NCBI RefSeq assembly: GCF_006345805.1 | Contig: NC_042997.1 | Span: 60,698,001-60,762,000 of the forward strand | Length of the DNA stretch: 64,000 nucleotides | Reading direction: 5' to 3' | Origin: Octopus sinensis | Lineage: Eukaryota | Shown here: positions 1 to 64,000 of the stretch, one piece after another | Numbering within the stretch: position 1 is the stretch's first letter | Layout: each line of letters begins with the position of its first letter | The notes under the pieces: generated by a model | Databases searched by the model: none | Told to the model about the DNA's origin: nothing | What the model saw: the letters and a program-made list of their open reading frames with translations, nothing else | Made by a program: the position numbers and the translations under genes

Positions 1-506
1 CATTGTGGCAGGCTGGTGAATGACAAAATTTGTTGGGTGTCAGATTAAATGTTATAGGATTTTAGCTACAGGACTTTACATTCTGAGTTAAATGCTTCTA
101 GGGTAAATTTTGTTACAGATTGTTGTTTTCAGTCCTAAATCAGCCCTAATTGAACAAATTTATTACCAAAGACATTCCAGCTGTGAACATCTTCTCTTTG
201 ATTCAGAAATAATTTATCTTGAACTACTGTAAAGACAAAAGGATGTGATTTGAGGGTAATTTAGTTCTTTCTTCTGGGTCAAGCTACTACATGGGGTCTT
301 GGGCTGGTTACGTAATGAGGTAACTATAACATACCTGGAATTGATTGAATCCATTATATTCCACCCCTTATAAATTTTGTAACTTTTAGCAAATGTAAGA
401 AATATTTTATTAGCATCATGAGATGGCAGGCAAGTTTCAAGAATGAAACAGTATCAGGTTAAATGCCTTAATGTATTTAGATTTGCTGTTTTAAATTCTG
501 AAATTT

Positions 507-709
507 AGGTGCAGGCATGGCTGAAGATTTAAGAAGCTCACTTTGCAACCACATTATTTCATGTTTGAGCCTGCTCTGTGGCACTCTGGCCAAATCTCTT
601 CCATGATAGCCCCACCCCAGTTAACCAAGGCCTTGAGAGTGAAATATGGTAGACAGAAATTGTATGGAAGCTTATTGGGTGTTATATGTGTGTGCATGTG
701 TGTGCATAC

Positions 710-715
<6 letters not shown>
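507..715 (+). mobile_element. Degenerate 5' half of the dominant tRNA-derived SINE (family A)
   Basis: aggtgcaggcatggctg...ccaaggccttgagagtgaaatatggtagacagaaa resembles the better copy at 27566-27972. Its microsatellite region is where the LINE at 763 begins. Confidence 0.65.
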
Positions 716-762
<47 letters not shown>

Positions 763-766
<4 letters not shown>

Positions 767-3747
767 CTTTGTTGCATGCAATCAAGCCTTATGCATAGCA
801 CTTACAGAAACGCACCTGAAACCGGACATAGCAGATGCGGAGTTACACATACCACAGTATGCTGTACTACGGACCGACAGGAAAGAAAGGAGTCATGGAG
901 GTGTTGCTATGTACATCCGTGAGGACCTCACACCCCAGGTCCTCTTGTCATACTCAAACTCGGTGTGTGACACACTAATTGTACATATTAGGCAACTTGA
1001 TGTAGTTGTGTGTGCTACATATCGCCCTCCAGATGCCCCAAGCCATGTGGGCAAGTTTGAAGACTGCCTTATAAAAATAGAAGAAATTCTAACCACATTA
1101 GAACAACACATAGGTGTGCTTCTTATGGGAGACTTCAATCTGCCCAATGTCAGATGGCCCGAGGGCCTTTCTCTCCCAGGAATGACAAGATGTGAACGAG
1201 GACAGGCGAGGTCCCTCCTGAACCTCATCAACACCCTGTACATGGAGCAGGTAATACTCCAACCAACCAGGGAAGGTAACACACTGGATCTCTGCTTCAC
1301 AAATGACATGGATCTCATCCATAATGTGAAAGTGACACGACACTACTCTCGGATCACAACATGATAGAGCTGACCATGTACGGGCCAAAAGAGAGCACGG
1401 ACATGCAGCCTACAAGAAACCCTCAAAATCTTTCCAGCTTGAACTACCATAAGGCAAACTGGAAACAAATTGAGAAAGAGATCCTCAAACAAAACTGGCC
1501 TAAATGTCTCTCTCGCCAGACATCGACGTGAAACTTCAACAATTCATGTCTGTAATGCAAGCCATATGCTACAAATTGTCCCAGAGAGAAAGGCCACTGT
1601 ACACAAGAACAAAATCCCCAGAGAGAGGAAAATTTTAATGAGACGGCGTACGAAATTTTCAAATCGCCTAAACAAACAGATTGAAAGCAGTGAAAAGTCC
1701 CGCCTAAAAATAAAACTGTTGGAAATCGAAAAATGTCTGCAACTCTCCCATGAAAAAGAAAGAGCAGACAAAGAAGCCTGGGCTATAGAAAACATAAAAT
1801 CTAACCCCAGAGCTTTCTACAGGTATGCCAAAGAAACAGCTACAGTGCACTGTAGAATAGGGCCACTCCTCGAAAAGGATGGCACACTTACAGGAAAACC
1901 AATGAGGGTAAGTGAAATACTGAATGAGCAATTCAAGAGTGTTTTCACTCCACCCCTTGGGCATCTCCAAATCACCAATCCAACTGACTTTTTTACCACT
2001 GCAGATTAAAATCAGAGGCGGCGACGATAGATTACATCGATATAAAGGAAGACGATGTAACCAAGGCTATAGATGAAATAAAAACAGACTCAGCTACTGG
2101 CCCCGATGGATTCCCGGCAATCCTCCTAAAAGCATGTAAGAGAATCCTAGCAAGACCACTGCAGTTCCTCTTTCAGAGCTTCCTTGCAGCTGGCAAACTT
2201 CCAGGAAAACTGAAGGAAGGTAAAATATGCCCCATTCATAAAGGAGGTAGCAGAGCGGAAGCCAAGAACTATAGACCTATCTCTCTGACCTCACACATCA
2301 GCAAGGTCATGGAACGAATAGTCAGAAGGAAGCTGATCACCTTCCTTGAAGAGAATGACTTGCTGCCCGACACCCAACATGGTTTCCGACCAGGGAGAAG
2401 CTGTTTAACTCAGCTCCTACAACACTATGACTGGGTGCTGAAACGGCTGCTCAACCACTCAAATGTGGAAGTGATATATCTCGACTTTGCAAAGGCCTTT
2501 GATAAAGTCGATCATGGAATGATATGTCACAAACTGCGTGATCTCAACATAGTTGGAAAACTGGGAGAATGGCTTCATGACTTTCTGAAGGATAGAAGTC
2601 AGGTGGTAGTAGCCAATGGGGCCACCTCCATTAACACACAAATAGTGAGCGGGGTGTTCCGCAGGGCACTGTTCTGGGACCACTTGTTTCATAATGGCCC
2701 TCTCAGACATGCCCTCAGCCACGCAGAGAGCCACGATCACAAGTTATGCAGATGATACAAAAGTTTCACAGGCAATACAGAACCCTGAGGACACTAAACA
2801 CCTGCAATGTGAGCTGGACGAAATATACAAGTGGGCTGAAAAGAATAGCATGCAGTTCAATGCTGGAAAGTTTCAAGCTTTATACTATCAGCATGCAAAA
2901 CTGAATGCAATACCCAATGAATACACTGGACCCGGAGGGATTGCAATCCCAGAGGCACAATCAGTGCGTGACCTGGGTATTCACATGAGTGATGACGCGA
3001 CCTTTCATGTACATGTTGCTAAACTGACATGAAATGTAGACGGCTGGCTGGATGGATTCTTAGAACCTTTAGAACAAGAGAACAAGAAACCATGATGGTC
3101 CTCTGGAAGACACTTGTCCTAAGCCACTTTGACTATTGCTCTCAGCTATGGTCACCATCCAGTGTCAAGTTGATCACAGAACTTGAGGCGATCCAACGAA
3201 GCTACACAAAGAAGATAGCCTCTATGCAGAATGTAAGCTACTGGGAAAGACTCAAGAGATTAAAATTATATTCCCTGGAGCGTAGGCGGGAAAGATATGC
3301 CATAATATACATCTGGAAGATCCTGGAGGGAAGTGTCCTGAACTTTGGCATCGAGAGTTACGCAAATGCCAGAACTGGGCGCCACTGCGTGGTGCCTAGG
3401 ACTCCAAACCTGCCATCAAGATGTAGGACAAGATTCTGTGATAGCCTGGGCTTCCGAGGCCCACAGCTCTTCAATATCCTCCCGAAGAACCTGAGAGACC
3501 TGCATGGGGTGGATACAGATGTCTTTAAAATGAAGCTGGATCTCTTCCTGTCAGGTGTCCCAGATGAACCAACTTCACGGCAGGAGGGGCAGATGAGGGC
3601 AGCTGCATCGAACTCTCTCATGCACCAAATAGCAGTTGCTAGAAAGCCTCCATGAAGTGAAACCAAGTAGCAACACCAAATGGCGGTGCCCCAGCATGGC
3701 CACAGCTCATAAGCTGAAACTAGAATCAATCAATCAATCAATCAATC
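763..3747 (+). mobile_element. 5'-truncated CR1/L2-group non-LTR retrotransposon ORF2 (APE endonuclease + reverse transcriptase), frameshifted, with (AATC)n tail
   Basis: APE motifs: LTETHL, GGVAMY, YRPP, MGDFN, TLDLCF, SDHN. RT motifs: GPDG, NYRPISLTS, QHGFR, YLDFAKAFDKVDH, (S)GVPQGTVLGP, YADDTK. C-terminal YCSQLWSP and LERRRERY. The element ends in aatcaatc repeats at 3724-3747 and is flanked by (TA)n on both sides. Confidence 0.95.
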
Positions 3748-4261
<514 letters not shown>

Positions 4262-4262
<1 letters not shown>

Positions 4263-4452
4263 ATAGGGAGAGTTTATGGAAAACAGAAAAGATGAAGACA
4301 GGTGGTGTACAAAACAAACAGATGTATTAGTATAACGCTCAGGAATGGAAAATGTCTTTTACCTTTCGAGCCTATGCTCTTCTACAGAAAAGGACACAGA
4401 AAAAACAAGGAGAGAAAAAAATGCGTGTAGGAGCTAACGATCTATCATGGTG
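4262..4452 (-). mobile_element. Short (TA)n-associated repeat carrying a hammerhead-like motif (possible Penelope-like pLTR or retrozyme-like element)
   Basis: Homologous copy in the opposite orientation at 63700-63892; partial copies at about 16148-16232 and 22441-22507. All abut (TA)n. Minus strand 4387-4364 reads CTGTAGAA-GAGC-ATAG-GCTC-GAAA. Confidence 0.6.
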
Positions 4453-5789
4453 TCCTGTATTATATATATATATATATATAATGTGATGAGTATATAGGGA
4501 TAAAAATTATCCAGGTGGGTACTGCAAGAGCTCTCAGGTATAGTCCAGGTTCTAGCTAACTGCATCAAATAGTAAGAAGCATCAAGGATTGCTTAGAGTG
4601 AGCAATCTCACTGTAAATATTTTAATGGGTAAATTTACATATATATATGAAACATTCAGTTTTCCATGCTTGCTTGGATCAGACAGATTTTGTATAGTCG
4701 GATGTCATTCTTGTCATCAAGCCCCACCTGCTTCCTAGCAAGGTAATATTTCACCATATCCAGACATGATTACGAGAAAGTTTGATAAAAAAGATCACCT
4801 CTTGCATGACAGTAACAGTTGCTGAAAACTACTGCCTAATGTTAAGATAAGGAGACAGAAATATAAACAAACAAACATACACCATGATGTTCTGTTGATC
4901 TAATGTGCTAGTTTTCCTTATTTCCATTGATTTTTAAAATATACAGCTGAATTGTATTATGCAGAGTATATATATTAATGCAACATGTAAGCATAATGTC
5001 TTTCAAACTGAAATTAATAGTACATGAAGAAGGTTTCAAAATTACCATAATCCTATGTTGTCATGCGGTTAAATAAGTATATATTCATTTCTTATACCTC
5101 CTGACTTTTATGGCATATATAAATATATATATATATATGGCATATATATATATATATATATTTATGGCATATATATATATATAGATACACACACACACAC
5201 ACATATAGACACCTGCCTACATACTACATACAAACATACATACATATACTTACAAGGCTTTAGAAGACACTTGTTCAATAAAATAAGAACTCATGATCTG
5301 GTTCGTTGAAGTTCCCTGTATTCACATTATATCCATGATGTTGAGGTTCTTGATGTGTTTTGCAGAGTGTGACACATCCGTCCATATCTAAAATTTAGGT
5401 CTATTAATGGTTTAACCTGGCTTCTCTGTCATCCTGAAATAATTAATTGAACATGTCGCTTAATCCCAGGTCAACATAGATTAAGTAGACAGAAGATTTT
5501 ATTCTTGTACTAAAGTTTGAAGTTATTATTAACACTGTTACATCACTAAAGATTGGGTTCTTAGATTCACTTATATTCTTGACAACAATGTCATTTAATT
5601 CACCACTGAGCTCTTCTTTAACTGAAGTTAAAACTGCAAAAAATAAGGGCAGAAAGATTGAGCGAGGTGTCAATAGAACCAACTATTATATTGTACTTAC
5701 TATCTTTCAAATGAAGGAACATAATGATTTATTATATTTATTATTTTCGTGTTTTTCCTGTGATGTGACAACTGAAGCATATGGTGCCT

Positions 5790-6300
5790 CAGATGAGTGC
5801 CCAAGTTACTGGCACCTTCAGCCAGGCCCACCTTTGTTCCCACCTTCCATAGGTATCCACCAAGCCATGTACCATGCTTTTCACCAGTATTTCTTGTCCA
5901 TTCTCATCATCATGTCCAGTGCATTTGTCACTCTTGAATACTTTAGCTGATGTTTTTTAGCAACCATAATCTCTCTCAGGTCATCTGTACTCTATCTTAA
6001 AAGCAAGCTAATATTACACATCTAAAGGATCACACTTGCTTAACTTTTCTAAGACGCTACAGATCCATTCAGTAGCCATATCTTACTCTCATATAGCTTC
6101 ATAAAGTCTGCCTTTCACAGTATGTACAATATGTTGCTATCAAATATTGAACACCATATACAAGTCTTTCAAACCAGCTCTGTAGCCATGCTGTACATAC
6201 CCACTTTGTTTAGTGTGGTACTAGGAATATTTACTGAATTCAAGTTACATTTATGCTTGAATCAATCATTTTTTATTATATCTCAAATGTACCTGGCTAT
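5790..6300 (-). mobile_element. Highly decayed RTE-like LINE 3' region
   Basis: The reverse strand loosely resembles the RTE C-terminal region (WxGH...G.R..G.P); no clean ORF remains. Confidence 0.35.
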
Positions 6301-6392
6301 GTTGATGTTATCTGGAGCACCTCCAAAATAACTAACAGACCAGATATTTTTTTTATTTATCTCAATGTTTATTTTTCTCTTTTGTTCTTCAG

Positions 6393-6766
6393 ATCAATTA
6401 AAGCATGCTGTTACTACACAGGATGCCAACAAAGTTTGCCAGACAAATGAAAATTTCTGGAGAAATCTTTGGTGTAACAAAAGCTGTGGAGACAAAGACA
6501 AATTTCTTAATAATAATAAATATAATGAACCTAATCAACAACCAAATTCAGATGTCTTAGCAGAATCTGAAACGCATGTTTTTGAAAGTATTCATGACTG
6601 CATATATTGGTGTAGCCAAAGCAAGGATAAAGCTTTAAATAAACGTCTCTCTATTCAACCATCAATGCCATCAATACTGGAAGAAGCTGACCATGTCCAA
6701 ATCTTAGTAACTGGTAGCCTTTATTTAGTAGGAGGTGTTCTTACAATATTTAGAGACTCAATATAA
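6393..6766 (+). CDS. FPGS: Folylpolyglutamate synthase, final coding exon
   Basis: Polypyrimidine acceptor ttttgttcttcag|ATC at 6392/6393. The translation (D)QLKHAVT...VFESIHDCIYWCSQ...SILEEADHVQILVTGSLYLVGGVL matches the metazoan FPGS C-terminus (human ...VFSCISHALQWISQG...SILREAAAIHVLVTGSLHLVGGVL). TAA stop at 6764-6766. Upstream exons are not evident in this window. Confidence 0.92.
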
Positions 6767-7050
6767 ATCTTGTTCCCTTAAAGCAAATAATATGGATGCC
6801 TTATCTTGAGAACATTCCTGAAAGACAGATGCAGAGGTGTGGATATGGAAACAGTGTGTTGAATATTACAAGACACAATTGAATATGACTGTGCCATTAA
6901 TTTGCACTCTGCAATATATATGAAATGACATAGAACATTTAAGATGTTGTAGAAGTGCATTACTTGTAGAAAATATTTATTAGCCATTTTAGGAATGCAC
7001 AAAGATTGTCAACTTCACTTAGACATTTATTATTTTAGTACAGCTTGCAC

Positions 7051-7085
7051 AATAAATGTTTTGATATTAAATAACAAATAATAAA
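7051..7085 (+). promoter_or_regulatory. Candidate FPGS polyadenylation signals (AATAAA at 7051 and 7080)
   Basis: Two AATAAA hexamers about 290-320 nt after the stop, each followed by tgttt. Confidence 0.55.
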
Positions 7086-7379
7086 TGTTTAAGTGAATTT
7101 AACTGTCTTACTGTATTTTAAAAACAGCTAACAGGTCTTCTATGCTGCAATCATTTTAGCACACTGTCCAAGACCAAATCCTTTGCCTGGCCAGTATGCC
7201 GCCGAAATGTAGAAAATATAGAATTAAATTCTTTTTAAAACTATTGTGGTGGTGCTATATAGCATGGTCAGAGTAGAATGGTTGGAACCATGAAAAGAAT
7301 AAGTGGTTATTTTCTGTGATTTGGTTATTAATTCTGTCACTAACAAGACTTCAAACATGAATTGTACATTTTCTGATTT

Positions 7380-7592
7380 TTAATCCTTTAGCATTCAAAT
7401 CATTCTGTCAAATGTTCTGCTTTTTCATTCACATTGTTATTAATTGATTATGCACTATCTGGTAGCTTTGGGATTTTGATGATGAGATTGTATATTATTT
7501 AGGGGCATTGACAAGTAAATGTGATAGGCTAGATCTGGCTGGTTAGAACATAAGGCAGAAAGCTTATTTGGGCTGGATATGGCCGGTTTAAA
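7380..7592 (+). mobile_element. TTAA/piggyBac-type MITE, right end truncated
   Basis: Begins ttaatcctttagcattc. It ends ...ggccggtttaaa exactly where the inverted-repeat arm at 7593 begins, and the complementary terminus is missing. Confidence 0.45.
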
Positions 7593-8375
7593 TATGTAGT
7601 ACGGTATTAACCATTACTTGGGGTATCCACTGCTATAGATCTGAAATCAGAAGATTTGTGTACTTATAAATGTCCCAGTACTAATCTGATAGTGAAATAT
7701 TTTCCTTTAGTTAACATTATTGCTAATTCTATATCTTATTGTGAGCATTGTTGTATCACTTAAGACTGAGTTGTCAGATTCTCTTGAAACATATTAATGG
7801 CTAATAAATTCTGTTAAATCCAATTCAAGCACATAACTGAATTTGATACAGTAAGAAAAAAATCAAAATTTATTGACAGAATATAAACAAAACATTGAGA
7901 ATGCACAAAAAGTGACCACCACCACCTGTTTTGGACACTTTAGATTGTAAATGAAATTAGGTGGACCAAAACTATGTGGAAAGTTCCTCAGATTAATTGT
8001 TTTTCTTCTTGGGTGATACAATTTAATTCCTTACCCAGTTTAATACCAATGTCTGGTTCTTGGATGTATTTAGCAGAGTCCACTCTGACAATAACTCATG
8101 AATCATTGTTTCTTTTCCTCTAGCTAAAGCCCTAAAAAATATTCATGTATTTAACAGGATTTATTAGCCATGAATATGTTTCAAGTGAATCTGACAACTC
8201 AGTCTTAAGTGATACAACAATGCTCACAATAAGATATAGAATTAGCAATAATGTTAACTAAAGGAAAATATTTCACTATCAGATTAGTACTGGGACATTT
8301 ATAAGTACACAAATCTTCTGATTTCAGATCTATGGCAGTGGATACCCCAAGTAATGGTTAATATTATACTACATA
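7593..8375. repeat. Inverted repeat: arms 7593-7819 and 8149-8375 (about 227 bp), about 330 bp spacer
   Basis: tatgtagtacggtattaaccattacttggggtatcc... is the reverse complement of ...gataccccaagtaatggttaatattatactacata, with few mismatches. Confidence 0.97.
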
Positions 8376-8938
8376 CTTGACTGACACACTGAAATCTTTC
8401 TCAATCAGGTCTCATGGAGGTAAATAGGTATCATGTAAACACTTATGTAAACTGCAGGAGCACCACTTAATTATTATTGAATATTTCTATTAGTTTGCAA
8501 TTCTGAGCTGTAGTTCAGTAGGGCTCTAATAGAAAACTTGCCAATATTCAAACCCTAAAGTTTTAGTATTATTTAGTATTTTTAAAGCATAGATCATGAC
8601 CTTGTCTCTCAAGAAATTTGCTTTGACGGCAGCGGTGGCAATGGCGACGATGGCAACGACGACGACGACGACAACTATCTTGGCAACAGTAAAATTGGTT
8701 TATTTGGTGTTTTTCCATTAATCAGAAATATCAGCTTGCTCTTTCTTGACCCTACTAGCCATTACTCATTTTTTTCCCTTCTATAAAAATAGACGAATGG
8801 ATCTTTCACCAGAACTGAGTTGCAGGTGTAGTTTTCAAAAGAGAAAGAATATTTATTGAAGAAAGAGAATACTTGACCCTCAACTTTGGCTGTAAACTGA
8901 GAGTAGACTGCAACAGCAACACCACAACTGACTAACAT

Positions 8939-9041
8939 TAAGGTGGCAAGCTGGAAAAATTGCTAGCACGCTAGGTGAAATGCTTAGTGGCATTTTGTCT
9001 GCTGCTACGTTCTGAGTTCAAATTCTGTCGAGGTGGACTTA
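8939..9041 (+). mobile_element. 5' part of a second tRNA-derived SINE family (family B)
   Basis: aaggtggcaagctgg...gttctgagttcaaattc (B-box-like GTTCAAAT). Decayed relatives at about 1-115 and 420-500 (+), and 38690-38800, 49675-49860 and 59680-59890 (-). Confidence 0.6.
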
Positions 9042-9489
9042 TTACAACAGCATTAGGCTAGCAGTTCAACCAAATGTATACTGAAGTTTTCTTTACTAAA
9101 GATATTTTAACTTTTCCTTTCTCTGTTCCAGTAACAATTCAAAACTATTTTCTATAGCATTTGAAAAAATAAATATTTTTTTACATCTGAGAAGCATTAT
9201 TCTTTTCAAGATATCTCTCACTCACCTTTCTTCTCAACAACATGCCTACTCCAAACATAACTGCTGATCTCCACCAAAAGACTACAAAGTCCTTCTATTA
9301 ATAATCACTCAAGTAGCCAGTCTTTAATTATGGTGAGCCTTGTATGAGATCCAAGTTTTTGAATTGGTAATGGCCTACATGTAACTGTATCTTTCAAGTA
9401 AGACATTTGCACTGACTAACAAAGTTGTCCCGCTGAATTATGTCATAGTGGTGGTGGTGTCTCTTGTGTACAAAAAGAGGATCCCTTCA

Positions 9490-10170
9490 ACTGTTTCCCA
9501 GGGCCTTAACTGATCGTCACTTCCACTGGTGACATGACCAAGTGCTCAAGGAAGCTGCAAAGGTGATAACAGCCATTCAGTCCCTGTAAACACCAGCCCA
9601 GAAAGGAGGTCATCACCTTTTTCATGGCTGGAGGGAAGCCTTGTTCACTGAAACGTCAATGACTGTATCTACGTTCAACAGCCGAGAACGGGTCACAGCA
9701 AACAGATAAAGTCTAGTCCCCAGAATACATCATACTAATGACACTCCACCCAGCCATAGTAATTTTCTCAAATTCTACAAAACAGATGAGAAATGACTGT
9801 GCCCTGGGAAAAACACACGAAGGAAGCTCGTGAGAGAAAGCTTGCTAAATACCATGAGTTACAGAAGCCAAGCCTGGCAGATGCATTGAGATTCAACAGA
9901 AGAAGCTGCTGGGGATTCGTGTGGCATTCATTCGGCAAAGCGCTGACAAGTGCTACAAAAGAGGAGGCCATACATCTGATCAGTGAGGCTTCAGAGTGGG
10001 CTATTAGATGGCTTTGGATAAAAAAAAACGCTGACCAGTGGCTTGTCAAATCTGAGATGTAAGATGCAACTTGATCAGCTGGGTGGGTGGGTGAGGGTGT
10101 CTGATGTTGAAACTCCCTAAGACCTCCAAAATATCACAGATGATGGAGCGTCCGGGAGATGTATCGTGGA
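9490..10170 (+). mobile_element. 3' fragment of an RLE-type (HERO-like) non-LTR retrotransposon
   Basis: Decayed HW*HDQVLK, FMAGGKP, LHPAIV..., (E)MTVPWEKHTKEARERKLAKYHEL and SEWAIRWLWIK match the RPD/ELTVPWEE...ERK..KY restriction-like endonuclease region. The 3' UTR gggtgagggtgtctgatgttgaaa resembles HERO elements. Confidence 0.8.
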
Positions 10171-11724
10171 ACTGAAGAAGGGAGGTTACTCTTAAGTGGA
10201 TTTGAGTTTAAAATAAATATACTGAACTTAGCGGCCTTTAAGACGCAAATATTTTTTCTAAATGTATACAGAAACTTGCCTTGAATGTAATACAGTCGTT
10301 TAATATTCCGGATAGGAGACCGACCATCATAGACTAGGGAGCTGAATGACCACAGGTCCGTTTACAACATAATTGTTACTGATAATACAATATTTTAAAC
10401 GAGCCAAATTATCATAGACTGTTATCGTAAACTTACGAAATAATGCCCACACTACGTCGGCAGTTGTTATGAGGTCACATAATCTCATTATACTTTCTTC
10501 CTCGGCGTATATAACCCACACATGATATGTCTTCATTATTTAATGATTCTATTGTTAAAAACATTTTCATTTTATTATACGAAAAATTCACCAAGATGAT
10601 GACAACAAAACTAAAGTGATGGTGTACCACCCTCATAGCCGGTCGCGGTTACTCACAACATCTCAGACAAAATACGAGTTTTTAATCCAATATAGGAATT
10701 CTCTTGACCAAAATCTAAACAATTATACAGTTCACCCGAAGATAATGTTGAAATACGCTCTCCCATAACATAGTTTATTTCTGATAAATTTATGATTCCA
10801 TACTTTATTCCACTATACCATCATAATGTTGTATTTGCATGTACAGAACCATATATTTTCCCCCAGTAAATCACTTGAATGGTCTTTCAAGAATTTGTTT
10901 TTACGCCTGCCAACAGTATTAAAAATTAAGAAGCAATGGGACGTGGTCGAAGGGAGATAACTCTCCTCCGTTATGTTCAAATCCTTAAACTTTACATCGT
11001 CCAGTACAATTGAGTAATGCATGGATATTATTGCATGCACTCGTCATTGATCTTCTGTAAGTACAGTTGTGGGTGATAATACTAGCAGATAAGTGAGAGG
11101 GCATCAAAAATGAATAAAGAATACCGCATACAAGTAATTACTAGATAAGTAATTAGTGTAGCATATAATTCTTGGATAAATAATGGTTCGCTGTTCAGTG
11201 TAGGCCCTTGCCTTTTAAGATGAAATAATTATCCACGGCTTCCAACCATCGTGTCTTTTTATATTCATGTCTGTGATTCTATTTGACACGTTGAATAAAA
11301 CTATGAACTCAGAGGAACTCCAGTGAAATGCTTTTACTCTGCTCACATAATCCCGTTCTGAGCAACCACGAGGTAACATATGCATCTCCGGTATTGAGTA
11401 TATTTCCTTCTGTGCGTTACTAATAGCGTACCTATGACCATGATGATTTCCAATCAAGTTGAATATTGTAATATGAGTAGAAACATACGCTGAGATATGG
11501 AAGAACCATGCACCCATACGTTTTCCGGAAATATTGCCATCCTAACAAGAAACTTTTACACAAGCGACTGTTAGAGGAAACTGAGAGCGTATTAAAGAAG
11601 GTTGAAGGGGAAACGGAGATGATACACTTGGCTTATGTCAAACAGAAAACCTATTTCATCAAAGACATGAAAAATCTTTTCATGGCAGAGGCCCTGAGTA
11701 AGCTTATGAAAACGTTAAGTTTGC

Positions 11725-11950
11725 CAACCAAAACGAATTAAAAGAATATCTATAATCCAAATTTCCAGCAGCCTATTTGTGAAAGCAGATGAAACGAAAA
11801 ACGTATACAAGATTGGCAAAAATGCGAATAACATTGCTAACAAAACAATAGCGCTAAAACATAGTGTTGAGACAATGAACCTAATTGTCTCAACACTTCA
11901 AATTAATCGACCACATTGAATGCTTCAACAAACGTAAACCGTACTTTTGT
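11725..11950 (+). mobile_element. Penelope-like element (Neptune-type) RT N-terminal remnant
   Basis: QNELKEYL...SSLFVKADETKNVYKIG...HIECFNKRKPYF resembles the PLE F-V-x-ADKT-x-N-x-Y motif region. Confidence 0.6.
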
Positions 11951-11956
11951 ATCGTA

Positions 11957-12066
11957 TTTTTTACTTGTTTCTGTCATTAGATTGCGGCCATGCTGGAGTA
12001 CCGCTTTGAAGTTTTAGTCGAATGAATTGACCCAGTACTTAATTTTTGTTAAGCCTGCTACTTACA
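11957..12066 (-). mobile_element. SINE family A, 3' part
   Basis: tttacttgtttctgtcattagattgcggccatgctggagtaccgc is the reverse complement of the family A tail. Confidence 0.8.
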
Positions 12067-12579
12067 CAAAGGCACGCACAAATATATATTTTTTTTCACA
12101 CGAGAGTTCTGGACCCCAGTTATAAACTCTTTTGCATACAGCTAATCAGAATTCAACTATCAAATTAATTTATGACCGCATAACAAGTGATGGGCGATAA
12201 GATAAAGTCACTTGGGTAAGAAATGACCATGATTCTTTTCTCTTTTAAGAATGCTTGTTGCTCTTGTTTTTGTTTCAACCATGGTTGCCTCTGCATAGTT
12301 ATTTGTGTTGTTGTTTACTTTGTAAAACAGTAAGGGGAGAGGGGTGCTAGCACATCACCCTCTGCCCACATTTTCCCCATTCATATCTTTACCATATGGG
12401 GCTCTAACAAAATCTGGTAATAGGTATAGATGCAAATCTATCTAATTAGTTGTCTCCTAAAATCAGGCATAACTTGGGGATTGGTCGACTTACAACTTAT
12501 AATGTCTAAAAGTTGATGAACCACCTATTGTTGATCCCCTCCATTTTCTTATTGTTATATATATATATATACACATACT

Positions 12580-13165
12580 CTGTATCTTTTCTTCTTAGGA
12601 TCTACTTTTGGGAATTCAGTGTTCTTTCTTTTCCTTGTACGTGTGGTTTCTACTTCTTGTAATGGTGTCAGAACACAAAAAGTGTCATATACCCAATTAA
12701 TTGGTATTTCTACTCTTGTTGTTACCTTTTTTTTGACTCTTTCCTTAAGCTGATTTCTATATCCCTTTCCATTCCATTTCTGCTTCTTACACCAAACATC
12801 ATTCTTCCTATGTATGTTACAATTTTACCTTTTGCCCAGTATTACTTGCCATTTTTGTACATTCTTTACACTTAACGTTTTCATAAGCTTGGTCAAGGCC
12901 TCTGCCATGAAAAGACTTTTCATGTCTTTGATGAAATAGGTTTTCTGTTTGACTTAAGCTAAGTGTATCATCTCCGTTTCCTCTTCAACCTTATCACTTA
13001 TTCTAAAGAATTTTGGTATGTCTCTACTAGCACGTATTTTTTCTTCACTGGTAATAGTTTATCAAATACTGACTTCTCCTTACTGGTAAACATTAATTCT
13101 GCTGGTGAACTTCCTTCTGGTACATTTGGGTTTGGAGTTACCCTGTATACCCTTAAGAATTGTTA
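12580..13165 (-). mobile_element. Gypsy/Ty3 LTR retrotransposon integrase C-terminal remnant, interrupted by the 12870-12992 inverted arm
   Basis: The minus strand gives QFLRVYRVTPNPNVPEGSSPAELMF...SVFDKLLP (YRxTP...SPAELM motif). It resumes after the insert as MYKNGK*YWAKGKIV...IGRMM and ends ...VDPKKKRY. Confidence 0.75.
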
Positions 13166-13169
13166 GATC

Positions 13170-13350
13170 ATCAAATACCATTAACAACTTTTTGAGTTAT
13201 TTTACACACAGACGGACAGATGGACAAACCAACGCTGATGAAAACATAACCTCTTTCCTTGGCAAAGGTAAAAATCGCTGAAAACAATTGCAGTAATGAA
13301 AACATAGGAATCTAAAATTTCAGGATTGTAGGTTCGGATTCGGCCTGGAA
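13170..13350 (-). mobile_element. Non-autonomous Helentron/DINE-like fragment
   Basis: cagacggacagatggacaaaccaacgctgatgaaaacataacctc...ccttggcaaaggtaa resembles the GACA-repeat plus 'aaaacataacctccttggcggaggtaa' terminus of Helentron-associated elements. Confidence 0.45.
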
Positions 13351-13550
13351 TGTTTTTAATTTACTCACAGAGTCAGCCTGATTCCAAAATGGTATATGTT
13401 TGGCTACAGCCTCAATGAGTAAAGTCGAATAAGTGTGACAAACTGACATACTAACATTCACATTTATTATATTAGATACATTTAATTTTGGGGAAACTGT
13501 ATTTCAATTAAAGTGTATTTTGTATGTGTGTGTGTACACACACACACATA

Positions 13551-14807
13551 CAGGGGTTGGACAAAATAATGGAAACAGCTTAACATTTCAAACAAATTTA
13601 TTTTAATATGGGGTAGGACTGCCTTTGGCAGTAATTACAGCTTGAATTCTACAAAGTATGGACTTGTACAAAGTTTGAATTGTTTCCAAAGGAATTTTTG
13701 TTCATTCTTCAGCTGTCTCCAGTTCTTGTAGTGATGATGGTGGAGGATATTGACTACTTACTTGTTTTTCTAAAATGCACCATAAATGTTCAATGATATT
13801 GAGATCTGTGGACTATGGTGGCCAGATAAGATGTTCAACTTCACTAGAATGTTCCTCGTGCCATTCAGTAACAACTTTAGCTGTGAGAGTTGGCGCATAA
13901 TCATCCTGAAGGATTGCTTTTCCCTCCAGAAACAGTTCCGCAACCATAGGATGAATTTGATCAGATTAAATGCTTAAATAGTCTTGACTATTAATTCTGC
14001 CATGAAGGGAAACCATTGGGCCAGAGGATTTGCAAGATATAAATCCCCAGATCATCACAGGTCCTCCTCCATGTTTAACAGTTGGAAGAAGACAGTCTGG
14101 GTCAAATGCTTCTTTTGGCTGTCTCTACATGTATACTCAGCCGATGGTTGGAAATAAGGTAAAGGATGACTAGTCTGAGAAAATAACATCCTTCTACTGC
14201 TCTAGGGACCAATTCTTAAGTTTTTTACTCCATTCTAAATGATTTGCAATGTTTGTTTTTGAAAGTGGTAGTTTTCTGATTGCAGCCCTCCCATGAAATC
14301 TGGCTTTGTGCAGCTCCTGGTAAACAGTTTTTGTGAAACTGGCTTCTTGAGGTGGTCATTAAGCTCTGCAGTAATTCTGGGAGCTGTACTTTTGTGATCC
14401 TTTCTAACAATTCACGTAAGAGTCCGATGGTCCCTACCTGAAAGTTTTGGTTTTCTTCCAGAGTTTTGTTTCGACGAGGAGGTTTTTCCCTCTTTCTCAA
14501 AGGCTTTCATTACTTTCGAGACAGTACTTCTTGATACACCAAACATTTCGAATCTTTTTGTTACAGAAGCGCCTGCCATACGAGCACCCACAATTTGACC
14601 TCTTTGAAAGCCTGATAGATCTGTCATTTTAATGAATTTTAATTACCTTTTTTCTGATGATATCTGAAAAGAAACAGCAATTTTCGCAAAACATATTAAA
14701 CAACACTAATAATAAATCAAGAAACATAAAAATAAATAAACTTTTGATGGTTTTATAGTTATTTCAAAATTATGATGCTAGGTGTTTCCATTATTTTGTC
14801 CAACCCC

Positions 14808-14809
<2 letters not shown>
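13551..14809 (-). mobile_element. Full-length, degenerate Tc1/mariner transposon (DD36E, Incomer-like) with perfect 27-bp TIRs
   Basis: TIR caggggttggacaaaataatggaaaca (13551-13577) has its exact reverse complement at 14783-14809; TA lies at the left flank. Minus-strand transposase reads MTDLSGFQRGQIVGARMAGASV...SGRKPKLS...WPP*STDLNIIEH, with stops and frameshifts. Confidence 0.95.
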
Positions 14810-14842
<33 letters not shown>

Positions 14843-14895
14843 ATGTATGTATGTATGTATGTATGTATGTATGTATGTATGTATGCATGTATGTA
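14810..14895. repeat. (CTGT)n(ATGT)n microsatellite
   Basis: Seen directly. Confidence 0.95.
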
Positions 14896-15777
14896 AGAAA
14901 GCTAAAAATAAAAACAAATGATAGGGTTCAGTATATGGTTCAGCATGCTGGCCACCGGAATTTCTGTCCAGGAAAGTTGTACATCATCTCCCTCTTTCTC
15001 TCACATACCCATTCTCTCTATCTTATTATTACTCCCATTACTACCATCAACACTACTACTTTTAATAAAACATCATCAACTCTCCCTAAATATATATAAA
15101 TTGCATGTTCAAATACCTCTACAACATCATTTGCTATTTGTGTGTGATATAAACCATTCAGAAATTTTCATCAATTTTTTCTTACACATTTGTTGTCATT
15201 AACAGTGTGTGCTTTTATTTTGTTTTCAAGCCTCTTTCAGTTGCTGACTACGTTTTGAGTTGAAACATTTTATGTGGTAGAATTTGCTTATTACCACATA
15301 TGCTTCATTGTCTATTTTCAGTTGATATTAATTTAAAAAAAAATATTAAATGCATGTTCTGTTAAAACTTCTTGGCAATATTTCATCTTATAGCAGTCTG
15401 CTTTAAATTTTAAATTTTCAACTGTTGCATGCTTTGCTGGCATTCAATAGAGAATTTATATTTCATTGCTTTAATGACAGTAAATATACATTTAATGGTT
15501 TTCTTTTCAACATAACTAATAATAAGATTGTGTTACTATTAAATATTTATACATTGGCTTGCCTCACTTCTCTCTCATTTTGTATTTAACTGTATTTGAT
15601 TATATATTATCTATAAACAAACAATACCCTTCTTTTGTTCTGTTTGCCTCAAAATGTGACAATAATGTGAATGAGATGGGCTTAATTCTTCACCACACGT
15701 AAACGTAGATCAGATAATGGTATTTACAATGATATTGTGTTTAGCAACGAATACAAAGTGTATTAAAAATACATTGA

Positions 15778-15837
<60 letters not shown>

Positions 15838-16229
15838 TCAAATTTATTGGCAGTATTTAGGTAGTAATTTTTCATTTCTTTATAATGCACATTCTTTTAA
15901 AATAATTGCATTTCATCTTATAGATCTATTTTATGTTTTTTACTGTTGACTTTTCAGCTTTCTTCATTTTGTATGCCTTGCCAGCATTCTTCCCACATGC
16001 ATACCATATGTGTACTTGTGTATATACACTATAGGAATGATTCAATAATATCAAATAAATGTGAAGCATGCTATCTTAAAGATAGTATGTTTGCAATAAT
16101 CTAAGAATGTAGGGTCAAAATGTCAAAGACATTTCCATTTTCACTGAGTGTCAAACTAATACATCTTGTTTGTTATTCCCTCACCTGTCTCTGTCTTGTT
16201 TTTTTTTGTTTTTCTTTTGTACATCTGAA

Positions 16230-16270
<41 letters not shown>

Positions 16271-16644
16271 CATATATACACATATCTTTATACAAATTCA
16301 CACATATATAAATGAATAGAAAATGGAGATGTACAACTGTCAATTCAAAAATTAAAATTTAACATAATATTATATTATATTATATTATATTATATTCTTA
16401 TAATAATATAATATAATCTAATACATGATAAATATTAAATACAAACTACATGCAATTGTTTTGATTCTGACCCATAATAAAATTATAAAAATCCATTGTT
16501 TGTGGGTAAGAATCTCTTCAGCGTAATTTTTGATATATGAGGATTCACAGATCCAAGAAAAGACTGAATTTAAATACATTTATGTTTTCAGGCAGATTGG
16601 AATTAATTTTATATATATATATATTTATATGTATATATATATGT

Positions 16645-16985
16645 GAAGGCGCATGGCTCAGTGGTTAGAGCGTCGAGCTTACAATTGTGAGGTTGTGAGT
16701 TTGAATCCCGAATCGGGCTGCGTGTTGTGTTCTTGAGCAAGACACTTTATTTCACGTTGCTCCAGTTCACTCAACTGTAGAAATGAGTTACGACGTCACA
16801 GGTACCAAGCTGTATCAGCCTTTGCCTTTCCCTTGGATAACACTGGTGGTGTGGAGAGGGGAGGGTGGTATACATGGGCGACTGCTGGTCTTCCATAAAA
16901 AAAAAAACCTTGCCCGGACTTGTGCCTGGGAGGGTAACTTTCTAGGTGCAACTCTATGGTCAGTCATGACCAAAGGAGGTCTCAG
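16645..16985 (+). mobile_element. Third tRNA-derived SINE family (family C)
   Basis: A-box TGGCTCAGTGG, B-box GTTTGAATCCC, then a core cttgagcaagacactt. Flanked by (TA)n. Decayed copy at about 29735-29850. Confidence 0.85.
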
Positions 16986-17289
16986 CATATGTATATATAT
17001 ATTTATTAATATCGACCAGACCATTGTGCACTGCTGGTCACAATGCACTTCCAGTTCTGTCTTGATTGCATCTTTCTTTTCTATCTAGACCCAAATCGCT
17101 TAACTAAATTGTCTTTCAAGATTTCTCGGATACCACTTAGAAACTGTGTGGGCTCACTTGTTGTCTCTGAGTTTTTTGCAACATGTCTGACTCAGCAGAA
17201 CTTGTGTTTTCAATTTTCTGCAATCACATCTGTTCTTGAATTATCTCATTTTGTAATGATATTCCTAGCATAGATCTTTCCATGGCCCT

Positions 17290-18025
17290 TTGTGTCATAG
17301 CCAATTAATGTTCTACCCTCTTTGTTTCACTCATGTATAAGAGTGCAGGTAGGATAGTGCTATTAAAAAGTCTGGCATGTATGATATTGTCTATCTTTGT
17401 TTTAACCACATCCTTTGCTGTGGTAAATGCTTTCCATCCTGCCCTTGTTCTCTATGAGATTTCATCATCCATATCTTGGCACATATTCACAGTGCACTCT
17501 AAGTAGATGTACTCCTTTCCCTCTTCAATTTTATAATTTCCCACCTCTATTTGGTCTTGTGTTGTATTTTCTGATAACATATTTTGCTTCCATGCAGTTA
17601 ATTTTAAGGCCTACTGCTAAGCTCAATCCTGCTCTGTCAGCATGGTCTGTGGTTTCAGCAATGAGTACAATGTCATCTGTGAATCAGAGGTGTGTTAGTT
17701 ACTCACCATTGATGTTCATGCCAGCTGCCCAGTCGGTGTCTCCGATGACCATTTCTAGACATGCAATAAAGAGCTTTGGAGAGATGGTAGCTTCTTGATT
17801 GAGATCCTTCCCAATTATAACCCTAACTGGTGGTAACAGCAGAGCTTTATTAGTTGTGCATCTAGAGTCAGCATCTCTGAGCAGTTTGAAGTATTGTACC
17901 TTGATACCTTGCATTTCTAGGGATTTCAACACTGCATTCATCTTGACGTTATGAAAGGACATTTTGTAATCAACAAAAGTGATACACAGAGGAAGCTTGT
18001 ATTCATTTGGTCCTTCTATGAGCTG
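17290..18025 (-). mobile_element. Decayed RTE-clade LINE reverse transcriptase fragment
   Basis: The minus strand gives PLCITFVDYK..., EATISPKLFIACLE and INGE*LTHL*FTDDIVL, which are RTE RT motifs. Confidence 0.8.
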
Positions 18026-18157
18026 TGTGTGGGTATGGGTATATATATATATATCTGCTCATACCATTATTACAATCAATATGTATCCACACTTATTGTT
18101 GTATGTTAGTCAAAATTAAAATGGAGAATAATGGAAATAATATTTACAGCGTTATTG

Positions 18158-18344
18158 TATAACAAAATAGGAAAGTGGAAATTTATTTTTCGCATTATCT
18201 AGCAAAAATAATTTTCTCTGTCTGACAAATTTCTAATAGGAAATTACTTATGTCTATCTAATATGTAAATCTTTGTAATTCCTATTAACAACTGAAACGC
18301 ATGGAGAATAAATAATACCAAAAAAATTTCTACTTTCCTGTTTT

Positions 18345-18353
<9 letters not shown>
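18158..18353. repeat. Diverged inverted repeat/hairpin
   Basis: tataacaaaataggaaagtggaaattt pairs with aaatttctactttcctgtttttgttttata; inner taataggaaattac pairs with gtaattcctatta. Confidence 0.6.
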
Positions 18354-18383
<30 letters not shown>

Positions 18384-18887
18384 TGCTTGAATATATATAT
18401 TTATAATTATTGTGAGTATGCAGAACAATGGTAAAAAAAAAGAAAAACTATGATATGTTTGTTCATTTTTAACATGTTCTAGTTTACTAGGACATGAATA
18501 TGGCATTTACCATTAGGTTTTATCTTTGGAGAATAACTTCTCTCATTAGATGATAAGTGTTGACAGCACACATTATTCAGTGATGTAGGGAATTCTTTAT
18601 CTAAACAAGAACAGGTGTTCTTATTTATATAATTCAGAAAATGAAATTCACTGATGTGTGCTAATGTCTTTCAAGCTGATATTAAATTCTTGTGATGAGC
18701 AAACAAAACAGTGAATAGCATATTTGATTTAACTCTGTTAGAATATGTTAAGAATCTATGTACACACTATTACACACACACATACACACACACACATGCA
18801 CATATATATATGCATATATACATACATAGCTATGCATATATATATGTACTTATATACATACATATGCATATATATACATATATATGT

Positions 18888-18921
<34 letters not shown>

Positions 18922-18922
<1 letters not shown>

Positions 18923-20345
18923 ATGTTCGTCCTTCGGGTTTGAAGATGACCATTGACATCATTTGGTGGAATTGCTGCTATGAGACCTGAGGTGGCTGGT
19001 GAGGCCAATCCGGGCAAGAAAGCCCCTCCCACAGGTGGGGCAGAAGTGGGTAGGGGCTGTGCTATTGGTGCAGGTGCTCTGGCTTTCCGCATCTGGCGTT
19101 TCTGTTCTGCTGACTGAATCCGTCTCTCCTCGGCTGTCTTTGCTCCTGTGGTGATTGCGCTGCGCCAGGATGAGCGGTCGGCAGCAAGTGTCTCCCAAGT
19201 CTCTGTGCCAATGGAGAAGTCTTTGAGAGAGACTTTGAGACTGTCCTTGAAGCGCTTCTTCTGCCCTCCGACTTTGCGTTTGCCCTGGCTGAGTTCACCG
19301 TAGAAGAGCTGTTTTGGGATGTGAGTGTCGGACATGCAGGAGACGTGGCCTGCCCATCTCAGCTGGGCCTTGCGCATGATTGTGATGGTGCTAGGGAGAT
19401 CTGCCTGCTTCAGAACTTCCGTGTCTGGGACTTTGTTCTGCCAGCGGATGTGAAGGAGGTTCCGAAGATACCTGAGGTGGAAGTGGTTTATCTGGCGCTC
19501 GTGCCTTCGGTAAGCAGTCCACGTCTCGCAGCCATACAGTAGGGTGGTAAGCACGACTGCCCAGTAGACTTTCAGCTTGGTGTTGAGGCTGATTCCTCTC
19601 CGCTCCCAGACTTTCTTTCGCAGTCTCCCAAATGCGCTGCTTGCCTTGGATATTCTGTTGATGATTTCAGCATCTATGTTGGCATTGCAGGAGAGAGTGC
19701 TGCCCAGGTAGGTGAAGTTTTCCACCGCTCATAGGATCCGTCCGTTCACCTTTATCTGAGGCCCATGGTATTGTTTGCCGGAGGCTGGCTGAAACATCAC
19801 TTCGGTTTTTTTGGCACTGATGGTGAGACCGAAGTTGTCACAGGCTGATGAGAACCTGTCCATCCCGAGCTGCATCTCCTGCTCATCGATTGCGTTAAGG
19901 GCAAAGAGAAAGTCTCTGACGACTGTCTCCCTCACCTTTGTGATGGCCTGCAATCTTCTGGAGTTGAAAAATTTCCTGTCCGTCCTGTACTTGATGTCGA
20001 TACCGGACTTGCAATCCCTGAAGGCGTCGGACAGCATTGCCAAGAACATGATGCTGAACAGTGTTGGGGCCAGGACACAGCCCTGCCTGACTCCATTGGT
20101 CACCTGGAAGACTTCAGATGAGTTGCTGTCTTCAAGGACTCTGGCTGTCATTCCGTCGTGGAACTGGCAGACAATTGCAATAAATTTGCTGGAGCAACCA
20201 AATTTTCCCATGACCTTCCAGAGTCCCTCCCGACTGACTGTATCGAAAGCTCTGGTGAGGTCAACAAAGGTCATGCAGAGGTCAAGGTGCTGCTCCATGC
20301 ATTTCTCCTGGAGCTGGCGGGCGGCGAATATCATGTCAGTGGTTC
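18922..20345 (-). mobile_element. 5'-truncated RTE/BovB-like LINE (RT + C-terminal C2H2 finger)
   Basis: ORFs 19729-20334 and 18850-19725 contain MIFAARQLQEKC, FVDLTRAFDTV, GVRQGCVLAPTLF, FTYLGS, LLYGCETW and QLRWAGHV. A shifted frame gives CPTCGRGFLARIGLTSHLRSH. The 3' end abuts (TA)n. Confidence 0.93.
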
Positions 20346-20349
20346 ACTC

Positions 20350-20725
20350 GTTAGACTGTGCCCATGCTGGGGCAGAATTTTAGTTGAATGTAATCAACCC
20401 CAGTACTTATGTTTTAAACCTTGTACTTATTATATTGGTTTCTTTTGCCAAAGCGCTAAGTTACAGGGATCCAAACACACTAACACTAGCTGTCAAGCAG
20501 TAGTGGAGGACAAACACAGACACAAAGAAGCACACACACACACACACACATACATGCACACAACAGGCTTCTTTCAGTTTCCATCTTCAAAATCTACCCA
20601 CAATGCTTTGGTTGGTCTGAGGCTATAGCTGAAGTCACTTGCCCAAGGTGCCACACAGTGAGACTGAACCCTGAATTATGTGGCTGAGAAGCAAGCTTCT
20701 TACCACTCAGCTATGCCTGCACCTC
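20350..20725 (-). mobile_element. SINE family A
   Basis: Reverse complement of the family A sequence; abuts the 5' truncation point of the RTE. Confidence 0.85.
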
Positions 20726-20729
20726 CTTC

Positions 20730-20799
<70 letters not shown>

Positions 20800-20800
<1 letters not shown>

Positions 20801-22440
20801 TGTATTCAGAGTACAAGTAGGGGGTCCACCAAGGCTCAGTCCTCAAGCCCCTCTTGTTCATCATAGTCCTCCAGGCAATAACACCGGAATTTAAGACAGG
20901 TTGCCCCTGGGAACTCCACTATGCCGATGGCCTTGCTGTTATAACTGAATTACTACTGGAACTGGAGAAGAAATTTCAGGGGAGGAAACAAGGTCTAGAA
21001 TCAAACAGCCTTAGAGTTAATCTAGCAAAGACCAAAGTCTTAGTAAGTAGGAAAGCAAACAAATCACAGATCTTTTTAGGTAGATGGCCCTGCTTAATCT
21101 GTGGAAAAGGTATAGGTAGTAACTCCATAAGATGTACCCAGTGTAAGCTATAGACACATAAGAGGTGCAGTATATTCAGAGGAACAGATATTTTCTGTAT
21201 ATTTATAGTATTTGTTGTACCTGTGCCCCGGTACTACAAATACTACAGGTACAACAAATACTACAAATGTACAGAAAATAGACTTCATCAAATGCCAGTG
21301 GGGTAAACTAGAAGTAGTTGATAGCTTCTGTTATCTATATAACCAAGTTAGTGGTGGAGGTGGATGCTCTGAGAGTGTAGCTGCAAGAATAAGAATAGGC
21401 TGGGCAAAGTTCAGAGAGCTCCTACCTCTGTTGGTAACAAAGGGCTTCTCCCTCAAAGTGAAAGGCAGATTGCATGATGCCTGAGTGTGAACAGTCATGC
21501 TACTTGGCAGTGAAACATGGGCTATGATTGTCGAGGACATGTGTAGGCTTGAAAGAAATGAAGTTAGTATGATTCGCTGGATGTTCAATGTCAGCGTACA
21601 TGTACAACAAAGTACAAGAGTCTTGAGAGTAAAGTTGGGCATGAGGCATCAGATGTGGTGTGCAAGAGAGAGACAACTGTGTCGGCATGGTCATTTGATG
21701 AAGATGAATGTGGACAGCTGTTTGAAGAAGTGCCAATCTGTAACAGTGGAGGGAAGCTGTGGAAGAGGGTGACCCAGAAAGGCATGGAATGAGATGGTGA
21801 AGCATGATCTTTTAACTTTGGGCGTCGCAGAGGCAATGACTAGTTTCTGAGATCTTTGGTGATATGCTGTGCTTGAGAAGGCCCGTCAATCCAAGTGAAT
21901 TCCTTGTCATAGCTGTTATCAGTGTCATGTAACTGGCAGCCATGTTGGTGGTATATAAGAAGCACATTTTGAGCATTGGGCCTCACGGAGGCAATGTGGT
22001 CAATGCCGGTGTCACATAAAAAGCATCTTTTGAGCGTTGGGCTTCATGGAAGCAATGACAGATGACCGAGACCTTAGGCAATGTGTTGTGCTTGAGAAGA
22101 AGATCCATCAAGCCAAGTGAAATCATAGTTATGGCAGATACTGATGTCACACAACTGCTACCCATGCTAGTAGCACGTAAAAGCACCCATTACACTCTTG
22201 GAGGGGTTGGTATTAGGAAGAGCATCCAACCATAAAAACTATGCCAAATCAGAGTGGAGTCTAGAACAGCCTCTCAGCTCACCAGCCCTGGTCAAACCGT
22301 CTATCCCATGCTAGCATGAACAACAGTTGTTAAGGGCATCCAGCCACAGAAACTATACCAAAACAGATAATGAAGCCTAGTGTGCCCCCCCCCCCCCCCG
22401 GCATTACCAGCTTCTGTTAAACCATCCAACCATTGCCAGT
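20800..22440 (+). mobile_element. Decayed RTE-like LINE 3' half with long 3' UTR; source of the (GAT)n-tailed repeats
   Basis: VHQGSVL..LLFIIVL, PWELHYADGL, LRVNLAKTKV, CLICGKGIGSNSIRCTQC, VVDSFCYL, GWAKFRELLP, LGSETW. The 3' UTR carries repeated ...cacgtaaaagcac units and cccatgctagcatg. Confidence 0.85.
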
Positions 22441-22501
22441 GAGCATTAAACTGATACATCTGTTTGTTGTTTACACACCCGTCTTCGTCTTTTGTACATT
22501 C

Positions 22502-22550
<49 letters not shown>

Positions 22551-22702
22551 AAATCAAATTGCGATAAAATAAAAATAATTATAATCGCTGGTATTTCTAA
22601 CACAAGCCATATATTTTCCATATATCAGTACATTAAGGCGAAATATGTGCTAGGAACACAGAAGCTAGATAAATTTAGTGAAATGAAGATAAAAACATTT
22701 AC

Positions 22703-22741
<39 letters not shown>

Positions 22742-23539
22742 TAATTGCTAGCAAGTACACAGTATTTTGTTTTGCAACCATAATATACTACCAAATATAT
22801 TAAAGATATACAAGTCAATATTACTTTTGTGTTAGCAGTATGATATTCTCATTGTTTTAAAGTGTATTTCTACAGCTTTTTTTGTAGAATTCAGAGCCAC
22901 CACTGAAAGTTATGATGTTTCATGTACAAATTCTTCTATGTAAACAATGCGATGGACGATAGAAAAAATTGGTAAGGGGTGTATGTGTATATTTCAAGAG
23001 TTATTGCTCTTTCATTAGCACCACATCCACCCCATTAACTATCTATAATCGCATTGCTTAAATAGCCAAACACTATTGGATATTCATATATATAAAAGCA
23101 TATATATACATACATGTCCACATACTTGCATATTTGTACCTGCATGCATATGTACATATGCATGAATGCAAGTAATTTATTCATTATTAATTTATCTATA
23201 TGGCTTTATATTTTCTTCTCATCTTATTTATTATTGATGCAAGTGATTATGTATACATATCTGCACATGATGATGTAAGTGTAACATGGTTCTACTTGCT
23301 TGTTTTCCTTTCTGTGTCAGTTGACACTATATTCTCCATTGATTATTACACCAATTGACGTAATTTTCCATCAAAAATTCATTAGTTCATTTTAATTTTC
23401 TTGTCTCACACTGTATTTCGTGAAAATTTTGTTTGAATATATGGAATTGCACAGAGATGTTTGGAAATGAATTATACAACACCTACAAATTTAAAGCATC
23501 AATTAATAATGAAGCTTATAAAGAATGAAAGTATAGTCT

Positions 23540-23980
23540 TTTTGCTAAAGTTAACAATTCCATTTCCATTCACCTTTTATGATCCATTGCTTGCCTCTCC
23601 TGCATATGAAAGCTATTTTCCATTTCAGCCCATGCTGTGATCCTCTTAGGTGTTCATAGTTTACATTGAGTATACCATATGGAATTCTTAGCTACTTCTT
23701 TTCTCCATGTGAAACATTACTATTTTCCCCAATGGTAATAGAGTCCTATCTTCTTACCTGCTAACTAAAACTTGAAACTTTCCTAGGTTGACTTTGAGGG
23801 CTCCTACTTGTGGGATTTTCTTCCAAGTTATCTTCAGACCTCTTAATCCTAGGATTTTCTTCCAAGTTGTCCCTGAAGCCTCTCAATTCTAGGTTCCACT
23901 TCCAAGTTTGGTATTACCTCTCTAAATCTATGACAGTGTACTTCTCTTTCCTATGCATCATATATCAAAGCTTTTCAAAC
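23540..23980 (-). mobile_element. Highly decayed RTE-like fragment with internal short tandem duplication
   Basis: The reverse strand resembles the LKVNL.K region of the 20800 element; gggattttcttccaagtt is duplicated at about 23810-23870. Confidence 0.4.
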
Positions 23981-24658
23981 CAATAAAACAAGGCATCTGT
24001 GTAGTATCTTAACCCACTTGAAATAACAAGCAAATATCCCTCAAATTACACCCTACCATCTTGTAACTGAACAAGTTAAAGGATGTAGTCCTAGATACAC
24101 TGAAATAAAGATGGTATGACCATAGATAAAACAAATGCCTTAGAGCATAGTCTGATCCACCAGAGCTCATCTGGGTCTAAATAATGACAATAACTGAAGC
24201 TTCATGTAAAATAGAACATTTTCATCATTATTACTATTATCACAATTATTTTAAATATAATTTTTATCAGTTTTAATTGTATAATCACTGTTATTTTAAA
24301 CATTAAAATAATCACTTATTTTAAAAATTATCATTATAATCTTATATTTTACATTTCTAATGTCATTTGAATCTGTGTGTATATGTGATTGAATAATGAG
24401 TCTACATTAATACTTATACTAATATTCAGTTGGAACACGCTGTTCAGTGAATACATTTAAAACTTGAAATAAATTGTGTGCTACTATCTCTAAACAATAA
24501 AGAAAGAAATTCAAATTTAAAGTACAGCACTTGAGATTTAGCTTAAGATATAAGATGAACTTTTTAACAGACACTCACACACATATCTATATAAATGTAT
24601 GTTTGATAAATACATATCTATACATAAATAAAAACATTAACTGAGAAATCATTCAATA

Positions 24659-25028
24659 TGCAGGAGTGTGGTAAGTAGCTTGTTTACCAGCCACATGGTT
24701 CCAGGTTCATTCCCACTGTGTGGCACCTTGGGCAAGTGTCTTCTACTATAGCCTTGGGCTGACCAAAGCCTTGTGAGTGGATTTGGTAGACGGAAACTGA
24801 AAGAAGCCCGTTGTATATATGTATATGTATGTGTGTGTATATGCTTGTGTGTCTGTGTTTGTCTCCCCAACATCGCTTCACAACCGATGCTGGTGTGTTT
24901 ATGTCCCCGTAACTTAGCGGTTCAGCAAAAGAGACCGATAGAATAAGTACTAGTCCTGGGGTTTATTTGTTCGACTAAAGGCGGTGTTCCAGCATGACTG
25001 CAGTCAAATTACTGAAACAAGTAAAAGA
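24659..25028 (+). mobile_element. SINE family A, near full length
   Basis: High similarity to 27566-27972, including the ggcggtgttccagcatgactgcagtcaaattactgaaacaagtaaaag tail. Confidence 0.9.
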
Positions 25029-25165
25029 GGAGTGTTAAATTTTGTTTTTACTAAAAGTTTGACAGTAAGCTCTAAGTTATATACTAAAAATTGGTATGTG
25101 GGTGGTGTACAAAATTAAACTGTGGGTAGGATTGACAGTTAAAGTTTGATGTTGTACTGATTACC

Positions 25166-25788
25166 TTTTATCTTTTACTTGTTCCAGTCATTAGACTGTA
25201 GCCATGCACTGCCTTGAAGAATTTTAATCAAACTTATGCCCCTCATCCACCAGTACTTAATTTTTGTAAAGCCACGTAGTTATTCTATCAGTCTCTTTTG
25301 CCAAACCACTAAGTTATGGGGATGTAAACACACCAACAGTGGTTGTCAAGTGGTGGTGGGAGACAAACACATACACAAAAACATACATAGATACGTATTC
25401 TTTTACTCTTTTACTTGTTTCAATCATTTGATTGTGGTCATGCTGGAGCACCACCTTTAGTCAAACAAATTGACCCCAGGACTTATTCTTTGTAAGCCTA
25501 GTACTTATTTTATCGGTCTCTTTTGCCGAACCTCTAAGTTACGGGGACCTAAACACACCAGCATTGGTTGCCAAGCGATGTTGGGGAGACAAACACAGAT
25601 ACACAAACACACACACACATATACATTTGGCTTCTTCCAGTTTCCATCTACCAAATCCACTCACAAGGCTTTGGTGGGCTCAAGGCTATAGTAGAAGACA
25701 CTTGCCCAAAGTGCCACGAAGTGGGACTGAACCAGGAACCATGTGGTTGGTAAGCAAGCTACTTACCACACAGCCACTCTTGCGCCTA
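25166..25788 (-). mobile_element. Two tandem SINE family A copies (partial 25166-25385; near-complete 25399-25788)
   Basis: Reverse complement of family A, head to tail. Confidence 0.88.
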
Positions 25789-25837
25789 TATTGTCAGAAA
25801 ATCATAAATCTGAAAGAAAAGCTCACTCTAAGTTACA

Positions 25838-26116
25838 GAGCAGTAGAATATTTAGATAAAGATAGTTATGGCTGTCTCATAACTATTTTTATCTAAATAT
25901 TCTACTGCTCAAGGTTGTTTCATAGACAATCCATCGCATTTGATCTTTGTGTGTTCAAAAACTAGCCACAAGGCCTGTTTTTCCTCTATTTCAAAAAGAG
26001 GGGGCATAGGCCACTGCCATTAGAGTCTGAATTGATATATTTAAAGCCAATCGCTTTATGGACACAAAATCCTGGGTAACCCTATGAACTGGCCATAACT
26101 ATCTTTATCTAAATAT
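25838..26116. repeat. 33-bp hairpin (25838-25910) plus a third, inverted 25-bp arm copy (26092-26116)
   Basis: gagcagtagaatatttagataaagatagttatg pairs with cataactatttttatctaaatattctactgctc. gccataactatctttatctaaatat is the exact reverse complement of 25848-25872. Confidence 0.93.
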
Positions 26117-26602
26117 ATATCCATATTTATAAAAGTGAAATTCTGTCTGCCTGGGACTCCTGTATCTCAGTCTCCATTTTCTCTACATAGACATGTTATA
26201 CCTTTTTCAAATCAGGATGATCCCATAATAGAAAATGTGCCCTTCATTTGGTTCTCAAACATCCAGCATTGGGACCTGATTTAAAAGCATTTGGGTTGCT
26301 ATTTCTGGCAGGTAAAGCAACTGTGAGAGGTTTTAATGCCCACAGTACAAGAGTTACCTCCCTTAGATTTAAGTTTTACCCAGGAATTTAGTGGTTCTTT
26401 TATCTTTTTCAATCATCAGACTTCGGCCACTCTGAGGTACTGTCTTGAAGATTTTAATCAAACAAATTGAAACCAGTTCTTTCTCTTTTATGCCTGGTAT
26501 TTTTTTTATTGGACTCTTTCACTGAACTCCTAAGTTATGTGAATGTAAACACAGTAACATCAGTTATCAAGCAATGGTGGGGGACAAACGCAGAAACAAA
26601 CT

Positions 26603-26630
26603 GTGTGTGTGTGTGTGTGTGTGTACATAT

Positions 26631-26680
<50 letters not shown>

Positions 26681-26733
26681 CACACATATATATGTATATA
26701 TATACACATACATACATATGTATATATATACAT

Positions 26734-26764
<31 letters not shown>

Positions 26765-26905
26765 CATATATATATACTATATATATATATACATACATAT
26801 ATATATATATAACATATATATATACATTATATATATATATACATATATATATATACATACATATATATATACATATATATATATACTATATATATACATA
26901 CATAT

Positions 26906-26941
<36 letters not shown>

Positions 26942-27079
26942 CATACATATATATATACATATATATATACATACATATACATACATATATATATATATAT
27001 ATATAAATTATATATACATACATACATATATATATATACATATATATATATAATATACATACATATTATATATATGTAG

Positions 27080-27156
<77 letters not shown>

Positions 27157-27183
27157 CATATATATATATACATATATATATAC
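26603..27183. repeat. (TG)n + (TA)n/(TACA) microsatellite array
   Basis: Seen directly. Confidence 0.97.
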
Positions 27184-27192
27184 AAATTGAAC

Positions 27193-27560
27193 CAATCCTA
27201 TGACTGGCACCCGGCAGATGCCAGGACCCCTGGACTTGTGGTACGTAAAAAGCACTATCCGACTCGTGGCCGACGCCAGCGCCGCCTCGACTGGCTTCCG
27301 TGCCGGTGGCACGTAAATTGCACCAATCCGACCATGGCCGTTGCCAGTCTCACCTGGCACCTGTGCGGGTGGCACGTAAAAAGCACCCACTACACTCACG
27401 GAGTGGTTGGCGTTAGGAAGGGCATCCAGCTGTAGAAACATCGCCAGATAAGACTGGAGCCTGGTGCAGCCTTCTGGCTTCCCAGATCTCCGGTCGAACC
27501 GTCCAACCCATGCTAGCATGGAGAACGGATGTTAAACAATGATGATGATGATGATGATGA
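27193..27560 (+). mobile_element. Young 5'-truncated RTE 3'-UTR copy with (GAT)n tail
   Basis: tggcacgtaaaaagcacccactacactc...ccgtccaacccatgctagcatggagaacggatgttaaac(gat)n, CpG-rich. The same 3' end occurs at 30615-30733, 33641-33836, 48585-48625 and 63923-63978. Confidence 0.85.
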
Positions 27561-27565
27561 TATAT

Positions 27566-27972
27566 AGGCGCAGGAGTGGCTGTGTGGTAAGTAGCTTGCT
27601 TACCAACCACACAGTTCCGGGTTCAGTCCCACTGCGTGGCACCTTGGGCAAGTGTCTTCTACTATAGCCTCGGGCTGACCAAAGCCTTGTGAGTGGATTT
27701 GGTAGACAGAAACTGAAAGAAGCCCGTCGTATATATATATAATGTATATATATGTGTGTGTTTGTGTGTCTGTGTTTGTCTCCCCAGCATTGCTTGACAA
27801 CCGATGCTGGTGTGTTTATGTCCCCATTACTTAGCGGTTCAGCAAAAGAGGCCGATAGGATAAGTACCAGGCTTACAAAGAATAAGTCCTGTGGTCGATT
27901 TGCTCGACTAAAAAGGCGGTGCTCCAGCATGGCCGCAGTCAAATGACTGAAACAAGTAAAAGATAAAAGAGA
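27566..27972 (+). mobile_element. SINE family A, best-preserved full-length copy
   Basis: A-box-like TGGCTGTGTGG, B-box-like GGTTCAGTCCC, CORE-like ggcaccttgggcaagtgtc, an internal (TA/TG)n, and a LINE-like tail ggcggtgctccagcatggccgcagtcaaatgactgaaac. Further copies at about 26395-26600, 28053-28213, 32375-32502, 51300-51432, 51980-52355 and 56405-56522 (-), and 62103-62630 (+). Confidence 0.92.
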
Positions 27973-27975
27973 AAA

Positions 27976-28022
<47 letters not shown>

Positions 28023-28255
28023 TAATATATATCTATATATATATATATACAATAGGCTTTTTTCAGTTTCCATTTGCCAAATACACTCACAAGGTTTCAG
28101 TCAGCCTAAGGCTATAGTAGAAGACACTTCCCCAAGTGCCACACAGTGGGACTGAACTTGGAACTGTGTAGCTGGGAAGCTGACTTCTTACCACATAACC
28201 ACACCCATACCTATGATTAGTGAATTTTGAAATTCTTAAGTGATTGAAAACATAA

Positions 28256-28487
28256 TTAACCTTTTACATACCAACCCACCAGAAACCACCCTTTGTTCTC
28301 TGATACAAACATCATGTTTAAAACAAAATCTTAAATTAAAACCTAACAACATTTCATGCTAATTTATGATCCAAATACCAGCTAAACACTGACAAAGTCA
28401 TTGTATTAAATTCTTCATAATTTTTTTAAAATATACTAAAATAAAGGCATTGTATATCAAAAGAAATAATGGTACCAAAATGGTTAA
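28256..28487. mobile_element. TTAA-flanked piggyBac-type MITE
   Basis: Imperfect TIRs ttaaccttttacatacc ... ggtaccaaaatggttaa inside TTAA. A related, oppositely oriented copy lies at about 34748-34956. Confidence 0.6.
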
Positions 28488-29644
28488 GAATAGTTTGTAT
28501 GTGTATGTTAGAAATTGAAGTAGAAATATTGACTGATAAAATAGTCGGACGTCTTTGTATTTAAACAGCTGGAATTTTCAGTAGCATAGTTTACCACTTG
28601 CTCATCACAACTAAAGACTTGCTTTTGCCAAAATTACAAATGCATGAATCTCTGTCAAGTCATTAATATATGACCAGGTAAAAGTACTGGTTTATATACA
28701 CTTGGCTACAATATATTCCCATATCAGCACAAGTAGTGAATCTTGGCAGCAACAAAAACTCCAGTAGTTTACTAGATGTAAAGACATGCAGATATTTGTT
28801 TATCAATAAACCAATCTATGTTTCTTCTACTTCTAGTCCCCCCATAACACTTTTCTAAGCCCAAACAACTTATTCCAATTACTTCTTTCACAAATTTCAG
28901 AAATTTATGATTCACAAAGTAGTACAACAAAATCACACTCCAGTTATTAACTCCATCCACAAACTTTCCCATTATACCTTTATACCAAGTTTTAGCATAC
29001 AACAAAGTACTTCAATGGAATTCACAGTCTGAAGAAGTCAATGATAGTGACTGGCATGAAACTTTGAGTACATATATATATATATATATATATATGGAGA
29101 GAGAAATAAATAGTCTATATCTAATTGAATGAAAGAGACATGAACTACACAAGACACATCACTGGCAACTCACCTAAGAGGGCAGTAACTTTGAATAAGA
29201 CATGATACAAAGTAGACAGGGTTAATTCATCCTGTTTCAGATAACCCTTTCTAGTGCAAATGGCACAATAAAATGCATCCAGTTCACTCTGTAAAGTCGT
29301 TGGTGATACTGTATTGATTCAGTTGTAAAAGCAATGCCATAAAAGGAAGGAGCAAGTGATAGTCTCTATAAATTGCATTGCAACCAATCCTCTTAGGTGG
29401 CAATAATTGTGATAATGAATTGATATAGGGTAGAGGGTCTCCTTAGTTATGTAATAGACTCTCACTCTAGTGCTGAAGGTATAATAAACATAGTCATTCT
29501 ATACTATAAAGTGAGTGAGATGCCATGATAATATCATAAGACACACACATTTTAACATATAGTCTTCATATTCACAAATTACACATACACTTAAATGTGA
29601 GTGTGTGTGTTTATGTATATATATAAATAGTACTAGACTATATG

Positions 29645-29703
<59 letters not shown>

Positions 29704-30417
29704 TGTGTGTGTGAGTGTGTGTGCATGTGTGTGAGAAGATGCATGGCCTAGTGGTTATGCTCATGACTCAACATCATACCTTTGATTTCTGGACTGGGCA
29801 GTGCATTGTATTCTTAATTTTACATTACTCCAGCTCACTCAGCTGTAACACAAGAAACTGGTGAACCATTTAGGGGGAAAGTTGTTATCTCGGTAACTTA
29901 TACACCATAGGAATGCAGTAACCAGTCTCATAAGTACTCGGACTCAAGACAATACTTACTTTAGAGTACATACACCAGTTTAAGGCTGGAAAAGTACAAC
30001 TGGTTCACAAACTGGAATTTGAACCCTGTGTGCATTACTTGTTGGCCAAATGTGTTACACACTATGCTATGAATGTTTATCATTCCATCCTGTTAAATAA
30101 CATACTGCAAATATATATATCTGCAAACTAATTAGCTGCTTAGCACAAATAAGGTTATATATACTACTAATGTCTATCACAACAAAATGTCATACTATGT
30201 GGCAAGAATTAACCTAAGAATAGAAACAAATTATATACTGTTAGTGATGGTAAACATTTACAGTAATTAATTTGAGATGATGGAGTAGCAAGTATCTTGC
30301 AGTTATTGGTAATATGGTAGTCCAGCAAGTGATAAACAGGAGGTGAGTCCCAACAGTAAGTTAGTACTTATATTTCTGTATCAAATTGGTGCATGTAATA
30401 TCTAATAGTCATATATA

Positions 30418-30450
<33 letters not shown>

Positions 30451-30495
30451 ATATTATATATATATATATTATATATATATATATTATATACATAT

Positions 30496-30540
<45 letters not shown>

Positions 30541-30739
30541 ATAATAAAACAGGATTTAAAAGTCTAGGCAGATATCAATAAAGCACTTAGTCTTAAATGA
30601 ATTTGGCGAACTATATCAGACTGGGGCCTGGTGCAGCCTTCTGGCTTCTCAGACCCCGGTCGAACCGTCCAACCCATGCTAGCATGGAAAATGGACGTTA
30701 AACGATGATGATGATGATGATGATGATGATGATATCAAT

Positions 30740-31560
30740 GACACTGGTAAACGCTAGTAGAAAACACATCTAAGGTAATTCCCCATCTATGACAAGTGGA
30801 TCCAAATATCATTTAGAAGAGTTTTCAGAAATTCAGAGTATTAGATGACAAAAATACAGCTAGAGAAAATCACATCTTTAATTGTAGAATTCACCATACA
30901 AAACCAACAATCATTTCTGTTGCATCAACATATGTAGATAAGAAAAATATCATTCAAATTAATATATCTGAAAAAATGTTAACACAATATTTTCAAGGTA
31001 ATTCTGACTCTGATAATACAGTTTAGTTAACACTTACTTTTAATATTAATTATAATAATAATAATAATCTGCCTCGACACCTAATTCTGAGTGGAGGACT
31101 AATAGAAATTCTTTCAACCATTAATACCAAATACAAATGACTAAATGTCTGTGTAATTGTAAAAACAAAACTGTTTGTCCTTTAGAAAATCAGTGTTTAA
31201 GGAAAAATATAGTGTATCAATGTAAGGCAATAACAGGGGATTATAAGTATTATTACATAGGTTCATCTGCTACAATTTGGAAATTTAGATTTTATGATCA
31301 TTCTCACTCATTTAAGCATAGAAGAAAAGGTAATTCTACAAATCTTGGTAAATGAAGTATTCCATTATTAGTTACACACCATTGTACAATGTTGGCAATT
31401 TGACATGTAATCTTTGTATTATATAATTATTTCTAAATTAATATCATTAAATTTTAATGGTAATTTAATTTTACAAAGAAATGCCACAAATTTCAGAAGG
31501 TATTTAAATATTTCAATTCTTAATTATAATAGCTTTTCATATAATATGTAATAAGCATAA
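30740..31560 (+). mobile_element. Penelope-like element (Neptune-type) linker + GIY-YIG endonuclease remnant
   Basis: ORF 31137-31355 CNCKNKTVCPLENQCLRKNIVYQC...YYIGSS...KFRFYDHSHSF...NSTNLGK matches the PLE CNC-CPL-IVY-YIG-R...H..SF-STxL pattern. Confidence 0.85.
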
Positions 31561-31960
31561 TTTTTCTAAAAACAGTTTGGTATATTTAATAAATAGATAA
31601 CTAAGTGTTGTGACATAGAATCTCTATGTTTGAAATTGTCATAAAGTAGAATTCATTTGTTTATTTTCTATTCTTTCGTTGCCTACTGACATCACCAAAA
31701 GCTGAATACAAAAATAACTTTTCTTAGATTATATTTCTTCTTAACATTCTTTTTGGATGCATTCATGTACTTGAAATGTCTTCTTTGAATCTAACTAATT
31801 TTAGATTGCCTTGAAAACATGTTAACATGTATTTTTGGATATATTAAGCTGAATGATATTTTCTGAATATAAATATGTTGAATCAACAGAAATGATCGTT
31901 GGTTTTGTATGGTGAATTCTACAATTAAAAATGTGATTTTCTATATCTGTATTTTTGTTA
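30847..31960. repeat. Inverted repeat: arms about 30847-31003 and 31805-31960
   Basis: ttaattgtagaattcaccatacaaaaccaacaatcatttctgttg pairs with caacagaaatgatcgttggttttgtatggtgaattctacaattaa; moderately diverged. Confidence 0.9.
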
Positions 31961-32228
31961 TATATATTTACACACTCTTGAGTGGAGTTGATGTTTTCAA
32001 CTACCATGAATCATTCTGAAAATCAGTCTACTAGTCACCTTCTTGGTACCCTTGTATATATGGCTTTTCACGCACACATATATATGTATTTATATGTGCA
32101 CTTTATATGGATGTTAATGTAATATTTATTATATAACTAATGAGATTACAAAACAACTGTAAATGAATGGAATAAACATTTACTCTCTTACCTCACTTTC
32201 CTTAACTGTTCTCTTTCTCTATACATAC

Positions 32229-32274
<46 letters not shown>

Positions 32275-32615
32275 TATATATATACACATACATATACATA
32301 TATATACATACCCTCTCTCTCTTTCGGAGAGGCACTGAGCAGCTATACGCACATATACACACACGGCAGTAACTTCCACCTACCGAATTCAATCACAAAG
32401 CTCCGGTCGGCTCGGGGCTATAGTGGAAGACACTTACCCAAAGTGCCACGCAGTGGGACTGAACCCAAAACCATGTAGCTAGGAAGCAAGGTCCCTAACC
32501 ACATATACATATATACACACATATACATACACACACACACATACACACACACACACACATATATATATATTGAATAATGAGAATGAGTGCTCAACACGGC
32601 ATTGGTGGATAAAGA

Positions 32616-32819
32616 TTATTTGTGCATTAAGGCTAACATTGGTTTCATGTTAAGGAATATCTCAACAATTTTCAAACCTATCACATGGAAACATCAGTGT
32701 TTGTTTCCATTTTGGATTAAAACACCAAATAGAGATGAACACCAATGTTTGAAATTTGTTAATGTATTCCTTAACATGAAACCAATGGTTGCTTTAATAC
32801 ACAAATAAAGTATATATAT

Positions 32820-32853
<34 letters not shown>

Positions 32854-32902
32854 CTTTATTTGTGTATTAAAGCAACCATTGGTTTCATGTTAAGGAATAC
32901 AT

Positions 32903-32904
<2 letters not shown>
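32616..32904. repeat. Triplicated fold-back: diverged hairpin 32616-32808 plus a perfect 51-bp inverted copy (32760-32810 / 32854-32904) across (TA)n
   Basis: taatgtattccttaacatgaaaccaatggttgctttaatacacaaataaag-(TA)n-ctttatttgtgtattaaagcaaccattggtttcatgttaaggaatacatta. Confidence 0.95.
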
Positions 32905-32934
<30 letters not shown>

Positions 32935-32939
32935 ATATA

Positions 32940-32984
<45 letters not shown>

Positions 32985-33408
32985 ATATATTTATGTCATT
33001 ATCATCATTTTAACATCCACTTTTCCATGCTTTCATTGGTAGGTTGGAATTTGTTGAAGCAGATTTACTATGGTGATATGTCCTTCTGTTGTCAACCCTA
33101 ACCTGTTTCCAAGTAAGGTAATATTTTCCCATAGCCAGGCATCTTTTTACAGAATATTGGAAATGAAGGATACCACTTGCATGACTATGATACTTATTTA
33201 CAACTATCATGCAACATCTACAGAAGGAGACAGTAACACACACTTACACATAGACACACACATATACACATGTATGTAGAAAAGTGAACATTAAATGATG
33301 ATGATTATGATATATATAGATCATATATGCGCACACCCGCACACACACACACACACATGCATGAATCATATATAAGTATGTAATATCTATCTATCTACCT
33401 ATCTATCT

Positions 33409-33446
<38 letters not shown>

Positions 33447-36134
33447 GATACATAAATGTATGTGTATATTTTATATGTGATATTTTAAAATATATATATA
33501 TATATAATGTCTGTTCTTTAGTGATAATAAAAACAATTTTACATTAATCTAAAGTGTTACTCACACCTTTATAGAGCAGAAATTTATTATTCTTTAAAAG
33601 AATAATAATGAAAGTAACTTGGAAGTTTTGGCTGGTTAAGCAGGCACCTGTGCTGGTAGCACGTAAAAAGCACCCACTACACTCACGGAGTGTTTGGCGT
33701 TAGGAAGGGTATCCAGTGTAGAAACATTGCCAGATCAGACTGGGCCTGGTGTAGCCTTCTGGCTTCCCAGACCCCAGTTGAACCGTCCAACCCATGCTAG
33801 CATGGAAAGCGGACTCTAAACTATGATGATGATGATATATATGAACACTTACAACACATCTTTACCTCAATTTATACTTAGATATTTATTACTTTTGTTA
33901 TATATGTTGTTCAAAGTAATTAATGTATGATTAATGTTTAATGTCTTTCAGTACCCCAACACAAATATCAGGAACAAAGAAATAACCATACACACATGCA
34001 CATGCCTACATGTATGGTGTAGAATATAGCTGAAAGTGTTTGAATGGAAGTATGCCTATATTCATATATCACAGAAATGTTCATTTACACATTTGCTTAA
34101 AATACAATAAATAACAACTTTGATAATATTTATTACTGAAATCATGGTTTATTTAATTTGTGACTAGATTATATTATTAAAAATAAGTTGAGAATGAGTT
34201 ACCATATTTTCTAGACCATATATTCAATTTTTATTGGCATTTTTATTTAAAAAATATGTTTCATTTACTTTGAAGTCTTTTGGTAAGATGTAAAAATTAT
34301 GTCTTCCCATTGCATATTTGTAGTCAATCATCTATAGAATTATTTACAACTGTTATAATGTTAGCAACGTAGTCATTGTTTAGCAATGATGTTAGCAAAG
34401 TAGTTATTGATTTTCCTAAATGGTGAGTAAATTATAAATATATGCACACTAAAGACTTCATTTTTATTTATTGTTTTAGCACATCTCTAAAGATAATTGT
34501 CATTTGAATTTTTTCATGTGATTTTTTATTTTAAATGTTGGATTATATATAGGGTCTACTGAGCAGAAGTTTTCTTTATCCCATTCAGTGGTATGGTTAT
34601 GAAAGACATACTGTGTAAGTACATGGTTATCACCTGTTCAAATGTGCTTGGGGTATATTTGAAGTTGTAAGAAAGTCATTCCCTGTGTTTTGTCAAGGAG
34701 AAAGTAAAATTCAAATATATTTCCCTACACAAGTGTCTGATATATAATTTAACACTTTAGTTATTATATTTCTATTGAAATACACTGCCTTTGGTTCAAT
34801 CTATTTTGACAATAATGAAGAATTTAGTAAATTGTCATTGTTATTATTAAGCAAAATGAAATTTTGACAGGTCTTAATTAATATCATTTCAAAACAAGAA
34901 ATTTGTATTATAGAACCAGGTGCAGTTTCACATGCATCGGTATTAAAAGGATTAAATATTAATTTCTTTTCATCAGATAGTATGCCATCTTTTGCAAAGG
35001 GAAGCAATATAGTCAATTAACTCTAGACCATTACTGATAATTATTTAATCAATTCTGGAGAGATGAAGCCCAAAGTCGACTTTAGCAGGATTTTGACTTA
35101 CACTTATTAGATACTGTACTAGGTATTGTAAACAATCAATCAGGTTGATTATTGGAACACAGCAAAACTTAACATACTAAATTATGTGATCCAGAGCTGT
35201 CTTAGCAACATTACAGACCCATGGGCAAATCATTGCCCTGGGTCCTATAGTATTTAATTATTGACAGCAAGCCACAGCATACATAGATTAGAATTGGGCA
35301 CTTAACATATGCACCCCACCCTAACAACTACTCAGTCTGCCCATGCATTAAAACAGTTCTGATATAATCTTTTATATGGTTAAACACAGCAAGTTTAGTT
35401 TCATTTAGCTAAACATTAAGATGTAAAGTAAGCAATACCCAGAAATATACTAAAGCATCAGCAAACTACAAACAGTTTATACAACAAAAGAAAGCAAAAG
35501 AGAATATAAGAAATGGAGGCTAATGCTTAAGATTGAAATACAAAAAAAAAAAAAAGAAAAAAAAGAAAATCAATGCAAACTTTAACCAATGAAATTCATT
35601 CAAAATTTAATGTGTTACATCTGTAGAAAGATTGAGAATTACATTTTAATATATTCGCTGTGAATAGGAAAAAAATATCATTTACAGAAACAGATATTTA
35701 AAAATCTAAAATTTATACACAAACATGTTTTCAAAGGAAAAGAATATCCGTTAGTTAATTTGTAAATTCCTTTCTTTTTTTAAGTGTCATATCTTTAAAA
35801 AAAATACCTCTTAGAGAAAGTATTTTTTTTACTGCAGTGTACTTGTTTTTGAAATTTCAATACAAAATTGTTTCTAAAGGATAAGCAGGAATTATTGGTA
35901 TTTACAGACTGTTACTAAGGCATTCTAAACATCATTTATTTGTTGATGAAAAAATTGAGTTTTGAGAAGATAAAAATTCCTTGATTTCATTTCTGTGTAA
36001 CATATATACAAGTCAGAATTTTTACATGTTACGAGAAGTACACCTACACACACACACATACCACACCACACCCATGAAAATTGAGATACAGAAACAGTGA
36101 TGATGCAAATGCACATCTATATTTGAAAGTATAT

Positions 36135-36149
36135 AGATACATACATACG

Positions 36150-36218
<69 letters not shown>

Positions 36219-36295
36219 CTATGTATATATATATGTATATATATGTTATATATATATGTATATATATATGTATATATTATATGTATATATATATG

Positions 36296-36354
<59 letters not shown>

Positions 36355-36720
36355 TGTATGTATATATATATATATATATGTATGTATATATATATATATG
36401 TATGTATATATATATATATGCATATATATATGTATATTATATATGTATATATATATATATATGTATATATATTGTATATATATGTATATATATATATATA
36501 TATGTTATATATATGTGTATATTATATGTGTATATATATATGTATATATATATGTGTGTATATATATATGTGTATATATATATGTGTATATATATGTGTA
36601 TATATATAGTGTATATATATATGTGTAATATATATATGTGTATGTATATATGTGTATGTATATATATATATGTATATAATATATGTATGTATATATATAT
36701 ATATGTATGTATATATTATG

Positions 36721-36751
<31 letters not shown>

Positions 36752-36786
36752 TATATATGTATATAATATATATGTATATATATATG

Positions 36787-36817
<31 letters not shown>

Positions 36818-37345
36818 GTATATATATATATGTATATATATATGTGTAATATATATGTGTATAATATATGTGTATATAATATGTGTATATATATATGTGT
36901 ATATATAATGTGTATATATATATGTGTATATATAATGTGTATATATATATGTGTTATATATATGTGTATATATATATGTGTATATATAATATGTGTATAT
37001 ATATATGTGTATATATATGTGTATATATATGTGTATTATATATGTGTAATATATGTGTATATATAATATGTGTATATATATATGTGTATATATATAGTGT
37101 ATATATATATGTGTATATATATGTGTATATATATAGTGTATATATATATGTGATATATATATGTTATATATATATGTGTATTATATATGTGTATATTATA
37201 TGTGTATATATATATGTGTATCTATATATGTGTATATATATATATGATATATATATATATATGTATAGATATATATATGATATATATATGTATATTATAT
37301 ATATATGTATGTATATATATAGTATATATATTATATATATATATG

Positions 37346-37395
<50 letters not shown>

Positions 37396-37834
37396 GTATA
37401 TATATATATGTATATATATATATATGTGTATATATATATATGTGATATATATATATATGTATATATATATATGTATATATATATATGTATGTGTATATAT
37501 ATATATGTATGTATGTATATATATGTATGTATGTATATATATGTATGTATGTATATATATGTATGTATGTATATATATGTATGTATGTATATATATGTAT
37601 ATGTATATAATATATGTATATATATGTATATAATGTATGTATAATATATGTATGTATAATATGTATATATATATATATGTATATATATGTATATATATAT
37701 ATGTCTATATATATATATATATGTATATATATGTATATATATATATGTATATATATATGTATATATATATATATATGTATATATATGTTATATATATATG
37801 TATATATAATATATATATGTATATATATGTGTAT

Positions 37835-37869
<35 letters not shown>

Positions 37870-37949
37870 TATATATATATGTATTATATATATATATATA
37901 ATGTATATATATGTATATATATATATATAATGTATATATATATATATAT

Positions 37950-37981
<32 letters not shown>

Positions 37982-38090
37982 ATAGTATATATATATATAT
38001 ATGTATATATATGTATATATATATGTATATATATATTATATATATATATATAAATAATATATATGTGTGTGTGTGTGTATGTATATATTG
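36135..38090. repeat. About 2-kb degenerate (TA)n/(TATG)n microsatellite array
   Basis: Seen directly; gives all the YIY/CIY ORFs here. Confidence 0.98.
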
Positions 38091-38118
38091 TTTCGAATTT
38101 GTGTGAATGTGTATAGAA

Positions 38119-38314
38119 TAATATATCAATTGAATAAAGTTAAAACATAGTCTGGTTTTCACATTTTTTATAATGGTATTTTAATATTAAAAAAAATATT
38201 TTGTAATGCTAATTTAACTTTATGAGCATTGCAAAATATTTTTTAATATTAAGATACCATTATAAAAAATGTGAAAACCAGACTATGTTTTAACTTTATT
38301 CAACTGATATATTA
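38119..38314. repeat. Near-perfect hairpin (arms 38119-38210 / 38225-38314, 14-nt loop)
   Basis: The arms are reverse complements. The ORF track shows the same MKTRLCFNFIQLIYY on both strands. Confidence 0.97.
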
Positions 38315-38475
38315 CACATACATACATACATACATACATACATACATACATACATACATACATACATACATACATACATACATACATACATACATACATA
38401 CATACATACATACATACATACATACATACATACATACATACATACATACATACATACGTATGTATGTATGTATAT
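38315..38475. repeat. (CATA)n array flipping to (TATG)n
   Basis: Seen directly; palindromic junction tacatacgtatgta at about 38451-38464. Confidence 0.95.
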
Positions 38476-41400
38476 ATACTCCAATTCAAGTAATCATATA
38501 TACACACACCACGCACAGTTGAGGTAAAAAGGTCCATGGAAGAACTTATATTAAGAAACAAAATTAGTAAATGAACTAATAGTTAAGACATGAGAAGAAA
38601 ACATAAACAAAAAGTAACTCCCTGTTTAACAGTCATAAATAAATACAACTGTTAAATGACTGTTTAATGGTCAGTTATTAATTTCTAGTTTCGGCACAAG
38701 GCCACAAAGTGTAAAATTGACCTTGATTGGATTTGAACTCAGAATGTGAAAAGATGTAACATAAATATCAGAAAATATTTATTCCAGCATTCTGCTGTTT
38801 CTGCCCCTCTATCACCATTTAACAGTTATTTATCAATAATCAAATTTTACTTTCTTTGCTGTATGCTGTAGCAAACTTTAGTTAATTAATTGCAATTAAT
38901 GTAATCCTTTGTATGACTAGCATACAGCTCAGTAAGTATTTCAACTGCAATAATATTTTATTTATACCAAATGTTTAACCACTGATTGAACATGTCACAG
39001 TTTGCAATACTTCACATAAATTTTTAACATTCTTATGGTTTATGTTTACATCCATAAAGAATGGCTTTTAAACTCTATAGCAAAAGGACTCTATACATAG
39101 TAGTTACTCTAACAATTGTCTTACATTCTTATTGCATGGTATAAAAAGAGACAACCTTCCCCCTTTTATTTCTTTGATTATAATGAAAGCAGTGCAAGGT
39201 AAGGAATGAATAATGAATATTCAAAATGAAGATGGGATGAGAGAGTTTCCTTAAATTGTTGTAAAGCATTTATGAAAATAGGTGCCCTGCTTAATGGAAT
39301 TATAAAATGAAACCATTGCAATAAGTTGGTTGAGATCAAGAATGATAGCCATTAGAGAACTATTTTAGTGATATGTGCTCTGGTTCTAAATGAAGCAACA
39401 TTAGCAGTATTAACTGAATAATCACTTCACTATTGAGTTTGATTTTAATGTTGTGGAGCTGACTGGTTAAGTCCATGGTGTCAGCTTAAAACTTTTAGGT
39501 GTCAGAAGGAATATGTTTAAATACAAATGGAAAAAAAAACCGAACCAAAATTCCATAGTTGTTGTGGTAGGGTGAAATGTAGAGTGAATGTGCTTTCTAT
39601 AAAAAAAAAACACACAAACAATGATAGAATTAGTTCCGATTTAATTAAATTTCTAGGAATGAATTTGAAATATTTTTTAAATTTCAAATTTGTGATGTAT
39701 TTATTGAAAGTATGACTGAGAAATGAAGCAGCTTCTTTGAAATTGCATCATTTTATAAAAAATTTAGGTTTTATTAAAAACATTCAAACATCTACATATA
39801 AAAATAAAGAAAAGAAAATAGTTCACACTCAAAATTAAGAAAACAACAATGAAAGCTGAGAAATTCCTGAAAAAATATTATTTGACATAAATAAAATGAA
39901 AAGAAATCAGCATTCAAGATGTTACATTGTGTAAATTATTTCTCCCATTGATGGAAATAATTATATTGAAAACTTTTCTGAGAGGAAAATATTTATTTGT
40001 ATTTTTGAAAACATCTTATTTCTGTAATACATATCACAGTTCAGCTCCCATGGAAATCTTTTTCTTATTTCTTAGTAATTTCTTTCTTTCAATGGTTTTG
40101 AAGACAGCAATCTAAATAAACCAACCAAAGCTATAAGACCAAAGTAACTATTACAAAGAGACAATTTGAAAATTTGTTTTGTAGCACATAATACAGATTT
40201 TGAGTTATTTTCTTTATATATATATATTCATAGTAATTCATATAATTTCAATTGCATTCATCATTTAAGGTTTTTAAAGTTATGTAATATCAAGAAACTT
40301 CTGGTTAACTTTCAAAAGTTGTATTTCCTTATATATTTGATGGACTTATAAACCATGATATTTGTTGAAAAGGAAAAAAATATACAATGAGCAAAAGTCA
40401 TGTATGAACCAGAAATAAATAATTTTAAAATGTAATCAAATACAAAACAAGCAAAATAAATAAATGAAAATTAAAAAGTTTAAAGAAATATCTATCTATA
40501 ATTTTAGTTTTGATTAAACATCAACCCTTACAAAAAGAAAAAAAAAATCTTTTTTGGTAATGAAACTGATTTTAATTTAAAATATGTGCATACAGTGCTT
40601 ATTTTTCACTAACCTTTCAAATGACCTCCTTTTAGAGTGCTAAGTTGATACTACTGCAAAACTTTGCCTGTCATTTTAAAAGTAGTTATTAGAAAATTCT
40701 GAAGATTTAGAGGTATGTAGCAATATCATGCAGCAGTAGTTTGTTCTAAGCAGTAATGGGAGTTTATTTCATCGGATTCATTACCTAAGACACCAATGTG
40801 TAAAGGAAAAAAATTCAAAGAAATTTAAATTTACAGTTTAATGATTTATTTTTGTAAATAATGTTTTCAGAAAATTTTTCTTTTTAATTCTAATTCTTTT
40901 TTTAAAATGTAACTACTAAAAGGAAATGAACTGAAAAGTTTGTTTTAAAATTATATAATTTTGTGGGGGAAATATTTCACAAGTGAAGTAAGTAAGTAAC
41001 AGAAAAAATGATGTTTTGATTGATGCTCTTAATCAAAAATTTACTAAAATCTAGAAATACAAAGATAGTGGAAGGAAAGAAAATTGAAGAAATTCAATTT
41101 TTAACATTGAAACATCATTTATGCTAATTCTAGGTTCTCAACTTATGTTACTAAATTTGAAGACCCAACAGAAACAAGAGATGCCAAACTATAATTTATT
41201 ATTCATAAAAACAAACTGATGTGATGTTTGTAAAGTAGGGAATACAATCTGAGAAAGATTCTTATAAGTAAATAGACCTTGTGATTTTATAGTAAATTTA
41301 GCTGAGCCTTTTCTCTCTAAAGATGTTAATAATATAATGGGGATTAACTGTGAACAGTTAATCAAGTAGAGCCCTGGTATTTTAAAATTAAATATTTGAT

Positions 41401-43411
41401 ATAATGTGTTTGTATGTAAAAGAAATTATGATACATGTTACTATAAAATTATGGGTTTTTTGAAGATGTTAGACTACCTTTTTTATGTTTGTGGCATCTT
41501 GTTAAGTGCATCACATATATGAGTTAAAATTAGGGACATTTAACTTTTGAATTTCTTTCCTATGAGACCAATAAAACAAATACCAGTAATACACTATGTC
41601 AAGTCAATTAACAACACGTCTTTCTATCCATTAAAAAATACTCTTATTTATTGAATGAAATAAATCCTTATAACGAAGTAAAGTTTCACTTAGTAAATGA
41701 AATAAGCTATTTTAGTGCAGTGGTTCTGAAAATGCTTTCCAATTCTAGTGTTCTACAGAAATGTTGTTTGATTACGATAATGAAGTGCAACTAAAAAAGA
41801 AAACAGCAATTTAAAAGTAGCAAGATTATCTACATGTCTTTTGCATGTTTCTTTCATTTTCTATACTTCTCTCTCTCTTTCTTTCTCATTAATTAACTAA
41901 AATAGTAATGGGGGTAATTAAATTTTCACAAACCATTGTTTTAAACTTTGCCAAAGTTCCATATCTTCATGCTATGTATTTTGCTAGCTAGTGAGGATAT
42001 GGAAAATTCTTAGATAACTGTTTTTCCATAAACTAGTTCAAAAGGAATTCATGTAAATTGATAGTTACCCCTTCTATATACCTTCTAATTAATGCATATC
42101 AACAAAATTAAAATATGAAATATATTTGCAATATAATACAATATTAATTATATTGAGTTATTTTACAGAATTAATAATAATATAAAAAAGCAAAAAGGCA
42201 ATAAAAGTAAAACTATATATGTTAAATTAAAATGTTTGAATTATAACAACAGTTTTAAAAAGAAACTATCCAACATTTTCAATTATAGTTTAGAAGAATA
42301 TCAACATATTTTGAACAATAAAATTCTATAATTTATTGAGTAGCATTGCAAACAATAATTTTAAACTACTCCTGTATAGGAAATCCTTTTGTCATAAATA
42401 CTGTAAGGTAACTAAATAAGGATAATACATGATGAGAGCTCACCAGTAAATTAGCACATTTCTTTTAAAGTATTTTTTCAGAGTATTTTTTAACTCCATA
42501 AAGGTTTATCATTAAATAAGCATAGGAAGATGTAAATTGAATATCTTATATTGATAAACAAATTAAAAATTTTTAAACATTTTCATACTTCGCATTGCTT
42601 TGAAGAGGATCCCTGCCAGAAATGTTAAAACTAAACTTTTCATGGCATACATTTTACAAATTACATTTTAAGTGCTTAATAATTTAATGCTAAATCAGGA
42701 AGAAAAATTCTATTAGAAGTTCAACATCCGAAAGAATTTCAAATGATATCAGTATAATATTTATTTGAAATAAATCACATAGTAATTAGGACCTTAAATT
42801 GTTTATATTATTATGGATTCTATAATCATTTGCAACAGCTGTTTTCTTTCATTATCATAGCTGTGTAGAGTGATGGATTTGAATTTTGTTTATTGTCCAC
42901 TCCTCCCTCCCAATATTTTGATCAGTTTATCCTATCTGCTCACATTTCTCATGATATGAGTTCAATTTAAAATCATTTAGGTAAGTTAGCAATTTTTGAA
43001 TCCATTTTTGTCATTGCATGGATTTGATATTGCTTTTCTGAATTCACAATTAGAACTTAAATAAAAAGATGAGGGTTTGATGTAAGAAAGAGTACACATC
43101 AATGAAATACCAGCCCCAGCTATTGAAATTTACAGACATATTTATTTTTTGTTGAAAACTTATGTTATTAAAGTACAGTGTAAATTTTGTTTAACAAAGG
43201 GTATATTTTCTAATATTTCAACCTTTCAATGGGAGAAGTCTTTATAAGATGTTTTGTTAAACTGTGTTTGTATGTGGTTGAAGAATTTGTTGTGCACACT
43301 TATTCATCATAAGAAATTCAATTATAACTTAATACACAATACATTTGATTTGAAAAGAATATAGGTAAAAAATAAGTCTAGGGCATCCGGTTTTTTTTAA
43401 ACTTTGTAGAT

Positions 43412-43442
43412 CATATATATATATATATATACATATATACAT

Positions 43443-43510
<68 letters not shown>

Positions 43511-43572
43511 TATACACACATATATTTATATATATATATACATATATATTCATATATACATTTATACATATA

Positions 43573-43610
<38 letters not shown>

Positions 43611-43688
43611 ATATATATATATATATATTATATATATATATACATATATATTCATATATACATTTATACATATATATATATATATATA
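43412..43688. repeat. (TA)n/(CA)n microsatellite
   Basis: Seen directly. Confidence 0.95.
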
Positions 43689-45687
43689 TTTAACAAAATG
43701 TAGCATTTCCAAAGATAAATAACAAATAAGAGACCTCCCAATCATTTTATATAATTGAAGTGCTGTGTTGGCTCAGCTGGAAGAATATAAAACCAAACAA
43801 TTTGAGTAGTAATAAGATAAAAATGCAACAGTAAGAGTTTATGGGACTATTTTAACTCATGGATTTCAATGAATTATTTAAATGATTTATGTATTTTACT
43901 TATTAAATATTGTCCATCAATATCAGGCATTGCTGAATATCTGAAAAGGCACGATTTATATGTAAATATAAAGAATATATGTAAATATTCTTCAATGATA
44001 GATTGACCAACAGAAGAATTAAAGCTAACCTAATTAATCATTGATTTGTATTAACCAAGTTTTGTCCATAAATTTAAAACAGAAACCATTATATATATAT
44101 ATATATATATTACATACACATAAATATGAAATGTAATTTAGAATTATTCAAATAATTTGAAAACTATTCAAATTTTTTAATTTAATGAAAATTATTATGA
44201 AATACGTTTATCATAAAAAGTAAAATATCAAGAAAAATAAATAAACAGTTACATGTTCATATCTTAGTTTGTTATTATTTTAAACTAAAATATTAAAATG
44301 CATTTTAAAATTTAAACATTATACTTACATAAAGTCAATCATAACAGAATTTATTTTCCCTATAGTCCTTCATTAATAAATGCTGATATTTCTGACTTCT
44401 AAAATTTAGTGAGGTAGAATTTTAAAAAGACTAACTATAGCTTATATGATGCTGAAAGTTGCTAATTTTTTTGTGTTTTAGATTACTGATCAAAAGAACA
44501 CCAAATAAGATGGATGCCTGGTTTAGGAAATCTTCCTGAATACTAACTGGATGTTATTAGAACAGATGCTTTCCTAGATCTAAGACAAGAGGTTCTTGCA
44601 AATACTGCTAATACACTTTATATTAATGTAAGAATAATTCATCAGTATTCAATATTTTTCTCAAAAACAATTCTAAATATAAAGGATGAAGAAATATCCT
44701 ACAGAAAACCATTTAATAAAGGGAATATCAAACAATCAACTGGGGAATGAAAAAAGTCAGCATCCACAGTTATCAAAAGAAGGGTTAAGTATTTGCCTTA
44801 AAATTGCATAGTCTATAAATGGAAATAATTCAGTCTGTATATATTCCTTCTTTATCATCAGTGCTATGGACCACATAGGTTATAATTTTAACAGAAATCA
44901 TATCTCATATGGTTAGCTTCTAAGTAAGTGATTCAATCATTTTAGAACACAAAACTGTTGGGTTGAATATCTTCCAGCATACTAACATTGATCGAGATAC
45001 TAAAAATCTCTTTCATTAAATAAATACATATTTGTTTAATTACCTTTACACAATTTTTGAATGTTAAAATAGTTCTTTGACTTTCGGAAAATTTCAAAAT
45101 TTCAACTGATGCATATCAGCATGAGGTATTACACATATTGTTCATGTACTGGGACCAGTAGTCACTGATAAAACATAGATCTCTTGTAGATCGAGAGTTA
45201 GGTAGTTGCTGCTCTCACTGTATAATGAACAATAAGGGCAACTTTATTGATGTGAAGAAAGCAGTGTTAAGAGGCCATCAAAACTGTGCCAGCACAGTCA
45301 CAAATTGGTATCAAAAATAGGAAATAAATATCGCATGGGTGTATGGAAAAAATTCAAAATATAGGCAATATGGAAGTTAAATTTTTTGAAAAAAATGTGT
45401 TTTTTTAAAAAATTTTTGATAAGGTTTTGAGATTTTCTTTCATTTATAATTTATTTTTCATTATTCACTCAACAGGAGGAATATGTTCAGCATGTTCAAA
45501 AAGCTGTTCAGTATATAAATATGTGTTCTGGAGTATATTCTTATTGATGATATACAACAGTTTAAGATTTATGACCTTTCACAATCAGCAGGGGAGAAAG
45601 AGCATTATCCAGATAAGGTTTTAGATAAAAAGCAAAAGATAAATATTCCAAGTTTTGCATACTCAAAGGATTTCAATCTAAATTACT

Positions 45688-45843
45688 TCAAACAACAGTT
45701 CCTCGTATTCCTTTATAGCCTTCTCTGCTACAACTTGTCTCTTCTTCAGCATCAGATTCTGAAATGTCATCTTCTGTATCTTTAGAATCTTCAATATTAG
45801 CTGTGTCCTCGTCTTCATCACTGTGAGTATATTCAACTGGTAT
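45688..45843 (-). CDS. Probable terminal coding exon of an unidentified gene: acidic tail ending in a class I PDZ-binding-type motif
   Basis: Acceptor tatattttag|ATA. Phase-0 translation is IPVEYTHSDEDEDTANIEDSKDTEDDISESDAEEETSCSREGYKGIRGTVV*. The phase matches the exon at 60993-61102, and several kb of TE-poor sequence follow. Confidence 0.65.
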   Translation of the reverse strand: MPVEYTHSDEDEDTANIEDSKDTEDDISESDAEEETSCSREGYKGIRGTVV

Positions 45844-46119
45844 CTAAAATATACAATTGATTTTATATGCTTTGAACAAAGAATCATTTATTATCGTATG
45901 ATCATAATGCAGTTCATCTTAATATTTCAATACCAAACTAACTTTTTATAAAAATGTGAACCTGTAAGCAATATAAAACCTTTAGAAAAATTTAAAAGGG
46001 AAGCAAATTTACCAGTGATAAAAAAATCCAAGAAGCTTCAGGTTCATTATAACAATAAAACACCTTTATAAATATGTGTGTGTGGGTGCATAAAGTTGTA
46101 AGGTACCACATGAGTGGAA

Positions 46120-46752
46120 ATATATATGAAAGAAGATTTTAAAATGCAATTTTAAAGATGTTTATTCATTTGACTGGTTTCACTTTTTTAGTGAAAGATT
46201 GTCAAAAGTAAAATGTAAAGCTTTGTATGAGCTTTGTTGTGTTAAGTACTGGTTGTCACATAAGTATTAAAAAACAGAAATACATTCTTTGATGATAATA
46301 AGAAAATGTTAAAAACAGTTTACGAGAAAGTATTTGAGAAAGTAATCAAAACGGGTTCAATAAAAATCATGTTCGTTTGGTAGCATATATATATACACAG
46401 GAGATATATTTAAGAATTTACAAAAAATTGTAGAAGATAACTGACTTACAGTTCTATATTTAAGAGATGAGGAATTATGAGCGTTATTTACATTCAATGG
46501 ATATTTGTCCTCATCTTGTTTGTTGTTAACTCAACATTTTGGCTGATATACCCTCCAGCCTTCTAATCAAAGAATGTATTATCAAAGTATGTATTTCTGT
46601 TTTTTAATACTTTTGTGATAACCAGTACTTAACACAACAAAGCTCATACAAAGCTTTACATTTTACTGTTGACAATCTTTTTCTAAAAAAGTGAAACCAG
46701 TCAAGTGATAAACATCTTTACAATTGCATTTTCTAACTTTCTTTCATATATA
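46120..46752. repeat. Inverted repeat: arms 46120-46293 and 46581-46752
   Basis: gtaaaatgtaaagctttgtatgagctttgttgtgttaagtactgg pairs with ccagtacttaacacaacaaagctcatacaaagctttacattttac. There is a 15-bp tandem duplication at the inner right junction. Confidence 0.95.
46455..46563 (-). mobile_element. Truncated pLTR-like repeat with a relic hammerhead stem II
   Basis: The minus strand reads GAA-GGCTG-GAGGGTATAT-CAGCC-AAAATG (compare CTGATGAA-stem-GAAAC). It is cut off by the inverted arm. Confidence 0.4.
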
Positions 46753-47058
46753 TATATATATATATTATCCAAAATGTTTAGTATTAAATATCCATCATGG
46801 CTGATCTTATCAATCGGTTTCACATAAAGAATACAATGGAGTGTTAGGTAACAATCCAATTATATAACTTTACACTTATCAGAGATAACCAATATGGAAG
46901 GGAATATGGCGACTGCTCTCTATTGTCAGAGGTGGATTAGCACAACAGGTCAGCTGTTGCCATGAAAAAAGTGGTGAAATGAAAAAGGCTAGGGGATTAT
47001 ATATATATGTATATATATGTATATATATATATATATATAATATATATATATATATATA

Positions 47059-48070
47059 AGGTTGGACAAAATAAGGGAAACACCTAGCATCAATAGCATC
47101 ATAATTTTAAGATATCTATAAAACCATCAAAAGCTTGCTTATTTTAATGATTTTTGATTTATTATTACTGTTGCTTAATATGTTTTGCTAAATTGTTGTT
47201 TCTTTTCAGATATCATCAGTAAAAAGTAATTAAAATTCATTAAAATGACAGATCATTGGACTTTCAGAGAGGTCAAATTGTTGGTGCTCATATGGCAGGT
47301 GCTAGTGTAATGAAAACAGCTGAAATATTTGGTGTATCAAGAAGTACTGCCTTGAAAGTTATGACAGCCTTTGAGAAAGAAGGGAAAAAAACTCCTCGTT
47401 GAAACAAAAGTCCGGAAGAAAACCAAAACTTTTGGACTCTTACACAAATTGTACAGCTTCCAAAATTACTGCAGAGCTCAAGAAGCCAGTTTCAACAAAA
47501 ACTGTTTGCTGGGAACTGCACAAAATCAGATTTCATGGGAGAGCTGTAATCAGAAAACCACTACTTTCAAAAACATAAGTTGCAAAACGCTTAGAGTGGA
47601 GTAAAAACCTACAGAATTGGTTCCTAAAGCAGTGGAAAAATGTTATTTTCTTGGATGAGTCATCCTTTACCTTATTTCCAACCACTGGCCAAGTATATGT
47701 GTGGAGACAGCCAAAAGAAGCATCTGACCCAGACTGCCTTCTTCCAACTGTTAAACATGGAGGAGGATCTGTAATGATCTGGGGGGACTATATCTTGGAA
47801 AACCACCGTCCAATGGTTTCCCTTCATGGAAGAATTAATAATCAAGACTGTTTAAGCATTTTATCTAATCAAATTCATCCTATGGTTGTGGAACTGTTTC
47901 CGGAGGGAAACACAATCTTTCAGGATGATAATGCACCAATTCACACTGCAAAAGTTGTTACTGAATGGTATGAGGAACATTCTAGTGAAGTTGAACATCT
48001 TATCTGGCCACCACAGTCCCCAGATCTCAACATTATCGAACATTTATGGTGCATTTTAGAAAACAAGTAT
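47059..48070 (+). mobile_element. Second Tc1/mariner DD36E copy, 3' end missing
   Basis: Left TIR ggttggacaaaataagggaaac. Transposase reads DESSFTLF...TVKHGGGSVMIWG...FQDDNAPIH...WPPQSPDLNIIEHLW; same family as 13551-14809. Confidence 0.92.
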
Positions 48071-48129
48071 ATACAATTTTAGAGAAAGTCAGTCAGTCAG
48101 AACAGGAAGAGGGTCAATGATTGGCATAG

Positions 48130-48625
48130 CAGCTCATCACTTTCTGTAAGGGAAAAGGAGATAACTCAAAAGGAACTGACTACAGAGGCATTGAAATGGT
48201 GGATCAAGTCATGAAAGTATCAATAAAAGTTATAACATAATTAATTAGGAAGAATATTAGCTTCCAAATGTAGCTTGGGTTTGTGCCAGAACAAAATATC
48301 ACTGAAGGTCTCTTCCTAGTAGACAACGATAGAAATTCTTAGAAAAATAGTAAACTAATAGTAAATATAACATTTGTTGATTTGGAAAAGGCTTTTGACA
48401 GAGTACCATGTTTTGTAAGCTCATGGTTGTAAACAAAACTAGCTATAGCTGGATGAGTTGTAGCAGCAAGGTGAGAGTTAGTGATGAGTTCAGTAAGGAA
48501 GCTAAAATAGGTAAGTACCTATCAAGGCATGGTTTTCAGCCTCCTCCTGTTTATTATATTTTTTCTGGTCATAACAGAGGAGTCTGTCCAACCCATGCAA
48601 ACATAGTAATGATGATGATGATGAT
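48130..48625 (+). mobile_element. Decayed RTE RT fragment joined to an RTE (GAT)n tail
   Basis: FVDLEKAFDRVP at about 48373-48408; ends gtccaacccatgc...(gat)n. Confidence 0.6.
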
Positions 48626-50641
48626 ATTTTATTCTTTATATATCATTAGAGATTTACAAATAAAATTTGATCAAATAAATAAAAGTAACTTCAGACAAAT
48701 TTGGGATATATGTTAAATACTTGAAATGAATCACATGAGTAACAGAAACAAATAGAAATGGAGAAAAACAGAATTTTTCTAATTTCTAAAATGTAATAAC
48801 AGCAATAACAAATTATGTTTTGTTCAGTTAATTTAAGAGAAACAGATGCAGCAAATTGGTATAAGCTTCTCCACAGTGGTTGAGTTAATGAATATAACCA
48901 GTATGATACTTTAGTGAACTATCAGAAAGAAAGCTACTGCAGCTTGTTGCTGGTTATAATGATGTGAACAGAAATTAACAACTATTTGACAAAATATCAA
49001 ATTTTCACATCAAATTGTACAGTATATATTCTTCAACAGAAACTGTTAATAACAGGTTGATATTCAGAAAATGTTTAACTAATGATGCAGAAATGCCTAG
49101 ATATTTCAATTCATTTCTTCAAATTCACTTTGATGTAATGATAATTAATTTTAGTAGTTTCATATTGTTTTTATCTTTACCTGACTGTTTTACATGACAG
49201 AAAATTATTTCCTAAATGCTATACACAACTAAAGATATTCATCATACTTTATAAAACAACACAATATCCAACAAACAAGATATACTCCCAACGCATAAAT
49301 TAAGACAATGTCTTTTTGAAATACATTTGTCTTTTATTGCTGTGTCCAAAAAAGAAGGTGATTCTGAGTGTGTGAGATGCTAATTAAAATAGTGTATTCT
49401 AAGGCAAATAGCTTTTCTCTCATTGCAATCATAATGAAAGTTGTCAAAGAGGCAGAAACAATTTCAGATGAAAATATTCAGGATCCAATAGCTTGACTTT
49501 ACACTAAAAGAAATAATTTAACAGAGTACTTCATTGAATTATTGTAATCTGTAGAACCATAAATCACAGTGAAAACAAAGAGAAATCCAGAATATTCAGA
49601 GTAATGTATATAAAAGAAAAGAAATTGTTACATTGTAAATATATACGTAAATATATATTAGATTATAATTTTTTACAAGGCCATAAGTTTTGAGGAGGAG
49701 CAAGTTGATTAAATTGACTAACCCCAGTTCTATAAAGTGTTTATTTTATCAACTCTGGAAAGATGAAAGGCAAAGTTGGATTTGGTGAAATTTTAACTCA
49801 GAGTTGGTAAAATCACCTCAAGGCATTTTGTTCAATGCACTAATAATGCTGCAAATCCACTATATATATAGCAGGAGAAGTATCTAGTTAAAAGAAAACC
49901 ACTATACATAGCATTCATTGACCTGAAGAAAGATTTGAACACCCCAGAAATAGATTACCTGTTCTAGACAGGTATAGATCCCATATATACACACGCAGAC
50001 ACATCTACACACTTACAAACCTAAATACTCACATACATGCATATCATGTCATATCATATCACGAACTAACTGCTACTTTCTCAGATACACAACGGAATTT
50101 TTTCAGTGAACAGGTCGGGGTCTCAAAGTGATGAAAATATTTTGACAAATTAAATTTAAATGTCGAAGTGAATCCAACAGTTTTTGTGTGGTTTTAAGTG
50201 GCTTATAAACATCTTCCATGCTGCAATTGTTTTTGATTCAACACACAATCTCAGTTCAGGTCACTTGCTATGCAAGTACATCTCCATAATATATATATAT
50301 ATATATAAAAATATACAGTATTACAGATCAAGTTTTGCCAATCTTACCAATCAGTTTTGCACCAGGTACTAGGTAACATGATGACTATCTAATGCAGAAG
50401 ACAGAAAAAGGAGAAAGGTCATAATTAGTCAGGGTTCTTTCTTGTGTGATGAGATCGATATTCATCATGAACATCTTGTAGGTTAATATTTAGAGGTTAA
50501 TGTGGGAAAGGAAATTTCAGAAGGTTGCAGTTCTGTGAAGGAAAGACAGAAAAGTGTTCTGAGCAGGGTTTGGCAGGTGAGATACAGTGAGAGTAACAGA
50601 AGGAGACTGGTGGGTTGGTGGACCTAGGTAGAAACTATGCA

Positions 50642-50686
50642 TCACCAGGAAATGATCTCATTAAGCAGTAGTCCTGCAAGTATTAA
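50642..50686 (-). CDS. Possible alternative terminal exon of the minus-strand gene (LILAGLLLNEIISW*)
   Basis: Strong acceptor tttccttgtattttcag|TTA. The phase-0 frame is compatible with the 60993 donor, and the other two frames stop sooner. Confidence 0.3.
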   Translation of the reverse strand, partial: LILAGLLLNEIISW

Positions 50687-51252
50687 CTGAAAATACAAGG
50701 AAACCATAGCAACTGGTGAAATCTCTGTTTTTTAAATAGTGAAGAAAATTAATTAAAAAATGATTCTTTTGCTTGAAAAAAGTAGGACAAAATGAACTAT
50801 GATTTTGAATACAAAGTAAACAATGAAAGCTGACTGAAGCAGTGATGATGACTATTACAGACTCTTTAGACTGATAAGACTGGTGTGATACCTAGCCTAA
50901 ACATTGGCAGATCAATGTTGGGAGTAAAAATATAAGAATTGGTGTGTGGGAACTGTCTGAATTCTTGCAACTCCACACATTAAAGAACCAAGGGTTAATT
51001 CAGAAACCAAGTAATATGTTAAAATAAAATCTCCTGATAGAATTGATATCATGGAAAGAATAATTTTCTTTAGGAAGCAGCATAGGATAAAAGATATGAA
51101 GAAATTGAATTACTTTTATTTTCTTAATTGGTCTCCCATTTTATTTTCCACCAGTTCTGGCAAATATAATGTTTATTTGTTACTACTGTTTTGAATTAAT
51201 CATGCATTATTACAGAATTTAAAGATTTCAATGATGTGACTGTAAATTCTGA

Positions 51253-51288
<36 letters not shown>

Positions 51289-51440
51289 GATGAGCATCTT
51301 CCACTCACAAGGCTTTGGTTGGCCCGAGGCTATAGTAGAAGACACTTGCCCAAGATGCCATGCAGTGGGACAGAAGCTGAAAGCATGTGGTTGGGAAGAA
51401 AGCTTCTTATCATACAGCCATGCCTTTGCCTTATATATTC

Positions 51441-51619
51441 TGTAAATAATAATTATAAGCTCAAGCTTAAAAGCATTCACCATATATTGGCTATAGAAAA
51501 TACTCTAATATTGGGGCATATAGGCTCTCAATGGCTTATACACCCCGATATTAGACTATTTTCTATAGCCAATATATGGTGAATGCTTTAGACGCTTAAA
51601 CTTATAATTATTATTTACA
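51441..51619. repeat. Near-perfect hairpin (about 85-bp arms, 8-nt loop)
   Basis: aagcattcaccatatattggctatagaaaata pairs with tattttctatagccaatatatggtgaatgctt; pairing extends out to tgtaaataataattataag / cttataattattatttaca. Confidence 0.95.
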
Positions 51620-54466
51620 TAATTTTTCACTCATCACCATTTCTTAACTTAATGCATATATATATATATAAAGAAATGAGGTGAAGGAACAAGAAATGAA
51701 ATCAAAAGAAAGTTGAAAAAAAGGTGATAATGGAAGGGAGGGAAACACTGTAAAATACAATGTCTCCTGGTTGACAAAAAGCAGATATGCTAATTATGTC
51801 AAACTGCTTTTCTTTTACCTTCAGTCTCTCTTTAATCTTTCCCTCTCACTCTTTAAAACTCTACTGTAATATTTTCCCTGTCTTCTTGTTTATGACTCAT
51901 TTTCTTTTAATATATTTCTCTCTCTCTCACAATCTTTACACCCATCTCTTCATATCATCTTTTTCTTTATTTCTTTATATTGTTTCAGTCATTTGACTGC
52001 GGCCATGCTGAAGCATCACCTTTAGTCGAGCAAATCGATCCCAGGACTTATTCTTTGTAAACTTGGTACTTATGCTATTGGTCTCTCTTGCTGAACCGCT
52101 AAGTGACAGGGACATAAACACACCAGCATCGGTTGTCAAGCGGTGTTGGGGGGACAAACATAGACACACAAACATATACATACATATATATATGACGGGA
52201 TTCTTTCAGTTTCCGTCTACCAAATCGACTCACAAGGCTTTGGTCAGCCTGAGGATATAGTAGAAGACACTTTCCCAAGGTGCCATGCAGTGGGACTGAA
52301 CCCAGAACCATGTGGTTGGTAAGCAAGCTACTTACCACACAGCCACTCCTGCTCCTGTTTGCAACTTCTTGTCTCTCTATTTCTCTTCTACATCACACTC
52401 ACACTCTCAAATCTCCTCTTTTTCCAACACGCACACAGTTACATGTCACCCACTACAAGTTTAAGCCCAAAATATCTGGAAACAACCAAGCTATTCCTGC
52501 TTTTTCAATTCTGAACAGATAACAATCTATTACAAAGAAAAACTGTCATGAAGAGTTTAGTTCAGTGTTTCCCAAATTCTTTGCACCAAATTGCAAAACC
52601 TATTGACCAAAAAATGTTCCATCACCCACCTGCGTAAAAAACTACAATTTTTACAGAAATAGTGACAGTCAAAACAGAGCACCATGTTGCAACAAAAGCT
52701 ATTCAAATACATGATTGAAACTTATTTTAAAGTTGCAAGAAATGCCTCATGGAGAGAATTACACCAGAAGATTCCAGTATGCTCTAGAATGTACTTTAAC
52801 TCTGGATTTTTGACTTCATATCAATGCCAACAAAACACTAGCTGTAGAACATGTTTAATGAATTAATGTTCCTGAATAATGAAGCTGCAATTATTAAGGT
52901 TGGAGATCATGGTAAATGAGTTATTTTAGAATGTCATGACAGTTGCATGAAATTCATAATGAAACTCATCATTCATATAATACTTAGCTATATCCATTGT
53001 TTTTTTTGTTTTTTTTTGTAATGGAATAAATAGCTACCACTTTGGTATATTGCAAGTTGGTTGGTTGGGTAACTTCCATAAAAAAACAAAGCAAAACAAA
53101 AAAATGTATTCTGTGTGGATTGTTATGCTTATTGATTCAGATTTGAAGCAGTTCATTTAACTGTCTTCATCATTGCCAAGACTTTTGTCTCTAATAAGTT
53201 TGTTGATATGTATGCCAACATAGAGTTGGAGAGGTAGTATTACATAAAAATGCATAAAAGGTATATTTAGAATCAGTTACGAACTTATGAAATAGTGTTA
53301 ATAAGGAACAGAGATCAGACTACACTGTATTCTGCCATTCAGTTTTAAAAGAAATCTGCAACATATACACAAGAGAGCACAGGGACCCCATGATTTATGC
53401 ATGCAATAATGAATGACTTGACCTTTGCATCACTTTTATTTGCAATGCTAATAGAGCAAAATCGAAGCAGAACTTTTAACAAGACGGTTATACACTGACA
53501 GACATAATACCATGACCTCAAATTATTCAGACTGCTATTCCAACTGATTGTTCCATGGAAATGATGGTTTTATACCAAGAACACCCAGAAATAATTATTA
53601 TACTCAAAAGGTTGCAGTTTCTAGTAAAACTTCAGTTTTTCTATGTTCATAAATAAATCATAAGAGCAGGCTTTATCTGTTGATGGGTTACAACTGGAAG
53701 AGAACATTGCTTTTTTCATAGATAATGAAACAAGTTGCATGTGTAAGAGATGGAAGTCCTTGCATTCAAAATACTGGGATTAATATGATTTATTAAAAAC
53801 CTTTGAAGGTAGTGCCAAAGTATGGTCACAGTTCAATGGTTGAAACCAACACTAAATAATAAAAGAATAAAAGAAGCAACCACCTTTACAACTTAAATAA
53901 TAACCCTAAATCCCTTGAAATTTTTCTAGTGAATCCCTCTTATCCTTGTTGAAATTGAGGGTACTACAGTTATACTGATTATCATGTATATACCTATCCA
54001 CACAATATTGAATACCACAATTCTCCTAATGTTGGTTTAGTTTTCCTTTCTTTTTTTGAGACAGTAATCAGATCATCTTTACACCTAGTTTCTGTTGCTT
54101 TCTCATAGCTTACACCCACTCATATTCACACCAATTGCTTAGAAACCAATTTTAGCTTATTGCCAATATCATATATTCAATACAAAGAAAGACTATATAT
54201 ATGTTAAGAGGAGTGCAGAAAATTTAAAGATTACATAGTTTTATTATAGTGACAATATTTTCTTTGTGAACTAAGTCCATGATGGGGGTTTTAGTTCTTA
54301 GCATGTTTAATACTGATGTGTTTGGGAAAGGTATGAACAGAAAAAAAATTAATGAATCCATCACTAAACTGCATATGTATTTCTTTTAACTCATTGTTTT
54401 ATACACTAAAGTATTCTATGGTGTGTAAATCAATCAATCTTTCTCTTTCTCTCTCTCTCTCTCTAC

Positions 54467-54508
<42 letters not shown>

Positions 54509-57232
54509 TGCATTATTGACAGAATAATGTTGCATGAATTGGCATTCTTCAAACTTCAACTCTTCAGATCAACACACATTTTAATATAATATATGAGATG
54601 GTTTTAAAATAATATATTATTAGAAATTTTTCAGTAATGATACATTAACTGTTTTGATAACTATGTAATCTATGAAATATATTATCAATAAGTGGGACTT
54701 TTATGCAAATTTTATTTTGATAAATGGTTACCATCATATATAAATATAGCTTAGCTATGTCTGGTATGCATTAGCAACTTACTTTGTTCAAAGAATTGAA
54801 AGGTATAAAGATGCTAATTATTTGAAGCATTAGCGAAGAACAGCATCACATTTACTTGATATTGCTACTGTTTACTTGTCTTTGTGTTGTTCAGAAAGAC
54901 TTAGTGTAATTCATTTGACAAATATGTGTTACTATTAGTCAGATTCCCAAATAGGAGGATTGAAGAACAGTTGTTAGTGGTAATTTATAGTTATGGATAA
55001 ATGGGCTAATTTTGAAGAACATATGTGTGAAATAAAAAAATTCAAAATATTTGATGTTTATTATTTTTACAAGTCAAGAAAATTCTTTAATAATATATGT
55101 CTTCTCAACCAGCTGCTAGAGTTCAGTAATTTGTAAGGATAGGGTGTTCAACAAAATCAATAAGGTAATCATAAACAGCTGTAGTATAAAATGATATTTG
55201 AAGAGATATTAAATGACCAGCTCATGACTTATGAGTCCAAATCTACTGCAGATTTGGACTAACCTTTTGAATGTTAGCAACTAAAATTCCCTTTTGGTTT
55301 GTAAATAGATTATTTTGTGAGAAAATTCTGGCTAATTTGGAACCTTCTAGTTGAGAATTTAAAGTGTTATATAATGAATTACACATCAGTTGAAAAGACA
55401 TGATTCATCTTTATGACAGCTGACTTTCTTTAATGATTGTATATTATTTTCATTAGGTATGTTCACAGTAACTCTGGTGTATAAGTTGACCATTAAAACT
55501 GGATATAAAAGTGAAAGGTTAATTGAATCATCTAGTAGCTGGTTCAATCAGTAGTTTACCTTAGGACAGCTGGTACTATATGCTAGTTTAAAAAGCTAAA
55601 TCCATATTAAGGAGTCGGCAGAAGCTTGTGTATATATGCACACATCTATTCACACACATGCTCATATAAGACTAAGAAAATGGGACAAGAAATCATGTAA
55701 GTGCTATGAAAGTGGGATAAGAAATCCCTAAGAATGATTTCCATTAGTAACAATCTGTTTTTGTAGGGAATTCTGTAGAGTATAGGTGTGTTGTCTACTA
55801 ATGTTTTCCTATCTCCTAGTGTTTTTCACTGTATGCATGGTAACTGTTCTTTGATATAAGTGTGTATGCATAGACTTAATTTAGCAGTTAGTCTTGTAGT
55901 GTACAACTTCTATGTTTGCAATATAATTCATAAATTACATTAGTCATTTGTAGCTTTTTAGAAGGTTTATATGCTTGTGGTTTGAAAATAAGGATTTTAA
56001 TGAATAATAAGATTAATAATGGAGATATCATTCATAACAGCACAAGGCTAAAATAACGACAACACATGAACACACTAGTCTGAAACAAAAATTAACTCTA
56101 GACAGATGATGTATAAACATATTTATCAAAATTAAAATTCTGATGGAAATATCTATACCGATCATATTGGCCCTGTCTATTATAGAGAAGCAGCAGCACA
56201 TGATGACATCACTTTATCCAGTAGATGAGACTACGAAGGACTAGAAGATGGATTTAGGAACACTTTACAAGGAACTCAATGAAAATATGAAAATACCACA
56301 TTGAAAAAGATAAAACTAGAACACAGATTCTTCAATACCAGGTGTGTGTGTGTGTGTGTTCGTATACACATACACACATAAGGACACATATATACATATA
56401 CATACAATGGGTTTCTTTCAGCTTCAGTCTACACTATCCACTCGCAAGGCTTTGGCAAGCCCAGGGCTATAGTAGAAAACACCCAAGGATCCACTTCTTA
56501 CCACACAGCCATACTTGTGCCTCTTTCTCTCTCTCTTTCTCTCCATATATATATATATATATATATATAGATGCACACACACACACATCTTTTCTCATGC
56601 ATGTGAATTACTTTGTTTCAGACATCAAAGTTCCATCCCTTTTCTTTGACTTTTCTCAATTATCATTATGTATCATATAAATATCTGATTAACTATATTG
56701 ACTTCTTGCAAGTCAATAAAGCAAAGACAATTTGAAAATTTTATACTTTTTGGAAAAATCATTATTATTACTGAAAGGAAAGAAGCTCAATTTATAATCA
56801 AAACTGAGTCAAGAACTCAGTTAACTCATGACTTACCACTACTCCACAGTGCTCAGCAACAGCAGCCTAAAAGTCAAACATTTTTAATGGTTTCAACTTT
56901 AAACTGAGCTCAGTTTAATTGAGATTTTATCTGGTCTGTTACTTGTGGAAAAAAAAAATCTAGGATTATTATATGCATAAAAACATACAGAGCAAGTACT
57001 AGCAGAAGCTTATGAAAATAAAAACAGAACAAGATAAATGAAAGTACTCACATACAACAAACAACAGCTACTACTGATTGAAGAAGCAGCGACCAAAATA
57101 AAGTATAATACAGTTTTGTTAAGGTGATAAATGTTTAGTTTATAATGCAAGAAGATATTATTATGTAGCTATTTTCAGATCAATTTCTAAAATATTTGAT
57201 TTGATATTGATTTAATACATAGTATGACAGAA

Positions 57233-57265
<33 letters not shown>

Positions 57266-58613
57266 CAGAAAAGCCAGATAGATATATGAATGGAAAAACA
57301 GAAAGTGCAAGTTTCGCTAAAAAACAAAAAAACAACCCAAAATACTATTTATCCTAATTTTATGAAATATCAAATGTGTTTAAAAATAATTTTACCAATT
57401 AATTCACTGAATTAAGATGTATTTTTTATCTTGCCAAAATGTTGTTTTAACCATATCTGCTAATGATAATTTCTAACTTAAACAAAAGATCACAGATTTT
57501 AGGGAAAGGGTGTTGTCAATTAAATTGATACTAGTATTGATTGATAGTTATTTTATTGGCCCTGAAAAATATCTACTAATAATGCAACTATTAAATGCCA
57601 TAACATAACTTTTTCTCTTTTTTACAGCAAAACAATTTATTCTACCTTTGAGGTATTTATGCTCCTTCCTGATTTTTGATGCTCATTATCAGTAGTTTCT
57701 TTGAATATTATTGTTTATAATATATATTAAATGTCATATACAGTTATTATACCAAAAGGTGATATTTAACAATTGTTTTTCACTTATAAAATACCTCAGA
57801 CTACCAAATGGCAAATTGTAGCTAAACTTTGTTCAGTTCATTGAATTTTGTAATTCTAATAAATTATATTCGTATTCACACTGATTAAGTTTGCAGAAGC
57901 TAAAAGAAATAAAAAAATAAAACAAAATAATCATCATTATCCATTCATTTCCATTCTAATAATACTAGTTACTTTTAATGACTTATAGTCATCTTGTTAC
58001 TGTCTGTATAGTAAACATGCTGTCCCAGGTCAGCACTCATGGAGGTAACTTTTGATCAAAGGCAGTCCAGCCTTGTCCCCACTACCTTTATATATCCTTG
58101 AGTCAATTTTGTCTAATAAAGGGTGATGGAAATCAGAATCAGTAGAGCACTGAACAAAATACCATGCGTTTTATAATCTGTATTCAAATCCTATCAAGGC
58201 TGGCAGAATAAGTACTAATCAATATTATACTCAAAATCTTTGCTCATGTTAAAAAAATATATATAGGCAGACATTTCTATCATTGATGTTACGCTTAAAC
58301 CTCTACACGCCAATGTGTATTGGAAATATTGGCACAAGCTTGTATCACTTCTCTTTTTCTTTAAGATGAATTCTTTTTTAGAACATTTTTTTCAGTAAAA
58401 GAGTTTTAAATTTGAATGGAGAATATACTGTAAGTTAACAACTTAACAATAAAAGCTATTAACAGTGGAAATAAACTGAAGAATTTTTAGGAGGCAGATG
58501 AAAAGTGTTCAATCTGATTTAAGACACAGCATCAATACATATGGAGATTTTGCATATTTCAGGCCTGGACAATTCATGCCAGTATTACATATTACTGGCC
58601 AAGGAGATGTGAT

Positions 58614-58679
58614 ATTGGACTCCTGTGTGATAAATATCATATCCAAGTAGATATGATATTTATCATACAGGAATTCAAT
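58614..58679. repeat. 30-bp hairpin with 6-nt loop
   Basis: attggactcctgtgtgataaatatcatatc-caagta-gatatgatatttatcatacaggaattcaat. Confidence 0.9.
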
Positions 58680-60074
58680 CCATTGCAGATATATTACAAA
58701 TATTTCTTAATTTTACATATTTCAGTTCACAGTAGTTAAAAATAGGCACCAGATCCATTGGAAATGTTTTCTGAAATATGCAAGGGTTCTAACAAAGGTA
58801 GATTTATTTCTGATCTGTTTTATGCCCTGTAACTCTAAGTTCTGACCCTTGAAAACCTCCCAGGGATTAGGAGACGAGTACATTTAATCTGGTGTTCTGT
58901 CATTTTGCCATTCCAGCATCTTTTCCATTCTTACTGTTAATTTTGGATTTGATTATGCATATGCTTGTACATAGGATGAGTACAAAACATTTTTGAAGCA
59001 GTATTAGGTTAGTAGTGCTAACAGTTAGTGCATGCTGCTCCAATTTTTTACATTTTGCTTTCAGTTGCTGCAATTTCCCCGCCCTTTTTGTCGGGGATAA
59101 AAAAAAGAGTTGAATGTGTAAGTCTCCTGCTAATATTTGGTCACTCTACTACCATGACTTCTGTGGTTCCTTGTGATCATATACAGTAAGTGTATACCTT
59201 GCAGTTCTAAGCTAAACTGTAAAGGATCATGGTCCATCAGTGTGTGGACATACTCTGGTTTCACTCAACTACAATCTTAATGCTGGGGTCAACATAATCA
59301 ACTAGTCTTCCTCCTGCAAAAATCTCGTCTGCTTTCACAAATAGCAAGAGCAGATGAGACTGCCATAACTTGCAATCTATCTAGTAGGAAGTCATTCCAA
59401 ACAAAAACTATGGATGTTGCTTGTGCCTGGGTTCTTATTGTGTGTCACCTGAGGTTTTCAAAGTAAAGGGCAGACAAGGGCTTATGTCTAAAAATGGTAG
59501 AGCAGGGCTATAAATAGTTGTGTCTTGCATGTTTTTAAACAACAGTATAAAACCTAATAATAGATGAAAAAGTTATTTAAAATCCTTAATTTTATGGAGA
59601 ATTGAGATGGCTAGAGATGTCAGTGGAAGACTCGTCTGAAGATGAACTACATAATAATAATAATAATAATCCTTTCTATTATAAGCACAAAGCTGGAAAT
59701 TTTGCAGGAGGGAGACTAGTTGATTACATCAACCCCCAGAGTTGCACCAGTACTTATTTTACTGACTCTGAAATGATGAAAAGTAAAGTCAACCTTGGTG
59801 GAAATTGAACTCAGAATAAAAAAACTGAAAGAAATGCCACTGAACATTTTGTTTGATGTATTAAGAATTCTGCCAGCTTGCTGCCTTAATAATGGTTGCT
59901 ACTGTACTATGCTATACATTGACAGTTGATACAAATGAGATTGTGTGCTTTTTTTTTAGCAACTAACATATGTCCAGATGCATCAATTGAATTTGTTTCT
60001 CTAGTCTGTTCTTTTTTAGTTATGCTATGTATCTTAGCTGGATATCAGTTCCTACAAAAAGTGTCCAATTGCAA

Positions 60075-60431
60075 AATACAATGAATTCAATATATCCAGA
60101 ATAATGGTTTTTAAATAGTATTGTGAAAGAAATAAAGGAACATTATGAAAATTAAATTTTCCCCCAAAAGCAATAATTAAAGCCAGTCCATTCTGAAATC
60201 AAAACCAAGCTGAAAGCTCTATCTTTAAAGAATTATCTCCATACCCAACAGATATTTGAAACAGTAATGGAAAGGCTTAATATGTTAAGCCTTCATCAAA
60301 ACATAAGTTAAATATCCTTACTGTTAATAGCAATAAAAAAAGAAAGAATTTAAACAGAAAGACCTATATAATAAAAACAGCTTAATACTATTTAAAAACC
60401 ATTATTCTGGATATATTGAATTCATTGTATT
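60075..60431. repeat. Perfect 48-bp inverted repeat (60075-60122 / 60384-60431)
   Basis: aatacaatgaattcaatatatccagaataatggtttttaaatagtatt and its exact reverse complement. Confidence 0.97.
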
Positions 60432-60992
60432 AGTTTGTTTAATATTAATCTGAAAACCAATATAACTGTTGAATGGAGCATCCTTTCAATTGGAAGTAAC
60501 TTTTGAAAACCATGAGGAACTTGATAAATTCCTCATATGTCCATCTAAAATAGTAAGCATGTCTATATTTTAGAAATTTATATTTAAAGCAAAATTAAAG
60601 TAGCATTTCACTTTCTGATCTTGAAGTATTAAAAGGTTTAAGAATGTAATTTACTAGCTACTTGTTATTCTTTACATGAAATACAGGCATTTAAATGAAT
60701 TAATTATTCCTTTCATTTGCAAATTTAGCAAAGATCATATATTAATTTCATTCTAAAATCTATTTTAGTTTTTAAAATGAGTAATGCGGCTTAAAGAATA
60801 ATTTTTATTATTGAAAGAAGAAATGAAGAACAGCATGACATTTTCTACTTTGGCATTCTAGTTGACCTACTGTAGGCAATGCAGCATTAAAATAGATGAA
60901 ATTTCTAATTTGTGCAGTGTGCACATCTTAAAGGCATCTGGCAAGATTTGCATCCTAATATGTCTATTATTCATGCAAACTACTCCACTTAC

Positions 60993-61102
60993 CCTCTCTG
61001 ACTGACTACATTGAAGGCAGTTCATAACTTTGTTCCAGACTGATATAAGGCCATCAGATGAAGTGTTGGTAAATCTTGGAGATTCAAAGGTAGGAAAATA
61101 TT
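60993..61102 (-). CDS. Probable internal coding exon of the unidentified minus-strand gene
   Basis: Acceptor cttccttgtag|AA and consensus donor AGG|gtaagt. The 110-nt exon is open as (E/K/Q)YFPTFESPRFTNTSSDGLISVWNKVMNCLQCSQSER and ends in phase 0. Confidence 0.6.
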
Positions 61103-62102
61103 CTACAAGGAAGTTGGTGACAAATTCAGGAATGTTTTCAAAAACCCCAACAATGAAAATTTAGTTTGTATTGTTTACCAACAATACAGATTTAATTTGG
61201 AAAATATGAAAATATAGAAGAAATAAAAGAACAACCCTACATTGAAAGAAGAATTATAACTGATTAAACTTATAACTATAAAATTTGAAATCTTGAAAAT
61301 TATAACATATTTTAGTACTAAGTTATAAGAATCTTGTAAAGTATGAGTATACAATTATATACAATAAATAAATAAATAAATAAGATCTACATTTTTTCGG
61401 ATTATTTCTTTTAACATCACTTAGTTATATTGTTAAAAACTGAAAAATTTTACAAATTTTGAAATTTGCTTGAATTTAAAAGAAAAAGAATTTACTTAAT
61501 ACTGAAGTAGAAATTATGAGTATTTTGTGCTGCTTTTCTACGGAGCATAATTAAATAAGTGACTTTATATAACTTTTTATTTGAATAGTATAGTTGCTTT
61601 CTCACTTATGTACACACACATACATACACACATATATTCATATGCATATACACACTTTTTTTAATCAGAGGTTGTGGACAATTTTTGACTGTTCTAAACA
61701 ATAGCACCTAACCCTCCATAGGTAATTGTTGCTTTCCCTGTATGCACTTTATTCTACACATTAAAACATCCAGTTTTAACAATCTTAGACCTAAGACATG
61801 TGGTCTTGATGACATTTGTTTTGCACTGAGAAACAGTTTTGCCTATGTTAATACTCATAGCAAAAATGTTGCAGGTCCTCTTCATAATACACTACAATTC
61901 AATAAACAGTTCTAAACTACTGATTAAAAAGCCTCTAATTTTATTGTTAGCAAATAAATTTTGGCAATATGTGCTGATCCTACTAAATATGTAGGTGCTA
62001 AAGCTTTGGACACTAGATATATTTACTCAATTTATTTGATTTCCATTGAAGGGTATTTTACGAGAAATTTGTCACTTGCATTACTCAGATATTATTATCA
62101 TA

Positions 62103-62630
62103 AGTGCAGGTATGGCTGTGGGGTAAAATGTTTGATTCTGAGCCACATGGTTCTAAGTTGTCTTTTCTGTGCTTGTGTTTGTCTCTCAGCACCACTTGAC
62201 AACTGGTGCTGTTCTGTTTATGTTCTTGTAACTTTGTGACTTGGCAAAAAGAGGTTGATAAAATAAATACCAGGCTTAAAAAAAAGTACTGGAGTTGATT
62301 TGTTTGACTAAACTTTTTGAGGTGTGCCCCAGCATGGACGCAGTTCAAGGAATGAAACAAGTAAAAGATAAAAGACATATGTGCATGTTTGTGTGTGAGT
62401 CTTTAGGCTGGCACTTGTTTCTTCACTTCTTGACAACCAATGTTGGTTTGTTTACACCCCTGTAACTTAACTGTTCGGCACAAAAGACCAATAAAATAAG
62501 TACCAGACTTGAAATATATAAAAAAAACAAACAAAAAAAAAGTACTGGAGACAATTTGTTTGACTAAACCCTTTAAGTGGGTACGCCAGCATGGCCACAG
62601 TCCAATGACTGAAACAAATAAAAGATAAGA
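62103..62630 (+). mobile_element. SINE family A with a duplicated 3' half
   Basis: Two successive tails (...ccagcatggacgcagttc... and ...ccagcatggccacagtccaatgactgaaac...). Confidence 0.8.
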
Positions 62631-63699
62631 GATGAAATCAGCTCAGTACTTCACAAAAATTTAACTTTACAGACCCAGGGAAAGATGAAAAGGAAAGTTA
62701 ATTCAGTTGGCTATTTTTGCAAGCTAATTTATAGTAAGTATCTATTTTTGTTAGAGAAGATACCATGTCAAACAATATACATGTCTAATACAATTACTTA
62801 AAATTTTGAAATGTTACTTGAGCTGAAGAACATTATCAATGGTTATTGACCTGTTAGGAAATAGTTTTTGAACCTGTTAATGTGCCTCGCTTGTACATAC
62901 ATTAATATTTAAATTGGTTTAATGATTACCATGTCTATGTCAGTAATAGCTCTTAGAATTAAAAATTGTATGTATATGTTTGTGTGTATGTGTGAATATG
63001 TGTAGATGAGGGAGAGAGAAAATGAGAGGGAGAAAGGGAAAGAAAGAGATACTGAGGAGCTGAAGGATGAGAAGTGATATTTGCAATTTGATATTACAAG
63101 TTTTATGTTCACACTGCTGTCATTCATTTAAAATACTGCCTTAAGTAACTCAGTCTTTTATAAATCTATCATTAATAAAATAAATGGTAGTTCAATTTAA
63201 AAGAGGGAGAGCTAGGTCTCTTTTTTGATTAGCATAATGTCACTCACACACACAATCCAGCCTCTGGCCTAGTTGCACCATTTCCTCCTTTCTTTGTTTT
63301 TGCTATAGCTACTATAATGGCCCTTGCTTCCTGGTGCTGACTGTTTTCAGTAAAGCATTCCTGTCCCACTCATCTCTCTTTTTGTAATGTGTGTATGTGT
63401 GTGTATGTATTGAGAGTGAGTTTATATTTTTATATATTTATGCTTGTGTTGATAGGCTGGCTAATAGATGCATTACTTTAAGTTTTTGCAAAAGTTTCAC
63501 AAACACATAAGAAAAAGGCATCTGATTATTGGGAAGTTTATCTCAGTAGTACCCAAATGATTAGGTATGATGCTTTTTCTTATATGTGAAACCTTAAGTA
63601 ATGCATTTTCAAGTCAAACTATCATTATTAATATTTAAAGCACATGACATGTATTGAGCATCCTTTCCTTTTATTTGTACACATAGATGTGTGTGTGCA

Positions 63700-63890
63700 C
63701 ATGATAGATCGCTAGCCACTACACATTCTTTATTTTCTCTCCCTGTTTCTTTCTGTGCTCCTTTCTGTGGAAGAGCATGGGTTCAAACATTAAAGACTTT
63801 TTCACTTCCCGAGCATTAAACTAATACAATCTGTTTGTTGTCTACACCACCTGTCTTCGTTTTTTGTTTTTTTTTGTGAATTCTCCATAT

Positions 63891-63892
<2 letters not shown>
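63700..63892 (+). mobile_element. Second copy of the (TA)n-associated hammerhead-like repeat
   Basis: Reverse-complement homolog of 4262-4452; contains ctgtggaagagcatgggttcaaac and ends at (TA)n. Confidence 0.65.
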
Positions 63893-63924
<32 letters not shown>

Positions 63925-64000
63925 AACCCATGCTAGCATGGAGAACGGACGTTAAACGATGATGATGATGATGATGATATATATATATATATATATATAT

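Follow-up and report, generated by a model that had tools for sequence, protein, structure and literature searches.

In EN+ Penelope-like elements (PLEs), which carry a C-terminal GIY-YIG domain, a 5'-truncated copy lies next to an inverted copy and a tail of 30-40 bp remains on one side only (PMC8557442); this one-sided tail was explained by two start sites of the reverse transcriptase, RT (PMC11167929). Described non-autonomous PLE derivatives are the non-LTR retrozymes (10.64898/2026.07.22.740005), non-autonomous Chlamys such as MRC1 (PMC8557442) and the Pol III/hammerhead tandem SINEs named SM-alpha in Schistosoma (PMC6765202). Pol theta typically leaves scars of 3-30 bp, with insertions of up to 157 bp (PMC7165422).

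In the window, by which we mean the whole 64-kb stretch of Octopus sinensis DNA analysed, eleven listed inverted repeats had been attributed to a recurrent fold-back or templated-insertion process. We propose that these hairpins are, in all probability, of two ordinary kinds: seven likely PLE insertion footprints and four likely scars of local-copy repair or replication. The mechanisms behind them are already known and are partly re-interpreted here.

Inverted pairs in the window

Inverted pairs were present at all eleven starts listed in the original prediction, as judged by BLAST within the window; the pair at 18158 fell below the BLAST cut and was visible in other comparisons. Arms measure 30-233 bp, in agreement with the 30-230 bp announced, and are 71-100% identical to each other. 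The claimed spread of divergence is in part one of different element ages. Third copies in two cases (26092-26116 and 32855-32896), a 15-bp junction duplication (46566-46595) and repeats truncated where two arms start (7593 and 46564) were all found as described. Real DNA contained far more pairs than block-shuffled DNA (165 in 800 kb versus none in 400 kb).

The arms were said to be seen only locally, which is correct within the window. Genome-wide, however, seven of the eleven pairs (18158, 25838, 30847, 32616, 38119, 46120 and 51441) are multicopy and represent different families with 579-3372 candidate sites each, whereas the arms of 7593, 11598, 58614 and 60075 gave no further copies in a search that skips very common words, so that "unique" is to be read with this caveat.

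Table 1. Features of the window. Partner end, distance at which the inverted partner stops before the 3' tip; these fractions are biased upward because the loci were top matches of partly hairpin-shaped queries.
Feature	Position	Strand	Description	Tail	Candidates genome-wide	Partner end (loci)
18158	18058..18349	-	Non-coding PLE-type; tailed copy and inverted tail-less copy ending at (TA)n	~165 nt	933	165-175 nt (13/26)
25838	25787..26116	-	Probable PLE; short tailed copy and inverted tail-less copy	62 nt	632	62 nt (2/12)
30847	30748..31964	+	Probable PLE remnant; GIY-YIG-type frame and inverted partial copy	~150 nt	921	150-153 nt (2/8)
32616	32565..32810	-	Probable PLE; tail-less arm ending at (TA)n	50 nt	1125	50-51 nt (4/15)
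38119	38086..38314	-	Probable PLE; microsatellites on both sides	~34 nt	910	27-49 nt (7/15)
46120	46092..46750	-	PLE-type; tailed family A, tailed family B piece, inverted tail-less A arm at (TA)n	37 nt (A)	3372	exactly 37 nt (5/24, plus 7 single copies there)
Family B piece	46447-46563	.	Second, tailed family within 46120 insertion			
51441	51437..51661	+	PLE-type; ~300-bp non-coding family	~33 nt	579	33-44 nt (6/16)
Truncated repeat	7380..7593	.	Short TTAA-ended repeat; last ~12 bp missing where arm 7593 starts			
Arm 7593	7593..7820	+	Unique, likely derived copy; 96.5% to partner			
Partner of 7593	8148..8375	-	Likely source arm			
Source arm 11598	11598..11720	+	Unique		2	
Derived arm	12870..12992	-	123-bp inverted templated insertion in Gypsy-type remnant (about 12560-13170)			
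21189	21189..21280	.	Local inverted copy, 34 bp, 94%, replaces LINE part; beyond first list			
25838 fold-back	25838..25910	.	33 bp, 97%, at junction of two PLE copies			
32768 fold-back	32768..32896	.	Perfect, 44 bp, spanning (TA)n			
58614 hairpin	58614..58679	.	Unique; 30-bp arms, 90% identity, 6-nt loop		1	
59295 pair	59295..59726	.	27 bp, 96%; right arm within common repeat; beyond first list			
60075 pair	60075..60431	.	Unique perfect 48-bp arms, 261-bp spacer		1	

A recurrent one-sided footprint in seven families

Across genomic copies, the seven families have a fixed 3' tip, a variable 5' truncation and (TA)n/(CA)n flanks, their targets being microsatellite or AT-rich. The inverted copy directly adjoins the 5' truncation, whose position varies between copies, and the inverted partner ends about 33-165 nt before the tip, at a distance specific to each family. 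We observed the combination of 5' truncation, adjacent inverted copy and one-sided tail in all seven families and in family B; partial head-to-tail tandems (pLTR) were seen in the 51441 and 46120 families, the two looked at. Tails of 150-165 nt (30847 and 18158) exceed the published length and count against the PLE reading. An arm had also been described as sitting inside a Penelope remnant (30847-31003); it proved to be part of the element's own architecture and not an insertion, and the layout recurs at other loci.

A single host fold-back or templated-insertion process behind all pairs, in repeats and in unique DNA, would agree with arms that are closer to each other than to other copies (93.6 versus a mean of 87.7 for 38119, 88.4 versus 81.4 for 51441), with the occurrence of genuine local events and with the enrichment of the window. 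We nevertheless consider it highly improbable: host repair would not end at one family nucleotide at unrelated loci, while in the 46120 family 12 of 24 loci have the end at exactly 37 nt before the tip (biased upward as in Table 1), and one RNA template for both arms would explain the shared variants too. For the seven pairs, the recurring end points already contradict it.

The MITE reading of the multicopy arms was rejected, as their ends proved asymmetric. Instead of symmetric TIRs of fixed length with a TSD, all seven families have asymmetric ends and variable arms, and the earlier view that no single MITE family supplies the pairs as its TIRs was borne out. More broadly, these pairs, above all the three without ORF, could be DNA elements of the MITE/foldback or Helentron type, whose inverted repeats are long or subterminal: they are short, AT-rich, hairpin-forming and TA-flanked, three families lack an ORF and 1 of 15 copies of 32616 (L072) is nearly symmetric. 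This seems to us highly improbable given the asymmetric ends, the variation in arm length and spacer from copy to copy, the many single-arm copies, the ragged 5' ends, the partial tandems and the PLE-type frames to which four families lead. Moreover, the window's true TIR element (13553-14807), with a DDE_3 match in its second copy, differs by its 28-bp symmetric ends.

Rfam matched no hammerhead ribozyme, either across the window or among 13 loci. Hammerhead core-like words are present in 38119 and 18158 copies, and family B contains what we take to be a hammerhead core with stem II.

Coding capacity of the probable PLE families

RT and GIY-YIG appear to be combined in one ORF in the 38119 family only, as judged through its relatives. 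Its upstream frame matches RT and GIY-YIG proteins (E 1e-40), with PF01541 in 6 of 7 hits, PF00078 in 5 of 7 and PF26215 also present; the direct Pfam GIY-YIG match (E 0.0077) was below the cutoff. The link is weaker for 32616, 30847 and 25838, where motifs suggest a tie to PLE proteins. Longer copies of 25838 have GIY-YIG-type C-terminal motifs, and a single long copy, which provides the ORF link of 32616, shows both an RT motif and a frame of GIY-YIG type with GIY-YIG look-alikes in Atlas at 0.96. The frames of these three families received no Pfam call despite aligned GIY-YIG motifs; the homologue search with 32616 gave no match, 25838 gave nothing usable in Atlas, and the profile search among the weak PLE frames returned one unnamed protein.

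ORF hunts in the 18158, 46120 and 51441 loci examined found none, and we file these families only as PLE-type, probably non-autonomous. Longer copies of 51441 carry a tRNA-like segment; in 3 of 11 loci it reached the gathering score of Rfam RF00005, and ARAGORN called it in 2 of 20. A tRNA-derived SINE would have a tRNA-related head at the 5' end; here the shared sequence runs 100-220 nt further upstream, so that the segment is internal. Octopus PLE/SINE consensus libraries (PMC8557442, PMC13282606) may already include these families.

Local inverted copies

The best-supported case of local templated inversion is the pair at 11598, for which empty sites give direct evidence. Its derived arm had been placed within a Gypsy element; translations of other copies agree, with motifs that we take to be those of a Ty3/Gypsy-like family. 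The insertion replaces ~3 bp, with microhomologies of 1 nt and 5 nt and no TSD. Among 39 other copies of the host none holds the 123-bp arm and 35 resume beyond the insertion, and the arm is likewise missing from all 11 fetched host copies. The insertion joints were found in four runs, and in three samples the contigs stop precisely where the two 11598 arms are identical.

At 7593, the truncated repeat, presumably piggyBac-like, extends ~12 bp further in six other copies and has about 2 nt in common with the arm at the outer junction. The arms exist only in these two copies genome-wide, and both inner junctions are spanned by contigs of two DNA samples (X1, X4); the pair was present in the samples compared. 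No empty allele was seen for 7593, 58614 or 60075. A word near 8122-8133 resembles the missing repeat end in 9 of 12 letters, a match too poor to establish which event came first. Comparison with sample contigs contradicts an assembly fold-back chimera for 7593 and 11598. For the perfect pairs 60075 and 32768, the complete identity of the arms could point to long-read fold-back artefacts of assembly; we find this highly improbable as well, since the arms are short with normal sequence on either side and the neighbouring pairs tested occur in independent samples.

Local templated inversion is supported for 7593, 11598, 58614 and 60075, and for the fold-backs at 21189, 25838-25910 and 32768-32896. 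The process first proposed for all pairs has support in four of the eleven and in fold-backs inside repeats, but does not explain the other seven, whose asymmetric shape recurs at many loci and agrees with Penelope-like insertion. For 21189, LINE family copies without the left arm represent the empty site. The 25838-25910 fold-back runs ~10 nt into the tail and is therefore not the PLE inverted arm. The arms of 32768 are 100% identical to each other, versus 91% on average and 97% at best to other copies, and the left arm of 59295 is likely a local copy. The 58614-58679 hairpin has a pre-miRNA-like shape (fold z -8.9); when the window was scanned with Rfam, all that emerged were miRNA-like matches below threshold, in hairpins and microsatellites. 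At random sites elsewhere, local duplications comparable to this class were found in two of two tested.

Density of pairs

The window, which was picked for its inverted repeats, contains 13 co-generated pairs in 64 kb, versus 48 in an 800-kb sample and 12 in 200 kb of flanks, that is 2.0 per 10 kb versus 0.6 in the flanks and 0.6 genome-wide, with 3.8 expected (bootstrap P ~0.0006). Pairs without microsatellite flank number 9, 22 and 3, respectively. These counts would suit a local break or fork-stalling hotspot that gathers PLE insertions and templated inversions, in supplement to the two kinds of event proposed here. We hold such a hotspot to be unlikely, as the window was chosen for the feature, the flanks are average, pair density has no relation to GC (rho -0.05) and the microsatellite-masked share is not higher in the window (7221/64000) than in the sample (117286/800000). 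The excess of co-generated pairs is left unaccounted for by PLE insertion and local copying.

Rough extrapolation to the genome gives about 160,000 co-generated pairs (from 48 in 800 kb) and about 88,000 microsatellite-flanked ones (from 26 in 800 kb). With a stricter filter, ~18 PLE-like pairs remained in 800 kb (25 rows, of which 7 SINE-like-repeat pairs were removed by eye).

Proposed mechanism

For the multicopy pairs, a GIY-YIG nuclease would nick AT-rich or (TA)n DNA, the PLE reverse transcriptase would then start at two fixed sites in the element RNA, and two 5'-truncated cDNAs would join head to head, giving a hairpin tailed at one end only. The three ORF-less families would be mobilized as passengers. 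With PLE families so numerous in the genome, each pair appears unique within 64 kb. In the single-copy class, a free 3' end may anneal to the opposite strand by 1-5 nt of microhomology within ~1.2 kb, copy 27-233 nt and then rejoin. For Pol theta, tracts of 120-230 nt would be on the long side, so that a template switch during replication is no less likely. MMBIR/FoSTeS-type events fit the long, distant tracts more closely than Pol theta.

Double-stranded RNA and significance

In octopus, the share of dsRNA loci that are long and near-perfect is exceptionally high, 4.4e-3, and Penelope is massively edited in lizard (PMC5625713); the passages concerned account for such a share in frog and not in octopus. 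It is a tentative and rather doubtful idea that PLE insertion, including that of the tRNA-bearing non-autonomous family, stamped tens of thousands of self-contained hairpins into the genome and is a main source of the unusually abundant near-perfect dsRNA and hyper-editing of octopus. If so, a source of the high dsRNA share would be named. The earlier and still hypothetical suggestion of ADAR substrates can now be put as a specific question on PLE footprints. The pairs are of use for repeat annotation, in which PLE remnants of hairpin shape can easily be mistaken for MITEs. The footprints would also support, from within a genome, the idea that RT starts at two fixed sites, and their tails go beyond the published length.

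Contigs of run X5, whose kind is unrecorded, extend across much of 6392-12315 and none across 5667-6200; as neither strand nor level nor editing can be read from contigs, we did not count them as evidence of expression or editing. The exon at 6394-6766 had no Pfam or PDB match.

Comparison with known systems

In the literature covered, which includes few subscription papers, we found no report of a tRNA-bearing non-autonomous PLE or of octopus PLE hairpins. The octopus families resemble EN+ PLEs, as far as these are described in PMC8557442 and PMC11167929, by 5' truncation, the adjacent inverted truncated copy, the one-sided tail, partial tandems, (TA)n targets and the order RT then GIY-YIG. 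They differ from them in that four families have tails measuring 50-165 nt, most are very short remnants and the families tested gave no Rfam hammerhead.

Like retrozymes, MRC1 and SM-alpha, the ORF-less families are short, non-coding and tandem-forming, with presumed mobilization by PLE proteins. Unlike these, 51441 has a T run after its internal tRNA-like segment and shows the complete footprint of inverted copy and tail, and no hammerhead was detected in it.

The single-copy pairs share with Pol theta insertions (PMC7165422) and short-range template switching (PMC7954356) an inverted nearby copy, short microhomology, a small deletion, no TSD and an AT-rich context. They differ from Pol theta scars in that the octopus tracts reach 123 and 233 bp, with one source 1.15 kb distant.

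Inverted pairs of multicopy families

The original prediction described inverted repeats, named here by their window starts (7593, 11598, 18158, 25838, 30847, 32616, 38119, 46120, 51441, 58614 and 60075), with arms seen only locally. BLAST of the window against itself after microsatellite masking recovered inverted repeats at these starts (the decayed 18158 pair was visible in separate comparisons), and arm-arm identities of 71%-100% confirmed the wide divergence; the third copies in two cases, the 15-bp junction duplication and the truncated repeats at arm starts 7593 and 46564 were also present as described. When each pair was searched against the 2.72-Gb assembly, with 40 candidates scored per query, the local reading held for 7593, 11598, 58614 and 60075, for which the search, which skips common words, returned the local arms alone. 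It failed for the seven others, which are multicopy (579-3372 candidates each, not copy numbers).

Copies of these seven families were mapped onto one natural long copy per family. The 3' tip is fixed while the 5' ends are ragged, and the inverted partner, where present, ends at a second fixed point short of the tip (Table). (TA)n or (CA)n usually adjoins both ends of the insertions, the inverted copy is often placed directly at the 5' truncation point, and head-to-tail partial tandems are seen in the 46120 and 51441 families. The fixed tip, the ragged 5' ends and the second fixed end point make a MITE origin of the seven unlikely; with such asymmetry the pairs are, as predicted, not TIRs of one MITE family. 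A degenerate (TA)n of ~1.9 kb (36130-38064) directly adjoins the 38119 element.

According to the available part of PMC8557442, Penelope-like elements (PLEs) insert at (TA)n targets as 5'-truncated copies, with partial tandems, a neighbouring inverted copy that is also truncated, and a tail of 30-40 bp on one side; the seven families are alike in 5' truncation, adjacent inverted copy, one-sided tail and, usually, (TA)n or (CA)n flanks. The PLE tail is the interval between two RT start sites, shown in vitro according to an excerpt of PMC11167929. In octopus, according to portions of PMC13282606 and PMC8967140, Penelope elements are abundant and have been active recently.

Long copies of 38119 continue into a reading frame with 7 protein matches (best E 1e-40), among which RT, PF26215 and GIY-YIG domains are found. 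One long copy of 32616 has an RT motif, then a frame placed beside GIY-YIG clusters (0.96, Atlas); a homologue search with this frame gave no match. The same C-terminal (GIY-YIG-type) motifs appear in 30847 and 25838 by alignment alone, their frames giving no Pfam call and an Atlas search with 25838 no usable match. No ORF was found for 18158, 46120 and 51441 within the genomic loci examined; by structure alone, these would be PLE-type.

The spacer of 46120 contains a piece of a second, very abundant family, B (46447-46563), cut at 46564. B shares the two-end pattern of the 46120 family: fourteen of 23 matches to B end at one point and five ~35 nt further, and inverted-plus-tail pairs occur (L019, L230, L231, L234, L242). 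Family B presumably has a hammerhead-like core; no Rfam hammerhead match was obtained in the window and 13 loci. A template jump between two RNAs would be one possible origin of the B piece within 46120.

In the accessible part of PMC5625713, long near-perfect dsRNA loci make up an exceptionally large share in octopus, and Penelope is heavily edited in lizard; PLE footprints may therefore be a concrete candidate source of dsRNA for the ADAR editing that the original prediction invoked.

Features of the window and of other loci (L-numbers). End-point counts omit other inverted rows, which are microsatellite or internal matches, and their fractions are biased because the mapped loci are top hits; candidates are not copy numbers.
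Feature	Position	Partner end before 3' tip (nt)	Loci	Candidates	Remarks
Multicopy pair	18158	165-175	13/26	933	two of 13 look like duplicates
Multicopy pair	25838	62	2/12	632	
Multicopy pair	30847	150-153	2/8	921	
Multicopy pair	32616	50-51	4/15	1125	one further locus nearly symmetric
Multicopy pair	38119	27-49	7/15	910	
Multicopy pair	46120	exactly 37	5/24	3372	7 more single copies end there
Multicopy pair	51441	33-44	6/16	579	
tRNA-bearing tandem unit, 51441 family	L167, L168, L171-L173, L176, L180, L181, L184				PLE-type insertion
Local inverted duplication	L270 9324-9966				106 bp, 98%, from old repeat; random site
Local inverted duplication	L235 9513-9698				perfect 93-bp fold-back adjoining truncated repeat; random site
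Tc1/mariner-type element	13553-14807 and 47060-48069				28-bp symmetric ends; second copy with DDE_3 frame 47579-48079
Probable last coding exon	6394-6766				7593 pair ~830 bp downstream
Weak decayed hairpin	6980-7131				68%; downstream of the 6394-6766 exon

Unique pairs and local copies within repeats

The 12870-12992 arm of the 11598 pair lies, as predicted, inside a Gypsy-type element. It is absent from 39/39 other copies of this host repeat, 35 of which resume just after, and from 11/11 fetched copies; this arm is the derived copy. Its junctions show ~3 bp lost, microhomology of 1 nt and 5 nt and no TSD. Contigs of four sequencing runs contain the same joint and those of X1, X4 and X13 break exactly at a 37-bp stretch of arm identity, so the duplication is common to samples with three organism labels. 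The 7593 arm begins at the truncation point of a short repeat, which lacks ~12 bp of its end; X1 and X4 have the same 465-bp contig across the two inner junctions. Assembly chimerism, which the original prediction had raised, is thus countered for 7593 and 11598, whose joints occur in contigs of independent runs. The four unique pairs are likely local copies. At 58614-58679, the unique hairpin has a pre-miRNA shape; of the three mismatches in it, two could form G-U pairs on the + strand.

Local copies also occur inside repeats: an inverted one at 21189, the left arm of which is missing from other copies of the LINE that contains it, one at a PLE junction (25838-25910) and one across a (TA)n (32768-32896). 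These and the unique four fit templated insertion or template switching. Compared with Pol theta scars, as described in the available part of PMC7165422, tracts of 123-233 bp are long. Templated insertion, proposed originally for the pairs at large, stands for about a third of them; the rest are multicopy families with the PLE layout. The main source of pairs is likely a known retroelement footprint, the remainder probably being repair or replication scars of known type.

Density of local inverted pairs

Local inverted pairs numbered 165 in 80 evenly spaced 10-kb pieces (800 kb), a density of 2.06 per 10 kb, versus 20 in the window (3.1) and none in 40 shuffled pieces, so that the density exceeds the shuffled control. 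Very abundant repeats account for 104 of the 165. When the two arms had to share at least 85% identity, and to exceed their identity to other copies by 3 points, 48 pairs were left in 800 kb, 12 in 200 kb of window flanks and 13 in the window. The window, chosen for this feature, has ~3.4x the average (bootstrap P ~0.0006), and its flanks are ordinary. Both random candidates tested genome-wide (2/2) were local duplications, so the class is not confined to the window. At L210 2619-5566, inverted repeats lie nested within one another, their arms (up to 933 bp) being 100% identical; either the insertion is very young or the assembly is at fault here.

Other features of the window

The 6394-6766 exon gave no Pfam or PDB match; its C-terminal motif resembles, we assume, folylpolyglutamate synthase. 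X13 and X5 have five common differences within 6470-6493, a stretch without X1 or X4 contigs; these could come from a paralogous copy, from haplotype divergence or from clustered mutations. Frames at 525-3655 and 18850-20343 are presumably decayed LINEs, with endonuclease and RT on + and an RTE-like RT on -.

The 51441 family

Of all the repeats in the window, the 51441 family is the most unusual. Its unit of ~300 bp makes partial tandems and inverted copies and contains an internal 73-nt tRNA-like segment, followed by a T run, which Rfam called as tRNA at gathering score in 3/11 loci and ARAGORN in 2/20. No report combining a tRNA-like segment with PLE-type insertion was found in the literature, repeat libraries being outside this search. 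Among its nearest precedents, judging from the available parts of both sources, are the retrozymes (10.64898/2026.07.22.740005) and Schistosoma SM-alpha (PMC6765202).
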